A stretch of 64,000 bases of DNA from the IMG/VR virus record IMGVR_UViG_3300035703_000003; one strand, given 5' to 3'. The translations under genes and the position numbers were made by a program. Below, piece by piece: positions 1 to 64,000 of the stretch. This DNA comes from a virus. Its lineage: Duplodnaviria; Heunggongvirae; Uroviricota; Caudoviricetes. Under the pieces are notes generated by a model, which saw only the letters and a program-made list of their open reading frames with translations, did not search any database and was not told where the DNA came from. Within the stretch, counting starts at the first letter, position 1, and each line of letters begins with the position of its first letter.

Positions 1-2
1 AC

Positions 3-917
3 TATCATGCAACAAAAATTGCTGTTCCGTGGGAAAATCAAGGTAGTATAAATCACGCAATAGATATTTTTAAACCAATAAGTTATAAGGTAAGCAAATA
101 TTCAGAGATATTGCCGTATTTTGAAAATTATACAATTAGCTTATCAAAACATGACAAATGGCTAAACGAGGCGTTTAGTGATGCAGAGATGTTTGTCAAT
201 CACAACATACACAAAAGATTCTTTGTAGATAATTTTGAAGACCCCATTACTATATTCAACAAATGGTGGACTTATCATATTAACTGGTGTCAGTTTATTC
301 ATTATACTGCTCAGGTATACAGTGTAAGTGAATTGATGAAAATAGTATCATCTAGCAACACAGATTATGATGCTGTTATAAAATGGAGATTTGATGTACT
401 GTTCGATTATAAAAGTTTCGAATCGATGATAGTTGATCTCATTCGTAATATTAAGGATGATAATGCATTATATACAGAACTCGCTTGGGAGGGAATACAA
501 TGGACAGCCGATCTGAGATCGGATATTAATAATGTCGATAATAAACTAATAAGCCTACACGATGGCTGGTGGATAACAAACAAAGAAGTTAATAAAATCA
601 TGGCTAATAATTATCTCAACTGTTATATGTCGGACATGTGTAACACAGTAGGAAAAGAAGCTGGAACACACACATGGCATTATAACGGCGTAGTTAAGTG
701 TGGTCTATATATTAAATTAATTGGTAGAATAAATCATACAATCATAAGATTTCCTGCTAAAATACCACACGACTGGCACGAAAATACATCTAGTTATTAT
801 CCTCACTTATGGAATTCGCAATTTATCGCCAAAAAAGATAGTGATTTTAAAATGTCTTTACAATATTGGGACAAACGATCTCAATATTATACTATAAAAC
901 ATTTTGATTTTTATTAA
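3..917 (+). CDS. Glycosyltransferase-like protein, 5'-partial (frame open from window start)
   Basis: Frame has no stop from nt 3; YDAVIKWRFD motif matches YDVVLRTRSD of the convergent neighbour; very AT-rich. Confidence 0.5.
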   Translation, partial: YHATKIAVPWENQGSINHAIDIFKPISYKVSKYSEILPYFENYTISLSKHDKWLNEAFSDAEMFVNHNIHKRFFVDNFEDPITIFNKWWTYHINWCQFIHYTAQVYSVSELMKIVSSSNTDYDAVIKWRFDVLFDYKSFESMIVDLIRNIKDDNALYTELAWEGIQWTADLRSDINNVDNKLISLHDGWWITNKEVNKIMANNYLNCYMSDMCNTVGKEAGTHTWHYNGVVKCGLYIKLIGRINHTIIRFPAKIPHDWHENTSSYYPHLWNSQFIAKKDSDFKMSLQYWDKRSQYYTIKHFDFY

Positions 918-1770
918 AATTTTCATAATCTTCTTTTAGTAACTTAAAAGTCATTTGACTCATATCGTGGTTATTCCTTAACACTGTTGAATCAAACGCA
1001 GTAGGCCATGTTACCGAAAAACTTAACCAGTTAGTTTTACTATACGCACTTGTTTTCATCCATACCCAGTGTTGTAATATTGATTTGTAGTCTCCGACTT
1101 TTAAATCATAAAACAATGGTTTGTGCTCTGTTACCAACTTAAAACAATGTTCTTTAAGATTTTTGCTATAGTTATACCAAGGCGTCGGTAAAGAAATAAA
1201 GCAAAAATCTCCGATGTGTGGAGTTCCGCTTTCAATGTATAACCATGGTGCCATTACTTTATCTCTAAACACTGGATTTCTGTGCATATTACTAAATGCT
1301 GCTAGCCATTCAGATTCTGAAATGTTATTTAATATAGTATCACTCCGGGTTCGCAAGACAACATCGTACATACCTTCTAAATTACCGGTCATTGAGGTCA
1401 TGCCGTTGATAGCTAAGTATTGTCCGAAAAAATTAAAGCTATAGTCTGATATATGAGCTTCGTTAGTTTCAAATAAAATACTATGCCTTACGTTGTCAGG
1501 AATAAGATCTAAGTAACGATTATCCTTAACATTATACGCTTTTACATTTCTGATAAACTCAGTCATAACGCTTTTGTAATCAGCGACATGATAACGAACA
1601 GGAGCGTATGTGTTTTCGATACGTTGTTTTAGATTCGGAGAACCGTCGTCCCAAAAATAGCAATAATAATCAACCTTTATATTATTATTTGCAAATACTT
1701 TATTTTTATACCACCAAGAGCCTTCTTCTAAGAATCTCGGTTGACCAGTGACTAGTATTGCTACCCGCAT
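892..1770 (-). CDS. Glycosyltransferase-like protein
   Basis: N-terminal MRVAILVTGQPRF and YDVVLRTRSD motifs typical of phage GT-like proteins. Confidence 0.5.
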   Translation of the reverse strand: MRVAILVTGQPRFLEEGSWWYKNKVFANNNIKVDYYCYFWDDGSPNLKQRIENTYAPVRYHVADYKSVMTEFIRNVKAYNVKDNRYLDLIPDNVRHSILFETNEAHISDYSFNFFGQYLAINGMTSMTGNLEGMYDVVLRTRSDTILNNISESEWLAAFSNMHRNPVFRDKVMAPWLYIESGTPHIGDFCFISLPTPWYNYSKNLKEHCFKLVTEHKPLFYDLKVGDYKSILQHWVWMKTSAYSKTNWLSFSVTWPTAFDSTVLRNNHDMSQMTFKLLKEDYENFNKNQNVL

Positions 1771-1778
1771 ATAACCTC

Positions 1779-2969
1779 TTAATTTAACGGCAATTCGGGA
1801 TTCGGTGTTGTGAAGTTCTTTTTACGCATTACTGTTTTAGCAACTAAGTCTAGCACTTGACTGTGTGAATCCCAATTTAACACAAAAGGAACGTTAATAT
1901 CAGAACGCATGTCCTTGATAACAGCTTGTGCATCAGGACCCATTTGTGCAATCTTTTTACCATAATTAATATACGTGTCTTTGAATAAAATTGCAAGTTC
2001 TTTTATTGTGATTTGTTTCATGTTTCTTTCATCGTTAACACGGTCAAGGAAGTGACGTGTAAATTCTACGTCAATGCCTAACTTTCTAAACAGTTGGTCT
2101 AGATACTTTTCTAGTGTGTCTAACTGAACTTGTGTAATTTGCGGATTGTCTTCTTCATTTATGCCGTATTTGCTTACATATAGTTTTTCTAATTCACGTG
2201 GACTTAATCCAGCTGCGAAACTGTTTGCGATACGGAATGCATAATCACCTAACGAATGTCTTTCGCCCTTGCTTTTTACAAGTCTATGCATTGCTTCTAG
2301 TGCTGCATTGATTAGTTTTTCTTTTGCTTTTACGTTATATTCTTCTCTGTTCATTTCGCTTACATCTCTCACTGTTCTGATGCTACCATCATGGTTTACG
2401 AAATATGCTGAAAATTTCACATTAGGATATTCTTGTTGTAGTTTGTTAAACACTTTCAAGTTAGTCATACTATCGTCATACATTCTAACACGACCGTATT
2501 TTCCCGTATCCAAATAACGTCTTACAAAAACAGCTTTTTTCTCTGCAGGTATTGCATTACTTCTAATATTACCCGCTCTATGCACATGTATTAAGTCTAT
2601 ATTAATACCATGTTGTCTAAATGTATCTAGGAAAAGATCTTTGTCATCGAAATCTTCTCTTGCAGTTAACATAATAACTTTACTATCGCCTGCGTTCTGC
2701 AATATAGCATTTAGTTTTGCTATCATTGGTTTCATAGGCTCGCTTTCTTTATTAAACTTCTCTGCATTTCTGAATTCGCCAAAGTCAAACTCTTCGCCGG
2801 GCTGCAATTCATAATTGTTGAATTGTTGATTGTCTAATGTTTTTACTACATTACCATCCTTTACTACTTTTATCTTAGCAGTAGTATGGAATAATGTATC
2901 ATCAATATCAAATATGGTTAATCCTAAGTTAGAATCACCATAAGCCTCGAAAAGTTCTTTTAATCTCAT
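1779..2969 (-). CDS. Tagged multidomain putative virion protein: HAD phosphatase, small helical domain, possible BECR-fold RNase-like domain
   Basis: Starts MRLKELFE; FDIDDT, LTAR and YDD HAD motifs; C-terminal FTRHFLDR...KTVMRK. Confidence 0.65.
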   Translation of the reverse strand: MRLKELFEAYGDSNLGLTIFDIDDTLFHTTAKIKVVKDGNVVKTLDNQQFNNYELQPGEEFDFGEFRNAEKFNKESEPMKPMIAKLNAILQNAGDSKVIMLTAREDFDDKDLFLDTFRQHGINIDLIHVHRAGNIRSNAIPAEKKAVFVRRYLDTGKYGRVRMYDDSMTNLKVFNKLQQEYPNVKFSAYFVNHDGSIRTVRDVSEMNREEYNVKAKEKLINAALEAMHRLVKSKGERHSLGDYAFRIANSFAAGLSPRELEKLYVSKYGINEEDNPQITQVQLDTLEKYLDQLFRKLGIDVEFTRHFLDRVNDERNMKQITIKELAILFKDTYINYGKKIAQMGPDAQAVIKDMRSDINVPFVLNWDSHSQVLDLVAKTVMRKKNFTTPNPELPLN

Positions 2970-2982
2970 TTATCTAAATCCT

Positions 2983-3882
2983 TTAACGGCGTGTTGTGTT
3001 TGATGGCGGTGTCAACGGTCTAGATGTGCCGCCAGGTCTTGCGGCTTGACCTGGACCTGCTACTGTTCCGCTTGGATTGAATCTCGGAGTTCCGGGTAAT
3101 GGATTTGGATTTATTGTTCCCCCAGGTCTTGCGGCTTGACCTGGACCTGCTACTGTTCCGCTTGGATTGAATCTCGGAGTTCCGGGTAATGGATTTGGAT
3201 TTATTGTTCCCCCAGGTCTTGCGGCTTGACCTGGACCTGCTACTGTTCCGCTTGGATTGAATCGTGTAGGTGGTACATTACTGCTAGCTGGTGGTCTTGC
3301 TGCGTCTAAGCCATCTTGATAACCACGTCTACGTTGTAATTCTGTGTTGCCGTCTCCTCGCCCGCCTGTTGCTGGACTAGCTGCTGGCATACTACCCTGG
3401 GCGCCAACTGTTGGTCTTGCTCCGCCTTGCGCTCTGTTTAACGCAGACATAGTTTGATCACCGGCAATTCCGTCTACTTGTAAACCAAAATCTGTTTGAA
3501 ATTGTTTAACCGCGGCGGCAGTTCTTGGACCAAATTTTCCATCTGCTCCGGTGTCTCCAAGATCATAACCTTTGTCTATCAACATTTGTTGAAGGCCGCT
3601 TACATCAGAACCAGACGAGCCACGTCTTAGATTTGAAGTAGTTGTCCCAGGAGCTCGTACACCTGTGGGTGCTCCACTAGTCGATTGATCAGGTCTAGTT
3701 GGTTGTCCCCGAGTTATAGGCCCGCTAACTTCTTGGCCTGGTCTAGCTGGTAATCCTCTGAATACAGGCCCGCCAGGTCTTGCACTTTGTCCTGGTCCAG
3801 CCACTGTTCCGTCGGGATTAAAATTCGGAGTTCCCCTGCCGGCAGGTAATGCTGGTCTTTCAAATAAATCTTTCAATCTCAT
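2983..3882 (-). CDS. Tagged Pro/Gly-rich protein with PG_binding_1 domain
   Basis: Starts MRLKDLFE; LQQMLIDKGY..GADGKFGPRTAAAVKQFQ..GLQVDGIAG. Confidence 0.8.
   Translation of the reverse strand: MRLKDLFERPALPAGRGTPNFNPDGTVAGPGQSARPGGPVFRGLPARPGQEVSGPITRGQPTRPDQSTSGAPTGVRAPGTTTSNLRRGSSGSDVSGLQQMLIDKGYDLGDTGADGKFGPRTAAAVKQFQTDFGLQVDGIAGDQTMSALNRAQGGARPTVGAQGSMPAASPATGGRGDGNTELQRRRGYQDGLDAARPPASSNVPPTRFNPSGTVAGPGQAARPGGTINPNPLPGTPRFNPSGTVAGPGQAARPGGTINPNPLPGTPRFNPSGTVAGPGQAARPGGTSRPLTPPSNTTRR
3032..3263. repeat. Intragenic 90-bp tandem repeat, about 2.6 identical copies (30-aa unit PGTPRFNPSGTVAGPGQAARPGGTINPNPL)
   Basis: ccaggtcttgcggcttgacc recurs at 3032, 3122 and 3212; diverged copy near 3772-3835. 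Confidence 0.95.
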
Positions 3883-4118
3883 TTTGTTTTTTTCTCCCGG
3901 ACCAGATCGTCCTTGTATTCTTCTATGTAGTATTCTAGTGATTTATCACCACTACATATTTCAAAGTTTTCATTATTTATTGTTTTGCCTCTTATAAGAT
4001 TTTTAGTTTTTTTGTCAATACTCTTAACATGTATTACCATGTCCTTATCCTGATGCTTATAATAAATTATATGCTGCGGATTAAAGTATCTCCAAATCTT
4101 TTTAAAAAACAATTTCAT
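3879..4118 (-). CDS. Hypothetical protein
   Basis: ATGA-type overlaps with both neighbours. Confidence 0.6.
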   Translation of the reverse strand: MKLFFKKIWRYFNPQHIIYYKHQDKDMVIHVKSIDKKTKNLIRGKTINNENFEICSGDKSLEYYIEEYKDDLVREKKTK

Positions 4119-5527
4119 TTCTCACGACCTGCTTTCATATTAGCAAGCCAGTGTGCCATACGCTGCTTTTCGCCTGAACTATTTTTAGCTGTTTTTCGCA
4201 AATCACTAACACTGGCTTTGGTATTTACACCCATACGCTTTGCCAGACCTTTGCGCCCTGGATTTTTACCATCTGCAAAGTTTTCATTTGTTTTTTCTAC
4301 AGGGAAATATGCTTTAATAGTTTTACCCATACGTTGCGCTGCGGCTGCACGATGGTTGCCATCAATTACACTGTACTTACCGTCACTAAACTGTGGTCCT
4401 ACAATAATTGGTGCGCTTAGGTCAACACGATGACTGTAGTCGATATCTACAATACGATCAAATGGATCATCATAGTCGAAGAATTCTTCCTCACTTGGGA
4501 ACATGTCTGGGGTAAAGTTTCCAAGTTGCCAATCATGAGCTAAGATGAACCGATCCATGTCTTTGTTCATACCAGCATCGTGATGCATACCTCTGAAGAT
4601 TTTCAGCATTTCTTTGCCAGATTCTTCAGCTAATCCTTCTCTAGCCGCCGCTGCTTTTTCATCACTAGTATCGCCGGTAACCTTGTATGTTTTACCGTTT
4701 ACACTAAATTCTTTTTTACCTGCTTTGATAGCATTCATACGTGCATCAGTAAATGGGTTTGATTCGTTAATATTGTCTGATAATAGATTAACAATTTTAG
4801 GCAATAGAGACTGATTCCTTGTAGCTTCTGGCAAGTCGCTATCTTTCATTGGTCTAATGCCTTTTATTTTTACATGCTCATTCTTTTCAAAACGTTTAAT
4901 AAACTTCTCAACGGGCAATGGGCCGTCATAGTCAATTAATGTGTTTCCAAGTTTAACTGCAGCGTGATCTGCGTTGCCACGATCATTAATAAGAACCACT
5001 ATATCTCCACCGTGTATTTTTTGTAATGCTTGTGCTACTAATACACATCCACCATCAAACGGACCACAATCTTCGGGTTCTAAAATGTCATAAATGTTTT
5101 CTTTTGCTTCATTAGTAAGATCATGTGCAACCTTAAGTGCTGCTGGACCTTGTGGATGTCTTGGATTGATACTAACAACATCGCCGTTCATAAGATCACT
5201 GACGCTGGCACTCTTGCCTATTTTGTCTAACAGTTGATGTAACTTATCCTCAGGATCATAACCGTTTGTCTCGTATCCTAGTTTACCACGCACTTCAGTT
5301 CGCTTGCCTGTTTGTTTGTTTAAAATATGTAGGACTAGCATACCTGCACGGTTGTCACGCTCCAGTTGTAACATGTAACTATTGCCACTGCTTTCTTTAA
5401 GATAAGGTAAACTGAACCACAGCTTAAACCAATCGTCTGTTCCTGGCTTTACTTTCTTTTCACGCTCGATGTCACGCAAACGCTTGCTTGTATGACTAAT
5501 ATTTTCTGATATTTCGTTTATTTTCAT
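4115..5527 (-). CDS. Tagged polyvalent protein with a Cys-His-Asp (papain/transglutaminase-like) domain and a ParB/Srx domain
   Basis: Starts MKINEISE; GGCVLVAQAL..DHAAVK..IDYDG; PIIV..YSVIDGNHRAAAA. Confidence 0.65.
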   Translation of the reverse strand: MKINEISENISHTSKRLRDIEREKKVKPGTDDWFKLWFSLPYLKESSGNSYMLQLERDNRAGMLVLHILNKQTGKRTEVRGKLGYETNGYDPEDKLHQLLDKIGKSASVSDLMNGDVVSINPRHPQGPAALKVAHDLTNEAKENIYDILEPEDCGPFDGGCVLVAQALQKIHGGDIVVLINDRGNADHAAVKLGNTLIDYDGPLPVEKFIKRFEKNEHVKIKGIRPMKDSDLPEATRNQSLLPKIVNLLSDNINESNPFTDARMNAIKAGKKEFSVNGKTYKVTGDTSDEKAAAAREGLAEESGKEMLKIFRGMHHDAGMNKDMDRFILAHDWQLGNFTPDMFPSEEEFFDYDDPFDRIVDIDYSHRVDLSAPIIVGPQFSDGKYSVIDGNHRAAAAQRMGKTIKAYFPVEKTNENFADGKNPGRKGLAKRMGVNTKASVSDLRKTAKNSSGEKQRMAHWLANMKAGREK

Positions 5528-5889
5528 TTCGCCAGACCTAAGTTAAACAATGTATTTGTTGTGCTAGTATTTAACAGTTTTGGCTTGCCGTCGCCTCCGA
5601 AAAACTTTTTAGCTTGACGCTCAGTTTCACCGGGCTTAACATCGACTGTAGTATTAACACCAGGAACAATTTTACCATCTTCATCTACACGCTTGCCACG
5701 CTTACCGTAAGCACCGCCTGCATACCACTCACACCATCCGTTTGGGTCTATGTTACCTGCAACTGCACTACATTTGTTAGGATCTCTCCACATTGTGCAG
5801 TTAATACATTTTTGTCCGTTCTTAGGATCAGGCTGATAACCTGCTTCAGCCTTAGACCCTTTCCCTTCAAATAGCTCATGTATTCTCAT
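5524..5889 (-). CDS. Tagged protein with high-potential iron-sulfur protein (HiPIP)-like domain
   Basis: Starts MRIHELFE; YQPDPKNGQKCINC-x8-CSAVAGNIDPNGWC, the four-Cys small HiPIP pattern. Confidence 0.75.
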   Translation of the reverse strand: MRIHELFEGKGSKAEAGYQPDPKNGQKCINCTMWRDPNKCSAVAGNIDPNGWCEWYAGGAYGKRGKRVDEDGKIVPGVNTTVDVKPGETERQAKKFFGGDGKPKLLNTSTTNTLFNLGLAK

Positions 5890-7082
5890 CTTGGTCCTAC
5901 TCCCATTGCCGTTGGCGGTGTTCCAGTTGATGGTTTAGGTTTAGGAGGAGTGATAGGCTTTGGTGCAGACTTGGGGGGAGTTAATCCGGTCCCTGTTCTA
6001 TCTTGTGCGCCCATCGGTGTTGGACTTCCTGACCCTGTAGTTAGTTTAGGTATATTAGTCGGAGTAGTTGGGGCCACTCTCGGTGTTGGACTAACAGGTC
6101 TAGTAGGTAAACTTACGTTGTTAAAGATTTCTCGCATAGCACTTAATGTTTGCACGCCTGCTATACCATCAACTTGTAGACCGTAATCTTGTTGAAACTT
6201 TCTTACCGCTGCAGTTGTATTCCCGCCATAACGACCGTCGACTCCCTGATCGCCTACAGTATATCCTAATGTTGTAAGACCTTTTTGTAAAGTTTTAACA
6301 CTGTCTAATGGAACACCTTCTGCTCTGTAATCTCTTTTAAGATTTATTGCTCCACTAGGACCTGGCAACTTACTAACATCAATTTTAGGGATAACTTTAG
6401 GTGGTATAACGTTTACTCTAGCAGGAATACTTGTAAATGGATTTGGAACGGCATTCGGGGGAGTTAACTTGGGACGTTCTAAGTTCGGTGCGGACATAGT
6501 AGACACTGTTGTTCTAAACGCAGATGGTGATGTATAATTTGGCCCAGCTGTAGTTAATGCTCTATCTAATGTATTATATCCTGCTGATAAGTTTGCATAT
6601 CCATCTGCACTGTAATTAGGATCAGTGCGACGCCATCTAATATAGTTGTCTCCTAATACTTCTGCTGCAGTGTTAGGGTCAATATCAGGATTTCCTAAAA
6701 ATTCGGTTGCAGTTCTACGATATGACGGCTCGTTTTCCATTTCATATCTAACAAACTTTGCTTGTGCATCTAATGTTTCTTGTCCGGGTATAAGATTTCC
6801 GCTATTATCTATCCGGCCTTGGTCGTTCATAAATCTCATAAATGAATCATGACGTGGTCCTTGCCAGCTAATCATACCTGCATTGCTAGCACGATTGTAT
6901 GGATCTGTATGCGTTCCATACAAATATCTGTCTTGAAAACTATTTTCTCTATTAACCTCTGCAGTAAGAGCTCTTGCTTGAGCATCACTAAATCCTGCAT
7001 TAGTAAATGCATTATAAACGCCCAATGCGTTTGCTTCACGACTAGTTAATTCTCCTGCTTCGAACAGTTCTTTTAATCTCAT
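5886..7082 (-). CDS. Tagged virion peptidoglycan hydrolase: tail-lysozyme-like domain, PG_binding_1, Pro-rich tail
   Basis: Starts MRLKELFE; AQARALTAEVNRENSF..GMISWQGPR..LDAQAKFVRYEM; VDGRYGGNTTAAVRKFQ..GLQVDGIAG. Confidence 0.75.
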   Translation of the reverse strand: MRLKELFEAGELTSREANALGVYNAFTNAGFSDAQARALTAEVNRENSFQDRYLYGTHTDPYNRASNAGMISWQGPRHDSFMRFMNDQGRIDNSGNLIPGQETLDAQAKFVRYEMENEPSYRRTATEFLGNPDIDPNTAAEVLGDNYIRWRRTDPNYSADGYANLSAGYNTLDRALTTAGPNYTSPSAFRTTVSTMSAPNLERPKLTPPNAVPNPFTSIPARVNVIPPKVIPKIDVSKLPGPSGAINLKRDYRAEGVPLDSVKTLQKGLTTLGYTVGDQGVDGRYGGNTTAAVRKFQQDYGLQVDGIAGVQTLSAMREIFNNVSLPTRPVSPTPRVAPTTPTNIPKLTTGSGSPTPMGAQDRTGTGLTPPKSAPKPITPPKPKPSTGTPPTAMGVGPR

Positions 7083-7086
7083 TTTA

Positions 7087-7722
7087 TTATCCTGCTAGTA
7101 TAGTTAATAGTTGTAGTATTGCTTCTGGATGCATCGATTGTCTTGGTGTAGCTAACAGTTGAATTTCTGTTCGCATTTTGTCTGCGTCTTCTGGACTTAC
7201 TCCACGGCTTTCTAGTTTGTCGATAAGATTGTTAATTTTATTTAAATCAATCGGGAGTGGTGGTTGCTCTTGTTCTCCTGCTTCTGTTGCAAAGGATCTT
7301 AATTTTCTTGCTATTTTAGGGTCTCTTAGTAATCTTAACGCTTTTACTCCTAGTTGGCCGACACGGCCATCGCTTATTCCCAATACATTTGCTATTTGTG
7401 TATTTGTCATAGGATTATTAAATGGTTCAATTCCAAACTGTGCTTTAAGTATTAGTGCGTATCGGCGTGGTAATTGATCTATTGCTGCATGTATTTCTTT
7501 TGTTAGTTCTTCACGATTTACTGTATCGAATTGGTCAGCATCATAGCTACCGGTGGGGAAATCAACTTGTGTGCCTTTAACAGTAATGTCTCTTTTACTA
7601 ATACTTTTACTGTTAGGCACTCTGCCCCCGATAGTAGTGTTGCGGTATGTTTCGCTGTCTGGATTGTATAACGCCATTACCTGCTTATCACTAAATGTTT
7701 CTGATAAATCTCTTAGTTTCAT
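7087..7722 (-). CDS. Tagged protein with a stand-alone RpoD-like sigma70 region 4 HTH
   Basis: Starts MKLRDLSE; LPRRYALILKAQFGI..MTNTQIANVLGISDGRVGQLGVKALRLLRDPKIARKLRSF aligns to the RpoD C-terminus. Confidence 0.8.
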   Translation of the reverse strand: MKLRDLSETFSDKQVMALYNPDSETYRNTTIGGRVPNSKSISKRDITVKGTQVDFPTGSYDADQFDTVNREELTKEIHAAIDQLPRRYALILKAQFGIEPFNNPMTNTQIANVLGISDGRVGQLGVKALRLLRDPKIARKLRSFATEAGEQEQPPLPIDLNKINNLIDKLESRGVSPEDADKMRTEIQLLATPRQSMHPEAILQLLTILAG

Positions 7723-8276
7723 TTTTTATATTGTCCCAAATATTCAGCTACTAAGTCAAAGAAAGGTTTACCATCAATCATAGTATCGGCAGATACACCT
7801 GCAGCATCTGCAAATGCTTGTTTGTCTCCCATTGCAACCGCTGTTCTTAATGCAGTTGCACTACTTAATCTTGGTGTTGGCACTTGTGTTATTTTAGGGA
7901 AGTTATAACCACCATGTGCGCCCTCTTTGCCATTATATTGCTGTAATGTTTTTAAAACCCAATCTTCGTCGGTATAGATCCTCAATTCAACATCGCCGTG
8001 TTTTTGATAAATTTCGTTTGCAAGTGTAAGCCAGCTTTGACTAGGTGCAATATGCTTTGCTACTTCTGGCCAAATAGTTTCCATTGCTTTTATTTTTACA
8101 TCATATGGTAACGGATCTTTTGGACCTTGTGTAGATTTGTTTGTGCCAACATACCAAGCAGGATTTTCACTAGCCATTTGCCATGCAGCTTTATGACCTT
8201 TATGAGGAGGATTGAATCGTCCAAATATTAATCCTACACTATTAACGTTTGCTTCAAATAATTCGAATAATCTCAT
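7719..8276 (-). CDS. Tagged HxGH cytidyltransferase/NMNAT-like nucleotidyltransferase
   Basis: Starts MRLFELFE; FGRFNPPHKGH, KDPLPYDVK, SSATALR. Confidence 0.8.
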   Translation of the reverse strand: MRLFELFEANVNSVGLIFGRFNPPHKGHKAAWQMASENPAWYVGTNKSTQGPKDPLPYDVKIKAMETIWPEVAKHIAPSQSWLTLANEIYQKHGDVELRIYTDEDWVLKTLQQYNGKEGAHGGYNFPKITQVPTPRLSSATALRTAVAMGDKQAFADAAGVSADTMIDGKPFFDLVAEYLGQYKK

Positions 8277-8303
8277 TTTACTGTTTCCTTGTCAACCTTG
8301 TCA

Positions 8304-8660
8304 TCACCAAGCCCTGCAACTCCAGTATCTTGCTTTAGTCTTAGGCCCAGGATTATCGCAATTGTGTCTTGCACGGAAACTACGGCGACGTGCTGGGTTT
8401 GATTTTTTAATACGCATGTTTGGATCACCAAAGTTTACTTTTTTAACATTTCCTGTGCCAGGATCTTTTACATAAACTTTGAATTTTTTTACATCGCCTT
8501 GCATAGGCTTGTTGAGCTGCACATTGCGCCCTTGATATTCGGCTTCGAAGAGACCATCTTCGTCATATGCTAAGTAGCCAAATTCTTCGTGAAAATCTTG
8601 ATTATCATCTAACGTGATTTCGTTTTCACTATTCTCGGTTATAAGGTCTGAAAATTTCAT
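8304..8660 (-). CDS. Tagged conserved basic phage protein (DUF6321-like)
   Basis: Starts MKFSDLITE; KKVNFGDPNM..RRRSFRARHNC..ARYWSC. Confidence 0.6.
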   Translation of the reverse strand: MKFSDLITENSENEITLDDNQDFHEEFGYLAYDEDGLFEAEYQGRNVQLNKPMQGDVKKFKVYVKDPGTGNVKKVNFGDPNMRIKKSNPARRRSFRARHNCDNPGPKTKARYWSCRAW

Positions 8661-8664
8661 AAGA

Positions 8665-8708
8665 ACACCCTCGGTAATACTTTAATATAGTATTTAGCCC
8701 GAGGGTGT
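8665..8708 (-). promoter_or_regulatory. SD-sequestering hairpin containing a TAAATA late-promoter motif
   Basis: acaccctcgg (8665-8674) is the inverted repeat of ccgagggtgt (8699-8708); TAAATA at 8691-8696 on the minus strand. Confidence 0.6.
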
Positions 8709-8719
8709 ATGGTTTACTA

Positions 8720-9637
8720 TTATGCGTTAGTAATTTTAGCAACAGTTGAAGTTGCAGTGCCTAGTGTCCACGGAACGCTTCTACCAGTTGTGAATACTGT
8801 ACCTGTTCCCTGAGTCAATGTTGCTCTACGAGCAGTTAACTTAGTTACATAATATGTATCACCTGCAGCGTCTGTAGCAACAATACTGCATTCACCTGCC
8901 GCATTCGCTAATGAAGATTGCAGTTGGACAATGCCAGTGCGAGTACCGTCTGTTACTTTATAACGGTTTGTGGAAACTTGACGCAATATGTCAACTTGTA
9001 CAGCCGAACCACCGGTTAAGAAACCAATCATTGTGATTGAGTTTTCTTGGTTTCCTGTAGTTCCTATAATACCACTGTCAGTACCAAGTACGGCTGTAGC
9101 AGCACCAGTGCCACCGCTAAATGTGATAGCTGCATCTGCTGCATCAGTATAACCAGAACCTTGTTCAGTAATAGTAATGTCTTTAACACGATATGTGATA
9201 GTTAGTGTAGCACCAGTGCCGCCTGCTGGAGCAACTGTTGTTGTTTTAGCACCAGTAGTTGTTGCAGTGAATGTACCACGATTTAGTGGTGTTACTGTTG
9301 CAACTGCAGTAGTCGACAATGTTGCTACTGTGAATGTAGCTGTTTGACCACCGTAAGTAACAGTTAGCACATCATTCACAGAGTAGCCTGACCCGCCTGC
9401 TGTTACAACTGCACTTAGTACTTCCATAACAGTAGTACCAGTAGCAGTAACACCGCCAACTGCTGCCTTGTCAGGTGCAGAAAACGTTACTGTTGGCTGG
9501 TCGGCACCTAGATATGAACCTGCAGTAGTAATAGTTACACTTGATACAAAACCACCGCCGATGCCGTTGTCTGCTGCTGTGCTTGCGGAACCGATATTGC
9601 GGTTACCGAAGAATTTCTTATTTAATGGACGCCCCAT
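8720..9637 (-). CDS. Putative virion structural protein (Thr/Gly/Ala-rich beta repeats)
   Basis: GSGY-type repeats, strong SD AAGGAG, TATAAATA upstream. Confidence 0.65.
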   Translation of the reverse strand: MGRPLNKKFFGNRNIGSASTAADNGIGGGFVSSVTITTAGSYLGADQPTVTFSAPDKAAVGGVTATGTTVMEVLSAVVTAGGSGYSVNDVLTVTYGGQTATFTVATLSTTAVATVTPLNRGTFTATTTGAKTTTVAPAGGTGATLTITYRVKDITITEQGSGYTDAADAAITFSGGTGAATAVLGTDSGIIGTTGNQENSITMIGFLTGGSAVQVDILRQVSTNRYKVTDGTRTGIVQLQSSLANAAGECSIVATDAAGDTYYVTKLTARRATLTQGTGTVFTTGRSVPWTLGTATSTVAKITNA

Positions 9638-9718
9638 TTTGTTTCTCCTTAATTTGACGTTCTAGGTCCTACGGGGTGGGAGCCCCATAACGCTGCAATT
9701 ATTACAGTTCCTATACAT

Positions 9719-9726
9719 TATTTATA
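9719..9726 (-). promoter_or_regulatory. T4-like late promoter TATAAATA
   Basis: Exact T4 late consensus upstream of a structural gene; TAAATA also at 10226, 14196, 14626, 15085, 18014, 18613, 24457, 52333 and 60353 (-) and at 24476 and 56662 (+). Confidence 0.55.
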
Positions 9727-10222
9727 AGATTGGACGTCTTATACCCAATGCATAACTTGCAGGATATAACTTAAAACTAACACTGTTGTTTTGATTGCCG
9801 CCTAACACCCAATACCATTTTTTGCCGTCTATATATACAGTGCTAGCATGTATACCTACATGTCCTTGCCAACTTTGACTTCCACGTGGAAATACAAGTA
9901 TGTCACCGGACTGCGCTACATTGACCGGGTGACCCCATTTTAAGAAACTTCTAGCTAACAACGGATTGTCGCTTACAGTACCAGACCCTTGTATGTCGTT
10001 CATATCTAATACTGCATTTACAAATGCAGCACACCACTCAGTTCTAACAGGATCCACACCAAGTGTTTCGGTCAACTGTCTTCTGTGATGCTTTTCTGAA
10101 AAACCAGTGAACTGTTCAGCAGTGCTGATAATTTCCTCGGAAGGAGTTTCTTTTGGTTTATCGAGTGTGAATAAAGGCGCACACCCTGTTATTAGTAAAC
10201 AAAATAAAATCACTCTCATCAC
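9722..10222 (-). CDS. TIGR02594-family NlpC/P60-CHAP-like cell-wall peptidase, lipoprotein
   Basis: Lipobox LITGC; WCAAFVN, ARSFLKWG, GHVG, VLGGNQNNSV. Confidence 0.85.
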   Translation of the reverse strand: MMRVILFCLLITGCAPLFTLDKPKETPSEEIISTAEQFTGFSEKHHRRQLTETLGVDPVRTEWCAAFVNAVLDMNDIQGSGTVSDNPLLARSFLKWGHPVNVAQSGDILVFPRGSQSWQGHVGIHASTVYIDGKKWYWVLGGNQNNSVSFKLYPASYALGIRRPIL

Positions 10223-10285
10223 ATGTATTTAAAGAAAAATCTAAAAATACACAGTGACAAGAGTGACGGATAAGCAAAAAGTTGC

Positions 10286-11122
10286 TTATTCAATAAACCA
10301 ATTTTTGATTACTAATAGAGGAACAGTGTTATCGATGTTAGTTCTGATTTCACTTGTAACTACGTTTACTTCAACTCCTTCGTTAATTTGTTTACTAAAA
10401 TTAACAATAAATGGGCTGTGCTTACGATCAACATGAATTTCGACAGCACCGATGTTAGACTCGCAAATGTAGTAATGGTTGTTACGCTGCGAAAACTCAA
10501 ATACATTCTTTACAAACAATTTACGATTTTTGTATTCTTCAGGATCGTAAGCAAAACGTTCACTTCTTGCAAAGTATGATACGTAGTTGTTGTAAATCGC
10601 AGTTTTAAGAAAAGGTGCAGCATTTGTTAACATGCCCTCTACACTTACATTTTCACTAAGTCGATCACATGTAGTATCAATACGATACTGTAGTTCTAAC
10701 CACAATGCAAACCTAATCATTTTGTCGATTTGTTCATGTCGAGAAGTCTTGTTAGTTGTTCCGCTAAACACATCTCTATCGACATTTTTACTTTTTTCAA
10801 AAATAAAGTCTTTAAGATTTTCTCTAAAACCACTAAGGCTAAATTGACACAACGTAGCTCGAATAAACTGTTCTCGATAATAGTTCCAAATTGTTTCTGC
10901 TTCAGATTTACTCAGTTTAGGATTGGATAAACAAAACAAATCAAAGTTAGTGGTTTTACTCGGAATACACTTAAATGTATGCCCAGTTCCATTAACTGTG
11001 TAAGTGTGCATCTCTTTGTCTATGCTATCATCAATTCCTTGTCCATACAACGTTGCACCAGGATTATTATACTGCCGAGTTACTGCAGTTACAGTTGCTA
11101 CAGCTGGATTAAAAAAAGACAT
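10286..11122 (-). CDS. Hypothetical protein
   Basis: 278-aa ORF with SD, in operon. Confidence 0.7.
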   Translation of the reverse strand: MSFFNPAVATVTAVTRQYNNPGATLYGQGIDDSIDKEMHTYTVNGTGHTFKCIPSKTTNFDLFCLSNPKLSKSEAETIWNYYREQFIRATLCQFSLSGFRENLKDFIFEKSKNVDRDVFSGTTNKTSRHEQIDKMIRFALWLELQYRIDTTCDRLSENVSVEGMLTNAAPFLKTAIYNNYVSYFARSERFAYDPEEYKNRKLFVKNVFEFSQRNNHYYICESNIGAVEIHVDRKHSPFIVNFSKQINEGVEVNVVTSEIRTNIDNTVPLLVIKNWFIE

Positions 11123-11129
11123 TATTCCC

Positions 11130-11567
11130 TCAAAAGTCGTCGTTGAAAATTAGATTTTGTTGTTTTACTGATCCGAGCTTTGCAGCAATTTTATAGTTGT
11201 TCCATGCTTCTTCTGCTGCGGGATTATCAGCAAGCCCATCCGGAGTCAAAATAAGATCATACCAATAAAAATCTAGCCTTGGAGGAAAAGCACCGAACTG
11301 TCTTGGTTGATGAAGTTTTCCTTGCTTTTTAAGTTGGATACAGATTTTCCTAAATGCTAGTTCGTCGGTATAACCCCACCACTCAGGGTGACTCCACATA
11401 CTGCCTGAGGTATTACCTCCGCCATAACCTTTCCAAATCTGTGTCCATTGGCTATCATTTTCGGGATCGAAATCAGTCCGTGCTATAATTGCAAGAACAT
11501 CCTTTTCGTCTACCCGTTTATCGAAGATGTCTTTTACACAACGACTTAAACTTAACCCGACCTTCAT
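11130..11567 (-). CDS. Conserved phage hypothetical protein
   Basis: MKVGLSLSRCVKDI..GKLHQPRQFGA; coupled to upstream gene. Confidence 0.7.
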   Translation of the reverse strand: MKVGLSLSRCVKDIFDKRVDEKDVLAIIARTDFDPENDSQWTQIWKGYGGGNTSGSMWSHPEWWGYTDELAFRKICIQLKKQGKLHQPRQFGAFPPRLDFYWYDLILTPDGLADNPAAEEAWNNYKIAAKLGSVKQQNLIFNDDF

Positions 11568-11797
11568 TCGTTAACCTCGTTTTGTTTACGGTTTTTACTG
11601 TAGTTTACAGTTGCGTTCCAAAACCAAACCAACCCATAACAAAAGATAGCCAACACTGTTGCTAAGATATTAACAACGCCAATGACTATAATTGTTGCTG
11701 CGATTGTCAACCACCAATCGTTTTCGGCATAGGATTGGTAGTATACTATACCAAAGATTGCAGCATACAATGCCAAGTTCCAAATTTGTTCTTTCAT
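11564..11797 (-). CDS. Small two-TM membrane protein
   Basis: Two hydrophobic stretches. Confidence 0.6.
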   Translation of the reverse strand: MKEQIWNLALYAAIFGIVYYQSYAENDWWLTIAATIIVIGVVNILATVLAIFCYGLVWFWNATVNYSKNRKQNEVNE

Positions 11798-12150
11798 TTC
11801 ACTTGTTCCTTTTTTGCCCAGTAATCGGCTTTGAATTGTTTTACATCTACAACTGCACTCTTAAGAGTCTCGGCATAATTGATAGCAACTTGTTCTTTCA
11901 AAACAATGGTTGTTTGCATTTCTGCATATCCTTTGGTAAGGATTTGCCAAATTTGCTGCCAACGATTCTTTTCCCACCACTTGGTATGGTTCTTTACATA
12001 GATGTGAACACTAACGTCAACATCGTCTGCTTCAACATTTAGTTCGTGCGAACAATCGTCGCCACCGCACTCGCATCGAATGTGATACCACTTGCTATCG
12101 CCCCACTCGCTGGTCTTTAGAATGCCTTCTGCTGGCTTTTCTGCGTTCAT
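11794..12150 (-). CDS. Hypothetical protein (probable start MNAEKP)
   Basis: ATGA overlap with the uvsE stop; CECGGDDCSH motif. Confidence 0.6.
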   Translation of the reverse strand: MNAEKPAEGILKTSEWGDSKWYHIRCECGGDDCSHELNVEADDVDVSVHIYVKNHTKWWEKNRWQQIWQILTKGYAEMQTTIVLKEQVAINYAETLKSAVVDVKQFKADYWAKKEQVK

Positions 12151-13166
12151 TTCATATTCCATTGATTGTAGAGTTGCTGGCTTGCTAGATTTTTCATCTT
12201 TGCTTCTACCATAATATCGAATTCTTCCCAAAAAGTCAAGGCCCAATCGTTACATGCTGTATTCCAGCAATAGTCACTGTGGGCCCTTAGCTTCGCTTTT
12301 TTGTAACCTTCTTGGAGGAGCGTTTCGTAGTCTGGGCGTAGATTTGTTTTAGCTGTGGGAATAACGTCTTCACGGCTAATGCTATAATGAAGAACGGGCC
12401 TAATACCCCGCCAACTATCAATAACTTTTCTAATACGTTCATCTGTTACCTCAATATACTCGCCTGTTTTAACCCAATGATGATGGATATCGACTACGAG
12501 TGCAACATCGTTCATTAGCTCTAAGCTAGCTTCGAGACCCCAACTGTTTTCGTCGTTTTCGATAGTGATACAGTTTCTTGCTTCTGGAGACAATCGTGGA
12601 AGGATGTTTTTGATACCGGCTGGACCTCTTTTGCCGGAGATGTGGACGTTACACTTGAAGTCTTGCCAATTGCGACCGTAGCCCATCCACCTGATGATAT
12701 CCGCATGATATTCAAATTCCTCTAGTGAGTTTGCGACAATGCTGTCATTATCGGAAGCCAGAACGGTGAACTGCCCAGGGTGAAAAGACAAGCGAACATC
12801 AAGGCTACGTGCAATTTCGCCAACATACGAGTATTTTCGTTCGAGCCATGTTCGGACACTTTCTTGCCGATAAAAATAATCCCAATCACGGTGAGTATAA
12901 GCAGGAAGAAGACCTGAGCCAATACGAACCATACGTAGCTCGGGCTGTAGAGATCCAACATATCTGATTAGCCTTTCTAATGCTGCAACATTGTGTTCAA
13001 TAATTTCTTGCAACCGCTGTTCTGCAACGTTGCGCTTTTGATTATTCAGCCAAGTGATAGTTGTAGTTTTTTCGTTATATGGTCGCTGAATATCTTCTAG
13101 TAGTTTAGACTTAAGATTCTGGTTGTGATGCATATATTTACATGCAAATCCGATGCGCTTAGTCAA
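12147..13166 (-). CDS. uvsE: UV DNA damage repair endonuclease
   Basis: RIGFACK, RLSFHPGQFTVLAS, NVHISG, ITIENDE, DIHHHW, RAHSD; TTG start with GAGGA SD. Confidence 0.92.
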   Translation of the reverse strand: MTKRIGFACKYMHHNQNLKSKLLEDIQRPYNEKTTTITWLNNQKRNVAEQRLQEIIEHNVAALERLIRYVGSLQPELRMVRIGSGLLPAYTHRDWDYFYRQESVRTWLERKYSYVGEIARSLDVRLSFHPGQFTVLASDNDSIVANSLEEFEYHADIIRWMGYGRNWQDFKCNVHISGKRGPAGIKNILPRLSPEARNCITIENDENSWGLEASLELMNDVALVVDIHHHWVKTGEYIEVTDERIRKVIDSWRGIRPVLHYSISREDVIPTAKTNLRPDYETLLQEGYKKAKLRAHSDYCWNTACNDWALTFWEEFDIMVEAKMKNLASQQLYNQWNMK

Positions 13167-13235
13167 CAGAGCTATCCTCAATATACTACGGTTACTTTAT
13201 AAACATAGCATAAAAGATAAGAAAGTCAACCTACT

Positions 13236-13790
13236 TCAAAATTTACTTGTGTTTTTACTATAGTAATCTACTAAGTCTTTATCGCTACGTTGCAAGTATC
13301 GTTTGTAACTTTCTGGTAAGTCATCCCATGGACGCATACATGGATGTGTTTTATTGGCGATGTCTAAATCTAAACCAAAGCGCCAACCTTTTTCCATTTG
13401 TTCAAGTATCCATGCATTGTGTGCTTTTCTTGAAACTGCATCTAACAGTATATTTCTTGCTTCGTCATCCATTGAAATATCATATTCAAATGGAATTCCA
13501 AAGTTTGCATTTGCTTGATACACATTACTTGTTTCAATTTCAAAGTCATGTGTTGTAACACGCATATATCCTTCAACGATTTTCTCAGCTTCGTCTGCAC
13601 TAAGATGTCTTACTAGAGGAATAATATATAGATATTTGTTTAGATGAATTCCTAGCATTAAGCTAGTAGTATCATCGTCTCCTGCTAATATGCCATCTGG
13701 TGCTAACAAGTTAACAGTGTAATACCACTTTTTAACTTCGTCTGCTTTTAACGGGCTGTCTGATCGTTGAAGGATATAAAAGTCTTGCAT
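13236..13790 (-). CDS. RyR-domain protein
   Basis: AHNAW...GWRFG....KTHPCMRPWDDLPESYK. Confidence 0.75.
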   Translation of the reverse strand: MQDFYILQRSDSPLKADEVKKWYYTVNLLAPDGILAGDDDTTSLMLGIHLNKYLYIIPLVRHLSADEAEKIVEGYMRVTTHDFEIETSNVYQANANFGIPFEYDISMDDEARNILLDAVSRKAHNAWILEQMEKGWRFGLDLDIANKTHPCMRPWDDLPESYKRYLQRSDKDLVDYYSKNTSKF

Positions 13791-13805
13791 ATTGTTACTT
13801 ATCTA

Positions 13806-14165
13806 TTAGGTTTCGTCGCTGCTTGATCTAGTGCTAGTGTATGCTTGTGAACCATAGAACGCTGCAACAATTGCTGCTACTGAAACGAAATATGTTGGTG
13901 CCATATCTCCTAATATACCAGGTGCTGCATCTAGTCCTAGCCAATTTGCTCCTATAACTGCCGCTGGATATAGTAGCATACCGAACAGTGCAAACCATGC
14001 CATGTTGCGTTGTGCATCTTCACGCTTGTCTTGGTTTTCAATTTGTATCATTTTTTCCTGTGCTGCGATTTCAGAATCTGTAACCACACCATCACCGTCA
14101 ACATCAAATGCTTCGTATTTTGATCCTGACTCTAGTGTCTTTGGTCCTCTTGGTGCTCGTGCCAT
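13806..14165 (-). CDS. EF-hand two-TM membrane protein (possible holin)
   Basis: DVDGDGVVTDSE canonical EF loop followed by two TM helices. Confidence 0.6.
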   Translation of the reverse strand: MARAPRGPKTLESGSKYEAFDVDGDGVVTDSEIAAQEKMIQIENQDKREDAQRNMAWFALFGMLLYPAAVIGANWLGLDAAPGILGDMAPTYFVSVAAIVAAFYGSQAYTSTRSSSDET

Positions 14166-14221
14166 TGGGTGTCACTCCTTGTTTACTCTCTACTATATTT
14201 ATTTGATTTACTGTATACAAT

Positions 14222-14245
14222 AAAAAAGGGCCCATACGAGCCCTT
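14222..14245 (-). terminator. Rho-independent terminator
   Basis: AAGGGCTC-GTAT-GGGCCCTTTTTT on the minus strand. Confidence 0.75.
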
Positions 14246-14274
14246 AATTATGCGTTTTTACTGAATGCAGTAAA

Positions 14275-14607
14275 TTAGAATGTGTATGCTACAACTGTTG
14301 CTGCACTTGCATCATAGCTATTAGTTCCTACTGTAGAACCTAATGCTCTGATAGCAGTTTGTAATGCGGCTGCAGTCCAGCTACTAGTTTGTAACATTAC
14401 ACGGAAACCACCAGAGCTATCTTCTGCACCAACTGCAAGAATAGTTGCATCTTCATTGATAACTCTCATAATGTATTCCATAGCTTCGCCTGGATTTGTT
14501 TCATTTGCAAGTGTTGCACCGCCGTCGATTGTGTAGCACTGAATTTCGCCGCCAATGCCGTTGAAGTGTCCGAATGCAATTAAGTTATTAGGATTGCGTT
14601 CTACCAT
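14275..14607 (-). CDS. Putative small virion protein (paralog of 14690-15046)
   Basis: Shared ALQTAIRALG motif; own late-promoter motif and terminator. Confidence 0.65.
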   Translation of the reverse strand: MVERNPNNLIAFGHFNGIGGEIQCYTIDGGATLANETNPGEAMEYIMRVINEDATILAVGAEDSSGGFRVMLQTSSWTAAALQTAIRALGSTVGTNSYDASAATVVAYTF

Positions 14608-14638
14608 AATATATCTCCTTTAATATATTTATTGAAAT

Positions 14639-14667
14639 AAAAAAAGCCCCGCATGAAGCGAGGCTTT
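14639..14667 (-). terminator. Rho-independent terminator
   Basis: AAAGCCTCGC-TTCAT-GCGGGGCTTTTTTT on the minus strand. Confidence 0.75.
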
Positions 14668-14689
14668 AGTATTTTTACTAATTTAGATA

Positions 14690-15046
14690 TTAGCTAACTG
14701 CTGCCGCTGTTAGGATACCTAGTTTAGTTGCAGTTACAGTTGCACCCGATAGGTCAACGCTGTCGTATGTACCTAGTGCTCTGATCGCAGTTTGTAGTGC
14801 AGTAAGTTCTGTTGATGACATATCACGCTCTACAGCAAATGTTTGCTGGGTGTTAGTGTCTACAAGTGGACCTGCTGCGATGATTGTAGCAACGTTCATA
14901 ATAGTGTTTAGAACTGCTACTTGTGCGCCTTCTGGACCTGCAGAACCGTTGATTGCGTTAATGTAGTCAACTGTGAAGAATGTGATTTCCTTACCAATTA
15001 CTTCATAGTTAGTTGTAGTTGCTGTTGGGTTTACTTTAGTAACCAT
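14690..15046 (-). CDS. Putative small virion protein
   Basis: ALQTAIRALG motif; AGGAG SD; TAAATA upstream. Confidence 0.65.
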   Translation of the reverse strand: MVTKVNPTATTTNYEVIGKEITFFTVDYINAINGSAGPEGAQVAVLNTIMNVATIIAAGPLVDTNTQQTFAVERDMSSTELTALQTAIRALGTYDSVDLSGATVTATKLGILTAAAVS

Positions 15047-15098
15047 AATTTAATCTCCTAAGATATGTTTGCGCTGTGCGCTTATATTTATTTATCAT

Positions 15099-17042
15099 TT
15101 ACTGATGATTTATGCTAGTTGTCTTTACAAAAGCAGTCCATCTGACAGATTCGCCAGATTCACCTGTTACTTTTACCACAATAGTATCATTAGTATTGTC
15201 CGCTTCGACTACTACACTCCAAGTATTATCTACTTGTGCAAAGATAGTTTGATTGTTTGTGTTTACTAATACAGTGTTATTACTAGTTTTATCCATAACA
15301 CCCTGAATCTTAATAACTGAATGTTTTGTTCCTGTGATATTTCTTCCGATAATATCTACTTCAAACATCATAGTTGAATTGTTAGCTAATGTTATTCTTG
15401 TGCTTGATGGATCTAAAAATAATTCTCTTTGTGTTCCGTTTGATGTGCTACCATATAGCACATGCATTGAATGCTCTATTAATGCAGCACTAGGATTTGT
15501 TAAAATTATTTCGCTTGTATTAAAGGTTGCATTTCCGCTAACAGTTAACGACCCGTTAGTATCTAAGTTTGTAGAAAATACAGTATCCCAACGCTTTAGC
15601 GATGAACCTAAACTATAAGTTGATGTCGAGTCTGGCGTTATGTTGCTAGAAATATCAGCGTTAACAGTAATATTATCACTTGTATCGCTACCTAATATAA
15701 CATCTCCACTAAATGTAGCAGTATTTGTTACGTCAAGCGTTCCAGTGACACTAGCATTAGCTACTCGAATGTTTGCATCAGTAAGAGTTAAGTTTCCGCT
15801 TGAACTACCAGTAAATGTGCCAGTTCCGATGGTAAACACGTCGGCACTTTCGTCCCAACCGAAGAATACATTATTCTCGTCGCCACGCTCAATAATAACA
15901 CCACTATCGCCGCCGGGTGCGCCTGTTGTGCCGGTAGCCAACTCGATTAGTTTATCAGACACTGTCATATTAGTTGTATTGATAATAGTAGCAGTTCCGC
16001 TTACAGTAAGATCACCTGCAACAGAAATGTTACCGCCAACTGTTAAGTTATCGCCAATACCAACACCTCCCGCAACTACAATTGCACCAGTGATTGCACT
16101 ACTACTATTAGTATTGTCAGTAACGTTTATTGTTGAATTAAATTCTGTTGGGTTGTTAAATGTTTGTTCGGCATTAAATGTTTTTTCGCCAGTAATAGTT
16201 TGTGCAGTATCAAGTGTTACAAAGTTTCCTGATAAGTTGGTTACTGCACCACCTTGGAAATAAATTGCTTTAGATGAACTTAGTTTAAAGAAAGCCGGAA
16301 CAACTCGTTGACCAGATGTTGGCGCAGTAGTTGTTAGTTTTCCTGGATTTGCATTATCCCAATAAAAATATGGACCAGCACCTGCAAGTGCAAGGTCTAC
16401 AATGCTTCCGGTAGGTCTATATCTAAAACTGCCAGTAATAGGATTGTCAATTTCAGTTACAGTTCCTACCCATATTGCATTTGTAGTTAGCAACTGGTAA
16501 GTGCTAGTTCCGGTATTGTATGTAATTAAATCGCCTACTACAAATGAATGTGCTTGTGTAACATCAATCAGTTTACTTTGTCTTAAGTATTCAAATCTGC
16601 TTTGTATTTCACTAGCATAATCTTTAATAAAGCCCACTACTTCGGTGCTTTGATCGCCATATGGAAATAGTATAGGCTTGCCTTCGATTACTTCAAATAC
16701 AACACCAGTGTTGCTAGTAATATATGCATCACTGTTACCAGTCGGGTCTTGCTGTTGATTTTGTCTAAACTCGTCTTCTACAGTAACTGATGCTGCACTT
16801 GTGCTTTGACTTGCAATCGCAACAATTTTCATTATACGACCACCGGGCTCTGTTGCTACATAATCACCTACATTAAGATCGGTTAAATCATACATGCCAC
16901 CTAAACTTGCATCGCTATGTATTTGTGGGTTAACCATTGTAAGAGAACCAGTAAACTGGTATATCTTACCGTCAACATCTGCAGCTTGCGGTGTTCCTAA
17001 TGCAAAGTGGATTGGTAATAATTTCGCTGGTCTTATTAACAT
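15099..17042 (-). CDS. Tail fibre/baseplate-associated structural protein
   Basis: AQTITGEKTF, GAIVVAGGVGIGDNL, YSLGSSLKRWD fibre-type motifs. Confidence 0.7.
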   Translation of the reverse strand: MLIRPAKLLPIHFALGTPQAADVDGKIYQFTGSLTMVNPQIHSDASLGGMYDLTDLNVGDYVATEPGGRIMKIVAIASQSTSAASVTVEDEFRQNQQQDPTGNSDAYITSNTGVVFEVIEGKPILFPYGDQSTEVVGFIKDYASEIQSRFEYLRQSKLIDVTQAHSFVVGDLITYNTGTSTYQLLTTNAIWVGTVTEIDNPITGSFRYRPTGSIVDLALAGAGPYFYWDNANPGKLTTTAPTSGQRVVPAFFKLSSSKAIYFQGGAVTNLSGNFVTLDTAQTITGEKTFNAEQTFNNPTEFNSTINVTDNTNSSSAITGAIVVAGGVGIGDNLTVGGNISVAGDLTVSGTATIINTTNMTVSDKLIELATGTTGAPGGDSGVIIERGDENNVFFGWDESADVFTIGTGTFTGSSSGNLTLTDANIRVANASVTGTLDVTNTATFSGDVILGSDTSDNITVNADISSNITPDSTSTYSLGSSLKRWDTVFSTNLDTNGSLTVSGNATFNTSEIILTNPSAALIEHSMHVLYGSTSNGTQRELFLDPSSTRITLANNSTMMFEVDIIGRNITGTKHSVIKIQGVMDKTSNNTVLVNTNNQTIFAQVDNTWSVVVEADNTNDTIVVKVTGESGESVRWTAFVKTTSINHQ

Positions 17043-17043
17043 A

Positions 17044-17979
17044 TTAGAATATCACATTTACTTTTGCACTACCATTCGGGTCAGCGCCTGTTGCAGTTGA
17101 GTTAACATTTAGTTTGAATCGTGTTGTTTCGAAACCCTCTGGCACGGTGGCTTGGAAACCACTAGTAGGAAATCTTAACTGCCATCCATTTGTTGGATCA
17201 GACCCCCAATAACTAATATTTTTGACCATAACACCTGCAGTATGTGTTATAGTAATGTTATTACCTGATACTGAAGAAGACCACCCTGTCGGCAATCCAG
17301 ACACAGAAGATACATTGCCGCTGCCGTCAAAGCCGATTGTAAACTGATATGTAAAGCCTGTGTTTGGCGCACTGCCTGTTGCTATAGTTACTTCGGTGCT
17401 AGAGGATGTAATAGTAACATTTGATCCTGCAACTAGACTTTTGAATTGTAAGTCGTATGTGCTTTTTTGGGCAAATAATCCAGTCCCAGTTCCTACATTG
17501 CTTGCAGTGTTGATTTCTGCAGTATTGACAAATTCAACTTCGTTGCCTGTTCCGCTTGCAGAGATTGTAAGATTAATATTGCCTGTTCCGGCTTTTAAAG
17601 ATCGTAGCTGTATATTGTCGCCAGACTTACTAGTAAAAATTCCGGTTCCGGTTCCGATGTTTACTGCACTTGTATTTGCACCGCTTGTTGCTACTGTGAT
17701 ACCAGTTGCGCTCTGAGTTAGTGTAATACCGGCACCTGCAACTAGTGTTCTGAATTCTAAGTTGCCATTTGTTTCTTGTTTGAATACTTCATAACCTGCA
17801 CCTAAGTTAGATGCACTTAAAACAAATCCTGCACCTGATAATGTTAGTGCTTGATTTTCAAACTTACCAGTTGTTGCATTATATTGTAATATCTGGTCTT
17901 GTGCGAGTGTTGTTTGATCTATGTCTACTAACGGTATCAGTAGATTTCTGAGTGTAGAACTTTGTGCATAAATGGGCAT
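17044..17979 (-). CDS. Tail fibre-like structural protein with three repeats of about 50 aa
   Basis: ASNLGAGYEVFKQ..LEFRTLVAG / AVNIGTGTGIFTS..IQLRSLKAG / ASNVGTGTGLFAQ..LQFKSLVAG. Confidence 0.7.
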   Translation of the reverse strand: MPIYAQSSTLRNLLIPLVDIDQTTLAQDQILQYNATTGKFENQALTLSGAGFVLSASNLGAGYEVFKQETNGNLEFRTLVAGAGITLTQSATGITVATSGANTSAVNIGTGTGIFTSKSGDNIQLRSLKAGTGNINLTISASGTGNEVEFVNTAEINTASNVGTGTGLFAQKSTYDLQFKSLVAGSNVTITSSSTEVTIATGSAPNTGFTYQFTIGFDGSGNVSSVSGLPTGWSSSVSGNNITITHTAGVMVKNISYWGSDPTNGWQLRFPTSGFQATVPEGFETTRFKLNVNSTATGADPNGSAKVNVIF

Positions 17980-18016
17980 ATCTGTTTCCTAAACATTTAC
18001 TGTTGTTATACAGTAT

Positions 18017-18430
18017 TTATAGGTTTAGGAGGATCTTTTCTACCGTGCCGTGTTCTGAACTAACATATTGTGACGGTGTTGGATCAATATAACTACGATC
18101 TACTCTTGCTCTGATCCACAGTAAATTTGCACGGAATGTCCATGCTTCGGTGATAGTGTCACCTATACCGCCTGCGCCGCTAGGGGTATTTGTTACTGGA
18201 TATTGTTTAAAACTATTACCACTAGTTAAGTAGATAGGAAACCAGTCTGCCGCAGTTGGATCTGTTGCAAGACTGGCTTCAATGTGAATACGACCTACAA
18301 AATTGTTAACAGTTACACTAACAGTGTGAACACCGTCAGTCTTGCCATAATAGCCATCAGCTTTAACTGCTTCTCCGCTATAGCTGAGACTACTTTGATT
18401 TGTTAATAACGTTACGCTTGTTGCACTCAT
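18017..18430 (-). CDS. Conserved phage hypothetical protein (possibly structural)
   Basis: ADGYYG..DGVHTV..FVGRIHIEASLA.DP...DWF. Confidence 0.65.
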   Translation of the reverse strand: MSATSVTLLTNQSSLSYSGEAVKADGYYGKTDGVHTVSVTVNNFVGRIHIEASLATDPTAADWFPIYLTSGNSFKQYPVTNTPSGAGGIGDTITEAWTFRANLLWIRARVDRSYIDPTPSQYVSSEHGTVEKILLNL

Positions 18431-18591
18431 TCTTTTATAATTTCTACTAACTTGCCTGGTCCAACTAATTCTTGAACAACTGCTTCAATACTATTTATTG
18501 TATCAGCGTCAAGAATTAAAGTTGCTTCCTGCTCGTCACGTAGTAATTCACTTACTTTTATAACTACCATACTTGTATTAAGTTTAGCCAT
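18427..18591 (-). CDS. Small conserved phage protein (54 aa, missing from the ORF track)
   Basis: MAKLNTSMVVIKVSELLRD...LVEIIKE; AGGAG SD, TAAATA upstream, ATGA overlap downstream. Confidence 0.7.
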   Translation of the reverse strand: MAKLNTSMVVIKVSELLRDEQEATLILDADTINSIEAVVQELVGPGKLVEIIKE

Positions 18592-18618
18592 GCTATACTC
18601 CTATTATAGTAGTATTTA

Positions 18619-19317
18619 TTACGCTTCGCTAAACAATTCGACTTTTGTGGTTTTACGAATATCGTTTTTGTATATCATATGTATTGTGCATAAGTCTTCG
18701 TAATTTTTCAAATAAACAGATGCAGCTATACGCCAAGGCATGTAAGCAGAACCAAATATACTAACAGGTGAGGATTGTGAGGATTTAAAATAATAATCGT
18801 ATGATGAAAACCCGTTACTGAACTTATAACTTCCTTCTTCAAAGTTCTCTGTTATAAAGTCTCTGAAGTTGTCAATAAAATCCATACCTTCTGATCGATA
18901 ACAAACTATATCTACTTTATATCTATACAAGTTATAGTATAATTTATTTTTATAGATAACATTAATGTCTGCTAACATTGTGTCTTGTTGTTTTTCAGAC
19001 ATAGGTCCAGTGATATGTTCGACAAAATTCCAACCCACTTCATTGGCAATTTTAAATACATCGTCGGCAGTTTTCAAATAAACGTTAAAGTATGTATCTG
19101 ATCTTATCCTATATTCTATACCTGCAGATTTTTTCATAAACTTTCGCAATTGGCGCTGCATCTTAATAATATCATCGTTTGCAACACCAATACGACCGCC
19201 GTCCACTATCCAATAGCCAGACAAACTAAGCCTGTATGGGAATTTATTATACCAGACCTCTTGCGAGATCTGGTAATTTTTATGTGTCTTAAGATGTTCT
19301 AACGCAGAGTGTGTCAT
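18619..19317 (-). CDS. Hypothetical protein with two internal repeats
   Basis: WYNKFPYRL/YYNLYRYKV and VYLKTADD/VYLKNYED duplications. Confidence 0.65.
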   Translation of the reverse strand: MTHSALEHLKTHKNYQISQEVWYNKFPYRLSLSGYWIVDGGRIGVANDDIIKMQRQLRKFMKKSAGIEYRIRSDTYFNVYLKTADDVFKIANEVGWNFVEHITGPMSEKQQDTMLADINVIYKNKLYYNLYRYKVDIVCYRSEGMDFIDNFRDFITENFEEGSYKFSNGFSSYDYYFKSSQSSPVSIFGSAYMPWRIAASVYLKNYEDLCTIHMIYKNDIRKTTKVELFSEA

Positions 19318-21526
19318 TTTCTAGGACCAATTGAACTGTTGTAATATTGTCACCAAACAGTAATTCTTTAGCAAGCGGCTTTTTAACTTTTTCGTTAATT
19401 AACCGGGCCATTGGTCTAGCGCCCATACTTTCAGTGAACCCATTGGTAGTAAGCCATTCGAGAGCATCTTCATCGAATGTAAATTCAATGTTACGTGGCT
19501 TAAGCATATCGTCTAGTTCCTTTAAGAACTTAATGGTTACATTATGCATTAGCTCTTTGTCTAGTTTGCGGAATGTAACAATTGCATCGAGACGATTACG
19601 GAATTCTGGACTAAAGAAACGTTTTACTGCTTCGTCACTTGCAGACGTATTTGTGTTGTTTCCAAATCCAATAGTGTTACGTTCTGCATCACGGGCACCT
19701 AGGTTACTAGTAAGGATAAGAATAGTGTTTCTTGCACTTACTGTTTTACCTTCACTGTTAGTAATCATACCGTTATCCATAAGTTGTAGCAACACATTGC
19801 TTACGTCTGGATGTGCTTTTTCAATCTCATCTAGCAGTAGAATACAGTTTGGATTTTCTTCTAGTTTGTTTACAAGAAGACCACTACCTTGACCACCTTC
19901 GCCATAACCTACATACCCAGGAGGTGCACCGATTAGTTTAGCAACAGTGTGCCGCTCTTGATACTCGCTCATATCGAAACGAACAAGAGGCATAGTCATT
20001 GCTGTACTAAGTTGTTTTGCAGTTTCAGTTTTACCTACACCGGTTGGGCCTGTAAATAGGAAACAACCGATTGGCTTGTTAGGATCTTTAAGTCCTGCTT
20101 TTGCAATATAGATAGCATCTGCAAGTCTTGTTAGTGCTTCATCTTGACCAAACACTTTTGTTTTAAGTGTAGCTTCAATATTGATAGGCTTTTCTTTTTT
20201 GTATTCGCTGTCTTTGGTAAGAACAAGCTGGTCAACAGGAATACGTGTTAGTTTGGCTACTTCAAAACGAATATCATCTAGTTCGAGAACATGCTTACGC
20301 TTATCCATCGGCAATAGCTTTTGTCTAGCTGCGGCTGCATCAAGAGCATCAAATGCCTTATCGGGTAATTGCCTGTTGTGCCAATATTGATGTGTAAGAT
20401 CTACAGCACCGTGCAATGCATCTTTTGTGTATGTGATTTCGTGGAATAGTTCGTATGACGGAATAGCATTTTCTACAATACGTTTTGCATCTGCTACACT
20501 TGGCTCGGGCACATCGACTTTGTAAAAACGTCTTACAAGGGCCTTGTCCTTCTCGAAGTGTTCACGATACTCGTCGTATGTAGTAGACCCAATGCAACGT
20601 AGCTTACCCTTTTGTAGGGCAGGTTTGAGTAGGTTTGCAACGTCCATGTTGCCGCCGCCTGCACTACCTGCACCCATAATCATATGAATTTCGTCGATAA
20701 ACAAAATTGCATCGTCACGGTTTTCTAGAACGTCTAGCACTTCTTTAATACGTTCTTCGAAGTCTCCACGGAATTTTGTGCCTGCTAGTAATGCACCAAT
20801 GTCTAGTCCGTAAATTGTGTGATCTTTAATAACATCAGGAACATTGTCCTCATTGATAAGATGTGCAAGACCTTCGACAATTGCAGTTTTGCCTACACCG
20901 CTTTCGCCAACAAGAATGACGTTATTCTTTTTACGACGAGCAATAGTCTGGACTAGTTGTTCTAATTCATTTTCACGACCAATAATCGGATCAACAATAC
21001 CATCTGCAGCTTGCTCGTTTAAGTTAACGCAAAATTTACGTAGCAGTCGATCACCTTTAATCGGCTTTGCTTTTAAGTCAACTTCGTCTGCAGTAGGTTT
21101 GTGTGTATCGCTAATATAACCCACAAGCGAGTCACGATTAATGCCATAGTTGCCTAATAGGTAAACTGCAGGGCTACTCGACTCACTCAAAATGCTGATA
21201 AGCAAATCACGTGGATCTAGTTTTTGCCTTCCGTTAAACAGTGCTTGTGTGAATGCACGATTGAATACACGCTCTAGCATAACTGTTTTTTTTGGCTGAA
21301 CGTTTTCTTCGTTAGGTAAACTATCTACTTCATTTTCTAGGTAGGTTGTTAATGCAGTTAGAATTACTGATGCATCTTGATTAAAATCTGCCAAGATATC
21401 TTGAACTTCATCTGTATCTAGCAAGATTGCAAGCAAGTGTTCTAACGTAACATATTCGTGTTTTAGGTCTTTTGATAGAGCAAATATACGTTCTACGAGT
21501 TGTTCAATTTTGTCATTTTGCGACAT
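19289..21526 (-). CDS. clpA: ATP-dependent Clp protease ATPase subunit ClpA
   Basis: HEYVTLEHLL N-domain; two AAA modules (GESGVGKT, GPTGVGKT); IGF ClpP-docking loop; no ClpB middle domain. Confidence 0.93.
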   Translation of the reverse strand: MSQNDKIEQLVERIFALSKDLKHEYVTLEHLLAILLDTDEVQDILADFNQDASVILTALTTYLENEVDSLPNEENVQPKKTVMLERVFNRAFTQALFNGRQKLDPRDLLISILSESSSPAVYLLGNYGINRDSLVGYISDTHKPTADEVDLKAKPIKGDRLLRKFCVNLNEQAADGIVDPIIGRENELEQLVQTIARRKKNNVILVGESGVGKTAIVEGLAHLINEDNVPDVIKDHTIYGLDIGALLAGTKFRGDFEERIKEVLDVLENRDDAILFIDEIHMIMGAGSAGGGNMDVANLLKPALQKGKLRCIGSTTYDEYREHFEKDKALVRRFYKVDVPEPSVADAKRIVENAIPSYELFHEITYTKDALHGAVDLTHQYWHNRQLPDKAFDALDAAAARQKLLPMDKRKHVLELDDIRFEVAKLTRIPVDQLVLTKDSEYKKEKPINIEATLKTKVFGQDEALTRLADAIYIAKAGLKDPNKPIGCFLFTGPTGVGKTETAKQLSTAMTMPLVRFDMSEYQERHTVAKLIGAPPGYVGYGEGGQGSGLLVNKLEENPNCILLLDEIEKAHPDVSNVLLQLMDNGMITNSEGKTVSARNTILILTSNLGARDAERNTIGFGNNTNTSASDEAVKRFFSPEFRNRLDAIVTFRKLDKELMHNVTIKFLKELDDMLKPRNIEFTFDEDALEWLTTNGFTESMGARPMARLINEKVKKPLAKELLFGDNITTVQLVLENDTLCVRTS

Positions 21527-21585
21527 ACTGTTGTTACCTTAAAGTTATAATATTTCTATAATAAACTATATGCAGTAGATGTCAA

Positions 21586-22416
21586 TTAGTTAAAAACATC
21601 ACGCAAAGTTTTATCTAAGTCTTCTTCTGTTAAGCTAGGTATAATAACACTAACTTCTATATATAGATTTCCGTTGGGACTATTGCGTTGAGGCAAGCCG
21701 CCCTCTGGTATTCTAAGTCGTGTTCCTGTCTGTGTTCCTGATTTTATATGTAGTTTTAGTTGACGGTTGTCAAGTGTATCTACCACTTTTTCTGTTCCCA
21801 ACATTGCTTCTTTTAGCGAAAGTCGGATTGGTAGAACTACATTGTATTCTTCTACTCTGAATTTTGCATGTGACTTAATTTGAAACGTAACTACAAGGTT
21901 ACCTGGTTTACCTTGGTAAGTGTTATCACCAAACCCTTGATATCTTATTTGTGTTCCGTGAGTAACGCCCTTAGGTATTTCGATAGTTACTGCCCTTTGT
22001 GTTCCGTTTGGTAGATTTATGTTTAGGTTTTTCTTAGCGCAGTTGAACACATCTTCTAAATCCACACTGTATGTAATATTTATATCTTGGTTACGTGAAT
22101 TCTGTTTAAAATCAGTAAAAGGATTTCTGCCACCAAAGTGTTGTGCAAACAAGTCATTAAAATTTGCAAACGGGTCTGCGTCGGGACGCCTTGATTGATA
22201 GTTGCGAAATGCTTGTTCGGACGCTTGTTCTTCGTTGAACTTTTCTCTAGCATTAGCATCTTTGATACTATCATATGCTCCGTTTATTTCTGCAAACTTT
22301 TCGTGAGATCCTCCTTTATCAGGATGATACTCTTTTGCAAGTTTACGATAGGCAGCTTTAATTTCAGCATCAGACGAAGTCTTGCTAACGCCCAATACGC
22401 TATATGGATCGGTCAT
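21586..22416 (-). CDS. DnaJ/CbpA-type co-chaperone (no Zn finger)
   Basis: J domain with HPD; DnaJ C-terminal domains. Confidence 0.9.
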   Translation of the reverse strand: MTDPYSVLGVSKTSSDAEIKAAYRKLAKEYHPDKGGSHEKFAEINGAYDSIKDANAREKFNEEQASEQAFRNYQSRRPDADPFANFNDLFAQHFGGRNPFTDFKQNSRNQDINITYSVDLEDVFNCAKKNLNINLPNGTQRAVTIEIPKGVTHGTQIRYQGFGDNTYQGKPGNLVVTFQIKSHAKFRVEEYNVVLPIRLSLKEAMLGTEKVVDTLDNRQLKLHIKSGTQTGTRLRIPEGGLPQRNSPNGNLYIEVSVIIPSLTEEDLDKTLRDVFN

Positions 22417-22811
22417 TGAGTAACGGTGTCGTTGAATTCTTGAATTGCTTGATCTGCGTTTTTGTAATAGTTTTCGTATGCAATAATAATTGCTTGTTGT
22501 TGTTGAACTAACGCTCTAATATCGCTAATGTTTAGCCCTAAGTTTTCATAACCTTCACCTGTTAGAACAAACATTGCTAGTGGTTTGCCGCCTGCAGTGA
22601 GTTCTGCAAGTTTAGCATCGAGATTATCTTTGTTAATGATAATCCAGTTTACTTCACGTAAACGCAACTCGTCTACCGGAGGCAACGTTAGTTCTGGTTT
22701 GTCAATAGGCTTTGCGCTGACTTCAATTACTTGGGGTTGGAGTCGGTTGCATGCCACTAGTGTTAGGACCAGGCCAAAGCCAAGGACACTCTTTGTTAAA
22801 ACTTTCGCCAT
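22413..22811 (-). CDS. Putative o-spanin lipoprotein (Rz1-like)
   Basis: Lipobox LVAC, Pro-rich segment, overlaps the 3' end of the i-spanin gene. Confidence 0.65.
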   Translation of the reverse strand: MAKVLTKSVLGFGLVLTLVACNRLQPQVIEVSAKPIDKPELTLPPVDELRLREVNWIIINKDNLDAKLAELTAGGKPLAMFVLTGEGYENLGLNISDIRALVQQQQAIIIAYENYYKNADQAIQEFNDTVTQ

Positions 22812-23208
22812 CTTTTGCATTTAGTTCGCTTTCTGTTAACGGTGATCCTGACAGGATCTCAAAACATCTACCTGCGTTTACAGTGCCTCTATTAACTGCA
22901 CGTTCGATTGATGTTGGTTTTTCTGCTGCTAATAGGCTTAAATCTATATCAGCAAGTTTATTAGCTAGTCTGCTATTTTCTCTACGGATATTTGCGTATT
23001 CTGTGTTTATACGATTAAGTTCGTTTTGTTGTGAAGCAAAATCTGCTTGCATTTGATCTATTGCTGCTTCGTTGGTTGCAACAGCAACTTCTAATTTAGC
23101 ATTATTTTCTTGTAATATAGCCATACGTTGTTGTGTATCATTATAATACCAATAACCTATACCGCTCATTACCATAATAACTACTAAAAGAATACCTGCT
23201 AGTTTCAT
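22723..23208 (-). CDS. Putative i-spanin (Rz-like)
   Basis: N-terminal TM helix, long coiled coil, C-terminal Cys. Confidence 0.65.
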   Translation of the reverse strand: MKLAGILLVVIMVMSGIGYWYYNDTQQRMAILQENNAKLEVAVATNEAAIDQMQADFASQQNELNRINTEYANIRRENSRLANKLADIDLSLLAAEKPTSIERAVNRGTVNAGRCFEILSGSPLTESELNAKDGESFNKECPWLWPGPNTSGMQPTPTPSN

Positions 23209-23211
23209 GCT

Positions 23212-23430
23212 TTACTTGTATCTATATATGATACGTCCTCTACTTAAATCATATGGTGTCATCTCTACATCAACACGATCATGTTGCAGAATATTAATGT
23301 TGTGTTTTCGAATACGTCCGCTAATCGTAGCAGTAATAACCATATCGTTTTCTAATTTAACTTTAAAAATAGCATTAGGAAGACAATCAGTAACAACACC
23401 CGAAACTGTAATTACTTCTTCTTTAGACAT
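23212..23430 (-). CDS. infA: Translation initiation factor IF-1
   Basis: [39 protein letters not shown], 72 aa. Confidence 0.95.
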
Positions 23431-23909
23431 TAGATTTTAACACCAGCTAAGAGCTTAATCCTGTTAATAGATTCATTTGTATCTTCTACTGTTTTATACT
23501 TTAACACATATTGTTCAGGACTGTCAACTATTGAATTGCGTAAATTATCCTCGTTTAACTCAAGTGCAGTTGCACCTTTATAGAAGTTAAAATGCCACTC
23601 TTTTATACCAGTGACGTTGTTTACAACTTTCATGATACCTAAAATATTTTCGTGCAGTTTGTTGTTACGTTCAAATTCAACAAACACCATATACTTGCCA
23701 TCATCGTTTGGACCTTGACTAATATCTACGTCGAGGCTTTCAATAACATCGGTCTCAATCAAGTTGCTTAAATCTTTAGCAGGCTGTTCAGACATAACTT
23801 CAAACGCAACCACTACAGTTTCGTTAGCTTCTCCAATTTTTGGTTTATACTGGTCAATACTAATAACAGGTGTTACTAAATTTTCCATTTCTCCATATTT
23901 AACTGTCAT
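23430..23909 (-). CDS. Conserved jumbo-phage hypothetical protein
   Basis: [23 protein letters not shown]; ends [11 protein letters not shown]. Confidence 0.65.
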
Positions 23910-24448
23910 TATAGTTTATCCGTTACTTCTGCTTTGTCTGGAGTCACGTCAGACTGATAGTCGTCATCATACGCACCGTCGACGTCTCCTAAGTCAATTT
24001 CGGTTCCGTTAATAGTAACTTTACTACTTTCGAACTCATCGACGAAATCACGTGGCATTTCGATAGTTACGAGCCAAATATTAGTTTCTTTTTTCTTTGG
24101 TTTTCTTACACCGGTACGGGGATCTGTATCTCCTAAGTCATCCGGAGTAACAATTTTTACAGGTTCAATTAGTTTATCTTTTTTATAATAAACTTTTGCA
24201 CCATGCTTTGTTAAACGCAATGCACCGTCTGGGTCTGGCATTAGCTTTTCTGGATACAGTAATGTAACAGTAATCCAATAACGTGATACGTCTGGTCCCG
24301 CTATAACTTCGCCATATTCCCAGTTCTTATATGCATATAAATGCAAGTTGTCTAATACTTCTTCGAATTCAAGCAGGATGCTTAGATCACTGGATGAATC
24401 TACTAAGTTATCGAGTGTTTGTTTTAATTGTTCTAATTCTGTTGCCAT
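23909..24448 (-). CDS. Conserved jumbo-phage hypothetical protein
   Basis: EFEEVLD..YAYKNW..GEV..GP..RYW..MPDP.GALRL; TAAATA upstream. Confidence 0.65.
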   Translation of the reverse strand: MATELEQLKQTLDNLVDSSSDLSILLEFEEVLDNLHLYAYKNWEYGEVIAGPDVSRYWITVTLLYPEKLMPDPDGALRLTKHGAKVYYKKDKLIEPVKIVTPDDLGDTDPRTGVRKPKKKETNIWLVTIEMPRDFVDEFESSKVTINGTEIDLGDVDGAYDDDYQSDVTPDKAEVTDKL

Positions 24449-24525
24449 CTTAATACTATTTAGCACCTTTCACGGTAAATACTTATGCGTAGATACATTG
24501 GGCTCACACAACAATGGAGTTCTAC

Positions 24526-25245
24526 ATGACAAAACAAAGAGCGAGAAAACAAAATCGGAGTTCGTTTAACGATATGGTAGTTGAATTACAAACATACCAT
24601 AAAAAGAAAATTAAAATTTTGCCACGTAATGTTCATCAAGAAGATTACATAGACTTACTCAATGATACTCAAAAATCGATAGTATTTGCAACTGGGCCAG
24701 CAGGAACAGGTAAAACAATGCTGGCTGTGCAAATGGGTATTCAAAAGTTAGACGCAGGCGAAATTGACCGTATCGTTGTAACAAGACCCGCAGTTAGCGT
24801 TGACGAGCAACACGGTTTCTTACCAGGCGACCTAAACAAAAAAATGGAACCTTGGACTAGACCGATATTCGACTTCCTAGAAGAACATTACACACCAAAG
24901 CATGTGTTGCAAATGCTAGAGAATAAAGAAATTGAAATTTCACCTCTAGCATATATGCGTGGTAGAACTTTTAAGCGTTGTTGGATTGTTGCCGACGAAA
25001 TGCAAAATGCTACACCTGAACAAATGAAAATGCTACTTACACGTATCGGTGAAGGTAGTAAAATAGTTGTTACCGGCGACTTAGCACAACATGACAGAGG
25101 ATACGAAGCAAATGGTTTAAAAGACTTCACTGATAGACTCAACCCAAATCATACTAGAATCGGCCTAGTGCATTTTACAAAAAAGGATGTCGAAAGACAT
25201 CCTGTTGTAGTTGATGTACTTAACATTTATAACGACGAAATTTAA
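24526..25245 (+). CDS. phoH: PhoH-family ATPase
   Basis: GPAGTGKT, RPAV, GFLPGDL, YMRGRTF, DEMQN, GDLAQHD. Confidence 0.93.
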   Translation: MTKQRARKQNRSSFNDMVVELQTYHKKKIKILPRNVHQEDYIDLLNDTQKSIVFATGPAGTGKTMLAVQMGIQKLDAGEIDRIVVTRPAVSVDEQHGFLPGDLNKKMEPWTRPIFDFLEEHYTPKHVLQMLENKEIEISPLAYMRGRTFKRCWIVADEMQNATPEQMKMLLTRIGEGSKIVVTGDLAQHDRGYEANGLKDFTDRLNPNHTRIGLVHFTKKDVERHPVVVDVLNIYNDEI

Positions 25246-25808
25246 GAGATAGTATTAACGATCTGAGCCCAATTATCTACCATCTTAACACCGTCGTAAG
25301 CAAAGTTAGCATTGTGAGGATGCCGAACTAGCAAAGACTTCAAACCAAAGTCTGCGCCAAGTTTTGCGTTTTCTGGTTTATCTTCGATCCAAAACATTCC
25401 GCTGTCTTTGAACGGCAGTAGTGCTTCGTCTTTATCTGCACCAGTGTCGATGCAAGTTACAAAATCAAACACATCGCCAAATACTTCCCGCAAGTTCTGT
25501 TCACGCAACTTAGCTGCAAACGGATCGTTGCTCAAACTGGTAATAGCACCAAACCGGTAACCTTTGGAATAAAGCGCAAATACTCCGTCTACTGCATCTC
25601 GTAAAGGTTTCAAGCAACAAATCCAAGCACTCTCGTTGAACTCTCGAATTAGTGCTTTAATATGCGCTTTCTCTTTGTTGTAAACAATATGCATGTCGTA
25701 GGTTGCGATATTGTTACGTTCAAAGCCTTTTGCTTCCATCCAGTCGTGGAATGCATCTTCCCAATTGAGCAAGACTCCATCTACGTCTGTGAGGATTAGT
25801 TTATTCAT
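25242..25808 (-). CDS. HAD 5'(3')-nucleotidase-like protein (T4 30.2-like)
   Basis: ILTDVDGVLLNW, ITSLS, WIEDK. Confidence 0.8.
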   Translation of the reverse strand: MNKLILTDVDGVLLNWEDAFHDWMEAKGFERNNIATYDMHIVYNKEKAHIKALIREFNESAWICCLKPLRDAVDGVFALYSKGYRFGAITSLSNDPFAAKLREQNLREVFGDVFDFVTCIDTGADKDEALLPFKDSGMFWIEDKPENAKLGADFGLKSLLVRHPHNANFAYDGVKMVDNWAQIVNTIS

Positions 25809-25835
25809 TGTTTTCTCTCTTTTGCTTACAGTATT

Positions 25836-25864
25836 AATATAGTGTGTCGAAAGCAGAAAGTCAA
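25836..25864 (-). promoter_or_regulatory. Sigma70-type promoter
   Basis: TTGACT-17-TATATT. Confidence 0.7.
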
Positions 25865-26070
25865 CCGATAACTTTCTGCTCCAACATCTTTTTACACTCG
25901 ATAATCACCTTACGTTGGAATGGAGTATAATCCTTCCAACGCATTGCAAACGGTGTATCCATCTCGGTAAGTTCTTCTCCAAGAAAGCTAAGAAGATTAG
26001 CTAGTTGATCGTCCTTTACTTTGAACGTGAGGTCCATCATAAAACGACCGAGTGCAGGTGCAGTTACCAT
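25861..26070 (-). CDS. Hypothetical protein
   Basis: Short ORF in operon. Confidence 0.55.
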   Translation of the reverse strand: MVTAPALGRFMMDLTFKVKDDQLANLLSFLGEELTEMDTPFAMRWKDYTPFQRKVIIECKKMLEQKVIG

Positions 26071-26351
26071 GTTTTAGGCTCCACTTTTTTCCATTTAAGA
26101 TTGCGATCCATCGTGCCAACAAGTGCATGACGACCATTTTCGTCGATAGCATAAACCATTGCACTACGAATACGATTTGCTTCTTGCAGCACTACCTTAC
26201 TATATTCTTGTGCTGCAGCTATGTCTTCGAACGACTGATAAACACGACTAGTAGTCCCGGGTTGAAACATAACAACGTTGTAAGCAACTGCTCTATTTCG
26301 AATGCCTTCTTCCCACGCATCCATCGGCTTAAGTTCGCCTCGTTTAGCCAT
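26064..26351 (-). CDS. Hypothetical protein (start MAKRGELK)
   Basis: SD upstream, in operon. Confidence 0.6.
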   Translation of the reverse strand: MAKRGELKPMDAWEEGIRNRAVAYNVVMFQPGTTSRVYQSFEDIAAAQEYSKVVLQEANRIRSAMVYAIDENGRHALVGTMDRNLKWKKVEPKTW

Positions 26352-26511
26352 TATACATCTTCCTCGACGACACATCCAGGATAACGAGCTTCAACTTCTG
26401 CAGCACTTTTACCAAACGCAAACCACGGATACCAACGATACACGTGGGGAGGATTCATTATCGGCGAAACAATAAAAGTCTTCATTCGGCATCTCCATCG
26501 CTTACATATAA

Positions 26512-26540
26512 TATATAATGCAAGATGTCTTGGATGTCAA
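26512..26540 (-). promoter_or_regulatory. Sigma70-type early promoter with spacer palindrome
   Basis: TTGACA-17-TATATA; aagatgtctt at 26522-26531. Confidence 0.75.
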
Positions 26541-26548
26541 TACAAAAT

Positions 26549-27154
26549 TTAACCAAAACACGGATTTGAATAGAAATTTGCTAGAGAAATTAAGTTTTTC
26601 ATTGTAGGTTTTGTAATCCTGAATGCCCACACTTCTGTTAATTCCCGTCTTTCGAAGTATGCTCCGGTAGAATCGCCCATCTTTTCATATGATTTTGGTT
26701 TTGAAGCAATTTTGCTTAGTATATCTTGTCTTGCAATTTCATAATAATCTTCGAGTTTTGATTGAATAATCGAGTTTGATAAATCTACTGTATCGATGGA
26801 TGAAATTTCAACATACCTTTTTACATCATAACCGACAAGAATCATAAATTTGCATTTATCAGATATAGGTATATCTTTGTATGTTGTAGTTAAAATGTCT
26901 TTTGTAGTAGAGGTTCCGATTGTCCACGAAGAGTTTTTGGAGGAAATTTCATACGATTTAGTTTCCCAAGGCATAGTGAAGATATTCATGTCTGCCCCTT
27001 TCCCGTTTTGATAATTCAAACAGCCTTCATATTGATCATGAATCCAATTTCCGATAGCACCAGAATGTCCGCCGAGATATTCCTTCATTACATTAGGTGG
27101 TATAGGATCACCTACACGTGGACCATAATTAAGATATATTGTATTCGATCTCAT
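26549..27154 (-). CDS. Putative PD-(D/E)XK restriction-endonuclease-like protein
   Basis: GAIGNWIHD..GADM....WETKS pattern. Confidence 0.4.
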   Translation of the reverse strand: MRSNTIYLNYGPRVGDPIPPNVMKEYLGGHSGAIGNWIHDQYEGCLNYQNGKGADMNIFTMPWETKSYEISSKNSSWTIGTSTTKDILTTTYKDIPISDKCKFMILVGYDVKRYVEISSIDTVDLSNSIIQSKLEDYYEIARQDILSKIASKPKSYEKMGDSTGAYFERRELTEVWAFRITKPTMKNLISLANFYSNPCFG

Positions 27155-27175
27155 TCTACTCGTCCTGTTATACTA

Positions 27176-28583
27176 TTAAGAAGAAACTTTAAAGCAGCCA
27201 ACTACTTTATACAGATTACCATATTGTGCTTGCACTAGACCACGTGCTGTATAATCATCACGTGCATCAATATGAACATCTTCTTGTAGTGGACCCATGT
27301 TATTGACAGTAGTTTTTACTTGGTTATTTCGTAGGATAGTAACACGATATGTAGGCATAATTTTCTCCTTTATAGCCCTAACACTTTTCCGACACTTTCA
27401 TCTAACCCTTTATACGGGTTTTTATGCAGGTGATCAGCGACCTGTTCAAAGTAAAATGCAGCATCGTCTTCGCCTGCATCACGTAGCTTGTTAGCAGAAG
27501 ATTGCATGAACTCGATAAGTTGTTTAATGCTTACACGACCATCGGTAGGTTTATTCATCATTGATATCCTTTTTAGAAAAATGTTGAGCCCATTCGAGCA
27601 AATCATCAAACCATGGATGATTGTAGTTATTGAGAATATCTACAATTTCTTCCATTGTCAAGTTTTTAAATTGCTTTGGTTTTTTCGTTTCGATCACTGT
27701 TGTCACTTCTGCCCCCTAAGTTTACTTACAATTTTACGCTCACGAACTTCTTCTTCGTGCTGTTTTACAAATTCTTCTTCGCCTGCATATGTGCTGCACT
27801 TGTCGAGTTGCTCTTGCACAAACCACAATAGTTCATACAAGTCCTGTTTACAACCCCATGTTACAAATCCATCCATTCTGGGATCTGTAGCGGCCCAGGT
27901 TATTCTGGATATTTCTTGTTTGATATCCGACTTAGACCAATCGATTATCATTATTCTTTCCAGCTAGATAGCCGTTCGATGACCTTTTTTTCTTGTTGAA
28001 TTTCTACGTGTGCTTTGTCTTTGGCTGACGACCACATCAATGAACCGAACAGATATGTGATAAACCCTAGTGCTACAATAGCAAACTCACTACCTTCCAT
28101 AAAGCCGAAATATTTAACAACATGACCGAGAACGTAAACTATCACCGCAGTTGTAGTTGCAAACGCAAGACCTTTGCCTACGTTAATAGAAAAATGCTTG
28201 ATGGTTAGTTTTTGTACTTCTGTTAAGTTACGCATGTGCAGGTTCCTCCATTTCAGAATAAAGTTTATCCATTTCAGATTCATACTCGTTGATCTGATTT
28301 AGTAATGCCCGACGGCGAGTTCGGATCAGTTTGCGTTGAACGTTAGGATCAAGTTCTCCTAGTAGGGCTTCTAGGAAATCAACTTCTTCATACATTTCGA
28401 TCATTCGAGTGACTCCGTGCAATCACAGTCGCCGACCCACTCCATCCAAATTGTATCGTAAGCAACGTCTTTTTGAGCTAGCCAATGACCTACCCATTCC
28501 GGGTTCATTCGAGCAGTAACAGCTACTACAAGAACATACATCACTAACAAAAAGATTGCAAAGTCACGCATATTGCGGATCAT
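27176..28583 (-). other. Cluster of small hypothetical CDSs (27176-27358, 27370-~27560, 27703-27951, 27951-~28235, 28228-~28400, 28401-28583)
   Basis: Tightly packed minus-strand ORFs with overlapping starts and stops; two are membrane proteins. Confidence 0.6.
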
Positions 28584-28901
28584 GATATACCTCAGAACAA
28601 AAGATAAATGATTGCGAAGGCAGTAAGACAGTTTAGTATACCGCTAAGGGGTTCGATAACCAAACTGTTAAGCAGTTTCTTTTTCATGTTAGCCTGCCAT
28701 TTCCAAGGTTTCTTCACGGATAGTCAATGTTTTGCCGGTCATTTCTTCCAGCACCATCCACAGTTCAGCAGCATTACCAAAGTCAGGCTCTTCGCCATAC
28801 ACTTTATCAGTCTCGTCGACAATCACAAAGTTGGTCATCAGTGTTCTCCGTCGTTTCCTACAGTATTTTTATAGCATAGCACAACTATACTGTCAACACT
28901 T

Positions 28902-29270
28902 TTATTTCACTACAATCCGAATGTTTCCGCTGTTAACGTTATATTCTGCAGCAAAGCCAAGTTCTTCCATGGCGTTCAAAACATCGACCGATTTCACATA
29001 ACGATTGGGCATGAACTTGAACACTGTAACATCAGTGAACACACCCTTGCTTTTCTGATCCCGGGCAGTTTCAAAAATCTTTTCGTAAAAGCTAGTGTTA
29101 TTCACACGAAGCATTGACCGCAGTGTGGACACTGCAGTTTCAACTTTGGAGCGGTGCGACTGGCTTTCAAAAAAGTGACTGTTTGCATTATACGCTGCAC
29201 GGGCCCGAAGCTCTGCATCGACTGCAAAAAACTTGGCTTGCTTTTCGTCTTTGGCTGATTTCTGAAACAT
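28902..29270 (-). CDS. Hypothetical early protein
   Basis: GGAG SD, directly downstream of promoter 29298-29326. Confidence 0.7.
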   Translation of the reverse strand: MFQKSAKDEKQAKFFAVDAELRARAAYNANSHFFESQSHRSKVETAVSTLRSMLRVNNTSFYEKIFETARDQKSKGVFTDVTVFKFMPNRYVKSVDVLNAMEELGFAAEYNVNSGNIRIVVK

Positions 29271-29297
29271 AGTGTTTTCTCCGCTGTCTACATATAC

Positions 29298-29326
29298 AAT
29301 ATAGTGTAAGAGCTCTTGGATGTCAA
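29298..29326 (-). promoter_or_regulatory. Sigma70-type early promoter with perfect AAGAGCTCTT palindrome
   Basis: TTGACA-17-TATATT; 29288-29329 is identical to 51322-51363. Confidence 0.85.
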
Positions 29327-29334
29327 CCTATTTT

Positions 29335-29520
29335 TTACTCTTCGCCTTCTGCAATTTCTGCTAGCATTTCTTTAACATCGTAGCCATACGCTTGAATTGC
29401 AGCAACAATCTCTTTTGCACTTGCGTATGCGTCCCAGCTTTGCACGTCGTCTTCATCACTGTCGTCGTATGCGTTAGCAGCAATGTCGGTAATGTTAGCA
29501 AACAGTTCTTCCAGTGTCAT
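29335..29520 (-). CDS. Small acidic hypothetical protein
   Basis: Own promoter and SD. Confidence 0.65.
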   Translation of the reverse strand: MTLEELFANITDIAANAYDDSDEDDVQSWDAYASAKEIVAAIQAYGYDVKEMLAEIAEGEE

Positions 29521-29547
29521 TGTATCTTTCCTTTTTCTTACATATAC

Positions 29548-29576
29548 AATATAGTGTAAGAGTTCTTGGATGTCAA
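29548..29576 (-). promoter_or_regulatory. Sigma70-type early promoter with spacer palindrome
   Basis: TTGACA-17-TATATT; aagagttctt at 29558-29567. Confidence 0.85.
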
Positions 29577-29587
29577 TAGTCGATTAT

Positions 29588-29617
29588 AAAAAAAGTTGCC
29601 CCGAAGGGCAACTTTTT
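29588..29617. terminator. Bidirectional Rho-independent terminator
   Basis: aaaaaagttgccc-cgaa-gggcaacttttt. Confidence 0.85.
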
Positions 29618-30221
29618 AATCATTGCTAGCTACAACAATTTCCTCGTTGTAAAAAACGTGATTATCAATTTGGACTACTCGGTTGAATTTTTTCCTCCAA
29701 CCTGGTTTTGAATAGTCTGCGTGGAAGTAAGTTGATCCTTCTGTAGGATCTAACTCTGTGTGGTAGTTTTTGAGAACGTAAGTAGCAATATCCTTTGCCT
29801 TTTCCCACGCTTCCTTATCTTTAGGTTTATCGCTCTTGCCATCATTGGTCCAGCTGAATTGACCTGATTGCCAAACAACATTACAAATAGTGTTTGGAAA
29901 TTCGATGCTGAAAACTCTATTCATTGTGACCCAAGCAACGGCCTCTTGACCGATGGCACTTTCGCCTCTAGACTCAAAATAAATGTTTTGTGCTAGACAA
30001 TAGAACTCGTTTTCAGACGTTGTATCATATAGTGTAAGTATTGGTTTTTCTACTTCGATGTATTTCGGAACATACACTATCTGAATTGGTTGATACTGCG
30101 AGGCAATATCTTCTGGGGGTGCTGCAACAGCAGGACTCACCGAACCACTTAGGTATAAGCTAGTTGCTAACCCCAGTGCGATTCCAGTTGCAAATCCTCC
30201 CATTAATATAGACATCTTCAT
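29616..30221 (-). CDS. Cell wall hydrolase, SleB/Hydrolase_2 family, with N-terminal anchor
   Basis: CLAQNIYFESRGE..GQEAVAWVTMNRV..FPNTIC.VV.Q..QFSW..DPTEGSTYFHA..IDNHVFY. Confidence 0.9.
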   Translation of the reverse strand: MKMSILMGGFATGIALGLATSLYLSGSVSPAVAAPPEDIASQYQPIQIVYVPKYIEVEKPILTLYDTTSENEFYCLAQNIYFESRGESAIGQEAVAWVTMNRVFSIEFPNTICNVVWQSGQFSWTNDGKSDKPKDKEAWEKAKDIATYVLKNYHTELDPTEGSTYFHADYSKPGWRKKFNRVVQIDNHVFYNEEIVVASND

Positions 30222-30285
30222 ACACTTCTCCTTTTCAGTAAGTTACTTATAGAATGTTGTGTGGTAGATGTCTACTAATAAAATA

Positions 30286-30311
30286 ATCGTAAGCGGGTTT
30301 CCGCTTACGAT
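30286..30311 (-). terminator. Stem-loop, probable terminator
   Basis: atcgtaagcgg-gttt-ccgcttacgat followed by a T-rich tract on the minus strand. Confidence 0.7.
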
Positions 30312-30319
30312 ACAGGGGA

Positions 30320-30604
30320 TCAAACAGCTTCTAGCATACCTGCAGGGACCTTATACGTAGTGGTCCCAAACATGCCGTGGTTAGCAACCTTAACGAGCAC
30401 CGTTTTTTGGTTTACTTTGCTAACAGTGCCTTTGATAACAGCACCGCCCCGAGCAGTAAACTTAACAGTGTCGCCGATAACAAAGTTGCGAATGTTGCGG
30501 CGGCTCAGATAGGTCATCTGTAGCTTGACAGCTTCGATAACTTGGTTGAGTTCGGTTTGCGTTTTAATGTGGCGGATCTGATCTACGAGAGTATTCACGC
30601 TCAT
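30320..30604 (-). CDS. SH3/KOW-like small protein
   Basis: FVIGDTVKF..GTVSKVNQKTVLV. Confidence 0.6.
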   Translation of the reverse strand: MSVNTLVDQIRHIKTQTELNQVIEAVKLQMTYLSRRNIRNFVIGDTVKFTARGGAVIKGTVSKVNQKTVLVKVANHGMFGTTTYKVPAGMLEAV

Positions 30605-30633
30605 TGTACTTTCCTTTCAGTCGTTATGTTTGA

Positions 30634-31014
30634 TTAGCGCAGGTAGTGGGGACCGGTCCAGGCAATGCTGTAACCGTTAAACACGTTACCACGGGCGGCG
30701 GTCGACAATGAGGGGCTTGCCCAGCTAACAGCTTTAAGGATGTCACCTTGTTTAAACTTGGGACCGTTGTCTTTAACAATGAAGCCCCACACGCTGCCGT
30801 TCTGGACAATCTTGATATACTTTCTACCTTCCTCGACACGTAGGGTTTTTTCGAACCGCTCGATCATGTCTCGGTTGGTTTCGCTATATTCGGGACCATC
30901 TTCACGCTTGGCAGCAAGACCGCCGAACGAACGGTTCATCCAATCTCGGTAGTCAGTTTTGATAGCTTCGACAAGAACTTCGATAGCAACAGTCATATCA
31001 GTTAGTTTCATCAC
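30634..31014 (-). CDS. Conserved T4-like phage hypothetical protein
   Basis: GRKYIKIV..SVWGFIV..GDILKA..ARGNVF. Confidence 0.7.
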   Translation of the reverse strand: MMKLTDMTVAIEVLVEAIKTDYRDWMNRSFGGLAAKREDGPEYSETNRDMIERFEKTLRVEEGRKYIKIVQNGSVWGFIVKDNGPKFKQGDILKAVSWASPSLSTAARGNVFNGYSIAWTGPHYLR

Positions 31015-31040
31015 ATCTCTCCTCTATCGTCTACATTATT

Positions 31041-31069
31041 AATATAAGATGTCTTGGTCAGAAGATCAA
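31041..31069 (-). promoter_or_regulatory. Sigma70-type promoter with palindrome next to the -10
   Basis: TTGATC-17-TATATT; aagatgtctt at 31046-31055. Confidence 0.7.
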
Positions 31070-31105
31070 GAGTTATTTTGTCTTTTTTTGAAAAAAGATT
31101 TAAGT

Positions 31106-31958
31106 TTACTCTTCGATATTTTCTGATCGAAATTCTCCGATCTCGATACGTTCGATCGAGTCTGGCGGATACCAAACGTTGTCGAGTTTGATACCGTTTT
31201 TAGCACGTTTTCTTAGCCACTCGTTAACATCGGAAGAGTCGTAACGATAGCTACCAAGTGAACCCATTCTAAAGTCGTCAAACTCGATGACCCGTTCAAA
31301 CGGAGTTTCATTGCCTTTGATGTAAATTTTAAGTTCTTGGCTATGTCGCTGCAGAGGATTAGTCTCGTAACGCTTTTGTTCGTTGGTCCTTGGATCCCAG
31401 AGCCACTTTAGTGTATCAACTAGTCCCATTTTATATTTCCTTAGTTGTCAACTTTTTCAACAGTACCATCACATCGAACAAGCTCTATATACACAGCACC
31501 GCCGACGCTTTTACCAATATAACGTCCTGCCCGTGGGGAAAACCCCAACCGTGCATAGTTTATTGCATGTGTTTTCGCATCTTTTTTGCTGCCAAATGTA
31601 CGGTTCAAGTCTTCCTGTCCTGGCTTACATACACGATAAAATGAAATCTTTGCTTTTGACATTGTTAACCCTTCCCTCCTGATTACGACCAATCCATATC
31701 AATTTCTTCAGTGTAGCCACCGCTGTTAACAACTTGACCACCAACGATCACCGAGTTGGGACCAGTGTAGCGCCAATACATTGAACTGCGAGTGGTAATT
31801 TTTTCTGCCCACCCGTAATCACGCAAGTCTCCAATGCAAACGGAATACGCAGATCCACTTGCATCAGTCAGTTCGACCGTAATACCGGCAGCAATCTTTG
31901 CAACTGCTTCGGTAACCATTTCACGCTTTTCTTCACGAGTGGGCAGCTTTATCATCAT
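31106..31958 (-). other. Three small hypothetical CDSs (31106-31429, 31441-~31662, 31683-31958)
   Basis: Minus-strand ORFs with SD sequences, downstream of promoter 31984-32012. Confidence 0.6.
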
Positions 31959-31983
31959 ATCTCTCTTCTTTGCTTACATTACG

Positions 31984-32012
31984 AATATAAAGTATGATGT
32001 CTTACTTGTCAA
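31984..32012 (-). promoter_or_regulatory. Sigma70-type early promoter with degenerate palindrome
   Basis: TTGACA-17-TATATT; atgatgtctt at 31994-32003. Confidence 0.8.
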
Positions 32013-32473
32013 GTCTTTTTCTTGCCTAAATAGTCTTTTTCGGTATAAGTTTTTGCCATATGACACAACACACATAATGTATTAATATTATCTCCTGTGT
32101 CGGCGCCGCCTTGACTTTTTAGTTTAATATGATCTCCGTGCATTACGCCACGCATGGCACGAATTTTGTCATATTCGTTTTCTACATGTCCAAACCGTAA
32201 TTCATCTTCACGTGGATCGTAACCGCAATTTTTACAAATCCAACCACGATAAAATGTATAAGGGCGTTCTGGTTTACCCATCCCGCCGTATTCTACACAT
32301 TCTAGTTGATGTTTACGGCATAGCAAATTGCTACCGGGGCCGTCGTATGTGCTTAATGGTTCGCAACAATCTTCTAGCATACAAGTGGCCCCTCGGGCCA
32401 CTTGCTCTTTAATTACAGCATTACTTTTGCTTTGATCTTTTTTTAAGTCACGGATCGTAGCCATTAGTTCCAC
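32009..32473 (-). CDS. HNH endonuclease with Zn-binding Cys pairs
   Basis: CKNC..HGDHIKLKSQGGADTGDNINTLCVLCH. Confidence 0.8.
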   Translation of the reverse strand: MELMATIRDLKKDQSKSNAVIKEQVARGATCMLEDCCEPLSTYDGPGSNLLCRKHQLECVEYGGMGKPERPYTFYRGWICKNCGYDPREDELRFGHVENEYDKIRAMRGVMHGDHIKLKSQGGADTGDNINTLCVLCHMAKTYTEKDYLGKKKT

Positions 32474-33621
32474 AAGTCTGTTTCTGCTACAGTAAAACCG
32501 TTGTTAGGAATATACTTAGGTGTTGCTAGTTTAGTGCTCTTTTTAAGTTGAGCAATCAAAAACGGAATACCTGTCCGCATTTCTGTAGTAAATCCACGAA
32601 CAATAACCTCGCCGTGTTCGTTAACATCGTCACTGTTTTCGTTTTTACTACGATACCAATTATTATACGCATTTTGCACTTTATTCCAAAACATGCCGTT
32701 TGGACTAAAGTCTGCTTCAAAGAACTCTTTGGTAAACGTAACAAACTCAGACATATACTTGTCGTTGACTTTGATATTTTGTTCATAACACAAGTTAAAG
32801 TATTCAAACAACTGACGAGCCTCTTTTGCATCTACTGGGCGGTTTGCATTTAGCCGTGCCCAATAATCGCAAAACATACGAGTTACTTCCGGATTTTTAC
32901 GGGTCTTTGCACTCTTACTCATTAGTGTATCTGCAAGTAGGGTAAATGCGCCAGATTCATCCTCGTCGCCAAACTTACTGTTTGTAGCAAACAAATCTGC
33001 TGCAGCAAGATAATCGTTTTTTTGTGCAGCGTCCAACCATTCAGGATCATCAGCACCATCGACCTTAACACCGAACACCATTTGTTTATAAGTGTCAATG
33101 AAGTCGAGCGGTTCTTTTGCATCACCGTTGAGCAAAATAAAGTTACGACGAATTTCTAGTTTTTGACTTGTTGAGTATACAACAATTGGCACAATACACT
33201 TTGCTAGTCGTTCGCCATATACAAGTGCAGCAATGATATATAAGGCTATCGCTGTATGCTGCCCGTCCCATGCTACGTATTTGCCGTCGCTATTTTGATA
33301 AACTTGCAACGACATAACCATAGTTTCTCGGAAATTGTTAATGATATTGATAATATGTCGAATGTTCGGCTGTCGCTGCATACTTGTATCAACTAAGATA
33401 CAGTCCAACGAAGATTCCAAACCTTTGCAGAGGTTAATGTCTGCAAACTTTCCCCAGTTTGGATTTCGACGTTTAAATTCGTCCACTGCTTGATCGAGTT
33501 GGACTTTAAAATGAGGCGCTTTATCTAGTGCTTCATTTAGACGCTGTTGAAGCGTTACGAAATTGGATTTGCTTGACTCGTATTCTTTGTTCACACGAGT
33601 AGCGTATGATAGTTCTGTCAT
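32464..33621 (-). CDS. ParB/Srx-fold (DGQH-type) protein
   Basis: VDTSMQR..YVAWDGQHT..FILLN. Confidence 0.65.
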   Translation of the reverse strand: MTELSYATRVNKEYESSKSNFVTLQQRLNEALDKAPHFKVQLDQAVDEFKRRNPNWGKFADINLCKGLESSLDCILVDTSMQRQPNIRHIINIINNFRETMVMSLQVYQNSDGKYVAWDGQHTAIALYIIAALVYGERLAKCIVPIVVYSTSQKLEIRRNFILLNGDAKEPLDFIDTYKQMVFGVKVDGADDPEWLDAAQKNDYLAAADLFATNSKFGDEDESGAFTLLADTLMSKSAKTRKNPEVTRMFCDYWARLNANRPVDAKEARQLFEYFNLCYEQNIKVNDKYMSEFVTFTKEFFEADFSPNGMFWNKVQNAYNNWYRSKNENSDDVNEHGEVIVRGFTTEMRTGIPFLIAQLKKSTKLATPKYIPNNGFTVAETDLWN

Positions 33622-33685
33622 TTTAGTTTCTCCATTTTAACGGTCATCCTGACCTGTGGTTGCGAGCTTCTCTTGCTCAATTACT

Positions 33686-33714
33686 AATATAGCTTAACTT
33701 TATAGTTATGTCAA
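33686..33714 (-). promoter_or_regulatory. Sigma70-type promoter of the ParB-HNH operon
   Basis: TTGACA-17-TATATT. Confidence 0.75.
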
Positions 33715-33721
33715 CTACTTT

Positions 33722-34078
33722 TTATCCCCAATCGAACAAATCTTTACCTGTAGCTACTGTTTCTTTCACAGTATTTTTTCGCATCTTAGATGCGGGATAA
33801 TTTTTAGTCTTCGACAATGATCTAACAGCACCTGCAATGATGCTCGGATATTCGCCTAAGAAACTGCCTGCTTCCAACATATCTTTTGAAAGCAAGTGTT
33901 TGTGATAATGTGCTATGTTATCGAAATTTGCTAGTAACTGCTTAGACATACTGTCATACATAGCGTCACTAAGAATAGGATCATCCAACACATAGTATGC
34001 ATATGATGCCATCAAATACCACGGCACTAACATATTCTTATTGTCTGCTATGATCTTTGCAGCATAATCGTCATACAT
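33722..34078 (-). CDS. Stand-alone NAD-dependent DNA ligase domain Ia-like protein
   Basis: AYYVLDDPILSDAMYD matches LigA YY..D.P.ISD..YD; no KxDG motif. Confidence 0.7.
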   Translation of the reverse strand: MYDDYAAKIIADNKNMLVPWYLMASYAYYVLDDPILSDAMYDSMSKQLLANFDNIAHYHKHLLSKDMLEAGSFLGEYPSIIAGAVRSLSKTKNYPASKMRKNTVKETVATGKDLFDWG

Positions 34079-34098
34079 CGTTTTAATCCGGTCATGTC

Positions 34099-34577
34099 TC
34101 AGATAGATTGAAACAAAAACTTGTATGCAGCAACATGCTCTGGACTTAGCTTAAACTTTGCATGTAAGTAATTCATATAATTTTCGTCTGTTTGCTCTTT
34201 ATCTAAGTATACTATTGTAGCGTCATATTCTTTAAGAAATTTTCCTTTAGGATCACAACGCATCCAGTCTTGCAATGCAGTAAAAGGATCAACTATACCG
34301 TCGTTGTAATATACTGAAATGCTTATAGTATCAATACTCAACACTTAACCCCGATACTAGTAAGCATCAGTTTTGCTACAGTAGTATCCATATCCTCACT
34401 CTCATCTTCTTCAATTGATGCCATGAGTGCTAGTCTAATAAGTGTTAGACATCGAGTCCGGACTCCTGGGGATTGTCTGTTAATCCACAAATGTAATTCT
34501 TCGTCTGTGTCGAGACTCCACATATAGTCCAATAGCTTAACATCTTGCGGAGTTAGTCCTGGTATTTGAATTGTCAT
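34099..34577 (-). other. Two small hypothetical CDSs (34099-34344, 34338-34577)
   Basis: Coupled ORFs. Confidence 0.6.
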
Positions 34578-34969
34578 ACTACAGTAAATCCTGTTCCTAG
34601 TAGGTCTTTGGCAAGCGAATTACGTTGTTCTAGTGACCAATTACCTTTAATAACGCCGTCGCCGCCTGCACATGCAGCATCAGTGACATCTTTCGATTCT
34701 TTAAGACCAAAGCCAGACATGAATCTGATTGACTTGACGGCTTCGATAATCCTTACATCTTTACTGTTGTCACGACGAATTCTAATATTGCCAGACATTT
34801 CTCCGGTGATCAGACGAAACATCAGCTCATCACGAAGTTCAGGATCAAATGCATCCATCATTGCATAAACACGGTCAGCACCGAGATCGCCTGCCTCTTC
34901 TCGAGCAGTGCGAATAAACTCAAGTGCAAGAGTAGTTAGTTGGTCACTAAACCGGTATGTCATAATCAC
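34574..34969 (-). CDS. Protein with ribosomal bL12 (L7/L12) C-terminal-like domain
   Basis: IIEAVKSIRFMSGFGLKESKDVTD resembles KI.VIK.VR..TGLGLKEAKDLVE. Confidence 0.65.
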   Translation of the reverse strand: MIMTYRFSDQLTTLALEFIRTAREEAGDLGADRVYAMMDAFDPELRDELMFRLITGEMSGNIRIRRDNSKDVRIIEAVKSIRFMSGFGLKESKDVTDAACAGGDGVIKGNWSLEQRNSLAKDLLGTGFTVV

Positions 34970-35222
34970 GACTCCATGACGGGTTGCTGCCCGTCATTTT
35001 CCATCTCCGCCTCCTCCTCCTCTTCAATTTGACGAACTTTTGCTTCCAGTTGAGCAATATAGTGATCTAGTGCTTCCTGCATTGCAGATTCAGGAAGCTC
35101 GACAATATCGCCCAGCTTGTCGATGATTGCGATCAGTGTCAGGTAATGCATGGTGTCCCTCTTTGCGTTGTGTGTTAGTGGTAGCACATATGTTACAGCA
35201 TGTCAAGCCAGTTTATTGTATT

Positions 35223-35582
35223 TTACGACCCCATACAAAGAGTAAGCGAGCCGTCGTCTTCCATATGGAAGTCTTCGACAAAGGTGTGCCAGTCACCTTG
35301 TGCTTTAGCTTGTTGATAGCAAGATTCTGCGGCACGCCAAAGGGCACGGACACCGCCGCTTTCTGCTACTGCCGACACAGTGATCCATTTTGCGGTCCCG
35401 TTCATCAACTCCTCTATCGTAGCATCTTGAGAGATAAAGGAGTAGTTCACATTGCGGGGCTTATCAGTGAAGATTTTTGTATCTACGGATTGTGCTTCCC
35501 AAATGGACCAAACCGTTTCAACCCCAAGCTCAGCTTGGCAATCGGACCAGTATTTAACTTCGATCATTGCATCGGTTATCAT
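35223..35582 (-). CDS. Hypothetical early protein
   Basis: GGAG SD; downstream of promoter 35610-35638. Confidence 0.65.
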   Translation of the reverse strand: MITDAMIEVKYWSDCQAELGVETVWSIWEAQSVDTKIFTDKPRNVNYSFISQDATIEELMNGTAKWITVSAVAESGGVRALWRAAESCYQQAKAQGDWHTFVEDFHMEDDGSLTLCMGS

Positions 35583-35609
35583 AGCTATCTCCCTCTGTCT
35601 ACATTTATG

Positions 35610-35638
35610 AATATAGTGTATGAGTTCTTGCTTGTCAA
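35610..35638 (-). promoter_or_regulatory. Sigma70-type early promoter with degenerate palindrome
   Basis: TTGACA-17-TATATT; atgagttctt at 35620-35629. Confidence 0.8.
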
Positions 35639-35641
35639 CCA

Positions 35642-35956
35642 TTATTTGTCTGTAGCTAGAACTACATCGTAACCTTGTAGCTTTAGTTGTATCATCTCGT
35701 CGTATGTAAGATAATTGTAATTAGGAAAGTATTCACGAGTAAGAGCAATCCAAAGATCATGTTGCCATTTCAACGGATCATTCGTTGCAATCTGAGACAA
35801 ATTCGTTGCAATCTGAGACAATGGTTTTGTAACAATGTAACGTTTTCTGCCGGTTTTCTTTAGCATATCTTCGTTACGTTGTTTTAACCGTGATGCAAAG
35901 TTAGGTTCCCATTTACGACTATGTTTATCCCATTTTGCCATTATAAGTGACTCCAT
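35642..35956 (-). CDS. Hypothetical protein with a 21-bp in-frame tandem duplication (35780-35821)
   Basis: LSQIATN twice; C-terminal YLTYDEMIQLKLQGY shared with 37571-37810. Confidence 0.6.
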   Translation of the reverse strand: MESLIMAKWDKHSRKWEPNFASRLKQRNEDMLKKTGRKRYIVTKPLSQIATNLSQIATNDPLKWQHDLWIALTREYFPNYNYLTYDEMIQLKLQGYDVVLATDK

Positions 35957-36127
35957 ACAAGTTTACAGTATACACCATCTTCGTAATTTTCAAACCAAAT
36001 GGCGGTAAGGTTTTCTAATCGCCAACGCTTAGGTGGTCCGCCGTATGTTTCAAAAAGCCATGACACTAGGCTACAAAACTTTTCTTCTGATATTGGTTTT
36101 GTAAACTTTACTATCATAGCTTTTTAT

Positions 36128-36418
36128 TTAAAACAGTTGTTTATTTTTTACAGCTTGAATTCGTTCTTCCATAGTCATTGATTGTTGAACTGGCTGTCTG
36201 CCCCAGCGTCGTCGTTGATTTTCTTCGTAGGTTAGTTCTTTGCTGAGATACTCTCCACTCCAGCTATCAATTACATCTGCCATTTCTAACAGTGCTGCAA
36301 TTACGCTGCTTTTGTCTCCCCACCCATGTTCTAAGTATGAATCAGATTGGCGAGCGTTGAGAAAGTCAGCACGTTCTCTCATCGCAGTTGATAAACTTTT
36401 TGGGTTGTTCATAGTCAA
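36128..36418 (-). CDS. Hypothetical protein
   Basis: ORF in operon. Confidence 0.55.
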   Translation of the reverse strand: MTMNNPKSLSTAMRERADFLNARQSDSYLEHGWGDKSSVIAALLEMADVIDSWSGEYLSKELTYEENQRRRWGRQPVQQSMTMEERIQAVKNKQLF

Positions 36419-36427
36419 CTCGTGCTA

Positions 36428-36688
36428 CTAGACTGGTTGGACACTTTTGACATTTGCCACACGGAATGAACGCCATTCATTTTTATCTGTGCAATATACA
36501 ACCATCACTTCTTCGTTAACAGCACGAACCTTTTTCTGTGATAGTGGGTCTTCTTTAACTGCAGGCGGAAGTAAATCTTCACGTAGTGTGCATGGCATAG
36601 TGCGCTCTGTTCCGTCTACTTTAGTAAACGTAACGTTATATACACCTGATTGTAGTTGTTCTGCTAGTTCTTGACGTGTTAGTAACAT
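36428..36688 (-). CDS. WYL_2 (Sm/SH3-like) domain protein
   Basis: VTFTKVDGTERTMPCTL..DKNEWRSFRVANV. Confidence 0.8.
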   Translation of the reverse strand: MLLTRQELAEQLQSGVYNVTFTKVDGTERTMPCTLREDLLPPAVKEDPLSQKKVRAVNEEVMVVYCTDKNEWRSFRVANVKSVQPV

Positions 36689-36689
36689 G

Positions 36690-39600
36690 TTATATTCCTC
36701 TTGTTAATATTGTTAATTTAAATTCAATCCCACGGTTGTATTCTGGGAATACAAGATAACGTTTTCCATTTTGTTGCACAACTGCTCCGCCTTGCTCCCA
36801 TAACCAACCTTCAAAATTTTGATTATATCCGGTTCTAGATACCCGTTGATATGATGTTTTGATTCCCCACTCACTCCAGTTGCGTCCTTCATGGTGTTGT
36901 TCAATTTTCCATATTCTATATACTTTGTCTAAATCATCTGGCTCTAGTGTAAACTGTTGATAGTTCATGATTGTTTCCATTTTAGTTTAAACGCTAAACT
37001 ATCATTGTAGTCATTGAAGTAGTAACTTCCTACATAATCATAACCACTGACATCACTTGTATCTGCTACTTTATAAGTTACATAACTTTCACAACATTCA
37101 ACTGCCCACTCGTGCATGTTTTCAAACACTGCATACGGATCTGCCCATTCTATTCTATCACCTATGCTTATACGGTATGTCATGACCAAACTGTTTTAAA
37201 TGTAATATAATCGTTGTAATCTTTAAACCCAAAAAATAGTTCGTCTGTACCACCTATGCCATTAGGCAGATATTGGCCTGCATGATCTTGTATTACTCGT
37301 TCCCAATGCCAACGATACTTATTGCGACAATTTTCCTTACACCATTCTTCAACCCGAGAGCCATTCCATACTTCTCCCCACATAGCATCAACTCTAGCTT
37401 CTAAATGTTTGTAGTTGACCACTGCTACATAAGGATAACCGAACAATTGATCTCTCACAGTGAGACCACGGATATTGAAGTCAGGATCGTTATAGCGTAG
37501 ATAACTTTCCCAATGATGATGTCCGCTCTTTTTAAGTATGCGGTCCCACTTCCACTCAAGAAACTTATACTTAATCGTCGTAATCGAAAACCATTTCAAC
37601 AGTGTCAATTTTATAGCCTTGTAATTTTAGCTGAACTAACTCAGTATGTGTTAGATATAAAAAATCATTTTTACCATCAGGTGATAGAACAAGATAACAT
37701 CTACGCCTTCCTTTAGGACTAAACAAATCGTTGTGTCCGTAAGGATCTTTACTCTGTTTAAGTCGTTGTTCTAGACTTACTTCATACTTAGGTGCTCGAT
37801 TTTTCTTCATTTACTGCATCAATTAGTTCTTGCGCCCGTTGCATTGACAAATAATAGTCGCTATACGGAACAGGTTTTCCTGTAAACAATATGCTAAACA
37901 ATTCTTCGGCCGTTATAGCAGGCGGATCTTTTCTAATATCCTTGATCGTTTCAAACCTGAAAGTCTTTTTATTCATCTTCCAAATACGATGAGACTGCCC
38001 GTCGAGATTTTCTTTATTTTTTGCATCCTTATCAACAGGCATGAAATAGTATTCGTATCCGCTACGAGTTTTTACTTCGTAGTATTCAATATACAGCGTC
38101 ACGAGTAGTGTACCAAGTTTACCAAACGCCATGGCTTTGAGTTAAGCCATTCAAAGTGTTCAGGATACAGTCGTTTAAACTTTGACATATAATCCCAACG
38201 CATTTGATCCAGCACATTATGACTGATGTCAACTTCGTTTGAGTTAACCATTTCTCCCCAACGTGCATCGCCACTGTCATACAGACATTCTCCAAACACC
38301 ATATACTTGCCCATCATACCGTCCATAAGAACGTGTGCTTGAGCGTCTGCGGGTTCTTTGTTGTAGCCATAGGTATCGGTATTGGCTTCTTCTACAGCCT
38401 CGTAGGCATCGTAGAACTCATTATTCCACTCAGTGCGAACACCCCAATAGCTATAGACGTGAACGTTAATTCCCATTAGAAAGCCACCTCATCATCTTCA
38501 TAACGTTCTTTTAACTCCAAATACAGATCGTATTCGTTGTCGTTTTCGTATTTTGCTTTAAGTTTCAAAAATAGTTCGTAATCTCGATCTGGGCCGATTT
38601 CAGCAACCGGTTGTTCTCGATTTTCATAACGCTGTTTTGCATCTTCGATTACGGTATTGTAGTTACCTTTGATGGGATCACCCATCCATGTTAGGGTAGC
38701 AGTGTGCTCAGTGACTGGCGCCCAATCGATACGTTCTTGACCAGCGCCTTCGTATGCTTTAAGACTTTGATTCTCGGTGTTGTAAACTAAGTGCCAGCAA
38801 CCATTTTCGACCCAGCCTCTCCATACCCCATCTTTAAAAGATACATCTGAGCAGTATAGCCAGCCGTGATCGTCGAATAGAAATACTTTGCCAGTCATTG
38901 ATACTTTGTGCTTTCTCGTTTACTTACTAGTTTGTGGTTTTTGCAGTCTTCAATAAAGACATTGAAATTTGCACTGTCTCTATTAACTGTGTAACATATC
39001 TGCCCACCAAAGTAAACCAGAAATTCTCGAGTAGTGTAACATTCTAGAACAATAGTATATGCAGTAGTCATAGCAGCGCCACCCATGCCGCCATGCCCTA
39101 GCGCAGTGCTACCCCATGTTTGAGGGAACATAGCATACACACCAAAGTCTCTAGTAGTAGGACGACGAAGTGCTTTTACTGTAGCACTCATGCTTGCTCG
39201 CTTTTCTTCGGCGGTTCTAGCATTGCGAACAGCATCGTAGTCCATTCGTTCGTATTCAATGTCTGAGAAGCCCACATACTGAGCGTGGGCGATGCAGTCT
39301 GCTAGATCTGTAATTGGATTTTCTACATACATCATTCTCTCGATTCTCTAAGATTCTGAATATACTTTTCCGCTTCTTCACGTGTTGTAAACCAGTCTTT
39401 GAAATCCTCAGGCCATGAGGGTTCAGTTTCGCCGTGAATTTGCCCGTCAGGATAACGGAAGTGATATTCGTCTAGACGATCTTCATCGAATCGAACTTCA
39501 CCTTCTTCTACAAATGTTACTTTGCCACAATATTCACGTTCTTCAATCAAATATACCCAAGTATCTTTATCATAACGGAACCATTCGACTCCGTCTGCAT

Positions 39601-40731
39601 CCACCATTCTAATTTTAGCTTTAATAAATCTGTTATTTTCTTCTTTAACAACATATACTTTGTCGCCGAATGTTAGTTCTTCAAATTCTACCATTTAATA
39701 ATTCCTCTTAATATCTTTCAAACCATTTAGGATATGGTGCTATATCCCAATACCCATTTCTACGGAAATTAATCCAATAGCGTTCGTCTGGACCAATGTG
39801 TAGATGCCATTTACCAAATCGCCAGTTAATCCAATTGTTGCTCATTTTTTATTCCATGTTTCAATAAAATGCATAGCATCTTCTTCGTTTTGGAATTCCA
39901 CTAAAACTATTACTGGTCCTTGATCCCAATTACCGCTGTCGTATTCTACAAACACTTTAATGTTGTTAGTTGCTAACCAACTTTTAAGTTCTTGTGTTAA
40001 ATTCCAAACTCCATAGCATGGTCCAGGCTCAATAAGCTCTGGATGATTACTTTGATTAAATTTAACAATATGTTTTGCTTTAGCTGGCTTTACGTATTCG
40101 TATCGCATTCTATTCCATCCTCGTTAATAATTTCTATCACACGTAAAATAGCATAGCGTGTCATATCACATTCTTGTTTGTAACGATCTATAATCTCATC
40201 TTTGGTGAGAGGCGTGTGTCTGAACCCTACTTCTAAACTATTGTATGTTGGATTCTCTAAACAACTTGCCCAAAACTCAAGATTGATGAGTAACTCCTCT
40301 TTAGTCATCCAAATACTCTGGTTCAAACTCATCTAGTGTGCTTTGAATTTCTTCAAAGGCAAGTTGAAACTGCTGGACTACCTTCTTGAAATCTTCATCA
40401 ATGATGCTATCAATACTCAGATAGTCAAGGAACAGATATTCAATACCCTCATACTCTGCTTTGTGCCAAAGTTCTTCGTTAGTAAAGCCTTTAACCAATT
40501 GTGTCATGCTTCTTGCCTTCCCTTTTCATAGTCCCAACCCTTACCGCCAAGGGTTTTTAAATTTTTCCACTTTTGTGATTCTTCTTGACAGCGGTCTGGC
40601 TCGCCTACGCTGCCAACCACAGCAAAACAACTATCACAACGATAACTGATGCCACTGCTTTCATCAAAGTGAGCAGTTGATCCGCACGGTAGGAAAATGG
40701 TTCGAAAAACGGTCATTGGTTTGGCTTCCAT
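36690..40731 (-). other. Array of about 14 small hypothetical CDSs, several with a shared C-terminal F-x4-D-x3-F-K-L motif
   Basis: Overlapping minus-strand ORFs 36690-36980, 36965-37189, 37180-37608, 37571-37810, 37788-38132, 38099-38476, 38476-38898, 38895-39335, 39332-39694, 39842-40108, 40090-40332, 40301-40507, 40504-40731. Confidence 0.65.
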
Positions 40732-41066
40732 AGTTTAGCAAACTTCAACACGTTTGGAATTTCTTCATCTGGTCTAGGACATACTACAATACAACTGTCT
40801 CTACCGTCAAGGGTATTCTTTTCGTGAGCCACATAAACATTGGGTAACGAGAAAATTTTATTAAACTCTTTTTCGTTTACTCGCACTACACATTTCTTGA
40901 AACTGTTTTCGAGCCAATTTCGATAATGCGGATACAACGTCCAGTCCGAGCCTTGTTCGTGTGCGACAATGCCAAACTTTAAATGAGCACCAAGAACAGC
41001 ATGAGCCACAAGAGTTGGAGTCATATAGTCTGGAAATTCGTCTAATACAGCAATGTAAAGTTTCAT
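40713..41066 (-). CDS. Peptidyl-tRNA hydrolase type 2 (Pth2)-like protein
   Basis: KLYIAV..VAHAV..W...FKKCVVRV..CIVVCPR. Confidence 0.6.
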   Translation of the reverse strand: MKLYIAVLDEFPDYMTPTLVAHAVLGAHLKFGIVAHEQGSDWTLYPHYRNWLENSFKKCVVRVNEKEFNKIFSLPNVYVAHEKNTLDGRDSCIVVCPRPDEEIPNVLKFAKLWKPNQ

Positions 41067-41305
41067 TCTTCACTTCCTACTACATACGCATCATGATCTC
41101 TTGCTAAACCAGTTAATGCACCAAACAGCATACCTAAACGCTGTTCGTCATTGGCTGCAACAAATGCATACCTACGCTCACTAGCCCATATCATCGAGGG
41201 CGCACAACATGAAAAGTCCGGACAGCACTCGCCGCCAGTTCGACTATAATCGGGTTCTGTAGCGCCTGGAGACCACGGGTTATGCCATGTCTTCCTTCTG
41301 CCCAT
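41063..41305 (-). CDS. Hypothetical protein
   Basis: GECCPDFSCC Cys cluster. Confidence 0.55.
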   Translation of the reverse strand: MGRRKTWHNPWSPGATEPDYSRTGGECCPDFSCCAPSMIWASERRYAFVAANDEQRLGMLFGALTGLARDHDAYVVGSEE

Positions 41306-41357
41306 TCACGTAGCTGATAATTTGCAGCATCACTATAACAAGAAAATTCGTTCATTT

Positions 41358-42563
41358 TTATTTTACATACGCCTCAATTGTGCTACCTGCTTTGGTATTG
41401 ATAGTTACAACCACTGCAAAAAATTCGTCGTCAGGTTTAAAATGATATGCATGTGAATGGTGTGTCCACACTTCATAACGATTCCAATACCCGGTGCCGT
41501 TCGATTGCATTGATCCTACTTGGATAAGTTTATGTTCTTTAAATGCATCCATCGAATAGTCGTAGCAAGTAAACTCTGTCTTGTTAGTTTGATAGTTTTT
41601 AGATGAACGAATTTTCTTTAGGTGCAGATTGGATTTCATATATACATTATGCTTGCCCTTGTAATAGATTAGATTTTCCATTGCTTCTGGGCTAGAAACA
41701 TTTACAGGCTTCAGCGACAAAGTAGCATTTTCACCTAGCTTAGGAGAACCGATGGTTAGTGCAATAAACGAACGATATCCGCCTGATTCAACATTACATG
41801 TGCTATCATGGATTAGTTGATTAACTAGTGCTTCGGACTCTAGTTCGCTCATAGTCGCAGTATCAGTAATAGCGGCAAGTTTAGGCGAACTAATTAGCAA
41901 CAGTTTATGCTTATAAGTTTTATCAGCTTCTTTAATATAAATTACATGCATAGACTTGTCAGACACTGTCAGCAAGTTTGTTTTTTCTCTGTCAGCACGA
42001 TACGATTCATAATATAACAAGCCAAACATGCGCCCTAGCCAAACACCAGTAACGTTGTTTTGCAATAGCACAGTATTGCCAATCTTAACATTTTTCCAGT
42101 CAGCAGTCATAGCAGCAACTTCGGTATTCTTTACTGCAGATTTATATTCGTCAGTAGAAGTGCTTAGTAGAACGTTTTGTTGACCGTCTCTCGCCCAAAC
42201 ACAAGTGTCCATAATCTCGCCACGATCAATCATACCAACAGATAGCAGTTGTGCAAGGTTAGGGCTGGTGATTTCAAGTTCAAACCCACGTGGATCTTCA
42301 ATACGCCATTTATCACTGCCGCCATAACTGCTACTGCGAATATCAGTAGTCATTTTAAAGCCGTTCATAGGAACGTTCTCAATAATCATTGGCTCTAATG
42401 CTTTACTATTATAGCCTTGTCTAGCCCAACTATCAACAGTTGCAATACGTTTTTTAGCAGCAGAGTCTTCTCCCCACGGAGTAATAAACCCGAGAGGAAT
42501 CTTTTCAGTTGAACGCTTGACCATACCTACGTAGTGTTTAGCGGGAATTTTGATATTTGACAT
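41358..42563 (-). CDS. Conserved jumbo-phage hypothetical protein
   Basis: WRIEDPRGFELEIT..NL..I.RGEI..CVWARDG. Confidence 0.7.
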   Translation of the reverse strand: MSNIKIPAKHYVGMVKRSTEKIPLGFITPWGEDSAAKKRIATVDSWARQGYNSKALEPMIIENVPMNGFKMTTDIRSSSYGGSDKWRIEDPRGFELEITSPNLAQLLSVGMIDRGEIMDTCVWARDGQQNVLLSTSTDEYKSAVKNTEVAAMTADWKNVKIGNTVLLQNNVTGVWLGRMFGLLYYESYRADREKTNLLTVSDKSMHVIYIKEADKTYKHKLLLISSPKLAAITDTATMSELESEALVNQLIHDSTCNVESGGYRSFIALTIGSPKLGENATLSLKPVNVSSPEAMENLIYYKGKHNVYMKSNLHLKKIRSSKNYQTNKTEFTCYDYSMDAFKEHKLIQVGSMQSNGTGYWNRYEVWTHHSHAYHFKPDDEFFAVVVTINTKAGSTIEAYVK

Positions 42564-42572
42564 TTGATTACC

Positions 42573-42815
42573 TTAATTTGTGGATGAAATGATCTTTAGC
42601 AACATCGAGTAAGTTTGATCTACTTCGTATAATGCTTCTAAGTATGGTTTAGCAGCTTCTTCTGCAGCAATACGTTTAGCTTGATTCATTTCTGCAGTCA
42701 ATGCTTGTTTTTGTTTAAAAAGCTCTTGCAAGTTTTCATTGGTTGCAACAGCTTTAAGCTCGCTTTTGCCTAAGTTAGATGCGTGTAGTCTGGCGTTTTT
42801 GATTACGTCACTCAC
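42573..42815 (-). CDS. Coiled-coil hypothetical protein
   Basis: ORF in operon. Confidence 0.6.
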   Translation of the reverse strand: MSDVIKNARLHASNLGKSELKAVATNENLQELFKQKQALTAEMNQAKRIAAEEAAKPYLEALYEVDQTYSMLLKIISSTN

Positions 42816-42817
42816 TG

Positions 42818-43270
42818 TTAACCTCTATACTCTCCGACACCGAGTTCACTCTTTAGACCGTGTGTTTCTGCACTTAGGCTAGAACGTGGCCTAGCCGGCA
42901 TGATTTTTAGTGAGAGGTTAATCCAGGATTCTTGCCCTACACCGTCATGTCCGTCGAGCACCGCTGCATCAAGTCCTTCGGAATGCCAATATTTAGAAAA
43001 CAATGACCACAAGTCTTGATGTTCTGCTTTACCTGAAATTGCTTTCTTAAGCCAAGCCTGTTGGTCATAGTTTTTAATTTTTTTAAGTGGGACTTTACTG
43101 TTATTGATATCTTCGACAAAGTCGAGCCTAATATTCTCTAGCCAATCTGCAAGGGCGTCACGCTCTCTGCGAATTTTTTCCATATCGGCGGCAGCTTGTG
43201 CTTCGATACCTTGCACTTTAGCACGTTCGAGTTCGTCTAGGGTCTGTTTAAGTTTATCACCGAGTTTCAT
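42818..43270 (-). CDS. Hypothetical protein
   Basis: HDGVGQESWI motif; its first 26 nt are duplicated at 44074-44099. Confidence 0.7.
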   Translation of the reverse strand: MKLGDKLKQTLDELERAKVQGIEAQAAADMEKIRRERDALADWLENIRLDFVEDINNSKVPLKKIKNYDQQAWLKKAISGKAEHQDLWSLFSKYWHSEGLDAAVLDGHDGVGQESWINLSLKIMPARPRSSLSAETHGLKSELGVGEYRG

Positions 43271-44099
43271 GGTTGAACCTGTTGCTGTCTTTCAATAAAT
43301 ATATTACTATATAATCGCATGAACGTCAACTAATAACTTATATTGTTTCAGTCGAAGAGGGATATTTATGAAAATACTTATTTTATCTAGTGCAAGAACT
43401 GGTAGCTATTATCTGACAACAGTGTTACAAACGTATATGTTTAAAGATACTATAGTACTTAATGAGCCATTTTGCCCCGAAATTAAACAAATGTTTGATC
43501 AATCAGGGTACGTCGATGCCATCATTGAGGCAATACATCACAACGATAATATAATTTTAAAAACACACATTAATCATTTTGAAAATTTACATGAAAAAAA
43601 TTATAAAGATTTTTTTTTAAATAACAATCTATGGTATAGATTGTTGTTGTTAAGGAAAGATGTATTCAAGTGTGCATTTAGTCATGCAGTTGCCGAAATG
43701 TCCGGAAGTTTTAGTGCAGGGCCTTATAAAAACTTATTGTTTGCTATTGACGTGGATCATTTTTCAAATATTATCAAATCTAAACTAGTTAACTGGATAG
43801 AGTTCTCAAAAATAAAATCTCACGGAAACTATAATAGAATCATATATTTTGAAGACTTTTCTTTTGACATAGACATCGATTTTAACCGATTATATGTTCC
43901 GCTTGAACAAGTGATTCAAAACAACAGTGTTACACCTTCGAAAAAAACACCTTATGATATATTAACTATTACAAATAAAGATGAGCTCCAAGAACGTTTT
44001 TATGAAATAATTAACGAATTCTCTTATGCAGGTATAAAAAACAGTAACGGTTTATTAGAATTAGAATAACATATGTTTAAGTTTTTCACCGAGTTTCAT
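43245..44099. mobile_element. Inserted cassette (promoter plus sulfotransferase gene) bounded by a 26-bp direct repeat
   Basis: tgtttaagtttatcaccgagtttcat (43245-43270) and tgtttaagtttttcaccgagtttcat (44074-44099), one mismatch. Confidence 0.6.
43368..44069 (+). CDS. Sulfotransferase-like protein (Stf0/PAPS-binding)
   Basis: ILSSARTGSYYL, LNEPF, LLRKD....FS, IYFED; AT-rich and opposite strand to its neighbours. Confidence 0.75.
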   Translation: MKILILSSARTGSYYLTTVLQTYMFKDTIVLNEPFCPEIKQMFDQSGYVDAIIEAIHHNDNIILKTHINHFENLHEKNYKDFFLNNNLWYRLLLLRKDVFKCAFSHAVAEMSGSFSAGPYKNLLFAIDVDHFSNIIKSKLVNWIEFSKIKSHGNYNRIIYFEDFSFDIDIDFNRLYVPLEQVIQNNSVTPSKKTPYDILTITNKDELQERFYEIINEFSYAGIKNSNGLLELE

Positions 44100-44338
44100 T
44101 GTTCATTATACCTTCTTGCAATAGAAAATGCTTCTTCAAGATCAAATCGAGTAGCAGCAATAAACTCTTCGGTTCTACTGCTAGGCATAGGTTCATAATG
44201 ACGTTGTAGTTCTCTGTCAAGAACTGTGCCGCCAAATACGCTTACACACCAAAGATCCTTGCCACGCTTCTCAATTGCAATGTCTTCAGCAATTTGAAAT
44301 CGTGTGGCCATTTTAAGCATTTGTTCTGCGGTAAACAT
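44096..44338 (-). CDS. Hypothetical protein
   Basis: YEPMPSSRTEEFIAATRFDLEEA. Confidence 0.65.
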   Translation of the reverse strand: MFTAEQMLKMATRFQIAEDIAIEKRGKDLWCVSVFGGTVLDRELQRHYEPMPSSRTEEFIAATRFDLEEAFSIARRYNEQ

Positions 44339-45390
44339 TAGTCGCCTCCTTTAAGAAGGAATTGGTTAGAGATAGTTTTAAAGCTGAAGCTAGGATCTTC
44401 GTTGCACTTCCAAACAAGACCTTCACGAATAGGATGATTAATGCTAGGACCTTCAGCGAGAGCAAGACCTTCTTCGACAGAAGCTGGTGCTTTCCAATCT
44501 TCTCCAAGAATAGGAACACCTTCTACAGCAGGATCTAGACCGAATTCAAACATTGATTTAAGGCAACCAATCCTGGTTTTCGGATCAAGATACTTGTGCT
44601 CTTTAATGTTAAAGATGTCGAACACAAAGAACTTGTGATCTTTGAACCCTTCACGGTTACCCTGAATGCCGGGACCCATAAGTTCGCCTTGCAGAGCAAA
44701 GCCTTCGGGCACAAGTTGACCCATCTTCAGTGCCATTGCAACAAAGGTGTTGTCCTTGTTCTCGTCGTTGATCTTGAGTTCCATGTTGCGGCTGCACACA
44801 CGAAGCTCGCCTTCCCAACGGAAAATTGTCATTGACGAACCGTCGAGTTTCAAAGTAACTTCGTAAGTTACATCACCCTTCTTCTCAATATCACGGAAGC
44901 AGTTTTGAATCCGCTCTTGATCGGTCTTGGGGATCAGTGAAGATGGGAAAGTGCCTTTAGCTTGCCCTTGCAGTTGAGCAGGAATAGGTGCTTCCCACTT
45001 TTGGATGCCGAGGATATCAGTAACATCAAAACTGCGATCACTGTCGTTAGGATCAACAATACGAGTTTTATGAAACTCCTTTACAACATCCGGGAAGTCC
45101 CAGTAGTTGAGAAGTAGACCTTGCGAAACTTGCCCACGAAGTTTAACAGTGCGGAGGCGTTCGCCTTTTACACCGTTGTATTCACGAGGTTCGTGACCTT
45201 TGCTAAGGAACGGTGCAATCTCATGCGGAACCCAGCTGTCAATTTCAAGATAGATAGCAGAGTCGCCGATTGCAAATTCGCCCTTTTTAATGACAACTTT
45301 CCAACCGTCAACAACAGCTACTTCAATAGCGTCGGCGCCTTCAATAGGCAGAATGTCAGCAATGCGTCGAATCGAAGCTAGTTTACGCAT
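44338..45390 (-). CDS. RNA ligase, DRB0094/Rnl2-like family
   Basis: MRKLASIRRI OB domain; KTDQER, KLDGSS, GELMGPGIQGN, REGLVWK, SFKTISN. Confidence 0.9.
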   Translation of the reverse strand: MRKLASIRRIADILPIEGADAIEVAVVDGWKVVIKKGEFAIGDSAIYLEIDSWVPHEIAPFLSKGHEPREYNGVKGERLRTVKLRGQVSQGLLLNYWDFPDVVKEFHKTRIVDPNDSDRSFDVTDILGIQKWEAPIPAQLQGQAKGTFPSSLIPKTDQERIQNCFRDIEKKGDVTYEVTLKLDGSSMTIFRWEGELRVCSRNMELKINDENKDNTFVAMALKMGQLVPEGFALQGELMGPGIQGNREGFKDHKFFVFDIFNIKEHKYLDPKTRIGCLKSMFEFGLDPAVEGVPILGEDWKAPASVEEGLALAEGPSINHPIREGLVWKCNEDPSFSFKTISNQFLLKGGD

Positions 45391-45453
45391 TAGTTTACCT
45401 CTTTGTTTTGTTACAAAGTTAAAGTAGCATAAAACCACGATGCTGTCAACTAG

Positions 45454-45819
45454 TCAAACATCGTCGTTTTGAGTTTTAAGGAAGTTTTCCATATACCTTC
45501 GAATGTTTTCAGCACCAACAGGATTCATGCTGTGAACATGATATCCAAAGCCCACAGGCATTCGAAGACGGTTATCCATCACATAGTCACAGAACCATTT
45601 GGCAAAAGTATAACCAGTCTTTTCGCCAGTGTCTTTGCCGTAGTGTTCGTCAGCAAGATCGTGGTCGAAACTGATGAAGGTAGGCAAGCCATATTGCTTC
45701 ACTGCCCACACAGCATCATCCATACTGCGACAGATTCTAAGATTTTCATAAGGGCCATAGAAGAATTTTACATCTTCCGGAAAACGGATATCGTCTAGGA
45801 ACAGTGTCCAGTATTTCAT
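45454..45819 (-). CDS. Cyclic-phosphate-processing receiver-domain protein
   Basis: LFLDDIR, ISFDHDL, TGYTFAKW, HSMNPVG. Confidence 0.8.
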   Translation of the reverse strand: MKYWTLFLDDIRFPEDVKFFYGPYENLRICRSMDDAVWAVKQYGLPTFISFDHDLADEHYGKDTGEKTGYTFAKWFCDYVMDNRLRMPVGFGYHVHSMNPVGAENIRRYMENFLKTQNDDV

Positions 45820-45970
45820 TTCAATGTCCAAAATTCTTTATCAATTTCAATTCGGTCATCAAGACCTTTTTGATAACCAGCATACCACGCAAGCCACAAT
45901 GCTTCTCCTACATCATTACGTAGCAGACCAGATAAAATATCTTTGTGTTGTTCGAACCATTCATCAAAGG

Positions 45971-46948
45971 TCATGCTTTATTTGCCCATTTAGCATACTT
46001 GTCTTCAGGATCCTGGTCGATGCCATTTTCTTCCCTCCACTGCTGATCTTCTTCGTATTCAGCAAGTGCTTCTTCTTTTGTATAGAAACGTCCTTCGTTC
46101 CAGTTCCAGTGATTTACATTGTAAATTTGAAAGTTGAAGAACCAGTTAAAGACCGTAAGTTCTAAGCGTGGCCCAGCATGATCCTTACCAGTCCAACTGG
46201 TATCTACATAAATTTCAAAAATGTTACGCAGTGGCATACGTGAAATTTGTAGCTCTGTGGCCCAATTCTCGCTTAATCGCTTGTCCCACACAACGTAGTC
46301 TTTTTGCTCAGTGCGGTCGTTAGGACGAGGATGGTTTATACGAAAAATAAATTCAATCATTTTTTTTCCAAAGTTTTACAAAGAGTCCAGTATCTTCTAC
46401 GTAGCAGTAACCAGGCACAACATACTCACGACCGTGTTTATCTACATAAAGATTGTCTTGGTCTTTGAGCACCGTTACGATCATATCGTGAAACTGTTTT
46501 TGTGCCTCAGTCTCATCAATGTCGTTTAGTTCACTTTGCTCCATATAGTAAAGCCAAGTTTCACTAAAATTGTCAATGCAAGGTCTGGGTGTAATAGACT
46601 GTTGATACACTGTTCCACTGTAGAATGCTGTAGCAAAGCAGGCAATAGCAATCAACCAACCTGCAACATAACCGTATGTAATTTGAGGATACATCACAAC
46701 CATCCAGTCCTATTCTTTTCTTCTTCAGTAAACTGTCCGCCCATACGATCTGGGTTCAGTTGCCAGCCCATATCAGACACAGTGTCGCTCAACTTTTTGA
46801 GTTCTCTGGCCTGACTGTCAATCCGGCCAGCAGCACGACTTAGCAAAATGTAGATCTTTTCTTTATCAAAGACAAAGTTATCATCTTCGATATCAGCAAG
46901 TACATCGGCAATATCAGCAACAATATCAGTCATTTTAGCACTCCGCAA
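45971..46948 (-). other. Three hypothetical CDSs (45971-46360, 46353-46703, 46694-46948)
   Basis: Coupled minus-strand ORFs. Confidence 0.6.
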
Positions 46949-47130
46949 TCGCAGTAAAGTGTTTCATCACCGATCGTTTCACTGGTTCACTGTGACGATA
47001 CGGAGTAGCAACCAACTGTGGTGCTTCGGTATACATACGCCGCTTAACCAGTTCCAGCGTATACAGTTTGCCGTTTGTGTGTCTGAAGATAGTCATGTCT
47101 AACCCCCTGCGTCTTACTTCCTACACTAAC

Positions 47131-47159
47131 AATATAAGCAATACATCTTGGTTTGTCAA
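47131..47159 (-). promoter_or_regulatory. Sigma70-type early promoter with degenerate palindrome
   Basis: TTGACA-17-TATATT; aatacatctt at 47140-47149. Confidence 0.75.
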
Positions 47160-47160
47160 T

Positions 47161-47190
47161 AAAAAAGGCGACCTAAACCGCCTTTTCTTT
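47161..47190. terminator. Rho-independent terminator
   Basis: aaaaaaggcg-acctaaac-cgccttttcttt. Confidence 0.7.
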
Positions 47191-47192
47191 TA

Positions 47193-48350
47193 TTACATGC
47201 CCATCCATCGAGCGCATTCTTCCCAACGAGTGTTAGTAGAAGTATGCTTCTCGATATGGTCAATAATCATCTTACGACCTTCACGATCACCAAAGCGACC
47301 AAACACGTAGTTAGGCGCAAACGAGTCGTTGTTCTTAATCGTAGGCATCCATTCCTGAGCATAACGCTTACGGTCAAGGCCCGAAGCAACTACAGTGTTG
47401 TAGTAACGTTCGTAGCTTTCTACAAGCGAGTGCAGCCGTTCTGCAAACCGACGTTCGAATTCACGAACACGATCTGCTTCATGCTGCGGCAGCATAGGAA
47501 TAGCATCGTCAACTTCTTCGTTAAGAATTAGTTCAACAATGTGACGATCATACCGAATCTTGTCCATAGTCTTGTGAATACGAACATACCAGTCGTTCTT
47601 GATCTTCAACATATGCCCGTCCGAAAAACGGATAATATCCCCTTCACGGTTTTCTTGCATACGAGCCCGAGCAATGTAGTCAGCGAGATTGCCCTCAATC
47701 GAGCCATACACAGGAACACGAGTAAGCCCAGCAGGAGTATCGTTCTGGTCTACAAGATACCCGCCAGTCTCGTTAACACGAATAGCAAGCAACACAAGGT
47801 CAGGCTCGCTATAGCTGATAACGATCTGGTTAGTAGGAGCGATGAATTCAAAGATCGGAGTGACGCCAATCTTCACACACCGTTCCAACCAAATCGAAAT
47901 CTCGGCCCAGTCCTTGCGAGAAGCAAGATAAGTTTCAGCAGCCATAGCTACTTCAGTAACACCCATCTTGGTAGCAAGACGCAGACGACCATCGACCAGC
48001 AACGGACGAATCATCGACCCGTCCATCTTTTCCATAATAACGTGAGACTCGCTCAGATCAATCTTGTGCATCTGAGTTTCTTCACGTTCGTTTACGTTGA
48101 AGAACTTGTGGAACGGACGGCTCATAAGGTTGCCCTCACGGTCAAAGATCAAGCCACGGCACTCACGGCGGATCGCACCACCAAGGTCATCGGGCCCAGT
48201 CATATCAAAGGTATCTTCCATAGCAACAGCGTAGTTGATTACAGTGTAACCTTCACGCTCTGCTACGATAAATTCGTCACGCCCTTCGATATGAGGAAGA
48301 ACATCCTCAATCGTGCGAATCACTGGAAACTGGTATTGCATGTTAGACAC
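47193..48350 (-). CDS. T4 Rnl1-family RNA ligase
   Basis: RECRGLIFD, RPFHKFFNVNE, EKMDGS, TPIFE, EGDIIRF, LKIKNDWY. Confidence 0.9.
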   Translation of the reverse strand: MSNMQYQFPVIRTIEDVLPHIEGRDEFIVAEREGYTVINYAVAMEDTFDMTGPDDLGGAIRRECRGLIFDREGNLMSRPFHKFFNVNEREETQMHKIDLSESHVIMEKMDGSMIRPLLVDGRLRLATKMGVTEVAMAAETYLASRKDWAEISIWLERCVKIGVTPIFEFIAPTNQIVISYSEPDLVLLAIRVNETGGYLVDQNDTPAGLTRVPVYGSIEGNLADYIARARMQENREGDIIRFSDGHMLKIKNDWYVRIHKTMDKIRYDRHIVELILNEEVDDAIPMLPQHEADRVREFERRFAERLHSLVESYERYYNTVVASGLDRKRYAQEWMPTIKNNDSFAPNYVFGRFGDREGRKMIIDHIEKHTSTNTRWEECARWMGM

Positions 48351-48400
48351 CCTTTTTCGTTACTATTAACTTATATAATAACCGTTCATGGTTGTCAAGC

Positions 48401-48424
48401 AAAAAGGGCCTTAAAGGCCCTTTT
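48401..48424. terminator. Rho-independent terminator
   Basis: aaaaagggcc-ttaaa-ggccctttt. Confidence 0.75.
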
Positions 48425-48929
48425 ATTTCTCTAAGTTGCCATACATATCAAAGATGCGGATAACATCAAACCCTTCATTGAGAGTAGGGATAGTATAGTT
48501 CTCCATCATTGAACTCATTACATTATCTGGGATAGTTTTACCCGGACGATTCTTAAGGCGATCGAGCCACTCGTCGATTTCTTCTTCACTGATTGGCGGA
48601 CGAATGCACTCACACACAACTGTATAGCCAGCGTTCTTCATCCGACGAACAATCTTCTCACGCTTCTTCGTGCCAGTGTTAGTTTGATCCCAAACAATGT
48701 CCATGCCTTCACGAATCGCAGTGTCAAGCATACGATTCATTTCGCTAGTTGCTTTGTCAATATACTTAGCAAATGCAAAGTCGTAGGTCCACCCTTGGCC
48801 CTTGGCCCATTCTTCGATGAGATTATCAGTGCTATAAACAAAAGCATCAGGATTCATAGTTGTGAGATCACGAACACGAGTGCTTTTGCCGGTCCCCGGA
48901 AGCCCAGCCATAACAATGCAAATAGACAT
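48423..48929 (-). CDS. AAA_33 / polynucleotide kinase domain protein
   Basis: GLPGTGKST, STD, DQTN, R..RPGKTIP, PT..EGFD. Confidence 0.85.
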   Translation of the reverse strand: MSICIVMAGLPGTGKSTRVRDLTTMNPDAFVYSTDNLIEEWAKGQGWTYDFAFAKYIDKATSEMNRMLDTAIREGMDIVWDQTNTGTKKREKIVRRMKNAGYTVVCECIRPPISEEEIDEWLDRLKNRPGKTIPDNVMSSMMENYTIPTLNEGFDVIRIFDMYGNLEK

Positions 48930-48947
48930 TTTATTATTCTTTCTAAG

Positions 48948-49661
48948 TTAGAAGTAAACGTGAAGGTTTTCAGCAACAGGGCTAAATCCTTCAAACAGTT
49001 CGGAACCATCAAGCACCAGAGCTTCACGCTCACGACCGTGAATTACAATCGGCGATTCGAGATCAACATACACGTTAAGACCGTTGCCGTAGCTGCTACG
49101 AACGTTACTGATGGTGCCGATGAACGGCGCACCAAAATAATTTCCAGTAACAGTCTTGCCTACACCGTCCTGATAGAGCGCATTCATGAAGCTGTTCATT
49201 TTGTGTCTCTGTTGCCTACATTATTAATGTAATACATCTTGAAGAAGAAGTCAACCACTATTCTTCCCAGCGGATCACAAAGAACTCTCGGTCTTGGTCA
49301 CGCCCACCGTCGATGTCATAGACCTTCTCCGATCGTACGTCAATCACGGCATCGTCAGGATAGTCATCCAACATCCTACGGAGGTCCTTCACAGTCACAC
49401 CGTCTAGGACGATATACTTCTCGTACACCGTGTATTCACCGCTTTCTTTGCGTTCAGTCATAGTATGGTCTCCATCACATCACAGTAGACACCGTAGTGG
49501 ATGCTGTATTCTTCACTCTGTCTCCGCCAATACTCACAGTATTTGGAGTGGGCTTCCCTAGTGTCATCAGCCATCACGATGCGGATGTCTTCGACAGTGT
49601 AGGTATCTCCCATGTATGGAGTTACGCTAACACTGCCTTTTACAATATACGGAATCATCAA
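48948..49661 (-). other. Three small hypothetical CDSs (48948-49199, 49258-49461, 49458-49661)
   Basis: Minus-strand ORFs; promoter 49226-49254 precedes the first. Confidence 0.6.
49226..49254 (-). promoter_or_regulatory. Sigma70-type promoter with palindrome next to the -10
   Basis: TTGACT-17-TACATT; aatacatctt at 49231-49240. Confidence 0.65.
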
Positions 49662-50104
49662 AAGTCCTCCTCACCTTGGTAGACGTTAAACACAAAGATA
49701 CCAGCATCACGCCACATACGCACAACTCGTGGACGATCGTCGAACACCATGTCTGGCTTCTTACCGTAGTCAGCGATGATTTCGTCAAGGATTTCACGCT
49801 TAACAATATCGTCGCCACGGAAGTCTTCTGCTTTACGCATGTAGAGTTTTTCGTATTCGTAAAACCCATTGCTCTGAAGCCATTTTTCAGTAGCAGAGCG
49901 ACTGCGCTCATTTCGGCCACTGGCAAGAATAATAGTGTTGAACGCAGACAGCGAACGAAATGCTTCAGCAACATACGGATTTACTTTATCATTCGGAATG
50001 CCAGCGTCAAAGGCTTTCCAATTTTTCGGCTTGCTACGAACAAACCCAAGGCGGTGTTCGATATTAGCTAGTGTGCCGTCGATGTCGAAGACAATCAGAG
50101 CCAT
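49658..50104 (-). CDS. PNKP-type HAD 3'-phosphatase
   Basis: FDIDGTLA, SGR, LYMR..D.RGD..VK, FDDRPRVV.MWR. Confidence 0.88.
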   Translation of the reverse strand: MALIVFDIDGTLANIEHRLGFVRSKPKNWKAFDAGIPNDKVNPYVAEAFRSLSAFNTIILASGRNERSRSATEKWLQSNGFYEYEKLYMRKAEDFRGDDIVKREILDEIIADYGKKPDMVFDDRPRVVRMWRDAGIFVFNVYQGEEDF

Positions 50105-50139
50105 AGTTTTTACTTTCTATGTTAGTGTGTTTATAACTT

Positions 50140-50168
50140 ACATTAATATAAGACGTCTTACTTGTCAA
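50140..50168 (-). promoter_or_regulatory. Sigma70-type promoter with perfect AAGACGTCTT palindrome
   Basis: TTGACA-17-TAATGT; palindrome at 50150-50159. Confidence 0.7.
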
Positions 50169-50446
50169 CGACTAAATGTCAGTTTATACACAATTATGTC
50201 TTCTTTATTTTTGAACCAAAAGACTTCGCCTGTCCAAGTGTAGTTCTCGCCAAATATTTCTTTACATTGACGATGGCATTCTTTCCAATTCAAATGAAAA
50301 TATTGTGTGCATATAACAGGATGCCAGCCTTTTGCTAACAGATCTTTGCACCATACACTTTCTAATTGATTACTTTCAAGCAAAACCCACTCTTTAGCGA
50401 GCTCCTCTTCTGCAATGATAATTGCTCGTCTGTCCGGAGTTGACAT
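50165..50446 (-). CDS. Hypothetical protein of the F-x4-D-x3-F-K-L family
   Basis: Ends FWFKNKEDIIVYKLTF. Confidence 0.6.
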   Translation of the reverse strand: MSTPDRRAIIIAEEELAKEWVLLESNQLESVWCKDLLAKGWHPVICTQYFHLNWKECHRQCKEIFGENYTWTGEVFWFKNKEDIIVYKLTFSR

Positions 50447-50757
50447 TAAGTGTGTTCCACTACTTTGATACCCGTTGCTTCAATTGCACTTTGACAAACA
50501 GGGCAAGGTTTAGCATTACTAGGCTTGCCGACTTTATCAAACCGCATCACAACAATCTTGTGCGCTTTGTCGAGCCGTTTGCAACGAGCAATAGCATGAA
50601 TTTCAGCATGAAGGAAAATTTTATCAGGCAAACCAACCTTTTCAGCATGTTTGCATTGCAACGGGTGAGTTTTGCAGTAGGAGTTTTTACCCACCGACAA
50701 AACTTTGCCCCGTTTATCGTAAATGATAGCAGTGATATCAAACCGTGCTTTGGACAT
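50446..50757 (-). CDS. Zn-dependent cytidine/deoxycytidylate deaminase-fold protein
   Basis: HAEIHAI and KPCPVC motifs. Confidence 0.85.
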   Translation of the reverse strand: MSKARFDITAIIYDKRGKVLSVGKNSYCKTHPLQCKHAEKVGLPDKIFLHAEIHAIARCKRLDKAHKIVVMRFDKVGKPSNAKPCPVCQSAIEATGIKVVEHT

Positions 50758-51041
50758 TAGCCGACCTGAGCGTTAATGAAATCCACCAGGTCTTCTGCAA
50801 ACACACCTTCGACCTTCTTGTCGTATTTGATGTCAACACCACGAATACGGAAAAAGTCGATATTGTAAAGGTCTTGCCCTTCGTCGTATTTGACGTAAAC
50901 ATGACCTTTCCAGCGAGTCATACCGCTAGTTTTAAACTTGAGCCCTGCACCCATGTCTACAAAGTCTTTAGCGCCCCATGCAGCAAAAGCCCACTTATCG
51001 AGCGTTTTGATTTGCTGCATGATGATTTTTGCTACCGACAT
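50757..51041 (-). CDS. Conserved phage hypothetical protein
   Basis: Downstream of promoter 51070-51098; SD. Confidence 0.7.
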   Translation of the reverse strand: MSVAKIIMQQIKTLDKWAFAAWGAKDFVDMGAGLKFKTSGMTRWKGHVYVKYDEGQDLYNIDFFRIRGVDIKYDKKVEGVFAEDLVDFINAQVG

Positions 51042-51069
51042 CTGTTCATCCTTCGTTGCCTACATGTTA

Positions 51070-51098
51070 TATATAATGTAAGACGTCTTGAATGTCAA
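51070..51098 (-). promoter_or_regulatory. Sigma70-type promoter with perfect AAGACGTCTT palindrome
   Basis: TTGACA-17-TATATA; palindrome at 51080-51089. Confidence 0.8.
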
Positions 51099-51101
51099 CC
51101 A

Positions 51102-51302
51102 TTATTTGAACAGAACTTTAACCAAATTCCCCGCTGGGTCGAACATGGTGCAGACTCTGTTGCTCACACTCTTAACAGTGGTGCGAGTTTGCCACCACGC
51201 TTCAGCTTCTGCCTCGGTGTCCACAAACACAGCGTTCCACTCCAATGGCCCGTTGGGGTTTTCTGCATTAGATTTAGAGAATTGTGTTCTTACTTGCCAC
51301 AC
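51102..51302 (-). CDS. Small hypothetical early protein
   Basis: GGAG SD, GTG start, own promoter. Confidence 0.6.
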   Translation of the reverse strand: MWQVRTQFSKSNAENPNGPLEWNAVFVDTEAEAEAWWQTRTTVKSVSNRVCTMFDPAGNLVKVLFK

Positions 51303-51331
51303 CTTGATTCTCCGTGTTGCCCTACATATAC

Positions 51332-51360
51332 AATATAGTGTAAGAGCTCTTGGATGTCAA
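51332..51360 (-). promoter_or_regulatory. Sigma70-type promoter with perfect AAGAGCTCTT palindrome
   Basis: TTGACA-17-TATATT; 42 bp identical to 29288-29329. Confidence 0.85.
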
Positions 51361-51920
51361 CCTCGAAAGTATTTGCTTTCGTAAAAAATCTGTTCTAAAA
51401 ATAACTTAGCACCTTTGCTAACATTATTTTCCCACTCTTTACCTTGGTCTTCATCGCTGTCTACGTCACTAATGTATTTGTAACTATAGAATGGAACATT
51501 AAACATTTGTGCAGTTGCAGCTAGTGCATATGCTTCCATATCTACAATATCGTATCCTTGTTGCGGACGAGCAAAACTATCACCTGTTCCGCAAATTACA
51601 CCCGGATCTTTATTTGAAGTATAGATAAGAGGTTTCTGATCAACTGCAGAAACATACAAAGGTAGACCGATGGGTGTCAGATCCATGTCACGTTCTAACA
51701 CTGCGCTAACGTGTAGTAGCTGCCCTTTGTAATAATCGTCTGATGCTCCTGCAGTTCCGTAATTGATAACAAATTCTGTATGAGGATTGGTTGTTAGGTA
51801 TTTAGATAATTGCATTGCTGCATTTACTTTCCCTACACCTGTATATAGAATGTTAAAACCTTTAGGTGCATACTCACGCTGAAATTCTTCAGGTAATGCA
51901 ACTACAATTAATTTGCTCAT
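51357..51920 (-). CDS. MTA/SAH nucleosidase-like protein (PNP/UDP family)
   Basis: TGVGKVNAA, INYGTAG, TGDSF, VDMEAYA, KYISD. Confidence 0.85.
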   Translation of the reverse strand: MSKLIVVALPEEFQREYAPKGFNILYTGVGKVNAAMQLSKYLTTNPHTEFVINYGTAGASDDYYKGQLLHVSAVLERDMDLTPIGLPLYVSAVDQKPLIYTSNKDPGVICGTGDSFARPQQGYDIVDMEAYALAATAQMFNVPFYSYKYISDVDSDEDQGKEWENNVSKGAKLFLEQIFYESKYFRG

Positions 51921-51928
51921 AATAGCCC

Positions 51929-52327
51929 TTATAATGGAATCGTATAGTGATAAGTATTTGTCGCTATATTTCTTGCAACGGTTACACCCATATCAGTTAA
52001 CGGGTCTAATCTTAACTGTTTATACATATTGCTATGTATTGGTTTAAACTTAGGATTAACTAGTTGTAACTGTATAACCGGATTTTGCTTTACTGCAGAA
52101 TAAACAACAACTAAATCATCGTACCCCACTACCCAACTTTGTATTAATACATGGAGTTGTGCAACTTTATCTGTAGATCCATACGATTCGTATATTGCGT
52201 GATGTCGGTGATATAAAGTATTAATTCTTGGCTCACCGTTTGCTTTTGTTGTAGACTTAGATTTGTTAGACTTTACGTCTTTGTTATTAACTTTAATATC
52301 TTTTTCTAAGTTTACTTTGTTTCCCAT
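51929..52327 (-). CDS. Hypothetical protein
   Basis: TAAATA directly upstream. Confidence 0.55.
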   Translation of the reverse strand: MGNKVNLEKDIKVNNKDVKSNKSKSTTKANGEPRINTLYHRHHAIYESYGSTDKVAQLHVLIQSWVVGYDDLVVVYSAVKQNPVIQLQLVNPKFKPIHSNMYKQLRLDPLTDMGVTVARNIATNTYHYTIPL

Positions 52328-52338
52328 GTTAGTATTTA

Positions 52339-53256
52339 TTAGCTAATCTGTTGCAGTTCGATTAGTGTAGCACTTAAGTTAATTTCAGGATCAGCAACTT
52401 GAGTATGTTTAACCATACCGTTACGAATAACAATAACTGCTTCGTCTTGTTGATCTTCATTACTTCCAAACATTGTAATGTTACGATACAACCAGCGGAA
52501 AATATCTTCGTATTCGTCGGCACGAGCATTAGCAATGATTAGCTGGCGTGCTTCTCTAATCTTTTTAGCTTTAAACAGCTCTACCATTTTAATGCGCCAG
52601 CCAGTGTCTTGATCTGATGATTCTGCTTGACGCAATTGACCATTAACACATGCAGACTGAACGCTATTAATAGTTTTACGCAAGTCCGGATAAGTTGCAC
52701 GAACAAAACTATCTAGAGTTTCAATTTCAAACTGGACGTTGTTTTCTACTAGAATTTCTGCAATACGAACTGTAAAGTCGGTCTGATCTAAACTAGTGAT
52801 GTGAAATCCTTGACAGCGACTATGAATAGCAGGGATAATTTTATTTGGATAGTTACAAGTTAGAATAAAGCGAACAGTGCTTGCATACTGTTCCATAACT
52901 CCACGCAATGCAGCTTGACCTTCTGCAGAGATATGATCCGCCTCGTCTAGTAAGATAACTTTAACATCGCCCCATGGCATCGTTTCACTAAAGTTAGTAA
53001 TCTTACGACGAATAAGATCGACACCGTTGTCACGACTTGCGTTGATTAACAATACATCTGCTTCTTGGACGCCTAAATCATTTATTAGCACTTTTGCAAG
53101 TGTAGTTTTACCTGTGCCCGGACTGCCACTGAACAACAAATGTGGAATTGTTCTGCTATTAACCCATTGCAGCACTTGTTCTTTTTGTGCTGCGTCTTTA
53201 AACACATATTCGCCTACTGTTTTAGGTCGATACTTTTCTGTCCAGATTTCTTTCAT
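52339..53256 (-). CDS. Clamp loader subunit (RFC small subunit / T4 gp44-like)
   Basis: WTEKYRP, GSPGTGKT, INAS, LDEAD, FILTCNY, SRC. Confidence 0.92.
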   Translation of the reverse strand: MKEIWTEKYRPKTVGEYVFKDAAQKEQVLQWVNSRTIPHLLFSGSPGTGKTTLAKVLINDLGVQEADVLLINASRDNGVDLIRRKITNFSETMPWGDVKVILLDEADHISAEGQAALRGVMEQYASTVRFILTCNYPNKIIPAIHSRCQGFHITSLDQTDFTVRIAEILVENNVQFEIETLDSFVRATYPDLRKTINSVQSACVNGQLRQAESSDQDTGWRIKMVELFKAKKIREARQLIIANARADEYEDIFRWLYRNITMFGSNEDQQDEAVIVIRNGMVKHTQVADPEINLSATLIELQQIS

Positions 53257-53483
53257 TGTTCTAGCCTTTTTATTTTATTTTCAAGTTCTTCGATGTAGTC
53301 TGCAATCTTCCAATCAACTGAGTCCATACATTTAAATTTGTATTCGTCACCTGCACGGTTACGTAAAAATCGAACCATTGGACTGGGATTCATCATAGGT
53401 GTTAGTTCAGGGAACACCCGGTCTATAACATCGTGTTCGTTTTCTTCTTCTTCAAACCCATGTGTGTTATGTGGAGCGATCAT
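53253..53483 (-). CDS. Hypothetical protein
   Basis: Coupled ORF. Confidence 0.55.
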   Translation of the reverse strand: MIAPHNTHGFEEEENEHDVIDRVFPELTPMMNPSPMVRFLRNRAGDEYKFKCMDSVDWKIADYIEELENKIKRLEQ

Positions 53484-53776
53484 TTAATTAAATTACTCCA
53501 TGTCTTTAATTTATTTCGCTTTACATCTACTCTAGCATCTAATTCGTCATCAGTCAAGACGCCATGTTCTACCATTAGTTTAATCATACAAAGCACATCA
53601 CCTGCTTCTTCGACTAGTTGATACCTATACTTGTCAGAAGACATGTCTTCCATATTATCATACTTACGCATAATCTTCATGCAGACTTGGGTTAATTCAC
53701 CCGATTCTTCTGTTGTAATTGCCATCAACTGTTGAAAGGCATTTAAAGGCGACTCTAATTCTTCGTTACTTACCAT
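53480..53776 (-). CDS. MazG-like NTP pyrophosphohydrolase
   Basis: EESGELTQ..K..LVEEAGDV. Confidence 0.75.
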   Translation of the reverse strand: MVSNEELESPLNAFQQLMAITTEESGELTQVCMKIMRKYDNMEDMSSDKYRYQLVEEAGDVLCMIKLMVEHGVLTDDELDARVDVKRNKLKTWSNLIK

Positions 53777-53777
53777 G

Positions 53778-54368
53778 TTATTTTCTTCCTACTAAAGTAA
53801 ATCGTGTGTATACATTAAGTTCTATCGAGTTTTCATAATATATTGTATCTAACGGAAATCTTTTTTTCATTTCATCTATATTATGACACAAGTTAACATG
53901 GTCGTGAATGTTAAAATTATTTGATTGCATCACTACTTCGGTTCCCGTCGGTAATAAATCAAACCAACTATCGTTCATATGTTCTGTGGATAAATTTATA
54001 ACAGTTGTAAATTCGCTAAATTTATCGAATGTTAGCGCATCGCAAATAAAGTAATTTTTGTGATTAGCTACATTTAGTAAAAATCTTTTGCTAACTGTTT
54101 CCAATCTGCTATCATAATCAAGTTGACTGAAATCAAAATTTGGATATTGATCACACAAGAATCTAGTTAAAACTCCAAACCAAGATCCCAAATATAACAC
54201 GTTTTTATAAGGTGTTTTGGGTAATTTAGAAAAACCGATAATTGCATCAGTTTTGCTTACGATTTGATTTGTGTGAAATGCATCTCGTAGTTCGTTGAAA
54301 GTCACTCTACTTTTAATATCATCTTCATATAATATATCCATAAATTTTGGAATATATTGTTCGATCAT
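53778..54368 (-). CDS. Class I SAM-dependent methyltransferase-like protein
   Basis: VLYLGSWFG, INLSTEHM, VMQSNN. Confidence 0.7.
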   Translation of the reverse strand: MIEQYIPKFMDILYEDDIKSRVTFNELRDAFHTNQIVSKTDAIIGFSKLPKTPYKNVLYLGSWFGVLTRFLCDQYPNFDFSQLDYDSRLETVSKRFLLNVANHKNYFICDALTFDKFSEFTTVINLSTEHMNDSWFDLLPTGTEVVMQSNNFNIHDHVNLCHNIDEMKKRFPLDTIYYENSIELNVYTRFTLVGRK

Positions 54369-54691
54369 TATATAATATCTTCTTCGTTACCTTCATAGAT
54401 GCCCAAAATATCTTTAGCATCAATCCCGTATAGTAGTTTACCGTCTGGATGATTAACATCAAACCCACGAGTCCACCTACCGTGTGGCACAGCAATAATA
54501 TCGCCAGGCTTAATATCATCATACACGCCGCTGCCTATACCAACATCATGCACACGGAAAAATCGAGTCTTCACTCCACGTTCATTACCATCGTCGTTTA
54601 ATACAATAAGTCCACCTTTAGAAACTGTTTCTCCTGGCGGATTAATAAAGAAACCTAGCACACTTGTTCTAGTTGCTTTAACGTTAATCAT
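54368..54691 (-). CDS. GroES-like co-chaperonin
   Basis: ETVSKGGLIV mobile loop, VGIG, IKPGDII, DILGI. Confidence 0.75.
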   Translation of the reverse strand: MINVKATRTSVLGFFINPPGETVSKGGLIVLNDDGNERGVKTRFFRVHDVGIGSGVYDDIKPGDIIAVPHGRWTRGFDVNHPDGKLLYGIDAKDILGIYEGNEEDII

Positions 54692-54692
54692 T

Positions 54693-55076
54693 TTATTCCT
54701 CTTTTAATTCTACTGTTTCGATGCTGCCATCGTCATATTCGATTTCAACATACTTTGTGCCATCTTCTCTAGTACGAGTGATTTTACTAATTGGTTCAGG
54801 ATCTAATTCCACATCTGGAACATCGATCTTCTTTGTGGCCTGTGTAGTTGGTGTCACTGGCTTAGGATCGCTAATTGCAGTGGGTTGCGGTGTTGATCGA
54901 CGGTCATGATCCAACCGTGCCATTTGTTCGACTGTTATTTTAACGCTGCCGTCTGGATTTAATCTATCACCTCGAGCATTCATTAATGCGTTGCCAACTG
55001 CTTTTACTTTTTCGTTTTTGGCAGATAACACACCCATATCTATAACTGCACCTCTTGCAGTTTTGATTTGTCTCAT
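54693..55076 (-). CDS. Conserved jumbo-phage hypothetical protein
   Basis: TARG..IDM..AVGN.MNARGD. Confidence 0.65.
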   Translation of the reverse strand: MRQIKTARGAVIDMGVLSAKNEKVKAVGNALMNARGDRLNPDGSVKITVEQMARLDHDRRSTPQPTAISDPKPVTPTTQATKKIDVPDVELDPEPISKITRTREDGTKYVEIEYDDGSIETVELKEE

Positions 55077-55624
55077 CTCAGAAACTCCTTATAATCTAAA
55101 TTATACTTCATACTATCTATTTTGTGAACCCCGATAAGAAATAATACATAACTTGCAACGCTAGATCCTCTGCCCACACCCCATACAATGTTATTTGCTC
55201 GCATCGTGTCAACTAGGTATATCATAAATTTAAGAACTGGTGTTAACCCACGATCAACATACACATCCATTTCTTCACATACACGTTTCCATTCAGCAGT
55301 GCTATACATACGATCACCATCAGCGTTGCAGTTTAGATGTTTTTCTAAACAGTTGCTCAGATAATCGTAAACACTTATTTCTTTGTATTCGATTGGCAAC
55401 CACCAATTATCAATTAATGTTGCCATATACTTATCAGTAGTAGAATCGGACAGTTCCACATCAATGTTACCATCGAATAAAAATAGATTACAAAATCGAT
55501 TATATCTGTCTATGGCTGCGGTGCTTTGCATAGTAACCATGTTAGGTCTTGTTCCTTGTAGAAACAGTTCTACAAGAGCATTTTCATCAACAACTAATTC
55601 GTTAGCTGTATTCAGTTTATTCAT
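55073..55624 (-). CDS. DNA polymerase III alpha (DnaE) fragment covering the N-terminal part of the palm
   Basis: R..EE..WGVGRGSSVASYVLFLIGVHKID..KY.L...EFLR then stop. Confidence 0.85.
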   Translation of the reverse strand: MNKLNTANELVVDENALVELFLQGTRPNMVTMQSTAAIDRYNRFCNLFLFDGNIDVELSDSTTDKYMATLIDNWWLPIEYKEISVYDYLSNCLEKHLNCNADGDRMYSTAEWKRVCEEMDVYVDRGLTPVLKFMIYLVDTMRANNIVWGVGRGSSVASYVLFLIGVHKIDSMKYNLDYKEFLR

Positions 55625-55860
55625 CCAATTTCAAACGAGCTATCAGGATTTTTGCCTGCAGCAATAAGTTTTTCACGTTCTGACTTAACTTGCTCTTGTG
55701 CCATTCTTGTTTGTAGCTCGATGTTAACATGTTCTAGCATATTTTGCAACTGATACATAACTTGGCCACTCATGCCGTGCGCTTGTGACATACGCTGTCT
55801 AATTTCAATTTGTTTTTGTAGAAGTTGTTCTACATTTAAATCTTCTAAGTTTAAGAACAT
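55621..55860 (-). CDS. Coiled-coil hypothetical protein
   Basis: Coupled ORF. Confidence 0.6.
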   Translation of the reverse strand: MFLNLEDLNVEQLLQKQIEIRQRMSQAHGMSGQVMYQLQNMLEHVNIELQTRMAQEQVKSEREKLIAAGKNPDSSFEIG

Positions 55861-56612
55861 TATGGTTGTTTCCTAATACGTTCGTTGTATTTAATACTAC
55901 TATTAATTAGTTCTAAATCAACATCCACTAATTCCGCTGTCTTTGAAATGGCAGCAGTATCTTTAGGAAAACAGTGTCCACCAAATCCACGTTCTTTAGT
56001 GACTTTAGTATGACTATTACCTATCCTATGATCGGTAGCAACTACATGAGATACCATGTCATAGCTTACACCGGTTGCGTTACACAAGTCATACATTTGG
56101 TTAAAGAAGGTAACCTTTGTAGCTAGAAATGCATTACGAAAGTATTTTGCTAGTATAAGTTCTTCAACTGTGGCCATTTCCGTAGTAAAAGTTGAATCGT
56201 CAAATGCTACACGGAACACAGCATGCCAATATCCCACGTCATCGCCACCCATGTAAACGTGTCTAGTCTTTAAGAAATCTTCTACAGCATTAGCTGCTCG
56301 AAGAAACTCTGGACTAAAAGCCAACTTATGAGTAGGGAATTGTTTTTTGATATCTTGCCAACCCTCAAGGCTTATAGTGCTTTTAATAAGGATAGGAATG
56401 TCATTACTTACTAATTTAATTACATCAATGACATTATTGTAATTACACGACCCGTCGGTATTAGGAGGTGTGCTAACACAAACAATCACCGACTCGGGAG
56501 AACCGATGTTGTTGTATCCTTTGTATGGATCATAAATGTTTACATTGAATTTTTCTTTTAACACAGCTTCGTGAGCCATGCCTACAAATCCGTAGCCTGC
56601 AATAGTTATCAT
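55860..56612 (-). CDS. UDP-glucose/GDP-mannose dehydrogenase family protein (C-terminal domain absent)
   Basis: GYGFVG, CVSTP, IKST, SPEFLR, KYFRNAFLATK, GFGGHCFPKD. Confidence 0.88.
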   Translation of the reverse strand: MITIAGYGFVGMAHEAVLKEKFNVNIYDPYKGYNNIGSPESVIVCVSTPPNTDGSCNYNNVIDVIKLVSNDIPILIKSTISLEGWQDIKKQFPTHKLAFSPEFLRAANAVEDFLKTRHVYMGGDDVGYWHAVFRVAFDDSTFTTEMATVEELILAKYFRNAFLATKVTFFNQMYDLCNATGVSYDMVSHVVATDHRIGNSHTKVTKERGFGGHCFPKDTAAISKTAELVDVDLELINSSIKYNERIRKQP

Positions 56613-56632
56613 ATGTATACCTCTTATACTTT

Positions 56633-56667
56633 AATATATGCTGTTTTTAGTGGTTTGTCAATAAATA
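56633..56667. promoter_or_regulatory. Back-to-back sigma70 promoter (-) and TAAATA late motif (+)
   Basis: TTGACA(56656-56661)-17-TATATT on minus; TAAATA at 56662-56667 on plus. Confidence 0.6.
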
Positions 56668-56689
56668 ATTTTGAGTAGGAGTGACAACC

Positions 56690-57469
56690 ATGATAAATGA
56701 ATTAGATTTCGCTAGCCGAAGTCTATTATTCGCTAGAATAGCGAGTATAGCTTACGACGACAATCAAGAAGCAGTAACAACAGAAGCAACTAAGTTAGGA
56801 TTCACAACAGTTGAATTTTACAATGTAGACGGTGCTCAAGCATACCGTTTCATGAACAACGAAGATATAGTAATTGCATGTCGAGGAACACAACCAACAC
56901 AATGGAATGACATTAAGGCTGATTTAAAAGCTGCACCAGTTAGATCAGAAACATTTGGTCGAGTACATAGAGGTTTCAATCGTGAAGTTAATGACTTGTG
57001 GCCGCTAGTAAAGGAAGATTTATACGAAGTAAGCAAATCACGCAAGGCTTGGTTTTGTGGACATAGTTTAGGTGCTGCAATGGCAACCATTATGGCAAGT
57101 CGTTGCGAAAACGATCCTGTAATGCCAACTGTTGAAGAATTATACACATATGGTTCTCCTCGTGTCGGCTGGAGAACATTTGTTAATAGTTTAGCAGTTA
57201 GACATCATCGCTGGGTTAATAATAACGATATCGTAACACAAGTGCCGCTTTTATTAATGGGATACGTCCATGACGGAGAAGAACATTATTTAAACGCATT
57301 CGGCAATGTTCGTAAACATACTGTATGGCAACGAATCAAAGATCGTATGCGTGGAATGATAATGGGAATTAAACAAGGTAAGATTGATAATTTCAGTGAC
57401 CACAGCATGGAAATCTATGTTGCATATTTAGAAACATATGCAAAGGGTGCGGAATACGTGCAATATTAA
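56690..57469 (+). CDS. Lipase class 3 family protein
   Basis: RGT, VHRGF, GHSLGAAMA, TYGSPRVG, NNNDIV, DH. Confidence 0.9.
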   Translation: MINELDFASRSLLFARIASIAYDDNQEAVTTEATKLGFTTVEFYNVDGAQAYRFMNNEDIVIACRGTQPTQWNDIKADLKAAPVRSETFGRVHRGFNREVNDLWPLVKEDLYEVSKSRKAWFCGHSLGAAMATIMASRCENDPVMPTVEELYTYGSPRVGWRTFVNSLAVRHHRWVNNNDIVTQVPLLLMGYVHDGEEHYLNAFGNVRKHTVWQRIKDRMRGMIMGIKQGKIDNFSDHSMEIYVAYLETYAKGAEYVQY

Positions 57470-57499
57470 AAAAGAAACGCCCTATTAGAGCGTTTCTTT
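57468..57499. terminator. Bidirectional terminator
   Basis: aaagaaacgc-cctattaga-gcgtttcttt between convergent genes. Confidence 0.75.
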
Positions 57500-57523
57500 A
57501 TTATGGATGTAATGACCTTTTAA

Positions 57524-58207
57524 CTATTCTCTGTTGCCAAGAAGACTTAGCAGCATTTGGAACAAGTTAATGAAATTGAGGTATAAGTTAAGTGCCATTT
57601 CGATGGCAAACTTAGCAGTTTCTTCTGCATTTAACCTACCACTTACAAATACACTTTTAGCAGTTTGTGTATCATACGCAGTAAGGCCAGTGAAAATAAT
57701 AACACCAATAATGCTTACAGCAAATTGTAAAGCACTTGATTGTAAGAAAATGTTCACAATACTTGCAATAATGATACCAATAAGTCCTACGATTAAGAAA
57801 CTGCCCCAACCGCTAAGATCTTTCTTTGTTGTGTATCCATACAAGCTAGCACCTGCAAAGGTTGCAGCGGTGATGAAGAATACTTGTGCAATACTTGCCG
57901 CCGTATAGATAGCAAAGATAGTGCTAAGGCTAACACCCATTACAGCAGTAAACACATAATAAAATGTTCGTGTAGCAGTGAAACTCCAATTGCGTCCTGC
58001 AAAACTGTAATAAAGAATCATACCGAGTGGTGCAAAAACAAACAGCCACATAAGTGGTCCCATAGATGCTAGCGCACCACTAGCATATGTAAAGTAAGCA
58101 ACTACGCCGCTAATAGCAAGGCCAACAGCGGTATAGTTGTAAAGAGCAAGCATAAATGTTCTTAGTGCATCATCATAGGCTGCACCTGTCATAACACGAG
58201 TGTTCAT
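57524..58207 (-). CDS. Bax inhibitor-1/YccA family membrane protein
   Basis: Seven TM helices; YGYTTKKDLS, FTGLTAYDTQ, ALNLYLNFINLF. Confidence 0.92.
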   Translation of the reverse strand: MNTRVMTGAAYDDALRTFMLALYNYTAVGLAISGVVAYFTYASGALASMGPLMWLFVFAPLGMILYYSFAGRNWSFTATRTFYYVFTAVMGVSLSTIFAIYTAASIAQVFFITAATFAGASLYGYTTKKDLSGWGSFLIVGLIGIIIASIVNIFLQSSALQFAVSIIGVIIFTGLTAYDTQTAKSVFVSGRLNAEETAKFAIEMALNLYLNFINLFQMLLSLLGNRE

Positions 58208-58611
58208 AGATCCCCTTCCTTACGATTTTCTGAATAATAAACGTCAAACGATCCTCCAGGATAGCGTGACTCTAGTTTGCGAACATTCTCGGCGAGGACT
58301 TCGTTCGGATCTTCGCCGATAGCACGACATGCACTTACAAAATACCACGCAATGTCACCGAGTTCACGTTTCATATGAAAGATTGTGTCTTCGTTCATAG
58401 GCTTGCCTTGAAAGACACACTTTTTAATAATTTCGTTAAACTCGCCGCCTTCGCTAGCTAGACCAGTGCCGCCAGTCATCAATAGTGCAATGTTTACAGT
58501 TTGATTGAGTTCACGTAGCCGCACAATAAGTGCTTCTAGATCATTACTTGCATTACTTGTTACTGCTTCTACAAAGTCAGTGTATGCATTTAGATCTACT
58601 TTTTTTGTCAT
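58204..58611 (-). CDS. MazG-like NTP pyrophosphohydrolase
   Basis: GLASEGGEFNEIIKK..KRELGDIAWY..N..KL..RYP. Confidence 0.85.
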   Translation of the reverse strand: MTKKVDLNAYTDFVEAVTSNASNDLEALIVRLRELNQTVNIALLMTGGTGLASEGGEFNEIIKKCVFQGKPMNEDTIFHMKRELGDIAWYFVSACRAIGEDPNEVLAENVRKLESRYPGGSFDVYYSENRKEGDL

Positions 58612-58618
58612 TATTTCC

Positions 58619-59554
58619 TCATTTATTAAATAAACTACTAACGCTTTCTTCATTAGAAATGCGTCTAATAGCTTCGCCGAACAATTCGCTAACTGTTACT
58701 GGGCGTATTTTTTTAGATTTTCCAGTATATAATATACTATCGCTAATTACTAATTCTGTCAAACAACTTTTGTCTATTTTCTGATCTGCAGTGCCACTCA
58801 ATACACCATGAGTGATATACGCTCTAACACTTAATGCGCCTGCATCCATAATTGCTTGCGCTGCATTACATAAAGTGCCGCCACTATCAACAATGTCATC
58901 TACTAGAATAGCATGTTTATCTTTTACATCACCTATCAAATTCATCACTTCGCTAACACCTGCTTTTGGTCTACGTTTGTCAACAATAGCGATATCGCCG
59001 TCAAACATATTAGCAAATTTACGAGCTCTAACAACGCCCCCTGCATCTGGACTAACAAACACTACGTTATCAACGTCGCCAATGTTACGTTTAATATCTC
59101 TTGCAAATACAATACGACTTGTTAAGTCATCTACAGGGATATTAAAAAATCCTTGTATTTGTCCTGCGTGTAGATCCATTGTTAAGATACGATCTGCACC
59201 TGCAGTGGTTATCAAATCTGCAACTAATTTTGCTGTAATAGGTGTTCTGCTTGCGCTTTTACGGTCTTGTCTTGCATAACCAAAGTATGGAATAACTGCA
59301 GTAATTCTTTTAGCACTACTACGTTTAGCAGTGTCTATCGTAATTAGCATTTCCATTAAATTATCATTTACTGGACTAGAGGTGCTTTGTATAATAAACA
59401 AATCTTGGCCTCTAATATTTTCTTGAACTTCTATACAAATTTCGCCATCGGCAAAACGTTTAAGGTCTACGGATACTAAATCCGAAAAGCAGTGTTCAGA
59501 TACTGCTTTTGCAAACGGCAAGTTGCTATTACCGCTAATAAGTTTTAATGTCAT
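58619..59554 (-). CDS. prs: Ribose-phosphate pyrophosphokinase
   Basis: [49 protein letters not shown]. Confidence 0.95.
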
Positions 59555-59565
59555 TTATACCTTCG

Positions 59566-59874
59566 TCAAACTGAAAAACTTTCGCCACATCCGCATTGTG
59601 CAGTGGCGTTTGGATTTTTTACTGTAAGATAACTACCGCCCAATTCACGGATATAATCTACAGTGCAACCAAAAACAAACATTTCAGCCATTGCATCTAA
59701 AATTAATATATCGTCAATGACTGTGCCAGAGGAGGTATCATCAGTAAAATTCCATTCATATTTGAATCCACTGCAGCCTCCTCCTCTGACATTTAAGTAT
59801 ACATACTTGCGCCCGTTATCGCTTGTCATTTTAGACAAATAATCCTTAGCACTAGAAGTAATGTTTAGTATCAT
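59566..59874 (-). CDS. A-type Fe-S carrier (IscA/HesB family)
   Basis: GGGCSGFKY, NPNATAQCGCGESF. Confidence 0.92.
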   Translation of the reverse strand: MILNITSSAKDYLSKMTSDNGRKYVYLNVRGGGCSGFKYEWNFTDDTSSGTVIDDILILDAMAEMFVFGCTVDYIRELGGSYLTVKNPNATAQCGCGESFSV

Positions 59875-60314
59875 TCGCACCAACTTTGTTTTGCTTCGCC
59901 ATAGTATTCTCTGGCGTAACCTTTTTCAATCAGCGACATTCTCAAACTTTTACCATCTAAGATAATATCGCCTAATACTCTGCCACCGAATTTGTCCCAA
60001 GCCATAATAGCAACTTGTTGTGTTTTACTTGTTGCTACTAATTCTTTAGTAAAGGCACTAGCGGCTGCGCCCATTTCAGCTTCTTTTGGGCACATAGCAC
60101 GGTGACCTTTTTCGGGAGTATCTACACCGAACACACGTATTGAAAGTTCTTCTTTGAGTGGATCAGGTAAAAACGGCGCTTCAAATGCTACAGTATCCCC
60201 GTCGATAACTCTCGTAATTTTGTAATCATAAACTACTGATTCTTTTTCTTTTTGTGCAAATGCAGCGGTGGCTGCAACTACTACTATTAATGCACTTACT
60301 AATAATGTTTTCAT
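59871..60314 (-). CDS. Secreted thermonuclease (SNase-like)
   Basis: Signal peptide; RVIDGDT, IRVFGVDTPE, DKFGGRVLG. Confidence 0.88.
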   Translation of the reverse strand: MKTLLVSALIVVVAATAAFAQKEKESVVYDYKITRVIDGDTVAFEAPFLPDPLKEELSIRVFGVDTPEKGHRAMCPKEAEMGAAASAFTKELVATSKTQQVAIMAWDKFGGRVLGDIILDGKSLRMSLIEKGYAREYYGEAKQSWCE

Positions 60315-60355
60315 ATTTTTGCCTTTGTGTAATGCAATCTGCATCTGTCATATAT

Positions 60356-60706
60356 TTATGAGTCTTCGGCAGGCCTATCACTAAACAAGTGTAGTTTGTT
60401 TCCTCCGTTGTATCCTTTGGTCGGATCCCATTCTTTTGCGTCTGGTAACGGGTCTTTTTGTTGTGAAATGTTCGGCCAACTCTCACTATACTTTTTGTTA
60501 AACTCAATCCATTCCTTAGCACTAGGATCAGTGTCGGGCTTAATAGCGCCAGCAGGACATTCTGGCTCACACACACCACAATCAATACATTCGTCTGGAT
60601 TGATAACTAGCATGTTTTCGCCTTCGTAAAAGCAGTCAACCGGGCATACTGCAACACAATCGGTATACTTACAACGAATACAAGAATCATCAACTATATA
60701 TGTCAT
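60356..60706 (-). CDS. fdxA: 7Fe ferredoxin FdxA
   Basis: [43 protein letters not shown]. Confidence 0.93.
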
Positions 60707-60709
60707 GTA

Positions 60710-61024
60710 TTATGCTTTTTGCTGTGCAATTAAAAACTCTTCAATGAGGTCTTCTTTTTTACGTCTCATGCTCATTTCAATGCCAAATTTCTCGTTGCCA
60801 AGATTGACAATTTTTTGCTTAGACATTTTTTCTAAGTCAGCTTGTGTAATTGCATCTACTGTTGTAGTTTTTTTATTGTTCGGTTTTACAATAACCGGTT
60901 CCACTGTAACAGTAGTTTCATTGTTTAGAACACGATCTTTTGCTGTAAGAACTAATGTATCATTAACTACAACTTCTTCTTTGTGCAATCCAAGTACTTT
61001 TTTAATACTATCAAATAATCCCAT
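60710..61024 (-). CDS. Hypothetical protein with Rho_N-like C-terminal helical motif
   Basis: LEKMSK..GI...KKEDLIEE. Confidence 0.5.
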   Translation of the reverse strand: MGLFDSIKKVLGLHKEEVVVNDTLVLTAKDRVLNNETTVTVEPVIVKPNNKKTTTVDAITQADLEKMSKQKIVNLGNEKFGIEMSMRRKKEDLIEEFLIAQQKA

Positions 61025-61035
61025 AATAATCTCCT

Positions 61036-61383
61036 TTAATCTATACCTAAAATTAGTTTTGCATCTTCACTCATTTTGTCTGGGCCCCATTCCGGAGTAA
61101 ATGTAATATCTACATCTACATTATTAATGCCAGTAACTGACCAACACGCCATTTTCACATCCATTACAATATCGTCTACACTAGGGCAAAACGGACTAGT
61201 TAAACTCATTAGTATGTGACACTTATCGTTTTCGATCGATATATTATATATCAGCCCAAGATCATAAATGTTAACACTAATTTCTGGATCATATACGTGT
61301 TTTAAATTTTCGACAATTCGTTCAAGTCTGTTACTTGTGTCAGCATCTTGAATGTCAACATGTCCTCGTGATTCCTGAACCAT
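61036..61383 (-). CDS. SufT/DUF59 (MIP18-like) Fe-S assembly protein; start uncertain
   Basis: VYDPEISVNIYDLGLIY, MSLTSPFCP, PEWGPDKMSE. Confidence 0.88.
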   Translation of the reverse strand: MVQESRGHVDIQDADTSNRLERIVENLKHVYDPEISVNIYDLGLIYNISIENDKCHILMSLTSPFCPSVDDIVMDVKMACWSVTGINNVDVDITFTPEWGPDKMSEDAKLILGID

Positions 61384-61568
61384 ACTTCTATCCCGTGTCT
61401 TTGATGGTCGTAACGCCAGCCTCCGTAATTTTCGCCAAACTGACTGTTTAGTAATGTTACGAAGGCGGATCTGTTAAAATAGTTTTCTTTAATGAACATT
61501 GTGCAATAAAACTTATCGTCTTGTTGCCAATTAGCACACCACTCTAAATTAAGAGGCAAATTCCCCAT
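61302..61568 (-). CDS. Hypothetical protein of the F-x4-D-x3-F-K-L family; start uncertain
   Basis: EVWFRNHEDMLTFKML. Confidence 0.5.
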   Translation of the reverse strand: MGNLPLNLEWCANWQQDDKFYCTMFIKENYFNRSAFVTLLNSQFGENYGGWRYDHQRHGIEVWFRNHEDMLTFKMLTQVTDLNELSKI

Positions 61569-62025
61569 CTTCACGATGTCCTTGGCGATACGCCATATTG
61601 CTATCGGTTTCACGCACTTCTACACGTGAGCACCACAGGCGTTCAGCTTCGCCATAGCTTGGTAAGAAAATCGTATTGATGTATTCATAAAGGAAGTCTG
61701 CAATGCCTTCGCAGCCAGTTTTACTTACCATTGTAATTTTAGCAAGTCCTAGTTCGCCTAGGCGCAATAATTCGTCCTTCTTAGGATCGTCTTCTGCTAC
61801 TAGTAATGTATGATCAAACCAATCTTCTAGTAATCCTTTTAGCGGCTTAAGACCGCCGTAATCCATTGCCCAATTTCTAGCATCTAGTTCATCTGTTTCA
61901 AATTCGAAATGAAAACTAAATGCATATCCGTGAATTTGATTGCAATGACTGCTAGCTCTCCACTGACGATATGCACATGGTGCAATTTGTCTATAAGTTT
62001 TAGTCGATACGTATTTCTTTGCCAT
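61549..62025 (-). CDS. queD: 6-carboxytetrahydropterin synthase (QueD/PTPS family)
   Basis: SHCNQIHGY, DYGGLK, FDHTLL, GCE, VEVRET. Confidence 0.85.
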   Translation of the reverse strand: MAKKYVSTKTYRQIAPCAYRQWRASSHCNQIHGYAFSFHFEFETDELDARNWAMDYGGLKPLKGLLEDWFDHTLLVAEDDPKKDELLRLGELGLAKITMVSKTGCEGIADFLYEYINTIFLPSYGEAERLWCSRVEVRETDSNMAYRQGHREDGEFAS

Positions 62026-62030
62026 TTTAT

Positions 62031-62089
62031 ACTCCCATGCAATACGGAGTGTGCGGAATATTTATAGTGGGTCGAACACCTAGTCCACT
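62031..62089 (-). ncRNA. Candidate preQ1-I-like riboswitch/pseudoknot leader of queD
   Basis: AGUGG-ACUAGGUGUUCGAC-CCACU-AUAAAUA..ACACUCC..GGGAGU; P1 stem, A-rich linker and a P2 that competes with an anti-SD hairpin. Confidence 0.5.
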
Positions 62090-62103
62090 TGTATTATTAC
62101 TTA

Positions 62104-62691
62104 TCATCGTTTGTCGATGACCTTATCTGCAAGCCCATATGCAACAGCTTCTTGTGCTGTCATAAAATAATCACGATCCATGTCACGTTCGAAATCTTCA
62201 TATGTCTTACCAGCAGTATTATGCTTAACATACAAATCTGTCAACATACGTTTCATTGCAGTGATTTCTTTATATTGGATTTCAATATCACTCTGCATAC
62301 CACGAGCACCACCGCTAGGTTGGTGAATCATTGTGCGACTGTGCGGCAATACATAACGTTTACCTGGTGCACCTGCTTGTGCCAGGAACGACCCCATACT
62401 ACATGCTTGTCCCATTACAACTGTAGCAACATCTGGTCTAATATATTGTATAGTATCGTAAATGCTCATACCTGCAGTAATAACACCACCCGGACTGTTA
62501 ATGTAAAGTGTAATATCTTTATCTGGATTTTCACTTTCTAGAAACAGTAGCTGACTTACAACAAGATTAGCACTGTAATCTTCAACTGGACCATTTAGCA
62601 TTACTACACGGTCTTTAAGCAAACGACTGTAAATGTCGTAGCTACGTTCGCCTTGACTTGTTTTGTCAATTACGATAGGCACTAGCCCCAT
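62104..62691 (-). CDS. clpP: ATP-dependent Clp protease proteolytic subunit
   Basis: [37 protein letters not shown]. Confidence 0.95.
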
Positions 62692-63224
62692 TGTGTTACT
62701 CCTAAATCACTGTATGCAATTTGAATTGCTTTGCTTTGATAGAATGCGTCTGCATATGCGTTGTGCAGATTTTTTTGCATTTTTTTACGTGGATCTTCTC
62801 TTAGCAATCCAAGCAATGTTCTGCTATCACGAATTTGCCAAAACTGCCATGGAATTGGTCTACCTAAACTACGATAAATGTTTTCTAACATAGTATAATC
62901 GAAACCGTAACCTTGGCCCCAAAAGATGTCTACACCAACAATCCACTTGTTTAGTGCATCGAGAAATTCGTCTACACCAACTGCGTCAGTTTGATCAAAC
63001 GCTTCATTCATAATTTCTGGATCTTGCTTTGCCCACCATTCTAGTGTGCTATCGCTAACTGTGCGACCTAAACGATCTTGGTCGTCGATACTAAGTTTAA
63101 AATAAAATTTATCGTACGGTTCGTCAGCACTGTAAGGATTAAACTTTACACCGCCGATTGTTAAGATGGTTGCACTAGGACTTGTGTCTAGTGTCTCTAA
63201 GTCTATTGTTGCGTGAATTGTCAA
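62682..63224 (-). CDS. DEDDh 3'-5' exonuclease (Rv2179c-like)
   Basis: IDLETL, WG.G..FD, RDSRT, HNAYADA. Confidence 0.85.
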
Positions 63225-63437
63225 TCAATCAAACCTTTCTAATACTTGAATAACGTGTTTACATTTGCCTTGAAAATTAAACCCAGGACAGCTACATTCG
63301 AATCCTTTATCTGCTATTGTTACAGAATATTCAGATCCTGGTTTGCTACCTTGAACTGTCCACTGTGTTCCTACTAAATGGTTGCCTTTAAAGTTCCAAT
63401 CACTGGGAGCATAATAACGTTTAGTATAGCGTTTCAT
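63225..63437 (-). CDS. SWIM zinc-finger protein
   Basis: CSCPGF..GKCKHV. Confidence 0.8.
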   Translation of the reverse strand: MKRYTKRYYAPSDWNFKGNHLVGTQWTVQGSKPGSEYSVTIADKGFECSCPGFNFQGKCKHVIQVLERFD

Positions 63438-63463
63438 GGTAGCCTCTTAGCTATTACATGTTT

Positions 63464-63492
63464 AATATATGATATAACTGTGTAGATGTCAA
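63464..63492 (-). promoter_or_regulatory. Sigma70-type promoter
   Basis: TTGACA-17-TATATT. Confidence 0.75.
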
Positions 63493-63493
63493 G

Positions 63494-63877
63494 TTATCTA
63501 CGCATCGCAGCAATATCTTTTGCTGCTTCAGGACTGTCTTTTCGAATAGGAACCGCATTGCTTTTGTGCATAGTTGCAATACCTAGCAATTCTGTTCCTG
63601 TGTATGTTTTACGATCTTTAGCAGGACCATGCCCTGCAACACGATCACTTGTTACTCGAGGACCGGTAGACAAGTTTGGCATTTCACAAATACCTTGTCT
63701 ACGACCTTTTTTATCGTGCGGCAACTTACGCTTTAGGCTTTCGTCGTCAACACCCATCTTTTTCAAGAACTCTTGGTGTTGACGCTCTGCTTCAAGTTGT
63801 CGTGCTGTTTTCTTAGACGACTTTTTGCGATTGTATTTTGTAGTGGTCATGTGAGGACCAACAAGGTGCATTGTCAT
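63494..63877 (-). CDS. Conserved phage hypothetical protein
   Basis: YTG..LLGIATMHKSNAVP..A.DIA.MRR. Confidence 0.7.
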   Translation of the reverse strand: MTMHLVGPHMTTTKYNRKKSSKKTARQLEAERQHQEFLKKMGVDDESLKRKLPHDKKGRRQGICEMPNLSTGPRVTSDRVAGHGPAKDRKTYTGTELLGIATMHKSNAVPIRKDSPEAAKDIAAMRR

Positions 63878-63879
63878 TT

Positions 63880-63999
63880 TTAATTCAATAGTTGTAGACG
63901 AAGACGTAGGCGAACACGTTGCCCTACATAATAATTGTTTGCTTGTGTAGCGTTCATACGAATTGGAACATTATTACCCATTACATTAAAAATAACATC
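63880..63999 (-). CDS. C-terminal end of a gene that starts beyond the window
   Basis: Open frame DVIFNVMGNNVPIRMN..YYVGQRVRLRL then stop. Confidence 0.5.
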   Translation of the reverse strand, partial: DVIFNVMGNNVPIRMNATQANNYYVGQRVRLRLRLQLLN

Positions 64000-64000
64000 A

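What the first reader, a model, noticed from the sequence alone, without database searches (positions are those of the whole stretch)
1779..8660. Array of unrelated enzymes and effectors sharing an N-terminal tag: a putative capsid-packaged, co-injected toolkit
Seen: eight of nine consecutive genes start with the same tag: MRLKELFE, MRLKDLFE, MKINEISE, MRIHELFE, MRLKELFE, MKLRDLSE, MRLFELFE, MKFSDLITE. After the tag the proteins are unrelated (HAD, PG-binding, ParB, HiPIP, lysozyme, sigma region 4, nucleotidyltransferase). No gene outside this block obviously carries it. Known: T4 internal proteins have a capsid-targeting sequence of about 10 aa ending in Glu (IPIII MKTYQEFIAE), which prohead protease gp21 removes after (I/L)-x-E. 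Inference: this is a modular address label that loads diverse captured domains into the head for delivery with the DNA, giving a plug-and-play host-takeover or anti-defence locus.
Basis: partly seen in the sequence, partly recalled or inferred. Interest (0 to 1): 0.9.

Follow-up and report, generated by a model that had tools for sequence, protein, structure and literature searches.

The report
Capsid-address tags on jumbo-phage cargo genes
An uncultured T4-related jumbo phage starts a run of otherwise different proteins with one 8-9-residue label that looks like phage T4's signal for loading proteins into the head and clipping them there. It is a large new example of a known trick, not a new principle.

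Summary
Eight of nine consecutive minus-strand genes (1779-8660) start with M-[KR]-[LIF]-x-[ED]-[LI]-x(x)-E. A six-frame scan finds no other such start in the 64 kb (8/9 against 0/112 ORFs, Fisher p about 1e-11). Codons differ synonymously, so selection acts on the peptide.

The window is a T4-related jumbo phage; its clamp loader is 54% identical to that of Pseudomonas phage PA5oct. The best reading is a T4-type capsid targeting sequence removed by a gp21/S77 prohead protease.
- In 31 nucleotidyltransferase orthologues, Glu8 is invariant while the linker varies.
- AlphaFold leaves residues 1-8 outside the fold.
- Homologues of the HAD cargo carry either this 8-mer or a canonical T4-like 10-mer before the same domain.
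- The small basic domain of the first gene always follows (L/I/V)-x-E in T4-like phages. It starts at Met-Ala in phages of other types.
- The tag occurs in S77 genomes that lack ClpP and radical SAM genes.

Not shown: encapsidation, cleavage, ejection, or any anti-defence role. No whole genome is held, so the window phage's own protease was not seen.

The principle is textbook T4 biology. This scan has reported similar arrays on other phage DNA (for example e1-5511678, e1-5406787, e1-5376900, e1-5323079). I class it as a new member of a known kind, of moderate interest.

The parts
8304..8660 (-). First tagged gene (118 aa). It has a tag ending ITE at residue 9 and a second L-F-E site at residues 37-39. 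A 79-aa very basic C-terminal core follows (8307-8543, pI 10.7, net charge +15).
   Evidence: (phrog_7595). In a podovirus, a siphovirus, a roseophage and an archaeal virus it starts at Met-Ala.
7719..8276 (-). Tagged HxGH nucleotidyltransferase (185 aa) with an NMNAT/PPAT-like fold.
   Evidence: 31 orthologues: M1 and E8 invariant; L3, L6, F7 at 90% or more; pLDDT 91.7, residues 1-8 below 50; Foldseek: NadM, NadD, archaeal NMNAT, PPAT, TM about 0.55.
7087..7722 (-). Tagged protein (211 aa) with a sigma-70 region 4 domain and a C-terminal module of about 60 aa.
   Evidence: In relative L032 the same C-terminal module follows a different N-terminal part.
5886..7082 (-). Tagged Phage_lysozyme2 plus PG_binding_1 protein (398 aa).
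   Evidence: The lysozyme domain starts at residue 18.
5524..5889 (-). Tagged HiPIP-like four-cysteine protein (121 aa) with a basic tail.
   Evidence: (PF01355, 24.5 bits, above the cut-off).
4115..5527 (-). Tagged mosaic protein (470 aa) of unknown function. A ParB-like stretch is possible near the C-terminus.
   Evidence: no family match, weak leads only. In L032 the counterpart is 1148 aa, with the shared pieces in a different order.
3879..4118 (-). Untagged 79-aa gene inside the array, start and stop overlapping its neighbours. It is conserved in relatives.
2983..3882 (-). Tagged PG_binding_1 protein (299 aa, pI 11.6) with Pro/Gly-rich repeats.
   Evidence: The repeat region differs in L032 and L152.
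1779..2969 (-). Tagged HAD-type phosphatase-like protein (396 aa, DxDxT motif) with a C-terminal phrog_23027 module.
   Evidence: Homologues carry either an 8-mer tag or a T4-like 10-mer directly before the same HAD motif.
8665..8708 (-). RNA hairpin in the gap before the first tagged gene. Its 3' arm holds the only GAGG upstream of the start codon.
   Evidence: -20.9 kcal/mol, z = -4.6. L032 has a hairpin of different sequence at the same place (-18.8 kcal/mol, z = -5.5), followed by a U run.
9719..9726 (-). TATAAATA, the T4 late-promoter consensus (from my own knowledge), 82 nt upstream of gene 8720-9637, which precedes the array.
   Evidence: and conserved with its flanks in L032. The overall count in the window is not above chance.
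8720..9637 (-). Untagged 305-aa gene just upstream of the array, possibly a virion protein.
   Evidence: weak PHROG match to head closure Hc2, 7.5e-6.
892..1770 (-). Untagged 292-aa gene bounding the array. With the plus-strand ORF 3-917 it separates this block from further tag-like genes seen in contig L152.
   Evidence: (no Pfam).

Best explanation
The shared 8-9 residues are a T4-type capsid targeting sequence that also carries a prohead-protease site. The genes form one tightly coupled operon with no terminator-like site inside it. It follows a structural-like gene that has a T4-type late-promoter match, so late transcription is likely (inferred). Each product carries a flexible leader, Met, basic, hydrophobic, x, acidic, hydrophobic, x, Glu. 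The leader is inferred to dock the protein to the assembling scaffolding core. After shell assembly the phage's gp21-like (Peptidase_S77) protease would cut after the Glu at position 8 or 9. In the first gene it would cut again after L-F-E at residue 39. The mature, mostly neutral-to-basic proteins would stay in the head with the DNA and probably leave with it at infection. Shown here: the tag itself, its restriction to the array, its selection as a peptide, its position outside the folded domains, its interchangeability with T4-like tags on the same cargo, and its association with S77-bearing phages. Inferred: core binding, cleavage, encapsidation and ejection.
For: 1. The tag is on 8 of 9 genes and nowhere else in the 64 kb.
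2. The same peptide is written with different codons.
3. In 31 nucleotidyltransferase orthologues of 61-93% identity, M1 and E8 are invariant and L3, L6, F7 are kept at 90% or more. Residues 9-13 vary freely.
4. The AlphaFold model has pLDDT 91.7 overall but below 50 for residues 1-8. Pfam and PHROG domains begin at residues 13-18 in four cargos.
5. HAD-cargo homologues fetched without regard to their N-termini carry either the 8-mer or a T4-like 10-mer such as MKRFSQFIAE. T4 IPII and IPIII begin MKTYQEFIAE. Both tag types sit directly before the same HAD motif.
6. The tags closely resemble the N-termini of T4 gp24 and Alt, whose N-terminal propeptides gp21 removes (sequences; processing: PMC5694885, PMC9026906).
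7. The basic core of the first gene follows Glu in 23 of 23 distinct homologues, with L/I/V at P3 in most, whether 10 or 446 residues precede it. In HTVC202P, Kolga, CRP-901 and a Nitrosopumilaceae virus the same domain starts at Met-Ala with no leader.
8. Peptidase_S77 is present in PA5oct, in 4 of 5 long related contigs, in complete genome G010 and in Melnitz, P-SSM2 and T4.
9. In related head modules the capsid protein and scaffold N-termini carry L-x-E sites. The PA5oct tagged 73-aa gene lies between portal and protease, and its record annotates it as a structural protein detected by ESI-MS/MS.
10. About 50 cargo architectures carry the tag across about 113 loci. Close relatives differ in cargo.
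11. The cargo is more basic than the rest of the window: median pI 8.9 against 5.7, Mann-Whitney p = 0.003.
Against: There is no virion proteomics, N-terminal mapping or ejection assay for this phage or for any phage carrying these cargos.

The window phage's own protease, scaffold and capsid genes were not seen, because no whole genome is held.

PA5oct and the 270-kb contig G001 carry only 2-4 such tags, so a large array is not general in the lineage.

The conserved Glu before the basic core could in principle belong to the domain. The leaderless forms in other phages argue against that.

The late-promoter match is a single 8-mer whose count in the window is not above chance.
Confidence: 0.78

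Rival explanations
1. The tag does load the proteins into the prohead, but they act inside the particle (DNA condensation, inner-body or scaffold roles, or they are degraded there). They would not be a delivered host-takeover or anti-defence toolkit.
For: Several products are basic, and one is a small, very basic domain. In T4 many core proteins with gp21 sites are simply degraded (PMC9026906). No cargo matched a known anti-defence family in the searches run.
Against: Enzyme-like cargos make little sense as purely internal packing material. These include the NMNAT/PPAT-like transferase, the HAD phosphatase, the lysozyme with its peptidoglycan-binding domain and the sigma region 4 protein. T4 Alt and the IPs are ejected (PMC9026906).
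Confidence: 0.12
2. The tag is a degron or adaptor signal for the phage's own ClpA-ClpP protease, giving timed turnover of these proteins.
For: The window encodes ClpP (62104-62691) and a two-ring Clp ATPase (19289-21526). ClpP also occurs in G001 and PA5oct.
Against: The same kind of tag sits on orthologous or analogous cargo in T4, P-SSM2 and Melnitz. Those phages have S77 but no ClpP. The invariant terminal Glu and the hydrophobic P3 fit the gp21 rule.
Confidence: 0.04
3. The tag is a recognition leader for a modifying enzyme such as a radical SAM maturase. An earlier check in this scan concluded this for a shared tag in phage RB43.
For: Earlier notes report many radical SAM genes elsewhere in this same genome (e1-5618959). 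There is a precedent in e1-127136.
Against: No radical SAM match above the cut-off was found in the 39-kb contig that holds the array, in complete genome G010 (8 or more tags), in Melnitz or in PA5oct. No such gene lies beside the array in the window.
Confidence: 0.03
4. The shared N-terminus has no targeting role. It would reflect a translation-initiation preference, a recombination joint or a duplication relic.
For: Lys or Arg codons after ATG are common in well-expressed genes. Several genes are translationally coupled.
Against: Synonymous codon differences rule out a DNA- or RNA-level element. The motif is absent from the 112 other ORFs. Glu8 is invariant across orthologues next to a variable linker. 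The cargos are not paralogues.
Confidence: 0.03

Closest known systems
Phage T4 capsid targeting sequence on internal proteins IPI, IPII, IPIII and Alt, removed by prohead protease gp21 (Mullaney and Black 1996, as reviewed in PMC9026906, PMC3012670 and PMC5694885)
   Same: Both have a short N-terminal leader ending in hydrophobic-x-Glu, shared by otherwise different proteins. Both occur in a T4-related phage lineage with a Peptidase_S77 protease. Enzyme cargo is known in T4 (Alt). HAD-cargo homologues in related contigs carry leaders almost identical to the T4 IPII/IPIII leader.
   Different: The leader here is 8-9 residues, against 10-19 for the T4 IPs. It looks more like the T4 gp24 and Alt propeptides. 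Eight tagged genes, with about four or five more tag-like genes beyond the window edge, lie in one coupled array, where T4 has a few scattered genes. The cargo is mostly multi-domain and enzyme-like. Nothing has been tested experimentally.
Variable internal-protein sets of T-even phages, which share only the targeting sequence (PMC3012670; PMC9026906 section 3.1)
   Same: The cargo set differs between close relatives while the leader is kept. A GIY-YIG homing-endonuclease-like gene sits inside the array of relative L032.
   Different: The cargos here are far larger and mosaic. One gene is 470 aa in the window and 1148 aa in L032, with the shared pieces in a different order.
Propeptide-processed ejection proteins of phiKZ-like giant phages (SPN3US, phiKZ; PMC5694885)
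   Same: Many head-packaged proteins are cut after Glu by a diverged gp21 homologue.
   Different: Those phages use an (A/S/G)-x-E rule. Their propeptides are often longer than 100 residues, and they belong to a different lineage.
PA5oct 73-aa head-module protein (PQE65_gp333), between portal and protease
   Same: It begins with a window-type tag, MKINDIITE. Its GenBank record annotates it as a structural protein detected by ESI-MS/MS. PA5oct is the closest cultured relative by clamp loader (54%).
   Different: It is a single small gene at the position of T4 gp67, not an enzyme array. The PA5oct nucleotidyltransferase homologue has no tag and no MS note.

Membership tests
T4-type capsid targeting sequence / internal-protein system | Short N-terminal leader ending in (L/I)-x-Glu at the first start codon | tested here: met
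   All eight tags end L-F-E, I-S-E, L-S-E or I-T-E at residue 8 or 9.
T4-type capsid targeting sequence / internal-protein system | The leader is shared by proteins that are otherwise unrelated | tested here: met
   (about 50 cargo architectures in relatives). Two window cargos do share PG_binding_1.
T4-type capsid targeting sequence / internal-protein system | The same genome encodes a gp21-type (Peptidase_S77) prohead protease | tested here: inconclusive
   No genome is held for the window and no S77 gene was recognised among the window proteins scanned. S77 is present in PA5oct, in 4 of 5 long related contigs and in G010.
T4-type capsid targeting sequence / internal-protein system | The leader is an appendage, not part of the cargo fold | tested here: met
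   (pLDDT below 50 for residues 1-8 only). Domain starts at residues 13-18. Leaderless homologues of the basic core occur in phages of other types.
T4-type capsid targeting sequence / internal-protein system | Sequence likeness to leaders that gp21 is known to remove | tested here: met
   T4 N-termini read from the T4 record. gp24 and Alt resemble the window tags. HAD-cargo homologues carry near-copies of the IPII/IPIII leader.
T4-type capsid targeting sequence / internal-protein system | Proteins are present in virions with a mature N-terminus after the Glu | not testable with these tools
   This needs virion proteomics and N-terminal mapping. The only indirect support is the ESI-MS/MS note on the tagged PA5oct gene.
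T4-type capsid targeting sequence / internal-protein system | Proteins are ejected into the host with the DNA | not testable with these tools
   There is no cultured host and no experiment.
Variable internal-protein loci of T-even phages | Cargo content varies between close relatives while the leader is conserved | tested here: met
   The window was compared with L032 (75-90% DNA identity across the collinear pieces) and with L152.

The most novel reading that the evidence does not exclude
The leader rule (Met, basic, hydrophobic, x, x, hydrophobic, x, Glu) may let the whole set of injected proteins of T4-like marine and freshwater phages be read from sequence. Under this reading the set includes conserved enzymes pre-loaded to act at the moment of entry. 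Examples are an NMNAT-like adenylyltransferase and a HAD phosphatase that restore or protect nucleotide cofactors against NAD-depleting defences, and a peptidoglycan hydrolase that aids penetration.
Probability: 0.15. Interest if true: 0.8.

Novelty: new member of a known kind. Interest (0 to 1): 0.55.

Why it matters
If the tag works as in T4, a simple sequence rule would mark which proteins uncultured T4-related phages carry in their heads. That gives a list of candidate first-strike effectors without needing culture. In this phage the list has eight proteins in the window and about four or five more just beyond its edge. The natural variants found here offer ready-made controls for experiments: the same cargo with an 8-mer tag, with a T4-like 10-mer tag, or with no leader in phages of other types. 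The principle itself has been known since the 1990s and is already used to load foreign proteins into T4.

Tried and rejected
- Whole-genome retrieval failed because no genome is held. The window phage's own protease could therefore not be sought.
- Megablast of 20 kb against cultured phages gave nothing.
- PDB sequence searches of three cargos gave nothing useful.
- ESM Atlas look-ups gave only weak leads for 4115-5527 and 1779-2969. I do not endorse the 'ParB' label.
- The AlphaFold model of the 79-aa basic core was poor (pLDDT 50), so I ran no fold search on it.
- The HAD cargo has almost no cultured-phage relatives. No proteomic link could be made for it.
- The PA5oct paper says nothing about propeptides.
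- Full-text searches found no paper linking capsid targeting sequences to cyanophages, other than a T4 review.
- Sigma-70 promoter and terminator scans of 1-11000 were at background. CTAAATAC and TATAAATA counts are not above chance.
- Single-linkage clustering of cargos merged most proteins because of shared modules. I replaced it with clustering that requires 60% mutual coverage.
- I did not run a complex prediction. The docking partner (scaffold or protease) of this phage is not available, and a negative result would say nothing.
- The ClpP-degron and radical SAM leader ideas were tested and set aside.


Full report
OBSERVATION. On the minus strand, nine tightly packed genes run from 8660 down to 1779. 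Four junctions are 4-base start/stop overlaps and the other gaps are 4-27 bases. Eight of the nine begin, at the first possible start codon, with Met, Lys/Arg, Leu/Ile/Phe, x, Glu/Asp, Leu/Ile, x(x), Glu. The exception is a 79-aa gene at 3879-4118. I tested every in-frame Met followed by at least 50 codons in all six frames, and the motif occurs only at these eight starts in the 64 kb. A looser form of the motif gives the same eight. With position-specific residue frequencies from the other 112 ORFs, the per-ORF chance is about 8.5e-5, and 8/9 against 0/112 gives Fisher p = 1e-11. The same residues are written with different codons (four Leu codons, GAA and GAG, GAT and GAC), so what is conserved is a peptide, not a DNA or RNA element.

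WHAT THE PHAGE IS. The window encodes a T4-type clamp loader, RNA ligases 1 and 2, UvdE, PhoH, a two-ring Clp ATPase, DnaJ, ClpP and PRPP synthetase. The clamp loader is 54% identical to that of Pseudomonas jumbo phage PA5oct and 45% to Atu_ph07. No cultured phage matches at DNA level. IMG/VR holds a 39-kb contig (L001/L032) whose tagged proteins are 93% identical to the window's. CheckV rates it 9% complete, which suggests a genome near 400 kb. It also holds many more distant contigs of up to 270 kb. No whole genome is held for the window.

THE TAG IS A CONSTRAINED APPENDAGE. I aligned 31 orthologues of the nucleotidyltransferase (61-93% identity). Met1 and Glu8 are invariant, as the catalytic motif residues are. 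Leu3, Leu6 and Phe7 are kept in at least 90%. Residues 9-13 vary freely. The AlphaFold model built on that alignment is confident (pLDDT 91.7) except for residues 1-8, which fall below 50. In four cargos the Pfam or PHROG domain starts at residues 13-18.

COMPARATIVE EVIDENCE LINKING THE TAG TO THE T4 SIGNAL. First, homologues of the HAD-type cargo were fetched by similarity to the whole protein, without regard to their N-termini. They carry either a window-type 8-mer or a 10-mer such as MKRFSQFIAE, directly before the same DxDxT motif. T4 IPII and IPIII begin MKTYQEFIAE. One of those contigs, G010, is a complete 162-kb genome with terminal repeats and an S77 protease. It has at least eight T4-type leaders, four of them on consecutive genes.

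Second, the same regular expressions applied to T4 recover IPII, IPIII, gp24 and Alt. All four have N-terminal propeptides removed by gp21 (PMC5694885, PMC9026906). The gp24 and Alt leaders resemble the window tags closely.

Third, the 79-aa very basic C-terminal core of the first gene (pI 10.7, net charge +15) is preceded by Glu in all 23 distinct homologues found here's viral-contig loci. Leu, Ile or Val sits three residues before the boundary in most of them. This holds whether 10 or 446 residues come first. In a pelagiphage podovirus, a siphovirus, a roseophage and a Nitrosopumilaceae spindle-shaped virus, the same domain starts at Met-Ala with no leader. I did not check those four genomes for S77; they are simply not T4-like myoviruses.

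Fourth, the P-SSM2 cytidyltransferase and the Melnitz nucleotidyltransferase fusion begin with T4-like leaders. In Melnitz the basic core is fused to the end of the nucleotidyltransferase protein, and in HTVC008M it is the next gene. In the window the two are also neighbours.

PROTEASE. Peptidase_S77 scores above the Pfam cut-off in 4 of 5 long related contigs and in PA5oct, G010, Melnitz, P-SSM2 and T4. In the related head modules, the capsid protein and the scaffold begin with L-x-E sites. In PA5oct only two ORFs in 287 kb carry the strict tag. One is a 73-aa gene between portal and protease, at the position of T4 gp67, and its record annotates it as a structural protein detected by ESI-MS/MS. 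The PA5oct nucleotidyltransferase homologue has no tag and no such note.

PLASTICITY. Across about 113 loci I found 131 distinct tagged proteins in about 50 architectures. Most have no Pfam family. Those that do include cell-wall hydrolase and several DUFs. The closest relative keeps the gene order but differs in four ways. It has a GIY-YIG endonuclease-like gene between the first two cargos. Its nucleotidyltransferase has a longer C-terminus. A different N-terminal module replaces the sigma region 4 part. Its counterpart of the 470-aa protein is 1148 aa, with the shared pieces in a different order. A JGI contig carries the identical 292-aa neighbouring gene. There, two untagged genes are followed by five more genes with similar starts, about four of them tag-like. 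The array therefore extends beyond the window's left edge.

RIVALS TESTED. A ClpAP degron: the window, G001 and PA5oct have ClpP, but T4, P-SSM2 and Melnitz have tags and S77 without ClpP. A radical SAM recognition leader, as this scan concluded for an RB43 tag: no radical SAM match above the cut-off in the array contig, G010, Melnitz or PA5oct. A translation or recombination artefact: excluded by the codon differences and by the absence of the motif elsewhere. A secretion signal: from inspection, the tag is short and acidic and has no hydrophobic core.

CARGO. From 8660 downwards the cargos are as follows.
- A small basic domain protein.
- An HxGH nucleotidyltransferase whose fold is nearest NadM, NadD, archaeal NMNAT and PPAT (TM about 0.55). 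Its substrate is unknown.
- A sigma-70 region 4 protein.
- A Phage_lysozyme2 plus PG_binding_1 protein.
- A HiPIP-like protein.
- A mosaic protein of unknown function, for which 'ParB' is unconfirmed.
- The untagged 79-aa protein.
- A PG_binding_1 protein with Pro/Gly repeats.
- A HAD phosphatase-like protein with a second module.
The block has median pI 8.9, against 5.7 for the rest of the window. For the eight tagged proteins against the other 112 ORFs, Mann-Whitney p = 0.003.

EXPRESSION CONTEXT. A TATAAATA lies 82 nt upstream of the untagged 305-aa gene that precedes the array, and it is conserved with its flanks in the relative. Between that gene and the first tagged gene is a strong hairpin (8665-8708, -20.9 kcal/mol, z = -4.6). 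Its 3' arm holds the only GAGG before the start codon. The relative has a hairpin of different sequence at the same place, followed by a U run. No minus-strand terminator-like site lies inside the array. This fits one late unit with damped read-through into the cargo genes, but that is inference.

WHAT IS KNOWN. [quoted passage not shown] They also say that the first 10 residues of IPIII suffice for loading, that Alt loses 7 residues, and that the sequence may be a general way for T4-like phages to load varied proteins (PMC3012670, PMC9026906, PMC5694885). I found no paper extending this to cyanophages or to PA5oct-like jumbo phages, but the searchable library is incomplete. Other follow-ups in this scan reached the same reading on other phage DNA.

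VERDICT. This is a real, non-random feature. It is best explained as a T4-type loading and processing leader on a large, variable cargo operon (confidence 0.78). Encapsidation, cleavage, ejection and any anti-defence role remain untested. I class it as a new member of a known kind, with interest 0.55.

Noticed in passing
window 62104-62691, 19289-21526, 21586-22416: The phage encodes ClpP (2e-79), a two-ring ClpA/ClpB-like ATPase and a DnaJ. The PA5oct homologue of the ClpP is annotated 'head maturation protease' with an ESI-MS/MS note, although PA5oct also has a true S77 protease in its head module.
   Followed up: partly
window 8665-8708 (minus strand); L032 8891-8929: There is a strong hairpin just before the first tagged gene. 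In the window it sequesters the only GAGG before the start codon. The relative has a different stem sequence at the same place, and both hairpins contain TAAATA. This recalls T4 genes whose ribosome site is freed only in late transcripts, which is my own recollection and was not tested.
   Followed up: partly
L032 9312-10004: A GIY-YIG homing-endonuclease-like ORF of 230 aa lies between the first two cargo genes of the closest relative. It is absent from the window.
   Followed up: no
window 8307-8543; L168-L172: The 79-aa basic core domain is spread across very different marine viruses: pelagiphage podoviruses and siphoviruses, roseophages, Flavobacterium myophages and Nitrosopumilaceae spindle-shaped viruses. 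One record annotates it 'HVA1 family protein'.
   Followed up: partly
L149 9001-10953; L172 1-1161: The nucleotidyltransferase and the basic core are linked across T4-like marine phages. They are fused in one 650-aa protein in Melnitz, adjacent in HTVC008M and adjacent in the window.
   Followed up: partly
window 4115-5527 versus L032 12903-16349: The same gene is 470 aa in the window and 1148 aa in the relative, with the shared DNA pieces in a different order. Other first-reader notes in this scan read it as a polyprotein with Glu junctions.
   Followed up: partly
window 3879-4118: The one untagged gene of the array (79 aa, pI 9.4) is conserved at the same position in L032 and L152 and is translationally coupled on both sides. 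Its function is unknown. An assembly helper or an inhibitor of a neighbouring cargo is conceivable.
   Followed up: no
window 58619-59554, 57524-58207, 55860-56612: The window also encodes a PRPP synthetase, a BAX-inhibitor-1 family membrane protein and a truncated-looking UDP-glucose dehydrogenase-like gene.
   Followed up: no
L173 18966-19130 and L176 16061-16885 (T4 record coordinates 18966-19130 and 76061-76885): In T4 itself, a 54-aa ORF begins MKTFKEFIKE, close to the IPI leader. A 274-aa ORF, which I take from memory to be gene 2 (the DNA-end protector), begins with a window-type motif.
   Followed up: no
window 2983-3882; L152 161-1057; L032 16564-17292: The Pro/Gly-rich repeat region of the PG_binding_1 cargo differs in unit sequence and number between near-identical strains.
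   Followed up: no

Follow-up and report, generated by a model that had tools for sequence, protein, structure and literature searches.

Residues 65–147 of a 211-amino-acid protein, encoded by an open reading frame at exactly 7087–7722 on the minus strand of the window (the whole 64,000-nucleotide stretch of viral DNA that was analyzed), are a true sigma-70 region 4 (r4). The best reading of the context of this gene is that its product would be packaged in the phage head and processed there. This reading draws on the N-terminal tag that the protein shares with its neighbors, the likeness of that tag to the T4 capsid-targeting sequence and to the N-termini of Alt, gp24 and gp22, and the junctions that bound the same unit in polyproteins of related phages, all taken together. 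We regard the chances as evenly balanced that the r4 module is made late, packaged in the head, trimmed by a protease and ejected, and that in the host it then acts on something that sigma r4 normally contacts, the likeliest candidate being the beta-flap of RNA polymerase (RNAP).

Table 1. Features of the r4 gene and its surroundings, with positions in the window.
Feature	Residues	Position	Strand	Basis or remark
N-terminal tag MKLRDLSE	1–8	7699..7722	-	Likeness to T4 capsid targeting; the terminal L-x-E is a predicted prohead-protease site
Conserved N-peptide TFSDKQVMALYNPDSETYR...P36...D45-I-T-x-K-G...Y60	9–64	7531..7698	-	Predicted unstructured
Sigma-70 family region 4 domain with group-1 C-terminal tail PKIARKLRSF	65–147	7282..7530	-	Profile, structure, hhalign
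Recognition helix SDGRVGQLGV	117–126	7345..7374	-	Alignment to E. coli RpoD
C-terminal helical bead AGEQEQPPLPIDL...AILQLLTILAG	148–211	7090..7281	-	Module shared with tagged proteins without r4
Eight closely spaced genes in one orientation, all with tagged products		1779..8660	-	Shared tag
10-bp hairpin ACACCCTCGG...CCGAGGGTGT		8665..8708	-	Just upstream of the tagged cluster; sequence read

A sigma-70 region 4 with a housekeeping-type tail

The earlier note on this DNA had aligned the center of the protein with the C-terminus of the housekeeping sigma factor, and the profile, sequence and structure comparisons all agreed with that homology. The profile check that it had proposed matched Pfam Sigma70_r4 (PF04545) at 30.7 bits over residues 80–133, above the gathering cut-off of 24.1 bits, and relatives of the window protein reached 55–65 bits against the same profile. 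PHROG_351 ('RNA polymerase sigma factor') matched at 2e-8, and phmmer against the PDB returned solely region-4 chains of RpoD/SigA, over residues 65–145. When the whole window was searched by tblastn with E. coli RpoD, the sole significant match placed RpoD 532–610 on nucleotides 7530–7291 with 33% identity (E 7e-7). The AlphaFold model superposed on SigA r4 at 0.9–1.4 Å over 75–79 residues, and SigA r4 chains were the top Foldseek matches of the first AlphaFold model; in the later model, built by AF2 on a 78-sequence alignment, pLDDT exceeds 90 across r4. Additionally, hhalign aligned the family profile with group-1 sigma factors at a probability of 99.9% (E 4.6e-31), over r4 alone.

The tail that follows the recognition helix in group-1 sigma factors (LRHPSRS..LRSF type) is also present: LRDPKIARKLRSF aligns with RpoD, and both phmmer and tblastn aligned KALRLLRDPKIARKLRSF with the E. 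coli RpoD C-terminus, as the earlier note had read. The best PDB and NCBIfam matches are of the RpoD/SigA type, with MzaA, a sigma-like, sigma-70-family protein of the MZA defense system, marginally above as the top NCBIfam and PADLOC match. Because the MzaA match is limited to the r4 part and scores about as RpoD does, we treated it as generic r4 similarity.

No Pfam domain other than r4 was found in the window protein, and sigma regions 1.2–3, already reported missing, were found neither in it nor in any other frame of the 64 kb. Searches with RpoD by tblastn and phmmer likewise matched r4 alone, both in the window and at the loci of relatives. Since it has no regions 1–3, the r4 protein cannot act as a sigma factor. 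It resembles group-1 r4 (RpoD/SigA) in fold, hydrophobic core, helix-turn-helix, C-terminal tail and family consensus helix; it differs in that its family has no regions 1–3 and has an added, conserved, non-sigma N-peptide, and in that the window's clade has lost -35 contacts.

A conserved unit in a family of uncultured phages

The r4 unit belongs to a family of uncultured phages with at least 74 clusters at 50% identity, a lower bound given by the representatives, among the top 150, that carry the whole unit. What is conserved is a predicted prohead-protease site, 9–10 residues, an invariant YNPD..TYR peptide and r4. This unit can be free-standing or can form one of the beads of a polyprotein, the longest of which has 1,510 amino acids. 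Proteins with 7–11 tandem r4 repeats also appeared in the profile search; they are without the tag and the N-peptide and are hence a separate matter.

The gene lies on a 313-kb contig of its own phage, which is T4-like: its gp44 clamp loader is 33% identical to that of T4, and RnlA, Rnl2 and a PseT-like gene are present. A tblastn search of the window with T4 proteins matched nothing except gp44, and neither megablast nor tblastn found similar DNA or protein among the cultured phages of INPHARED. A Peptidase_S77 search of a 26%-complete IMG/VR relative was blank with its controls equally silent, and a Gp23 search in distant IMG/VR relatives gave one sub-threshold match of 14.6 bits.

With just the last ~80 sigma residues present and a recognition helix that is degenerate in the window's clade, the gene could be taken for what is left of a captured rpoD gene in decay, without a function of its own. 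The gene is under purifying selection, however, with dN/dS against a 226-kb relative of 0.22 overall and 0.17 in r4. It is also intact in several independent samples, and the family comprises dozens of clusters below 50% identity that keep conserved boundaries and the conserved added N-peptide. Decay is thus very unlikely, to the point of being nearly negligible.

The recognition helix is canonical in the family and altered in the window's clade

An altered recognition helix had been put forward as a defining feature of this protein. The change itself is real, as both phmmer and tblastn place SDGRVGQ where RpoD has TRERIRQ, but it does not define the family, most members of which keep the canonical helix. 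We take the -35 base contacts, from sigma70/-35 structures, to be R584, E585, R586, R588 and Q589 (E. coli numbering). The window protein has D, G, R, G and Q at these positions and so keeps two of the five, R586 and Q589, the replacements in its clade being R584D, E585G and R588G. Within the close clade, variability in r4 peaks in the recognition helix (0.76 bits vs 0.24–0.39 elsewhere). The consensus of 78 family sequences, in contrast, is a canonical -35-reading helix in which E585, R586, R588 and Q589 are kept at 52–88%; across the same sequences, conservation is 78% for R586, 70% for R588, 88% for Q589, 89% for E591 and 91% for R596. The canonical helix has been lost only in the window's clade. 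Because most members retain it, the function of the family probably uses the -35-reading face, and the window's clade is probably a derived state. Pure flap binding leaves the conservation of these exposed residues unexplained, which points to DNA or to a partner that recognizes this face. Since the face has been lost in the window's clade, the window copy most likely works by protein contacts and not by reading TTGACA.

A cargo protein that binds DNA would fit part of this pattern. Canonical-helix members would sit on the TTGACA-type -35 boxes of incoming phage DNA, marking or protecting early promoters or bringing RNAP to the entering end, while the specificity of the window's clade would have become different or more relaxed, with the AAGANNTCTT palindrome of the promoter spacer as a possible site. 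The -35-reading and basic-patch residues are indeed conserved across clusters below 50% identity, and the early promoters of this phage combine perfect TTGACA -35 boxes with the AAGANNTCTT palindrome conserved in their spacer (15 occurrences vs 1.7 expected). T4 internal proteins are embedded in the packaged DNA (PMC3012670), and in some relatives r4 is followed by hydrophobic or glycine-zipper segments, which would fit placement at the site of entry. The window's clade, however, has replaced three of the five base-contact residues, and the replaced positions are the most variable of the domain among close relatives, unlike a conserved new specificity. Additionally, a single r4 is a monomeric reader of a half-site and the motif is a palindrome, and our computational analysis found no evidence of r4-protein binding to the AAGANNTCTT promoters. 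We consider DNA-binding cargo unlikely.

A run of genes whose tag resembles T4 capsid targeting

The r4 gene is the third of the tagged run, whose products begin with M-K/R-x-x-D/E-L/I-x-E. From 8660 down, the first four encode a small protein, an NMNAT-like nucleotidyltransferase, the r4 protein and a lysozyme with a peptidoglycan (PG)-binding domain; the last four encode a HiPIP-like protein, a ParB-like multidomain protein, a PG-binding protein and a PseT-like HAD/kinase protein. In the window, no gene start outside this block matched the tag pattern. The 226-kb relative has a syntenic cluster of tagged genes, and 42 of 78 family parents begin M[KR]xx[DEQ][ILFVM]. The window tag is similar to the T4 capsid-targeting sequence of IPIII, MKTYQEFIAE (PMC8442874), and to the N-termini of T4 Alt (MELITELFDE), gp24 (MAKINELLRE) and gp22; the T4 record annotates Alt as packaged and gp24 and gp22 as cleaved or degraded by the gp21 protease. 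Moreover, the tagged neighbors include lysozyme and PG-binding, ParB-like and PseT-like proteins, and domains of these kinds have been put forward before as phage proteins that are injected (PMC5512222).

Sigma70-type promoters were no commoner than chance in the 1779–8660 stretch, and no terminator-like site was found on its coding strand. The loop of the upstream hairpin contains CTAAATAC (8690–8697), a putative promoter resembling the T4 late type, and the structural-looking genes at 13806, 14275, 14690 and 18427 are likewise preceded by similar, looser TAAATA motifs. The resemblance to late promoters consists entirely in these short TAAATA motifs, and the T4 late-promoter consensus TATAAATA is not enriched in the window (4 matches vs 6.3 expected).

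Predicted junctions delimit the r4 unit

Across the family, a [ILVFMTA]xE site lies no more than 16 residues before the invariant tyrosine (Y19) in 64 of 78 sequences, and in 50 of these 64 the predicted cut falls 9–10 residues before Y19. The residue after the predicted cut (P1') is alanine in 33 family sequences. Relatives that carry the unit within polyproteins have the N-peptide and r4 bounded by repeated (I/L/V)xE|A junctions. One such polyprotein (L004) has four EDTQIDE junctions and one EDTMDE, another (L010) has eight (V/I)AE junctions, mostly GVAE followed by G, and in both the r4 unit begins directly after a junction. Virion delivery, which the earlier note had proposed, thus gains indirect support from the tag, its T4 likeness and the junctions, and stands as inferred rather than observed.

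The N-peptide, which would form the N-terminus of the mature protein, marks out the family: Y19, Y26, P36 and D45 are conserved at 91–98% in 78 sequences. AF2 models it as coil even with the 78-sequence alignment (pLDDT 56–69), and we rejected the idea that it packs back on r4 on the basis of this low-confidence coil. A remnant of sigma region 3.2 was likewise rejected within the reach of these comparisons, as hhalign against the C-terminal halves of group-1 sigma factors aligned r4 alone. NCBIfam alignments of FliA and SigC reach into the N-peptide, and an ESM Atlas feature match of the N-peptide to a Sigma70_r3 cluster scored 0.85, under the 0.9 line.

At the other end of the window protein, the C-terminal bead comes after an A-T-E|A junction, and in relatives (V/I)GE|A precedes it. 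The bead recurs at 76–98% identity on tagged proteins without r4 (P0024, P0026 and P0027); it is not present in the IMG/VR relatives, nor in most of the family. Its dS of 2.8, against 0.26–0.36 for the remainder of the gene, indicates a mosaic history. As judged from these comparisons, the C-terminal 64 residues are a separate, swappable bead, which its distribution and the preceding protease-type junction suggest is probably cut off and released as a separate piece.

This bead bears on whether the protein could be a late co-activator like T4 gp33, with r4 clamping the beta-flap tip and the hydrophobic C-terminus (..AILQLLTILAG) binding the phage sliding clamp as the gp33 tail (..TNTLDFLL) does. 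T4 gp33, also a small phage protein, replaces sigma70 r4 on the flap-tip helix and has a clamp-binding motif tethered by a linker (PMC7892883); for the window protein, the same position on the flap tip is proposed. T4 gp43, gp55 and gp33 all end in LDFL-type tails, the hydrophobic tail of the window protein is conserved, and clamp-loader genes lie within the window. The window protein is, however, a true r4 homologue without sequence similarity to gp33 or gp55 (no blastp match of either to the window protein, P0001, at E≤10). The module that would bind the clamp is missing from most of the family, is found on unrelated tagged proteins behind a protease-type junction, and has a separate history by its dS. 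Additionally, gp33 is unpackaged and works with gp55 and gp45, and the r4 gene sits among cargo genes without an early-type promoter. Such a co-activator is highly improbable.

Predicted beta-flap docking and the proposed pathway

Complex prediction of the r4 protein with the E. coli beta flap, a modeling check that the earlier note had suggested, gave weak support for docking, with a score of 0.54 against 0.00 for the best of three controls. The docking runs shared at least 37% of contacts, with partner pLDDT of at least 59. Of 80 solved complexes, 58 reached the mark for docking, as did 2 of 110 mismatched pairs; a passing score of 0.60 or less was given to just 7 of the 80 solved complexes but to both of the mismatches that passed. 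Since complexes of sigma r4 with the flap have already been solved, the pass may reflect memory of those structures.

The same docking, with the same reservation, would suit a protein that is not packaged: a cytoplasmic late regulator, its tag having another role, whose free r4 competes with sigma70 r4 for the beta flap and, in the late phase of infection, silences promoters of the host and of the early phage genes that depend on a -35 box. The gene does lie within an apparent late transcription unit, and late shut-off of TTGACA promoters would be biologically sensible given the TTGACA early promoters of the phage; the effect would be like that of AsiA, reached by another route. Against this, the tag is confined to a block of enzymes of the ejected-cargo type and is not found on structural or metabolic genes, and a bead set between repeated protease-type junctions in polyproteins is needless for a simple regulator. 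We therefore judge a cytoplasmic role distinctly unlikely.

On the preferred reading, a giant T4-like aquatic phage would make the gene product as a precursor of cargo, together with the products of the other tagged genes of the run and probably late. The tag would bring it into the prohead core in the manner of a T4 capsid-targeting sequence, and the prohead protease would cut after L-S-E(8) and probably also after A-T-E(147). These cuts would free a unit of ~139 residues, the unstructured, highly conserved N-peptide (YNPDSETYR...) plus r4 with its housekeeping-sigma tail, which would remain in the head and enter the cell with the ejected DNA. There the unit would act as a free region 4 on a partner that normally holds sigma70 r4, the likeliest being the RNAP beta-flap tip, with the N-peptide supplying a second contact; the window-clade copy would most likely do so through protein contacts. 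Because the early promoters of the phage have perfect TTGACA boxes, a delivered beta-flap competitor would be expected to harm these promoters too, a point against this reading. The identity of the domain, the missing sigma regions, the common tag, the exact junctions, the extent of the family and purifying selection were shown by the analysis; packaging, cleavage, ejection, the target and the effect on transcription are steps that we infer.

A broader and more tentative proposal, which we hold to be possible though rather doubtful, is that widespread uncultured T4-like aquatic phages load a free sigma-70 r4 into the capsid and fire it in with their DNA, reprogramming or blocking host RNAP before phage expression. 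The r4 would sit on the beta-flap tip or on -35 DNA. The N-peptide fused to it, which would start right at a protease cut and occupy the position of the 3.2 linker, would extend to a further site on RNAP, such as the RNA-exit channel.

Relation to known phage systems

One close parallel is to the T4 internal proteins and Alt, which likewise carry a short N-terminal tag ending in (L/I)xE, are otherwise unrelated to one another and cluster in a plastic locus (PMC3012670; PMC5512222). That a protein carried in the head can target host RNAP as infection begins also has its precedent in Alt (PMC3012670; PMC5512222). The known T4 cargo differs in being an enzyme or a restriction inhibitor, whereas the cargo proposed here is a piece of a sigma factor. 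Additionally, T4 internal proteins are not multi-bead polyproteins cut at repeated junctions, as many relatives of the r4 unit are. Phage polyvalent proteins are similar in that they have many domains, enter the cell along with the DNA and are cleaved into working parts, with ParB-like and lysozyme domains in late-gene contexts as in the tagged cluster; they differ in that their processing is ascribed mainly to an in-built peptidase domain, while the junctions here resemble prohead-protease sites (Iyer et al. 2017, PMC5512222). The word 'sigma' is absent from that paper (PMC5512222), and the literature that we searched held no description of a sigma r4 module as head cargo.

T4 Srd and Srh, which the T4 record lists as postulated decoys of sigma70/sigmaS and of sigma32, respectively, offer a precedent for the idea of a phage-made sigma look-alike. 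Srd showed no detectable homology to the window protein (E 0.23 over 40 residues) and Srh gave no match. Later work has reportedly tied Srd to RNase E activation and not to sigma mimicry, and neither protein is known to be head cargo. The earlier note had set the proposed mechanism apart from takeover of the T4 AsiA/MotA type; we agree, and comparisons with T4 gp33, gp55, Srd and Srh detected no homology.

Known means by which phages take over host transcription are small post-infection proteins that bind sigma r4 or the beta flap (AsiA, gp33, gp39, P7 and ORF67), an injected enzyme (Alt) and an injected whole polymerase (N4). If our reading is true, packaging part of the housekeeping sigma factor in the head would add a fourth, effective from time zero. 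On the broader proposal, the route would be unlike Alt, AsiA/MotA, gp33/gp55 and the N4 vRNAP, and r4 would be the first virion-delivered sigma-factor domain. The module would extend the range of domains counted as cargo delivered by phages, and it would fit the picture of giant marine T4-like phages equipped with a varied set of proteins addressed by tags. The family is large, with sharp unit boundaries and an added invariant, unstructured peptide, and its two helix states, canonical and lost, form a natural experiment that separates DNA contacts from protein contacts. As the module is small (~139 residues) and RNAP is conserved, binding and in vitro transcription tests would be simple.

Results

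Identity of the region 4 domain

The earlier note had described one open reading frame (ORF) product as a stand-alone likeness of the housekeeping sigma-70 C-terminus, and this observation is confirmed. Residues 65–147 of the 211-aa protein (hereafter the r4 protein) correspond to sigma-70 region 4 (r4) in several independent searches. The Pfam Sigma70_r4 profile matches at 30.7 bits (gathering cut-off 24.1), PHROG_351 'RNA polymerase sigma factor' was hit at 2e-8, and all significant matches in a PDB sequence search were RpoD/SigA-type region-4 pieces or C-termini, aligned to residues 65–145. E. coli RpoD (from NC_000913), compared with the full 64-kb window, gave a single match, of its residues 532–610 to nt 7530–7291 (33% identity). 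Two AlphaFold models contained a confident helical r4, with pLDDT >90 using a 78-sequence alignment, and the first superposed on SigA r4 chains at 0.9–1.4 Å in Foldseek. Both alignments quoted previously are correct: the tail KALRLLRDPKIARKLRSF aligns with the E. coli RpoD C-terminal tail and SDGRVGQ occupies the place of RpoD TRERIRQ. In E. coli numbering, the protein carries R584D, E585G and R588G while keeping R586 and Q589; further changes are E591G, K597L and H600D. As had been claimed, the other sigma regions are absent, regions 2 and 3 being found neither in the protein nor in other window frames or the relatives' loci. The r4 protein belongs to the sigma-70 r4 domain family by profile and by fold; lacking region 2, it is no sigma factor.

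The recognition helix had also been reported as altered, which is true of the window's clade (11 sequences, 70–85% identical to the r4 protein) but not of the family. In the family at large, helix and basic patch follow the canonical pattern, S-x-E(52%)-R(78%)-I/V-R(70%)-Q(88%)-I-E(89%)-A-K-A-L-R(91%)-K-L-R/K-H-P, and in several relatives the helix segment is identical to housekeeping sigma save three positions. Within the window's clade no part of r4 varies more than the helix (0.76 bits vs 0.24–0.39 elsewhere), and the tail PKIARKLRSF is almost invariant. Because of this canonical consensus and local variability, the altered helix is a derived, relaxed state of one lineage rather than a family signature. 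Purifying selection acts on the entire r4 gene (dN/dS against the 226-kb relative L001, 0.22 overall and 0.17 in r4); that it is a dead gene fragment is less likely.

A conserved unit in a large family

Word-index and profile searches returned 27 close and moderately distant homologues, a core-unit profile search returned 23 representatives at E<1e-30, and the whole unit occurs in at least 74 clusters (50% identity) among the best 150 representatives. Parent proteins range from 123 to 1,510 aa. Among the IMG/VR relatives, L004 encodes a polyprotein of 835 aa in which EDTQIDE occurs as a junction four times and EDTMDE once, the L010 polyprotein (808 aa) contains eight (V/I)AE junctions, in most cases GVAE then G, and in L005 a nucleotidyltransferase is fused to the unit via GVAE↓G (arrow, predicted cut). 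In all three relatives the unit starts directly after a junction (..IDE↓AHPAQQISVYNPDS.., ..GVAE↓AHPNQQIARYNPDG..). An [ILVFMTA]xE site lies at most 16 residues before an invariant Tyr in 64 of the 78 aligned family members, exactly 9–10 residues before it in 50 of these 64, and Ala directly follows the predicted cut in 33 members. The r4 protein matches this pattern, its predicted cut after LSE(8) falling 10 residues before Y19. From the junction positions and these counts over 78 members, we derive a conserved unit of predicted protease site, x9–10, YNPD(G/S)xTYR(G), a spacer with P36 and D45, and r4. The N-peptide (Y19 91%, Y26 92%, P36 98%, D45 93%) matches the r4 core in conservation, is predicted to be unstructured (AlphaFold, 78-sequence alignment), and gave no hhalign alignment with sigma region 3.2. 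The r4 protein is a true region 4 that is under selection, stands alone and has gained a conserved peptide. A strict tag begins the parent protein in 42 of the 78 members; many parents without one may be metagenomic fragments lacking the true start.

Other architectures were also observed. Bead-on-string cargo proteins with repeated (I/L/V)xE↓A/G junctions (EDTQIDE↓A, GVAE↓G) occur in the window, L004 (3215–5722) and L010 (2–2425), their beads including ParB-like, HAD/PseT-like and DUF6934-like domains. An Ala/Gly-rich hydrophobic or glycine-zipper segment follows the unit in the related proteins P0016, P0018–P0020 and P0023 and in L007/L008 (aa 240–300); it scores 22.4 bits, below cut-off, with Pfam Gly-zipper_Omp, and suggests that the neighbouring bead may be membrane-associated. 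Proteins of 589–3,581 aa with 7–11 tandem region-4-like repeats (P0036, P0042, P0046, P0060, P0061, P0073, P0086, P0109, P0142) lack both cargo tag and YNPD peptide.

The C-terminal 64 residues of the r4 protein (PLPIDL...AILQLLTILAG) form a separate bead, since they are preceded by a site ((V/I)GE↓A in relatives, ATE↓A in the window), end the tagged r4-less proteins P0024, P0026 and P0027 (76–98% identical), are absent from the IMG/VR relatives, and are saturated in synonymous divergence from L001 (dS 2.8 vs 0.26–0.36 in the remaining gene). The dS contrast therefore makes the r4 gene a mosaic. T4 gp33, gp55 and gp43 carry clamp-binding tails (..LDFL..) (PMC7892883; T4 genome); given the evidence for a separate bead, the hydrophobic C-terminus is unlikely to be such a tail.

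Genomic setting

The window comes from a 313-kb metagenomic contig, and neither its DNA nor its proteins matched cultured phages (INPHARED, megablast and tblastn). Its gene content is T4-like: it encodes a clamp loader of gp44 type with 33% identity to the T4 protein (tblastn 7.5e-30), RnlA/gp63-type and Rnl2-type RNA ligases and a PseT-like protein. The r4 gene belongs to a series of minus-strand genes, closely packed or overlapping, that extends from 8660 down to 1779; eight of these genes start M-K/R-x-x-D/E-L/I-x-E (MKFSDLITE, MRLFELFE, MKLRDLSE, MRLKELFE, MRIHELFE, MKINEISE, MRLKDLFE, MRLKELFE). Beyond this tag the proteins are mutually unrelated, and outside the block the pattern matched no gene start. 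Tagged like its neighbours, the r4 protein contains a unit that protease-type junctions bound across a large family.

Features of the window
Feature	Position	Strand	Basis or remark
r4 protein gene	7087-7722	-	ORF, 211 aa
NMNAT-like nucleotidyltransferase, tagged	7719-8276	-	GRFNPPHKGH motif, NMNAT- or cytidylyltransferase-like
HiPIP-like small tagged protein	5524-5889	-	HiPIP iron-sulfur family, 24.5 bits vs cut-off 22
Phage lysozyme with PG-binding domain	tagged block	-	domain searches
ParB-like multidomain protein	tagged block	-	domain searches
PG-binding protein	tagged block	-	domain searches
HAD/PseT-like protein	tagged block	-	domain searches
Bead-on-string cargo proteins	4115-5527, 1779-2969	-	repeated junctions
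Perfect 10-bp hairpin, 24-nt loop	8665-8708	-	between 305-aa structural-looking gene and cargo cluster
Palindrome copies in promoters	26522, 29308, 29558, 31046, 50150, 51080, 51342	-	promoter spacers
PRPP-synthetase-like gene	58619-59554

Sigma70-type promoters are not in excess in the block, and its coding strand showed no terminator-like site. The hairpin loop upstream contains CTAAATAC, a TAAATA late-promoter-like motif, and similar motifs lie upstream of nearby structural-looking genes. L001 is syntenic, with a 305-aa structural-looking gene followed by tagged genes, including the nucleotidyltransferase and r4 genes, whose stop and start codons overlap. The tagged nucleotidyltransferase always adjoins the r4 unit (in the window, L004 2028–3218 and L005 7428–9017), which suggests a functional link or simply co-delivery. 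The PRPP-synthetase-like gene hints at phage NAD or nucleotide salvage, and the HiPIP-like protein is an unusual predicted head-cargo candidate.

Discussion

The T4 capsid-targeting sequence is MKTYQEFIAE (PMC8442874); it is cleaved off within the prohead, and the protein that carried it remains in the head (PMC8442874, PMC3012670). In the T4 genome, Alt (MELITELFDE) is annotated as packaged, and gp24 (MAKINELLRE) and gp22 (MLKEQLIAE) as products that the gp21 protease cleaves or degrades. The window tags are of the same kind, with the same terminal L/I-x-E site. By analogy with T4, the r4 protein would be synthesized late, loaded into the prohead by its tag, trimmed by the prohead protease, retained in the head as the trimmed unit and ejected along with the DNA. 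Virion delivery, proposed in the earlier note, is supported indirectly but consistently by the common tag and protease-type junctions, packaging itself being argued from T4; a cytoplasmic late shut-off role is less likely.

Once in the cell, free r4 might replace sigma70 r4 on one partner, as the role of r4 within sigma70 suggests, and the beta-flap tip is the obvious candidate. Predicting the complex with the E. coli flap (830–1060), a check proposed earlier, gave 'weak support' (score 0.54, best control 0.00; runs agreeing in at least 37% of contacts, partner pLDDT at least 59). Of 80 solved complexes, 58 reached this mark, as did 2 of 110 mismatched pairs; only 7 of the 80, and both mismatches that passed, scored 0.60 or less. 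Because r4/flap complexes are already solved, the pass may show mere likeness. A simple flap decoy fits badly with two facts: the early promoters of the phage itself have perfect TTGACA boxes, and the DNA-reading face is conserved across the family. The main rival is therefore that r4 either binds DNA at -35-like sites or engages a partner by which the DNA-reading face is recognised.

The AAGANNTCTT palindrome occurs 15 times in the window (1.7 expected). Seven copies sit in the spacer of strong sigma70-type promoters, TTGACAtcc-AAGAnnTCTT-acacTATATTgtatatgtag, directly upstream of small early-looking genes. The arrangement resembles an early-promoter regulon in which an operator-like element lies between -35 and -10.

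The r4 module, well defined, widespread and easy to test, has links to two groups already known, head cargo addressed by a tag and phage factors acting at the sigma r4/beta-flap node. The r4 protein may resemble T4 internal proteins and Alt in mode of delivery and gp33 in where it sits, although it is homologous to none of them; a gp33-like role is less likely. The T4 'decoys' Srd and Srh provide no more than a conceptual precedent. Sigma domains go unmentioned in a catalogue of polyvalent phage cargo proteins (PMC5512222), and our search of the literature on Sigma70_r4 combined with phage and virion found nothing relevant.

Among 19289–21526 (-), 21586–22416 (-) and 57524–58207 (-), the window also encodes a large protein of AAA+ ATP-dependent protease type (PHROG_4871, 832 bits), a neighbour whose N-terminus (MTDPYSVLGV..) resembles a DnaJ J-domain, and a YccA/BAX-inhibitor-like membrane protein (FtsH modulator family).

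Follow-up and report, generated by a model that had tools for sequence, protein, structure and literature searches.

Operators that overlap the -35 and -10 hexamers or occupy the interval between them are a classical means of control, as in the LexA boxes, the Arc/Mnt sites at P22 Pant and engineered lacO/tetO spacer promoters, and the P1 C1 and phiC31 c repressors act at many dispersed operators. Compact dyads of 8-10 bp suit a single ribbon-helix-helix dimer such as MetJ or Arc. For T4-type phages, Arbiol et al. reportedly described in 2010 the promoter-early/stem-loop (PeSL) cassettes. PeSL consensus promoters carry an unspecified N17 spacer, with no spacer motif described (PMC4122927), and the AsiA/MotA switch of T4 provides a further comparison system (PMC2988021). 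The spacer palindrome analysed below is undescribed in the T4-type promoter papers (PMC1524935 and PMC4122927) and in the paper on the Pseudomonas phage PA5oct (PMC7318152), and a literal sequence search of a paper library did not find it.

In the 64,000-nt stretch of phage DNA analysed here (the window), the palindrome AAGANNTCTT occurs 15 times, whereas dinucleotide shuffles contain 1.7 on average, with none of 100 reaching 15, and 4-mer frequencies predict 2.5; by count it ranks first among all 256 palindromes of the form 4-N2-4. A preliminary description had listed eleven promoter sites by + strand position, and all eleven 10-mers were confirmed there, seven of them exact (26522, 29308, 29558, 31046, 50150, 51080 and 51342) and four with a single arm mismatch (31994, 35620, 47140 and 49231). 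Their genes and promoters lie on the minus strand, and the strings first quoted are reverse complements, which is harmless because the site is palindromic. Eight more exact copies are all intragenic, and most are either without conservation in relatives or accounted for by conserved amino acids. A stand-alone intragenic copy, GTAAGACATCTTAG (13600..13613, minus strand), lies within a RyR-domain gene, where the 12-mer AAGACATCTTA(C/G) shows zero synonymous changes in four lineages while adjacent codons are variable.

The eleven promoters are of the housekeeping type, with TTGACA, a 17-nt spacer, TATATT and a start near TGTAR, and small genes lie downstream. The -35 box is TTGACA except in two weaker promoters, with TTGATC and TTGACT, and the -10 box is TATATT, TATATA, TACATT or TAATGT. 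Nine sites had been placed 3-4 nt from the -35 box and two against the -10, and this is what we found: eight at 3 nt, one (47140) at 4 nt, and two (31046 and 49231) that start 8 nt past the -35 and reach into the -10. In P26540 (26512..26540, minus strand, as are all those that follow), the -35 TTGACA at 26535-26540 is followed after 3 nt by AAGACATCTT at 26522-26531 and then by the -10 TATATA at 26512-26517, ahead of genes at 26351-26485, 26064-26375 and 25861-26070. P29326 (29298..29326) reads TTGACA-tcc-AAGAGCTCTT-acac-TATATT before a 122-aa ORFan (28902-29270), and P29576 (29548..29576) reads TTGACA-tcc-AAGAACTCTT-acac-TATATT before a gene at 29335-29520. P32012 (31984..32012; TTGACA-agt-AAGACATCAT-actt-TATATT, one right-arm mismatch) serves genes at 31683-31958, 31441-31692 and 31106-31429, and P35638 (35610..35638; TTGACA-agc-AAGAACTCAT-acac-TATATT, one mismatch) serves a 119-aa gene from near 35582 and the genes following it. 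P50168 (50140..50168; TTGACA-agt-AAGACGTCTT-atat-TAATGT), whose dyad extends to GTAAGACGTCTTA, precedes a PNKP-type phosphatase gene (49658-50104); P51098 (51070..51098; TTGACA-ttc-AAGACGTCTT-acat-TATATA) precedes genes at 50757-51041, 50446-50757 (deaminase-like) and 50165-50446; and P51360 (51332..51360) reads TTGACA-tcc-AAGAGCTCTT-acac-TATATT. The site at 4 nt belongs to P47159 (47131..47159; TTGACA-aacc-AAGATGTATT-gct-TATATT, one mismatch), whose operon ends with an RNA ligase gene (44338-45438). Of the two displaced sites, one is in P31069 (31041..31069), where AAGACATCTT at 31046-31055 begins 8 nt past TTGATC and its final T is the first T of the -10 TATATT, ahead of genes for a DUF7717-like protein (30634-31014) and a DUF7205, KOW-like protein (30320-30604); the other is in P49254 (49226..49254), where AAGATGTATT at 49231-49240 lies 8 nt past TTGACT and abuts the -10 TACATT, ahead of a gene at 48948-49199 and an AAA_33 kinase gene (48423-48929).

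Other sigma70 promoters of the window had been said to lack the palindrome, and this was confirmed for those at 25864 (25836..25864, minus strand, ahead of the HAD-like gene 25242-25808), 33714 (33686..33714, minus strand, of a ParB-like/HNH operon), 56661 and 63492; it is absent also from promoters 28896, 30274 and 48398, and from promoters that lie no more than about 40 nt from a tRNA gene. This supports the earlier view that the palindrome marks a promoter subclass. The TGTAR element, which had been proposed as a second shared feature of that subclass, is found also in the palindrome-free promoters 25864, 28896 and 63492 and is therefore no subclass marker.

The palindrome is conserved across many related uncultured giant phages, in many strong host-type promoters. 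The full promoter pattern was found at 86 IMG/VR loci, compared with 1 for a control palindrome of the same composition. In 596 Gb of bacterial genomes the same pattern gave 14 matches, one of which is a near-identical relative of the window (L104); the other 13 look like chance, because they come from varied MAGs and the family's flanking features are missing. Relatives with the palindrome have clamp loaders 64-98% identical to that of the window. It is absent from L117 and L118 (clamp loader 74-75%), L121 (65%) and the group at roughly 60%, and from the complete 338-kb relative G008. This confinement to a subclade fits a clade-specific partner.

Within that subclade the palindrome behaves like an independent, protein-binding-like module in a subclass of housekeeping-type promoters. 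Conservation was computed on 83 non-redundant promoters, at positions that the search pattern had left free, and the clade consensus is (G/C)(T/C)AAGA-C-N-TCTTAC, centred near -21.5 at the commonest register. The preliminary description had the arms conserved and the central two bases variable. The arms are indeed fixed and the second centre base is nearly free (0.29 bits), but the first is C in 66 of the 83, with no matching G, so that the symmetry is incomplete; moreover, the flanks hold 0.2-1.0 bits, the AC right after TCTT holds 1.35-1.5 bits, and this right flank is kept better than the left flank GT. The dyad is perfect in 106 of 232 unique promoter variants, and most others show decay in a single arm; imperfect copies have one degenerate arm and never a compensatory change, as is expected of protein half-sites and not of a hairpin. 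A single register accounts for about 85% of copies, yet across lineages the distance from the -35 to the palindrome can be 2, 3, 4, 5 or 8 nt, with a preference that differs by whole lineage (G001 uses 2 nt). The HAD-gene promoter 25864, palindrome-free in the window, carries the palindrome in its orthologs at 2 nt (L114), 3 nt (L113) or 8 nt (L046 and L055) past the -35, and as a decayed copy in L118. Orthologous palindrome promoters are conserved throughout the core, between -35 and +5, and not in the arms alone: the P51360 core in L104 (95% identical DNA) and L022 changes solely at the centre, from GC to CG; that of P51098 is the same in L104 and differs by one spacer flank base in L022; and the ortholog of P47159 in L083/L119 has an exact AAGAGTTCTT in unchanged register. 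Palindrome-free orthologous promoters (P33714, P56661 and P63492) retain both boxes but have lost almost all similarity in the spacer, that of P33714 being almost wholly different in four orthologs.

From these patterns, a protein probably docks at the palindrome and jointly controls a subset of early genes, early being a label suggested by the promoter type and the small ORFan genes. To the more specific reading, in which the palindrome is the operator of a dimeric repressor that is probably encoded by the phage and acts on this subclass by steric occlusion, we would give an even chance. A sequence-specific dimer, most likely made by the phage, would occupy the spacer palindrome and block RNA polymerase by steric occlusion, so that a set of immediate-early transcription units would be switched off jointly, and site-free promoters, among them those immediately upstream of tRNA genes and those of several enzyme genes, would stay active. 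Occlusion is compatible with a register that varies within 17 nt of spacer, which does not suit a phase-dependent activator. The phage concerned, giant and uncultured, has T4-like transcription signals, and the operator would act within a subclass of its strong housekeeping-sigma promoters; TATAAATA is presumably its T4-type late promoter motif. Thus the earlier proposal of an operator that switches small early genes together gains from the promoter subclass, the conserved arms and the module behaviour, and loses the two binders suggested for it, a sigma-4 and a WYL_2 protein, both of which are disfavoured by their distribution in relatives.

In the most probable alternative, itself unlikely, the palindrome is an element of promoter specificity or strength with no separate repressor, read by RNA polymerase or by a polymerase modified or escorted by a virion-delivered phage factor present from time zero; the extended T4 early-promoter consensus, favoured after Alt modification, would be a precedent. 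The palindrome always lies within near-consensus -35/-10 promoters, mostly at the one register; its asymmetry and the conservation of the whole core are in keeping with such an element; conservation in T4-type early promoters extends to positions beyond the two hexamers (PMC1524935); and a sigma region-4 protein is packaged by the phage. However, in the palindrome-positive G001 and G006 the homologous cargo gene lacks the sigma region-4 domain, and in the window's protein the residues that read the -35 are replaced (R584D, E585G and R588G equivalents). The WYL_2 protein (36428-36688) occurs also in the palindrome-negative L118 and L121 and matches no DNA-binding family. Pfam searches of the window genes gave no HTH or RHH family besides the sigma region-4 protein, and in palindrome-positive relatives, about 540 kb of DNA but only 25-48% complete, none of RHH_1, HTH_3 and MetJ was found. 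AsiA was undetected in relatives in a search without a positive control. The DUF7205 protein (30320..30604, minus strand; 94 aa, pI 10.3), with two helices and a KOW/NusG-CTD-like barrel, was found in four palindrome-positive genome pieces out of six (window, G001, G004 and G007) and in 0 of 2 negative genomes; in 7 of 7 lineages examined a palindromic promoter precedes its gene by 65-981 nt. It is a weak candidate for a binder or a partner; as a clade-specific basic early protein it would also fit a polymerase-based reading, since in NusG and Spt5 such a fold contacts the transcription machinery. Nevertheless, five registers, some overlapping the -10, are hard to square with fixed polymerase contacts, the dyad symmetry is left unexplained, and the stand-alone copy in the RyR-domain gene seems conserved with no promoter.

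It is quite improbable that the similarity reflects only spread and homogenisation of PeSL-type terminator-promoter cassettes by duplication and recombination, with the palindrome as a functionless passenger. A terminator hairpin stands immediately before at least four window promoters (P29576, P30274, P47159 and P48398). In L119 an identical promoter is present twice at a distance of 256 nt, a cassette replacement separates window 48925-49468 from L119 14858-16015, and T4-type phages are documented to contain PeSL cassettes whose promoters are near-consensus (PMC4122927). Yet the arms hold while flanks and centre diverge among the 83 copies, palindrome-free spacers decay fast between the same genome pairs, the 10-12-mer shifts to other registers as a unit, and a passenger would not remain a perfect dyad in so many variants, with mostly single-arm decay otherwise; promoter duplication alone, which the preliminary description had named as its refutation, thus appears unlikely. 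A co-opted host regulator, MetJ (a SAM-dependent ribbon-helix-helix repressor) or similar, tying early transcription to host physiology, is very improbable: the consensus AAGAC(G/A)TCTT includes the 8-bp met-box AGACGTCT at 7-8 of 8 positions (PMC4239095), the compact dyad fits one ribbon-helix-helix dimer, a classical phage-encoded repressor was not found in the window or the partial relatives, and the clade limit could reflect a host switch, but the 8-mers adjoining the palindrome match the met-box at no more than 3 of 8 positions, window centres of GC, AC or CA are as frequent as CG, a MAG bin from a freshwater lake yielded a near-identical relative whereas MetJ is restricted to five gammaproteobacterial orders (PMC4239095), and a lytic phage would incur a cost by letting a host factor repress its early genes.

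Set against known systems, the palindrome core AGAC(G/A)TCT resembles one met-box, but the phage boxes are single with a variable centre, met-boxes stand in tandem, with two or more per MetJ operator (PMC4239095), and no MetJ homolog was found in the related phage DNA searched. The closest cultured relative, PA5oct (clamp loader 54% identical), is likewise a giant phage dependent on host RNA polymerase with TTGAC / TATAATA promoters (PMC7318152), and none of its 10 TTGACA-N17-TATA sites has the palindrome. As in T4, host-sigma early promoters are conserved beyond the hexamers (PMC1524935), but the spacer dyad is outside the T4-type consensus and the -35 is the canonical TTGACA rather than GTTTAC. 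With PeSL it shares near-consensus sigma-70 early promoters, often right after a terminator hairpin (PMC4122927), and recurrence upstream of small ORFan genes in plastic regions where close relatives differ by indels; the PeSL stem-loop, however, is a terminator upstream of the promoter, whereas the phage dyad lies within the spacer and, with arms of 4-7 bp and a centre of 0-2 bp, cannot be one. From the classical operators it differs in that no cognate protein was found for it in the window or the partial relatives, in being unusually compact (10-14 bp) and partly asymmetric, and in its setting, which is a giant phage, presumably lytic and with T4-like signals, and not an immunity circuit; what it has in common with them is a short dyad in the core promoter, many dispersed copies forming a regulon, and a tolerance of variable register.

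All 11 of the AAGA-NN-TCTT 10-mers reported in the preliminary description do sit within housekeeping-type promoters, 7 of them as exact copies and 4 with a single arm mismatch. The spacer between the -35 and -10 boxes is 17 nt at 11 of 11 sites, which fits the sigma-70/SigA-type criterion (17 ± 1 nt); the -35 box is an exact TTGACA at 9 of the 11, and the -10 boxes read TATATT, TATATA, TACATT or TAATGT. The positions claimed for the palindrome also proved correct, with 8 sites at an offset of 3 nt from the -35 box, 1 at 4 nt, and 2 at 8 nt and fused with the -10 box, and the usual layout is TTGACA, 3 nt, AAGA-NN-TCTT, 4 nt, TATATT, 5 to 6 nt, and TGTA(A/G). This spacing would place the transcription start close to the G of TGTAR. 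On the minus strand, which carries almost all of the window's genes, each site has a GGAG-type ribosome-binding site and start codon 25 to 45 nt farther downstream. The downstream genes are mainly small ORFans, and the others driven are a PNKP-type phosphatase, an AAA_33 kinase, a deaminase-like gene, and an operon ending in an RNA ligase. The palindrome does mark a promoter subclass, as had been proposed: it is absent from the promoters at 25864, 33714, 56661, and 63492, and three further ones, at 28896, 30274, and 48398, are likewise without it. The same cannot be said for TGTAR, put forward as a second mark of the subclass, which is also found at the palindrome-free promoters 25864, 28896, and 63492.

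The window holds 15 copies of AAGANNTCTT, against 1.7 ± 1.3 in shuffles, and this form ranks first there among all 256 palindromes of its type. Beyond the window, the 20-base pattern TTGACA-N3-AAGA-N2-TCTT-N4-TATATT was found at 95 sites in 86 IMG/VR loci; a control matched in composition and symmetry, AGAA-NN-TTCT, was found at 1 locus. The real pattern had 14 matches in 596 Gb of bacterial genomes, and 13 of these look like chance, since they come from varied MAGs and are without the family's flanking features. The 14th (JBIKJV010000352.1, here L104), a 2871-nt sequence binned with a Phycisphaerales MAG from Lake Mendota, is 95 to 99% identical to window positions 51000-51400 and almost certainly represents phage DNA, which suggests a freshwater origin for the window's phage. 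Literal searches for the 10-mers in published papers returned only primers and unrelated matches.

When every TTGAC(A/T)-N17-TATA site in the fetched loci was listed, whatever its spacer, many additional promoters with the palindrome emerged, at offsets of 4, 5, and 8 nt besides 3. The counts over all loci are 10 at 2 nt, 102 at 3 nt, 7 at 4 nt, 7 at 5 nt, and 8 at 8 nt, and in one related 172-kb contig (G001) an offset of 2 is the usual register. The palindrome thus behaves as a module independent of the exact promoter register, as an operator should. A logo was built from 83 non-redundant offset-3 promoters and read at the positions left free by the search. The three bases 5′ of AAGA vary (A/T, G/C, T/C); about 88% of the promoters have AC straight after TCTT (1.35 to 1.5 bits), with the next two bases free; and the dyad is lengthened to GTAAGAC/GTCTTAC in about 40% of copies. 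The central two bases had been described as variable, and this stands for the second (0.29 bits) but not for the first, which is C in 66 of the 83. Conservation therefore follows the half-sites, in that the logo flanks and the second central base carry little information and the arms are kept in orthologs. Moreover, where a copy is imperfect, the degeneracy is confined to one arm and is never compensatory, which fits protein half-sites rather than a nucleic-acid hairpin; a hairpin or cruciform role was rejected on these grounds and because the arms are too short.

Orthologous promoters in related loci (numbered with L) and contigs (numbered with G) bear on the same point. At the window promoter with its -35 end at 51360, orthologs in L104 and in L022/L119 are identical from -35 to +5 except for a centre of CG in place of the window's GC; the promoter at 51098 is unchanged in L104 and has a single altered spacer flank base in L022; and the imperfect palindrome at 47159 is exact, in the same register, in its L083 ortholog. 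Orthologs of nonpalindromic promoters keep their -35 and -10 boxes with the spacer rewritten: the four orthologous spacers of the promoter at 33714 are essentially unrelated, and likewise for those at 56661 and 63492. The most telling case is the HAD-gene promoter (25836-25864, minus strand), which has no palindrome in the window and carries one in relatives at offset 2 (L114), 3 (L113), or 8 (L046, L055), with a decayed copy, AAAGCATTTT, in L118. Promoters within about 40 nt of a tRNA in related loci are without the palindrome, in what are only three independent cases. A stand-alone copy, GTAAGACATCTTAG, lies at 13600-13613 (minus strand) within an RyR-domain gene (13236-13790), where it encodes V-R-H-L-S; its 12-mer AAGACATCTTAC has no synonymous change in G006, L003, and G001, and adjacent codons vary at their third positions. 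This copy may be a binding site independent of any promoter.

The window comes from a large uncultured phage. A megablast with 8 kb of it gave no match among GenBank phages, and its clamp loader is 54% identical to that of PA5oct, a giant phage of Pseudomonas, and shares about 45% identity with the Atu_ph07 and Phosso proteins. In an unbiased sample of 80 relatives drawn via the clamp loader, the palindrome occurs in L112-L116, L119, L120, L124, and L125, whose clamp loaders are 64 to 98% identical to the window's, and there it is present at 34 of 67 promoter-like sites. It was not found in L117 and L118 (74 to 75%), in L121, or in the group with clamp loaders of about 60% identity; nor in the complete 338-kb genome G008, in G002, or in G009-G011; nor in the promoters of PA5oct, the closest cultured relative. 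Hence the palindrome is a trait of a subclade, apparently lost or decayed in a sister lineage. Other spacer features were seen among the relatives. In sigma-70-type promoters of five distant ones with clamp loaders about 60% identical (L128 at 7272, L172 at 9078, L187 at 8822, L188 at 5391, and L191 at 9951), the spacer carries, right after TTGACT, the reverse complement of the ribosome-binding site that follows, e.g., TTGACTcctgat...TATATTatatcaggag, so that only read-through RNA could hide that site and promoter-started RNA could not. In G011 (4497-4525 and 115893-115921) and G001 (42695-42723), unique GC-rich inverted repeats of hairpin type, e.g., TTGACAGGACCTACGGGTCCTGTTATAAT, fill the spacer and make up a dyad of another kind.

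The best-supported reading, on which our confidence is evenly balanced, is that a dimeric protein would bind the palindrome as a steric-occlusion operator and turn off a subclass of promoters, with the dyad centred near -21.5 and several registers tolerated within the 17-nt spacer. It is the combination of a compact dyad and tolerated registers that this reading fits best, and a phase-dependent activator is unlikely. A MerR-type activator needs a 19- to 20-bp spacer, and each of the 11 promoters has one of 17 nt; a T4 MotA-dependent middle promoter, in which a MotA box (TGCTT) at -30 takes the place of the -35 box, does not fit the canonical TTGACA -35 box and the lack of a TGCTT box; and a restriction site was rejected on location. 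The palindrome resembles the P22 operator core (AAG-N4-CTT), but lambda/P22-type HTH operators, read by a Cro/CI-type HTH protein, span 17 to 18 bp with half-site centres about one helical turn apart, whereas here the dyad is 10 to 14 bp with arm centres 6 to 8 bp apart, and HTH_3 had no match in the window genes and five relatives. A different possibility is that the palindrome is read by RNA polymerase itself, which would make it a spacer specificity element of a new kind, or by an escorting factor. In favour are that one register dominates, that the motif is asymmetric, and that the promoter core is conserved as a whole; the use of five registers and the dyad count against this possibility, and we judge it unlikely.

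For an operator, the obvious question is what binds it. Compact dyads suit ribbon-helix-helix dimers. Apart from a sigma region-4 protein (7087-7722), Pfam detected no HTH or RHH family in about 120 window ORFs, and RHH_1, HTH_3, and MetJ profiles found nothing in five related positive contigs (about 540 kb of incomplete genomes). For MetJ (PF01340), the search of five related contigs included an E. coli positive control; AsiA, searched with no positive control, had no match in four positive contigs and the complete negative G008. Neither binder suggested in the preliminary description is supported. The sigma region-4 protein has its -35-reading residues replaced, and the domain is missing from the homologous cargo gene in the palindrome-positive G001 and G006, in which only the C-terminal non-sigma module recurs; the WYL_2 protein (36428-36688) has homologs in the palindrome-negative L118 and L121. 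By Pfam, the first genes commonest behind palindromic promoters in relatives are ORFans, DUF7717, and an AT-hook AAA protein. The commonest of all (L075 1213-1632, L054 8536-8940, and about 20 other loci) encodes a conserved 115- to 149-aa protein that has no Pfam match, starts MAY(M/V)SQ..K..LAP.IKAVLKK, and has no homolog seen in the window. The AT-hook protein (L009 3278-4144 and five homologs; 289 aa, an AT-hook at the N terminus plus an AAA ATPase domain) lies downstream of a palindromic promoter at six loci, and for a DUF7717-like early protein AlphaFold and Foldseek gave low confidence and no informative match.

A comparison of six positive with two negative genome pieces yielded five clade-specific families, among them one overlapping-frame artefact, one MazG-like, and one Nlig-Ia-like, and singled out a DUF7205 protein (30320-30604; 94 aa, basic, pI 10.3). 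It is present in 4 of the 6 positive pieces (the window, G001, G004, and G007) and absent from G002 and the complete G008, and in 7 of 7 lineages its gene lies 65 to 981 nt downstream of a palindromic promoter. The structural model (pLDDT 81) has two helices, or a helical hairpin, and a KOW/NusG-CTD-like barrel, with no sign of sequence-specific DNA binding, and an ESM Atlas search returned only hypothetical viral proteins. On this model, DUF7205 is a candidate for a transcription-linked binder. The fuller proposal, which is tentative and on balance doubtful, is that a clade of uncultured giant phages with T4-like late promoters, in which the AsiA, MetJ, RHH_1, and HTH_3 searches found nothing, would shut off its immediate-early genes via a dispersed operator regulon, read by a protein whose fold has yet to be associated with operator recognition, DUF7205 being one candidate. 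On this proposal, T4-like phages would have a new way of making the early-to-middle switch. If the palindrome is an operator, it would define the co-regulated early host-takeover gene set of a large uncultured phage group from sequence alone, would point to a regulator standing in for early shut-off of the AsiA/MotA type, and would offer compact, strong, and potentially switchable promoters for engineering. The motif is also a handy marker for the phage clade and for annotating early transcription units.

The similarity among these promoters could also reflect nothing but homogenisation of PeSL-type cassettes, which we consider quite improbable. Terminators lie directly before the promoters at 29576, 47159, 48398, and 30274. 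In L119, identical palindromic promoter cassettes at 17806 and 18062 flank a small ORF, 256 nt apart, and a promoter-bounded gene cassette has been replaced between close relatives (window 48925-49468 versus L119 14858-16015), a duplication and a replacement that amount to PeSL-like modular shuffling. Shuffling of this kind, however, does not account for the arms alone resisting decay. That the site is read by a co-opted host regulator is likewise quite improbable.

Two known systems invite direct comparison. The core of the palindrome, AGAC(G/A)TCT, equals one MetJ met-box (AGACGTCT), which the clade consensus AAGAC(G/A)TCTT matches at 7 to 8 of 8 positions (PMC4239095). MetJ operators, however, consist of two or more tandem boxes (PMC4239095), and the adjacent 8-mers, for example GACAACCA, TACTGTAT, and TACACTAT, match the box at no more than 3 of 8 positions; since tandem boxes are needed and the flanking 8-mers do not match, the palindrome is not filed as a MetJ operator. 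The T4-type PeSL cassettes (PMC4122927) resemble the window cassettes in having a terminator stem-loop just before an early promoter, in plastic ORFan regions and near indels. The palindrome is found, too, in promoters that no terminator precedes, and the conserved inverted repeat of a PeSL is the upstream stem-loop itself, whereas the window's dyad is part of the spacer and so comes after the -35 box.

Follow-up and report, generated by a model that had tools for sequence, protein, structure and literature searches.

A conserved pseudoknot in front of phage queD genes as a candidate metabolite-sensing ON riboswitch

Comparison of phage queD leaders points to a model in which the RNA directly upstream of queD is a metabolite-sensing riboswitch that turns translation on, either as a new class or as a strongly remodelled variant resembling preQ1-I, and we put the probability of this reading at roughly 65%. 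In this model, a compact H-type pseudoknot would form the aptamer and would compete for one of its own strands with a helix that masks the ribosome-binding site (RBS) of queD. The literature searched contains no description of an RNA motif, riboswitch or otherwise, in front of phage queD.

The leader lies in the window, by which we mean the whole 64-kb stretch of DNA analysed, which comes from an uncultured jumbo phage. It fills the 78-base minus-strand spacer between clpP and queD (62026-62103), and the genes on its two sides are as follows.

62104-62691, minus strand: clpP, the upstream gene (PF00574, E 2e-79), ending in UGA UAA
61549-62025, minus strand: the queD-like gene, the regulated gene, with its AUG at 62025-62023; 158 aa, T-fold, PTPS/QueD family PF01242 (E 9.7e-16), motif CxxxHGY

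Because the gap between the clpP stop and the first helix of the pseudoknot (P1) is short, at 14 nt, the leader is probably co-transcribed with clpP, and near the queD leader no promoter signal above chance was found. The product of the regulated gene is 67.7% identical to QueD (gp119) of Acidovorax phage ACP17 (tblastn); since its TIGR03367 score of 36.5 bits lies under the NCBI equivalog cut-off for QueD (89.25), we refer to it as QueD-like. Every motif-linked QueD-like protein inspected has CxxxHGY and not the QueD signature CxxxHGH, so that a Tyr seems to take the place of the third zinc histidine, and sequence searches returned no PDB relative of these proteins.

Several further features surround the two genes. 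A DUF59/FeS-assembly-P protein (61036-61383, minus strand; PF01883, E 2.7e-17) and an Rv2179c-type 3'-5' exoribonuclease (62682-63224, minus strand; PF16473, E 2e-35) are encoded nearby, neither with an obvious link to deazaguanine synthesis, and a 103-aa open reading frame with a GTG start (61302-61613) overlaps the 3' end of queD. Within the clpP coding region, 62350-62521 (minus strand) gives a sub-threshold match to the E. coli sRNA family C0719 of Rfam (25.1 bits, gathering score 50, E 0.0014), which most likely reflects chance or coding-sequence similarity. Near the junction of the exoribonuclease gene and clpP there is a weak SAM-II-like match (62764-62836, minus strand; 16.8 bits versus a gathering score of 44), with a terminator-like hairpin and T run on the opposite strand (62748-62770, plus strand).

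Read on the minus strand, the RNA is AGUGG-ACUAGGUGUUCGAC-CCACU-AUAAAUAUUCCGC-ACACUCC-GUAUUGCAU-GGGAGU-AUAAA-AUG, letter for letter as given in the original prediction. Its fold is an H-type pseudoknot with a P1 of 5 bp and a P2 of seven pairs around a U/C mismatch, followed by the Shine-Dalgarno sequence (SD) and its complement, and its elements run from 5' to 3' as listed here.

62085-62089, minus strand: P1 5' strand, AGUGG, pairing with 62066-62070; the two inner G-C pairs are invariant
62081-62084, minus strand: loop L1, ACUA; consensus N-C-U plus 0-8 variable nt, the first base variable and the C conserved in at least 90%
62076-62080, minus strand: P2b 5' strand, GGUGU, the variable part of the knot helix, pairing with 62048-62052
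62075, minus strand: invariant U, opposite C62053 in the U/C mismatch inside P2
62073-62074, minus strand: P2a 5' strand, C-G; consensus C-R, with C:G invariant and R:Y never unpaired
62071-62072, minus strand: loop L2, AC, whose invariant C is the last base before the P1 3' strand
62066-62070, minus strand: P1 3' strand, CCACU, pairing with 62085-62089
62056-62065, minus strand: L3, the A-rich linker AUAAAUAUUC, 10 nt; consensus N-U-A-N-A-N-A-N-U-C, with six invariant positions
62054-62055, minus strand: P2a 3' strand, C-G; consensus Y-G
62053, minus strand: invariant C of the U/C mismatch, opposite U62075
62048-62052, minus strand: P2b 3' strand, ACACU, pairing with 62076-62080
62046-62050, minus strand: anti-SD, ACUCC, with ACU common to the P2b 3' strand; forms a 5-bp hairpin with 62031-62035
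62031-62035, minus strand: SD, GGAGU, 5 nt before the AUG

Across the family, P1 has the consensus A-G-N-G-G with C-C-N-C-U, P2b consists of 4-6 variable pairs, P2a is C-R paired with the Y-G of a conserved tail UCYGC, and L2 is N(N)C, 2-3 nt long with the C invariant; P2 as a whole, a helix broken by the mismatch, comprises 7-9 pairs. Folding of the window leader by itself gives no support for structure (nested minimum free energy -13.1 kcal/mol, z = +0.92, with 173 of 200 shuffles folding as well), and the support is comparative.

This comparative support comes from at least 129 distinct aptamer cores found on IMG/VR viral contigs, each of them in the leader of a queD gene, and 126 of these cores are in a MAFFT alignment (A1). 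In A1, 93.4% of pair cells are paired versus 33-51% when the partners are slid, and the covariation score is 0.485 versus at most 0.106 in the slid registers; many of the sequences are related, and shuffle-based statistics overstate their independence, a problem of which the slid-register control is free. P1 is paired to 98.9% and P2 to 89.4%, and 8 of the 12 pairs, including all five of P2b, show changes on both sides. The third P1 pair is C-G in 75, A-U in 31 and U-A in 20 of the 126 aligned sequences, and C-G in 75, A-U in 32 and U-A in 22 when the 129 cores are counted from anchors with no alignment fitting. The same anchor-based count gives an R:Y pair that is Watson-Crick in every core (A:U 106, G:C 23; on A1, A:U 105 and G:C 21), and a P2b that is 83% paired versus 30-49% in shifted registers and 52% with the tails dealt among the sequences. 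Both helices are thus supported by the covariation analysis of phage queD leaders that the original prediction had called for, and the pairing of loop GGUGU with tail ACACU that it had proposed is not only present but is the covarying helix. Because P2b tolerates G-U pairs (67 cells in A1), the structure belongs to the mRNA-sense strand. That this is a genuine structured RNA is, in our judgement, virtually certain.

Sixteen columns of A1 are invariant, and the fixed positions in loops and mismatch are the L1 C (at least 90%) with the U that follows it, the U/C mismatch (U facing C in every one of the 129 distinct cores), six bases of L3 and the L2 C. The identity of the third P1 pair is mirrored at L3 positions 4 and 6 (mutual information 0.92 and 0.83 bits): where this pair is C-G they are Y and A, and where it is A-U or U-A they are A and Y, and this covariation persists within a single class of expression platform. 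As these two positions track a pair of P1, we suggest that L3 forms base triples in the groove of P1, an arrangement known from other H-type knots. Fixed loop bases together with a linker that varies in step with P1 are typical of a ligand pocket and a triplex.

In another reading of the leader, the element works without any ligand, as an RNA thermometer, as a folding or stability element, or as a hairpin combined with a T4-type late promoter. Two alternative structures in balance could respond to temperature or to the speed of transcription, and the late promoter consensus TATAAATA, to which the original prediction drew attention as a caveat, is indeed present in the linker at 62059-62066 (minus strand). 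However, TATAAATA is not enriched, with 4 occurrences in the window versus 6.3 expected; it is broken, to TATAAACA, in relatives whose QueD is 97-98% identical and which keep all pairings; and a late transcript starting there would miss P1 and the 5' half of P2. The caveat is therefore weak, and we reject a late promoter as the conserved function of this segment, TATAAATA being one spelling of the L3 consensus, unenriched and lost in relatives. A thermometer, for its part, needs neither sixteen invariant columns nor covariation between a loop and a helix. We regard a ligand-independent element as very improbable, and return to the metabolite-sensing riboswitch.

The motif is closely linked to one gene. 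Among 80 IMG/VR loci selected solely on the similarity of their QueD (75-100% identity), 54 have the same architecture directly before queD regardless of the gene that lies upstream, and one further locus has a divergent copy. About a quarter of the close queD homologues are without the leader and are translationally coupled to the upstream gene, and it follows from this absence that control by the leader is dispensable. With a 23-nt pattern derived from the QueD-anchored loci and then scanned on IMG/VR viral contigs, 118 of the 120 viral contigs among the matches listed proved to carry the motif, compared with a control pattern of equal information and one changed base that returned 25 viral contigs, 22 of them chance matches. 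Of the 173 instances listed in all, 169 have a QueD homologue as the next gene downstream, three are separated from queD by a single small open reading frame so that queD comes second, and one is a chance match. A covariance model built from the family (R1) finds one copy in the 64-kb window (62044-62091, minus strand; 48.7 bits, E 6e-8; next best 10.4 bits). In five phage genomes of 214-382 kb it likewise finds a single copy per genome, every time just 5' of the only PF01242 gene.

To judge from the contigs, the motif is carried by aquatic, uncultured phages, most of them large. A BLAST search of 50,697 GenBank phage records with two leader types found nothing, or chance matches in the RBS part, and tblastn with two QueD subtypes returned no cultured relative above 68% identity. 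R1 has no match in Acidovorax phage ACP17, Xanthomonas phage X1, Synechococcus phage BUCT-ZZ01 or Achromobacter phage Motura, in all of which queD is embedded in an operon. In bacterial and archaeal genomes the pattern matches are mostly chance, and 2 of the 120 listed are the motif, both on contigs of metagenome-assembled genomes (MAGs). These two copies, on a 5.5-kb contig of a Bacteroidetes MAG (L227) and a 32-kb contig of the Rickettsiales MAG MED657 (L273), are probably on phage contigs binned into MAGs and may hint at hosts.

The sequence that follows the aptamer varies among lineages, with at least four platform designs. In 148 of 151 distinct leaders, the RBS pairs with the area of the P2 3' strand in a contiguous helix of at least 5 bp, and in 146 of the 151 this helix overlaps P2b by at least 2 nt. 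In 84 leaders this masking helix covers the SD (for example, ACUCC/GGAGU in the window and CCUAUG/CAUAGG elsewhere) and in 64 the AUG (for example, GUCAUC/GAUGGC and AAGUCAUC/GAUGACUU); its mean length is 6.25 versus 4.44 for shuffled arms, a shuffle-based value to be read with the relatedness of the sequences in mind. The P2 3' strand is found 12-30 nt before the SD, where it overlaps the anti-RBS arm. In the window, the overlap of ACACU with the anti-SD ACUCC is present as originally described, the two pairings compete, and knot and masking helix are mutually exclusive and, with -6.2 kcal/mol for the anti-SD hairpin and an estimate of -6.2 kcal/mol for the P2 duplex, balanced. Because the masking helix uses the P2 3' strand, formation of the knot should expose the RBS, and the ON logic put forward in the original prediction is in this modelled form borne out by the 148 leaders in which the P2 3' strand overlaps the masking arm. 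The ON reading is derived from the mutual exclusion of pairings, and the modelled change is modest: the probability that the RBS is unpaired rises from 0.48 to 0.62 with the P2 strands engaged, and is 0.51 with a control constraint.

Riboswitches are classically recognised by a conserved aptamer joined to interchangeable platforms. The phage leaders display the general features of such RNAs, namely a covarying conserved aptamer, variable platforms and a consistent association with a metabolic gene, and we consider it very probable that the RNA regulates the translation of queD in cis. The formation of a compact pseudoknot also frees the RBS in ON riboswitches of the guanidine-III type, although these are unrelated to the phage queD motif in sequence, conserved bases and gene association.

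Control in cis could also be exerted through a protein. T4-type phages use pseudoknots and hairpins in leaders as protein operators (gene 32 and the RegA targets), and at T4 gene 32, as at queD, the 5' leader of a phage gene holds an H-type pseudoknot that controls, or at queD would control, translation. By analogy, QueD itself or a repressor of the RegA or gp32 type might shift the balance between knot and masking helix, and the invariant unpaired bases would be compatible with a protein site as well. The gene 32 knot nucleates the cooperative binding of its own product, whereas the conservation of the queD motif is aptamer-like. The small size of the knot (about 45 nt), its predicted triples and its buried mismatch are what small-molecule aptamers typically show. 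Moreover, the contigs that carry the motif are very diverse, as are the QueD subfamilies linked to it, a 195-aa form among them, and no candidate binding protein co-occurs with it in the loci examined. A translational operator bound by a protein therefore seems to us rather unlikely, and we infer that a small molecule drives the switch.

Which class of aptamer this would be is a question on which the comparison with preQ1-I bears directly. In preQ1-I riboswitches (types I-III; B. subtilis queC, T. tengcongensis and E. coli), a specificity cytosine lies next to P1 (PMC10622847). The phage RNA is likewise a very small H-type pseudoknot with a G-C-rich P1 of 5 bp, often exactly AGAGG/CCUCU, and an A-rich L3 after P1; it too is a putative cis-regulator of a gene of the 7-deazaguanine pathway that would act on translation. 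The loop ending in AC, with a C resembling the ligand-pairing base, had been part of the original prediction, and the cytosine that precedes the P1 3' strand is in fact invariant in both the QueD-anchored set and A1, in the position of the preQ1-I specificity C, with the exception of a single lineage of three identical contigs that has a U or a shifted P1.

It would thus be conceivable that the leader is a divergent true member of preQ1-I that binds preQ1 or preQ0, with the queuosine-precursor pool of host or phage as its signal. However, the preQ1-I model of Rfam (RF00522, gathering score 39 bits), the search with which had been proposed as a check, has no match at E <= 10 near the motif, whether 106 nt or 2 kb are searched, and on the five motif-bearing genomes its best score is 15 bits or less, with none at the positions of the R1 motif. 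P2 is twice as long, with 7-9 pairs and an invariant U/C mismatch versus 3-4 pairs in preQ1-I. The P2 3' strand of preQ1-I includes the SD (OFF), whereas that of the phage RNA excludes the SD and competes with an anti-RBS helix (ON), reversing the logic. In preQ1-I the U directly after P1 contacts the ligand; the A noted in its place in the window is real but not special, as the first L1 base of the family is A, U or C, and the conserved L1 bases are the C and U that follow it. The phage L3 is longer than that of preQ1-I and ends in an invariant UC, and, unlike preQ1-I, the motif occurs almost only on phage contigs, in phages apparently without QueC. What stands of the original proposal of a preQ1-I-like riboswitch is accordingly a conserved pseudoknotted cis element tied to phage queD, and what falls is membership in that family, for which RF00522 is silent. 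We hold true membership to be unlikely, and a metabolite sensor of a new or strongly remodelled class remains the preferred reading.

The lineage that departs from the invariant cytosine deserves a separate remark. In L373 (1955-2033, plus strand), and identically in L380 and L387, the L2 C is replaced by U and the other features are kept; alternatively, P1 is shifted inward by one pair. This copy precedes a 194-aa QueD-like subfamily of which other members (L111 and L091) keep the usual C, and a scan with a C-to-U pattern found this single lineage. It could be a specificity variant, and a single lineage does not suffice as an argument for a second ligand.

The only Rfam family with a match at the motif is the pistol ribozyme (RF02679), with which the leader has in common a P1 of 5 bp, a pseudoknot between loop and downstream sequence and an AUAAAUA linker, and which is likewise frequent in phage-related DNA; the possibility of a related self-cleaving ribozyme has thus to be weighed. 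In the search of 106 nt the match reaches 11.5 bits (E 4.2), the gathering score being 34.5. The P2, P3 and G-U cleavage site of pistol have no conserved counterpart in the motif, whose UCYGC segment pairs with the loop and not with a downstream strand, and the motif is additionally tied to an RBS-masking helix. With P2, P3 and the cleavage site missing, identity with pistol is rejected, and a relationship to it seems to us exceedingly improbable.

The metabolic setting bears on the ligand of the proposed riboswitch. Within the 64-kb window, queD is the sole pathway gene found, and pathway genes were sought in the five large motif-bearing genomes (G001-G005, the records behind L158, L122, L116, L144 and L148). 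All five encode FolE and, near folE, a homologue of ACP17 gp125 (43-59% identity), a protein that bears the DpdL signature LxxxHRHxF. DpdL has been proposed to decarboxylate CDG to 7-deazaguanine in phages that have FolE, QueD and QueE and are without QueC (Cui et al. 2023, PMC10516641). No full-length QueC was found in the five genomes; three of them have short partial QueC matches, one of which, over 65 positions, reaches the family cut-off (26 versus 22 bits). Given DpdL and no full-length QueC in these genomes, preQ0 and preQ1 should not be made by these phages, which argues against membership in preQ1-I, weakens preQ1 as the signal, and favours 7-deazaguanine, CDG, guanine or the pterin substrate. 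Neither the Pfam TGT model nor the DpdA-like protein of ACP17 detected a transglycosylase in the five genomes, which divergence may explain; their transglycosylase, if any, would be very divergent. Each of the genomes has 8-19 radical SAM matches (PF04055), many of them clustered.

We propose that the aptamer is the compact H-type pseudoknot, its A-rich L3 probably lying in the P1 groove as triples. When the ligand is absent, the P2 3' strand would serve as the 5' arm of the helix that masks the SD or, in other phages, the AUG; when it is bound, the knot would form, the masking helix would be broken and queD would be translated. The invariant C of L2 suggests a ligand with a guanine-like face, and candidates are 7-deazaguanine or CDG, guanine, and the QueD substrate dihydroneopterin triphosphate, all of which share such a face that the invariant C could read. 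It would be unusual for a riboswitch that senses a product to turn a biosynthetic gene on. A switch activated by the substrate would fit the ON logic at the branch point of folate and deazaguanine synthesis.

To our knowledge, the known riboswitch classes have all been defined in bacteria. Copies in phages are usually borrowed host classes. Against this background it is tempting to speculate, and we would give even odds, that the queD leaders are the first phage-specific class, a rebuilt preQ1-I-like knot with a long P2, a U/C pocket and L3 triples that senses a different molecule and turns queD on. The molecule sensed could be the phage's own 7-deazaguanine or CDG, guanine freed by DNA transglycosylation, or dihydroneopterin triphosphate, and the gene switched would be that of the first committed enzyme of 7-deazaguanine modification of DNA, so that pterin derived from GTP would be withdrawn from the folate route only as supply or demand permits. 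The short length of the RNA allows its study in vitro without culture of the phage. If this reading is true, phages evolve metabolite sensors of their own, and the leader would provide a very small natural ON aptamer (about 45 nt) for a purine- or pterin-like ligand, as well as a handle on the timing of deazaguanine DNA modification or its balance against folate metabolism. A riboswitch class confined to phages would then govern the committed entry step of a DNA modification pathway that counters restriction.
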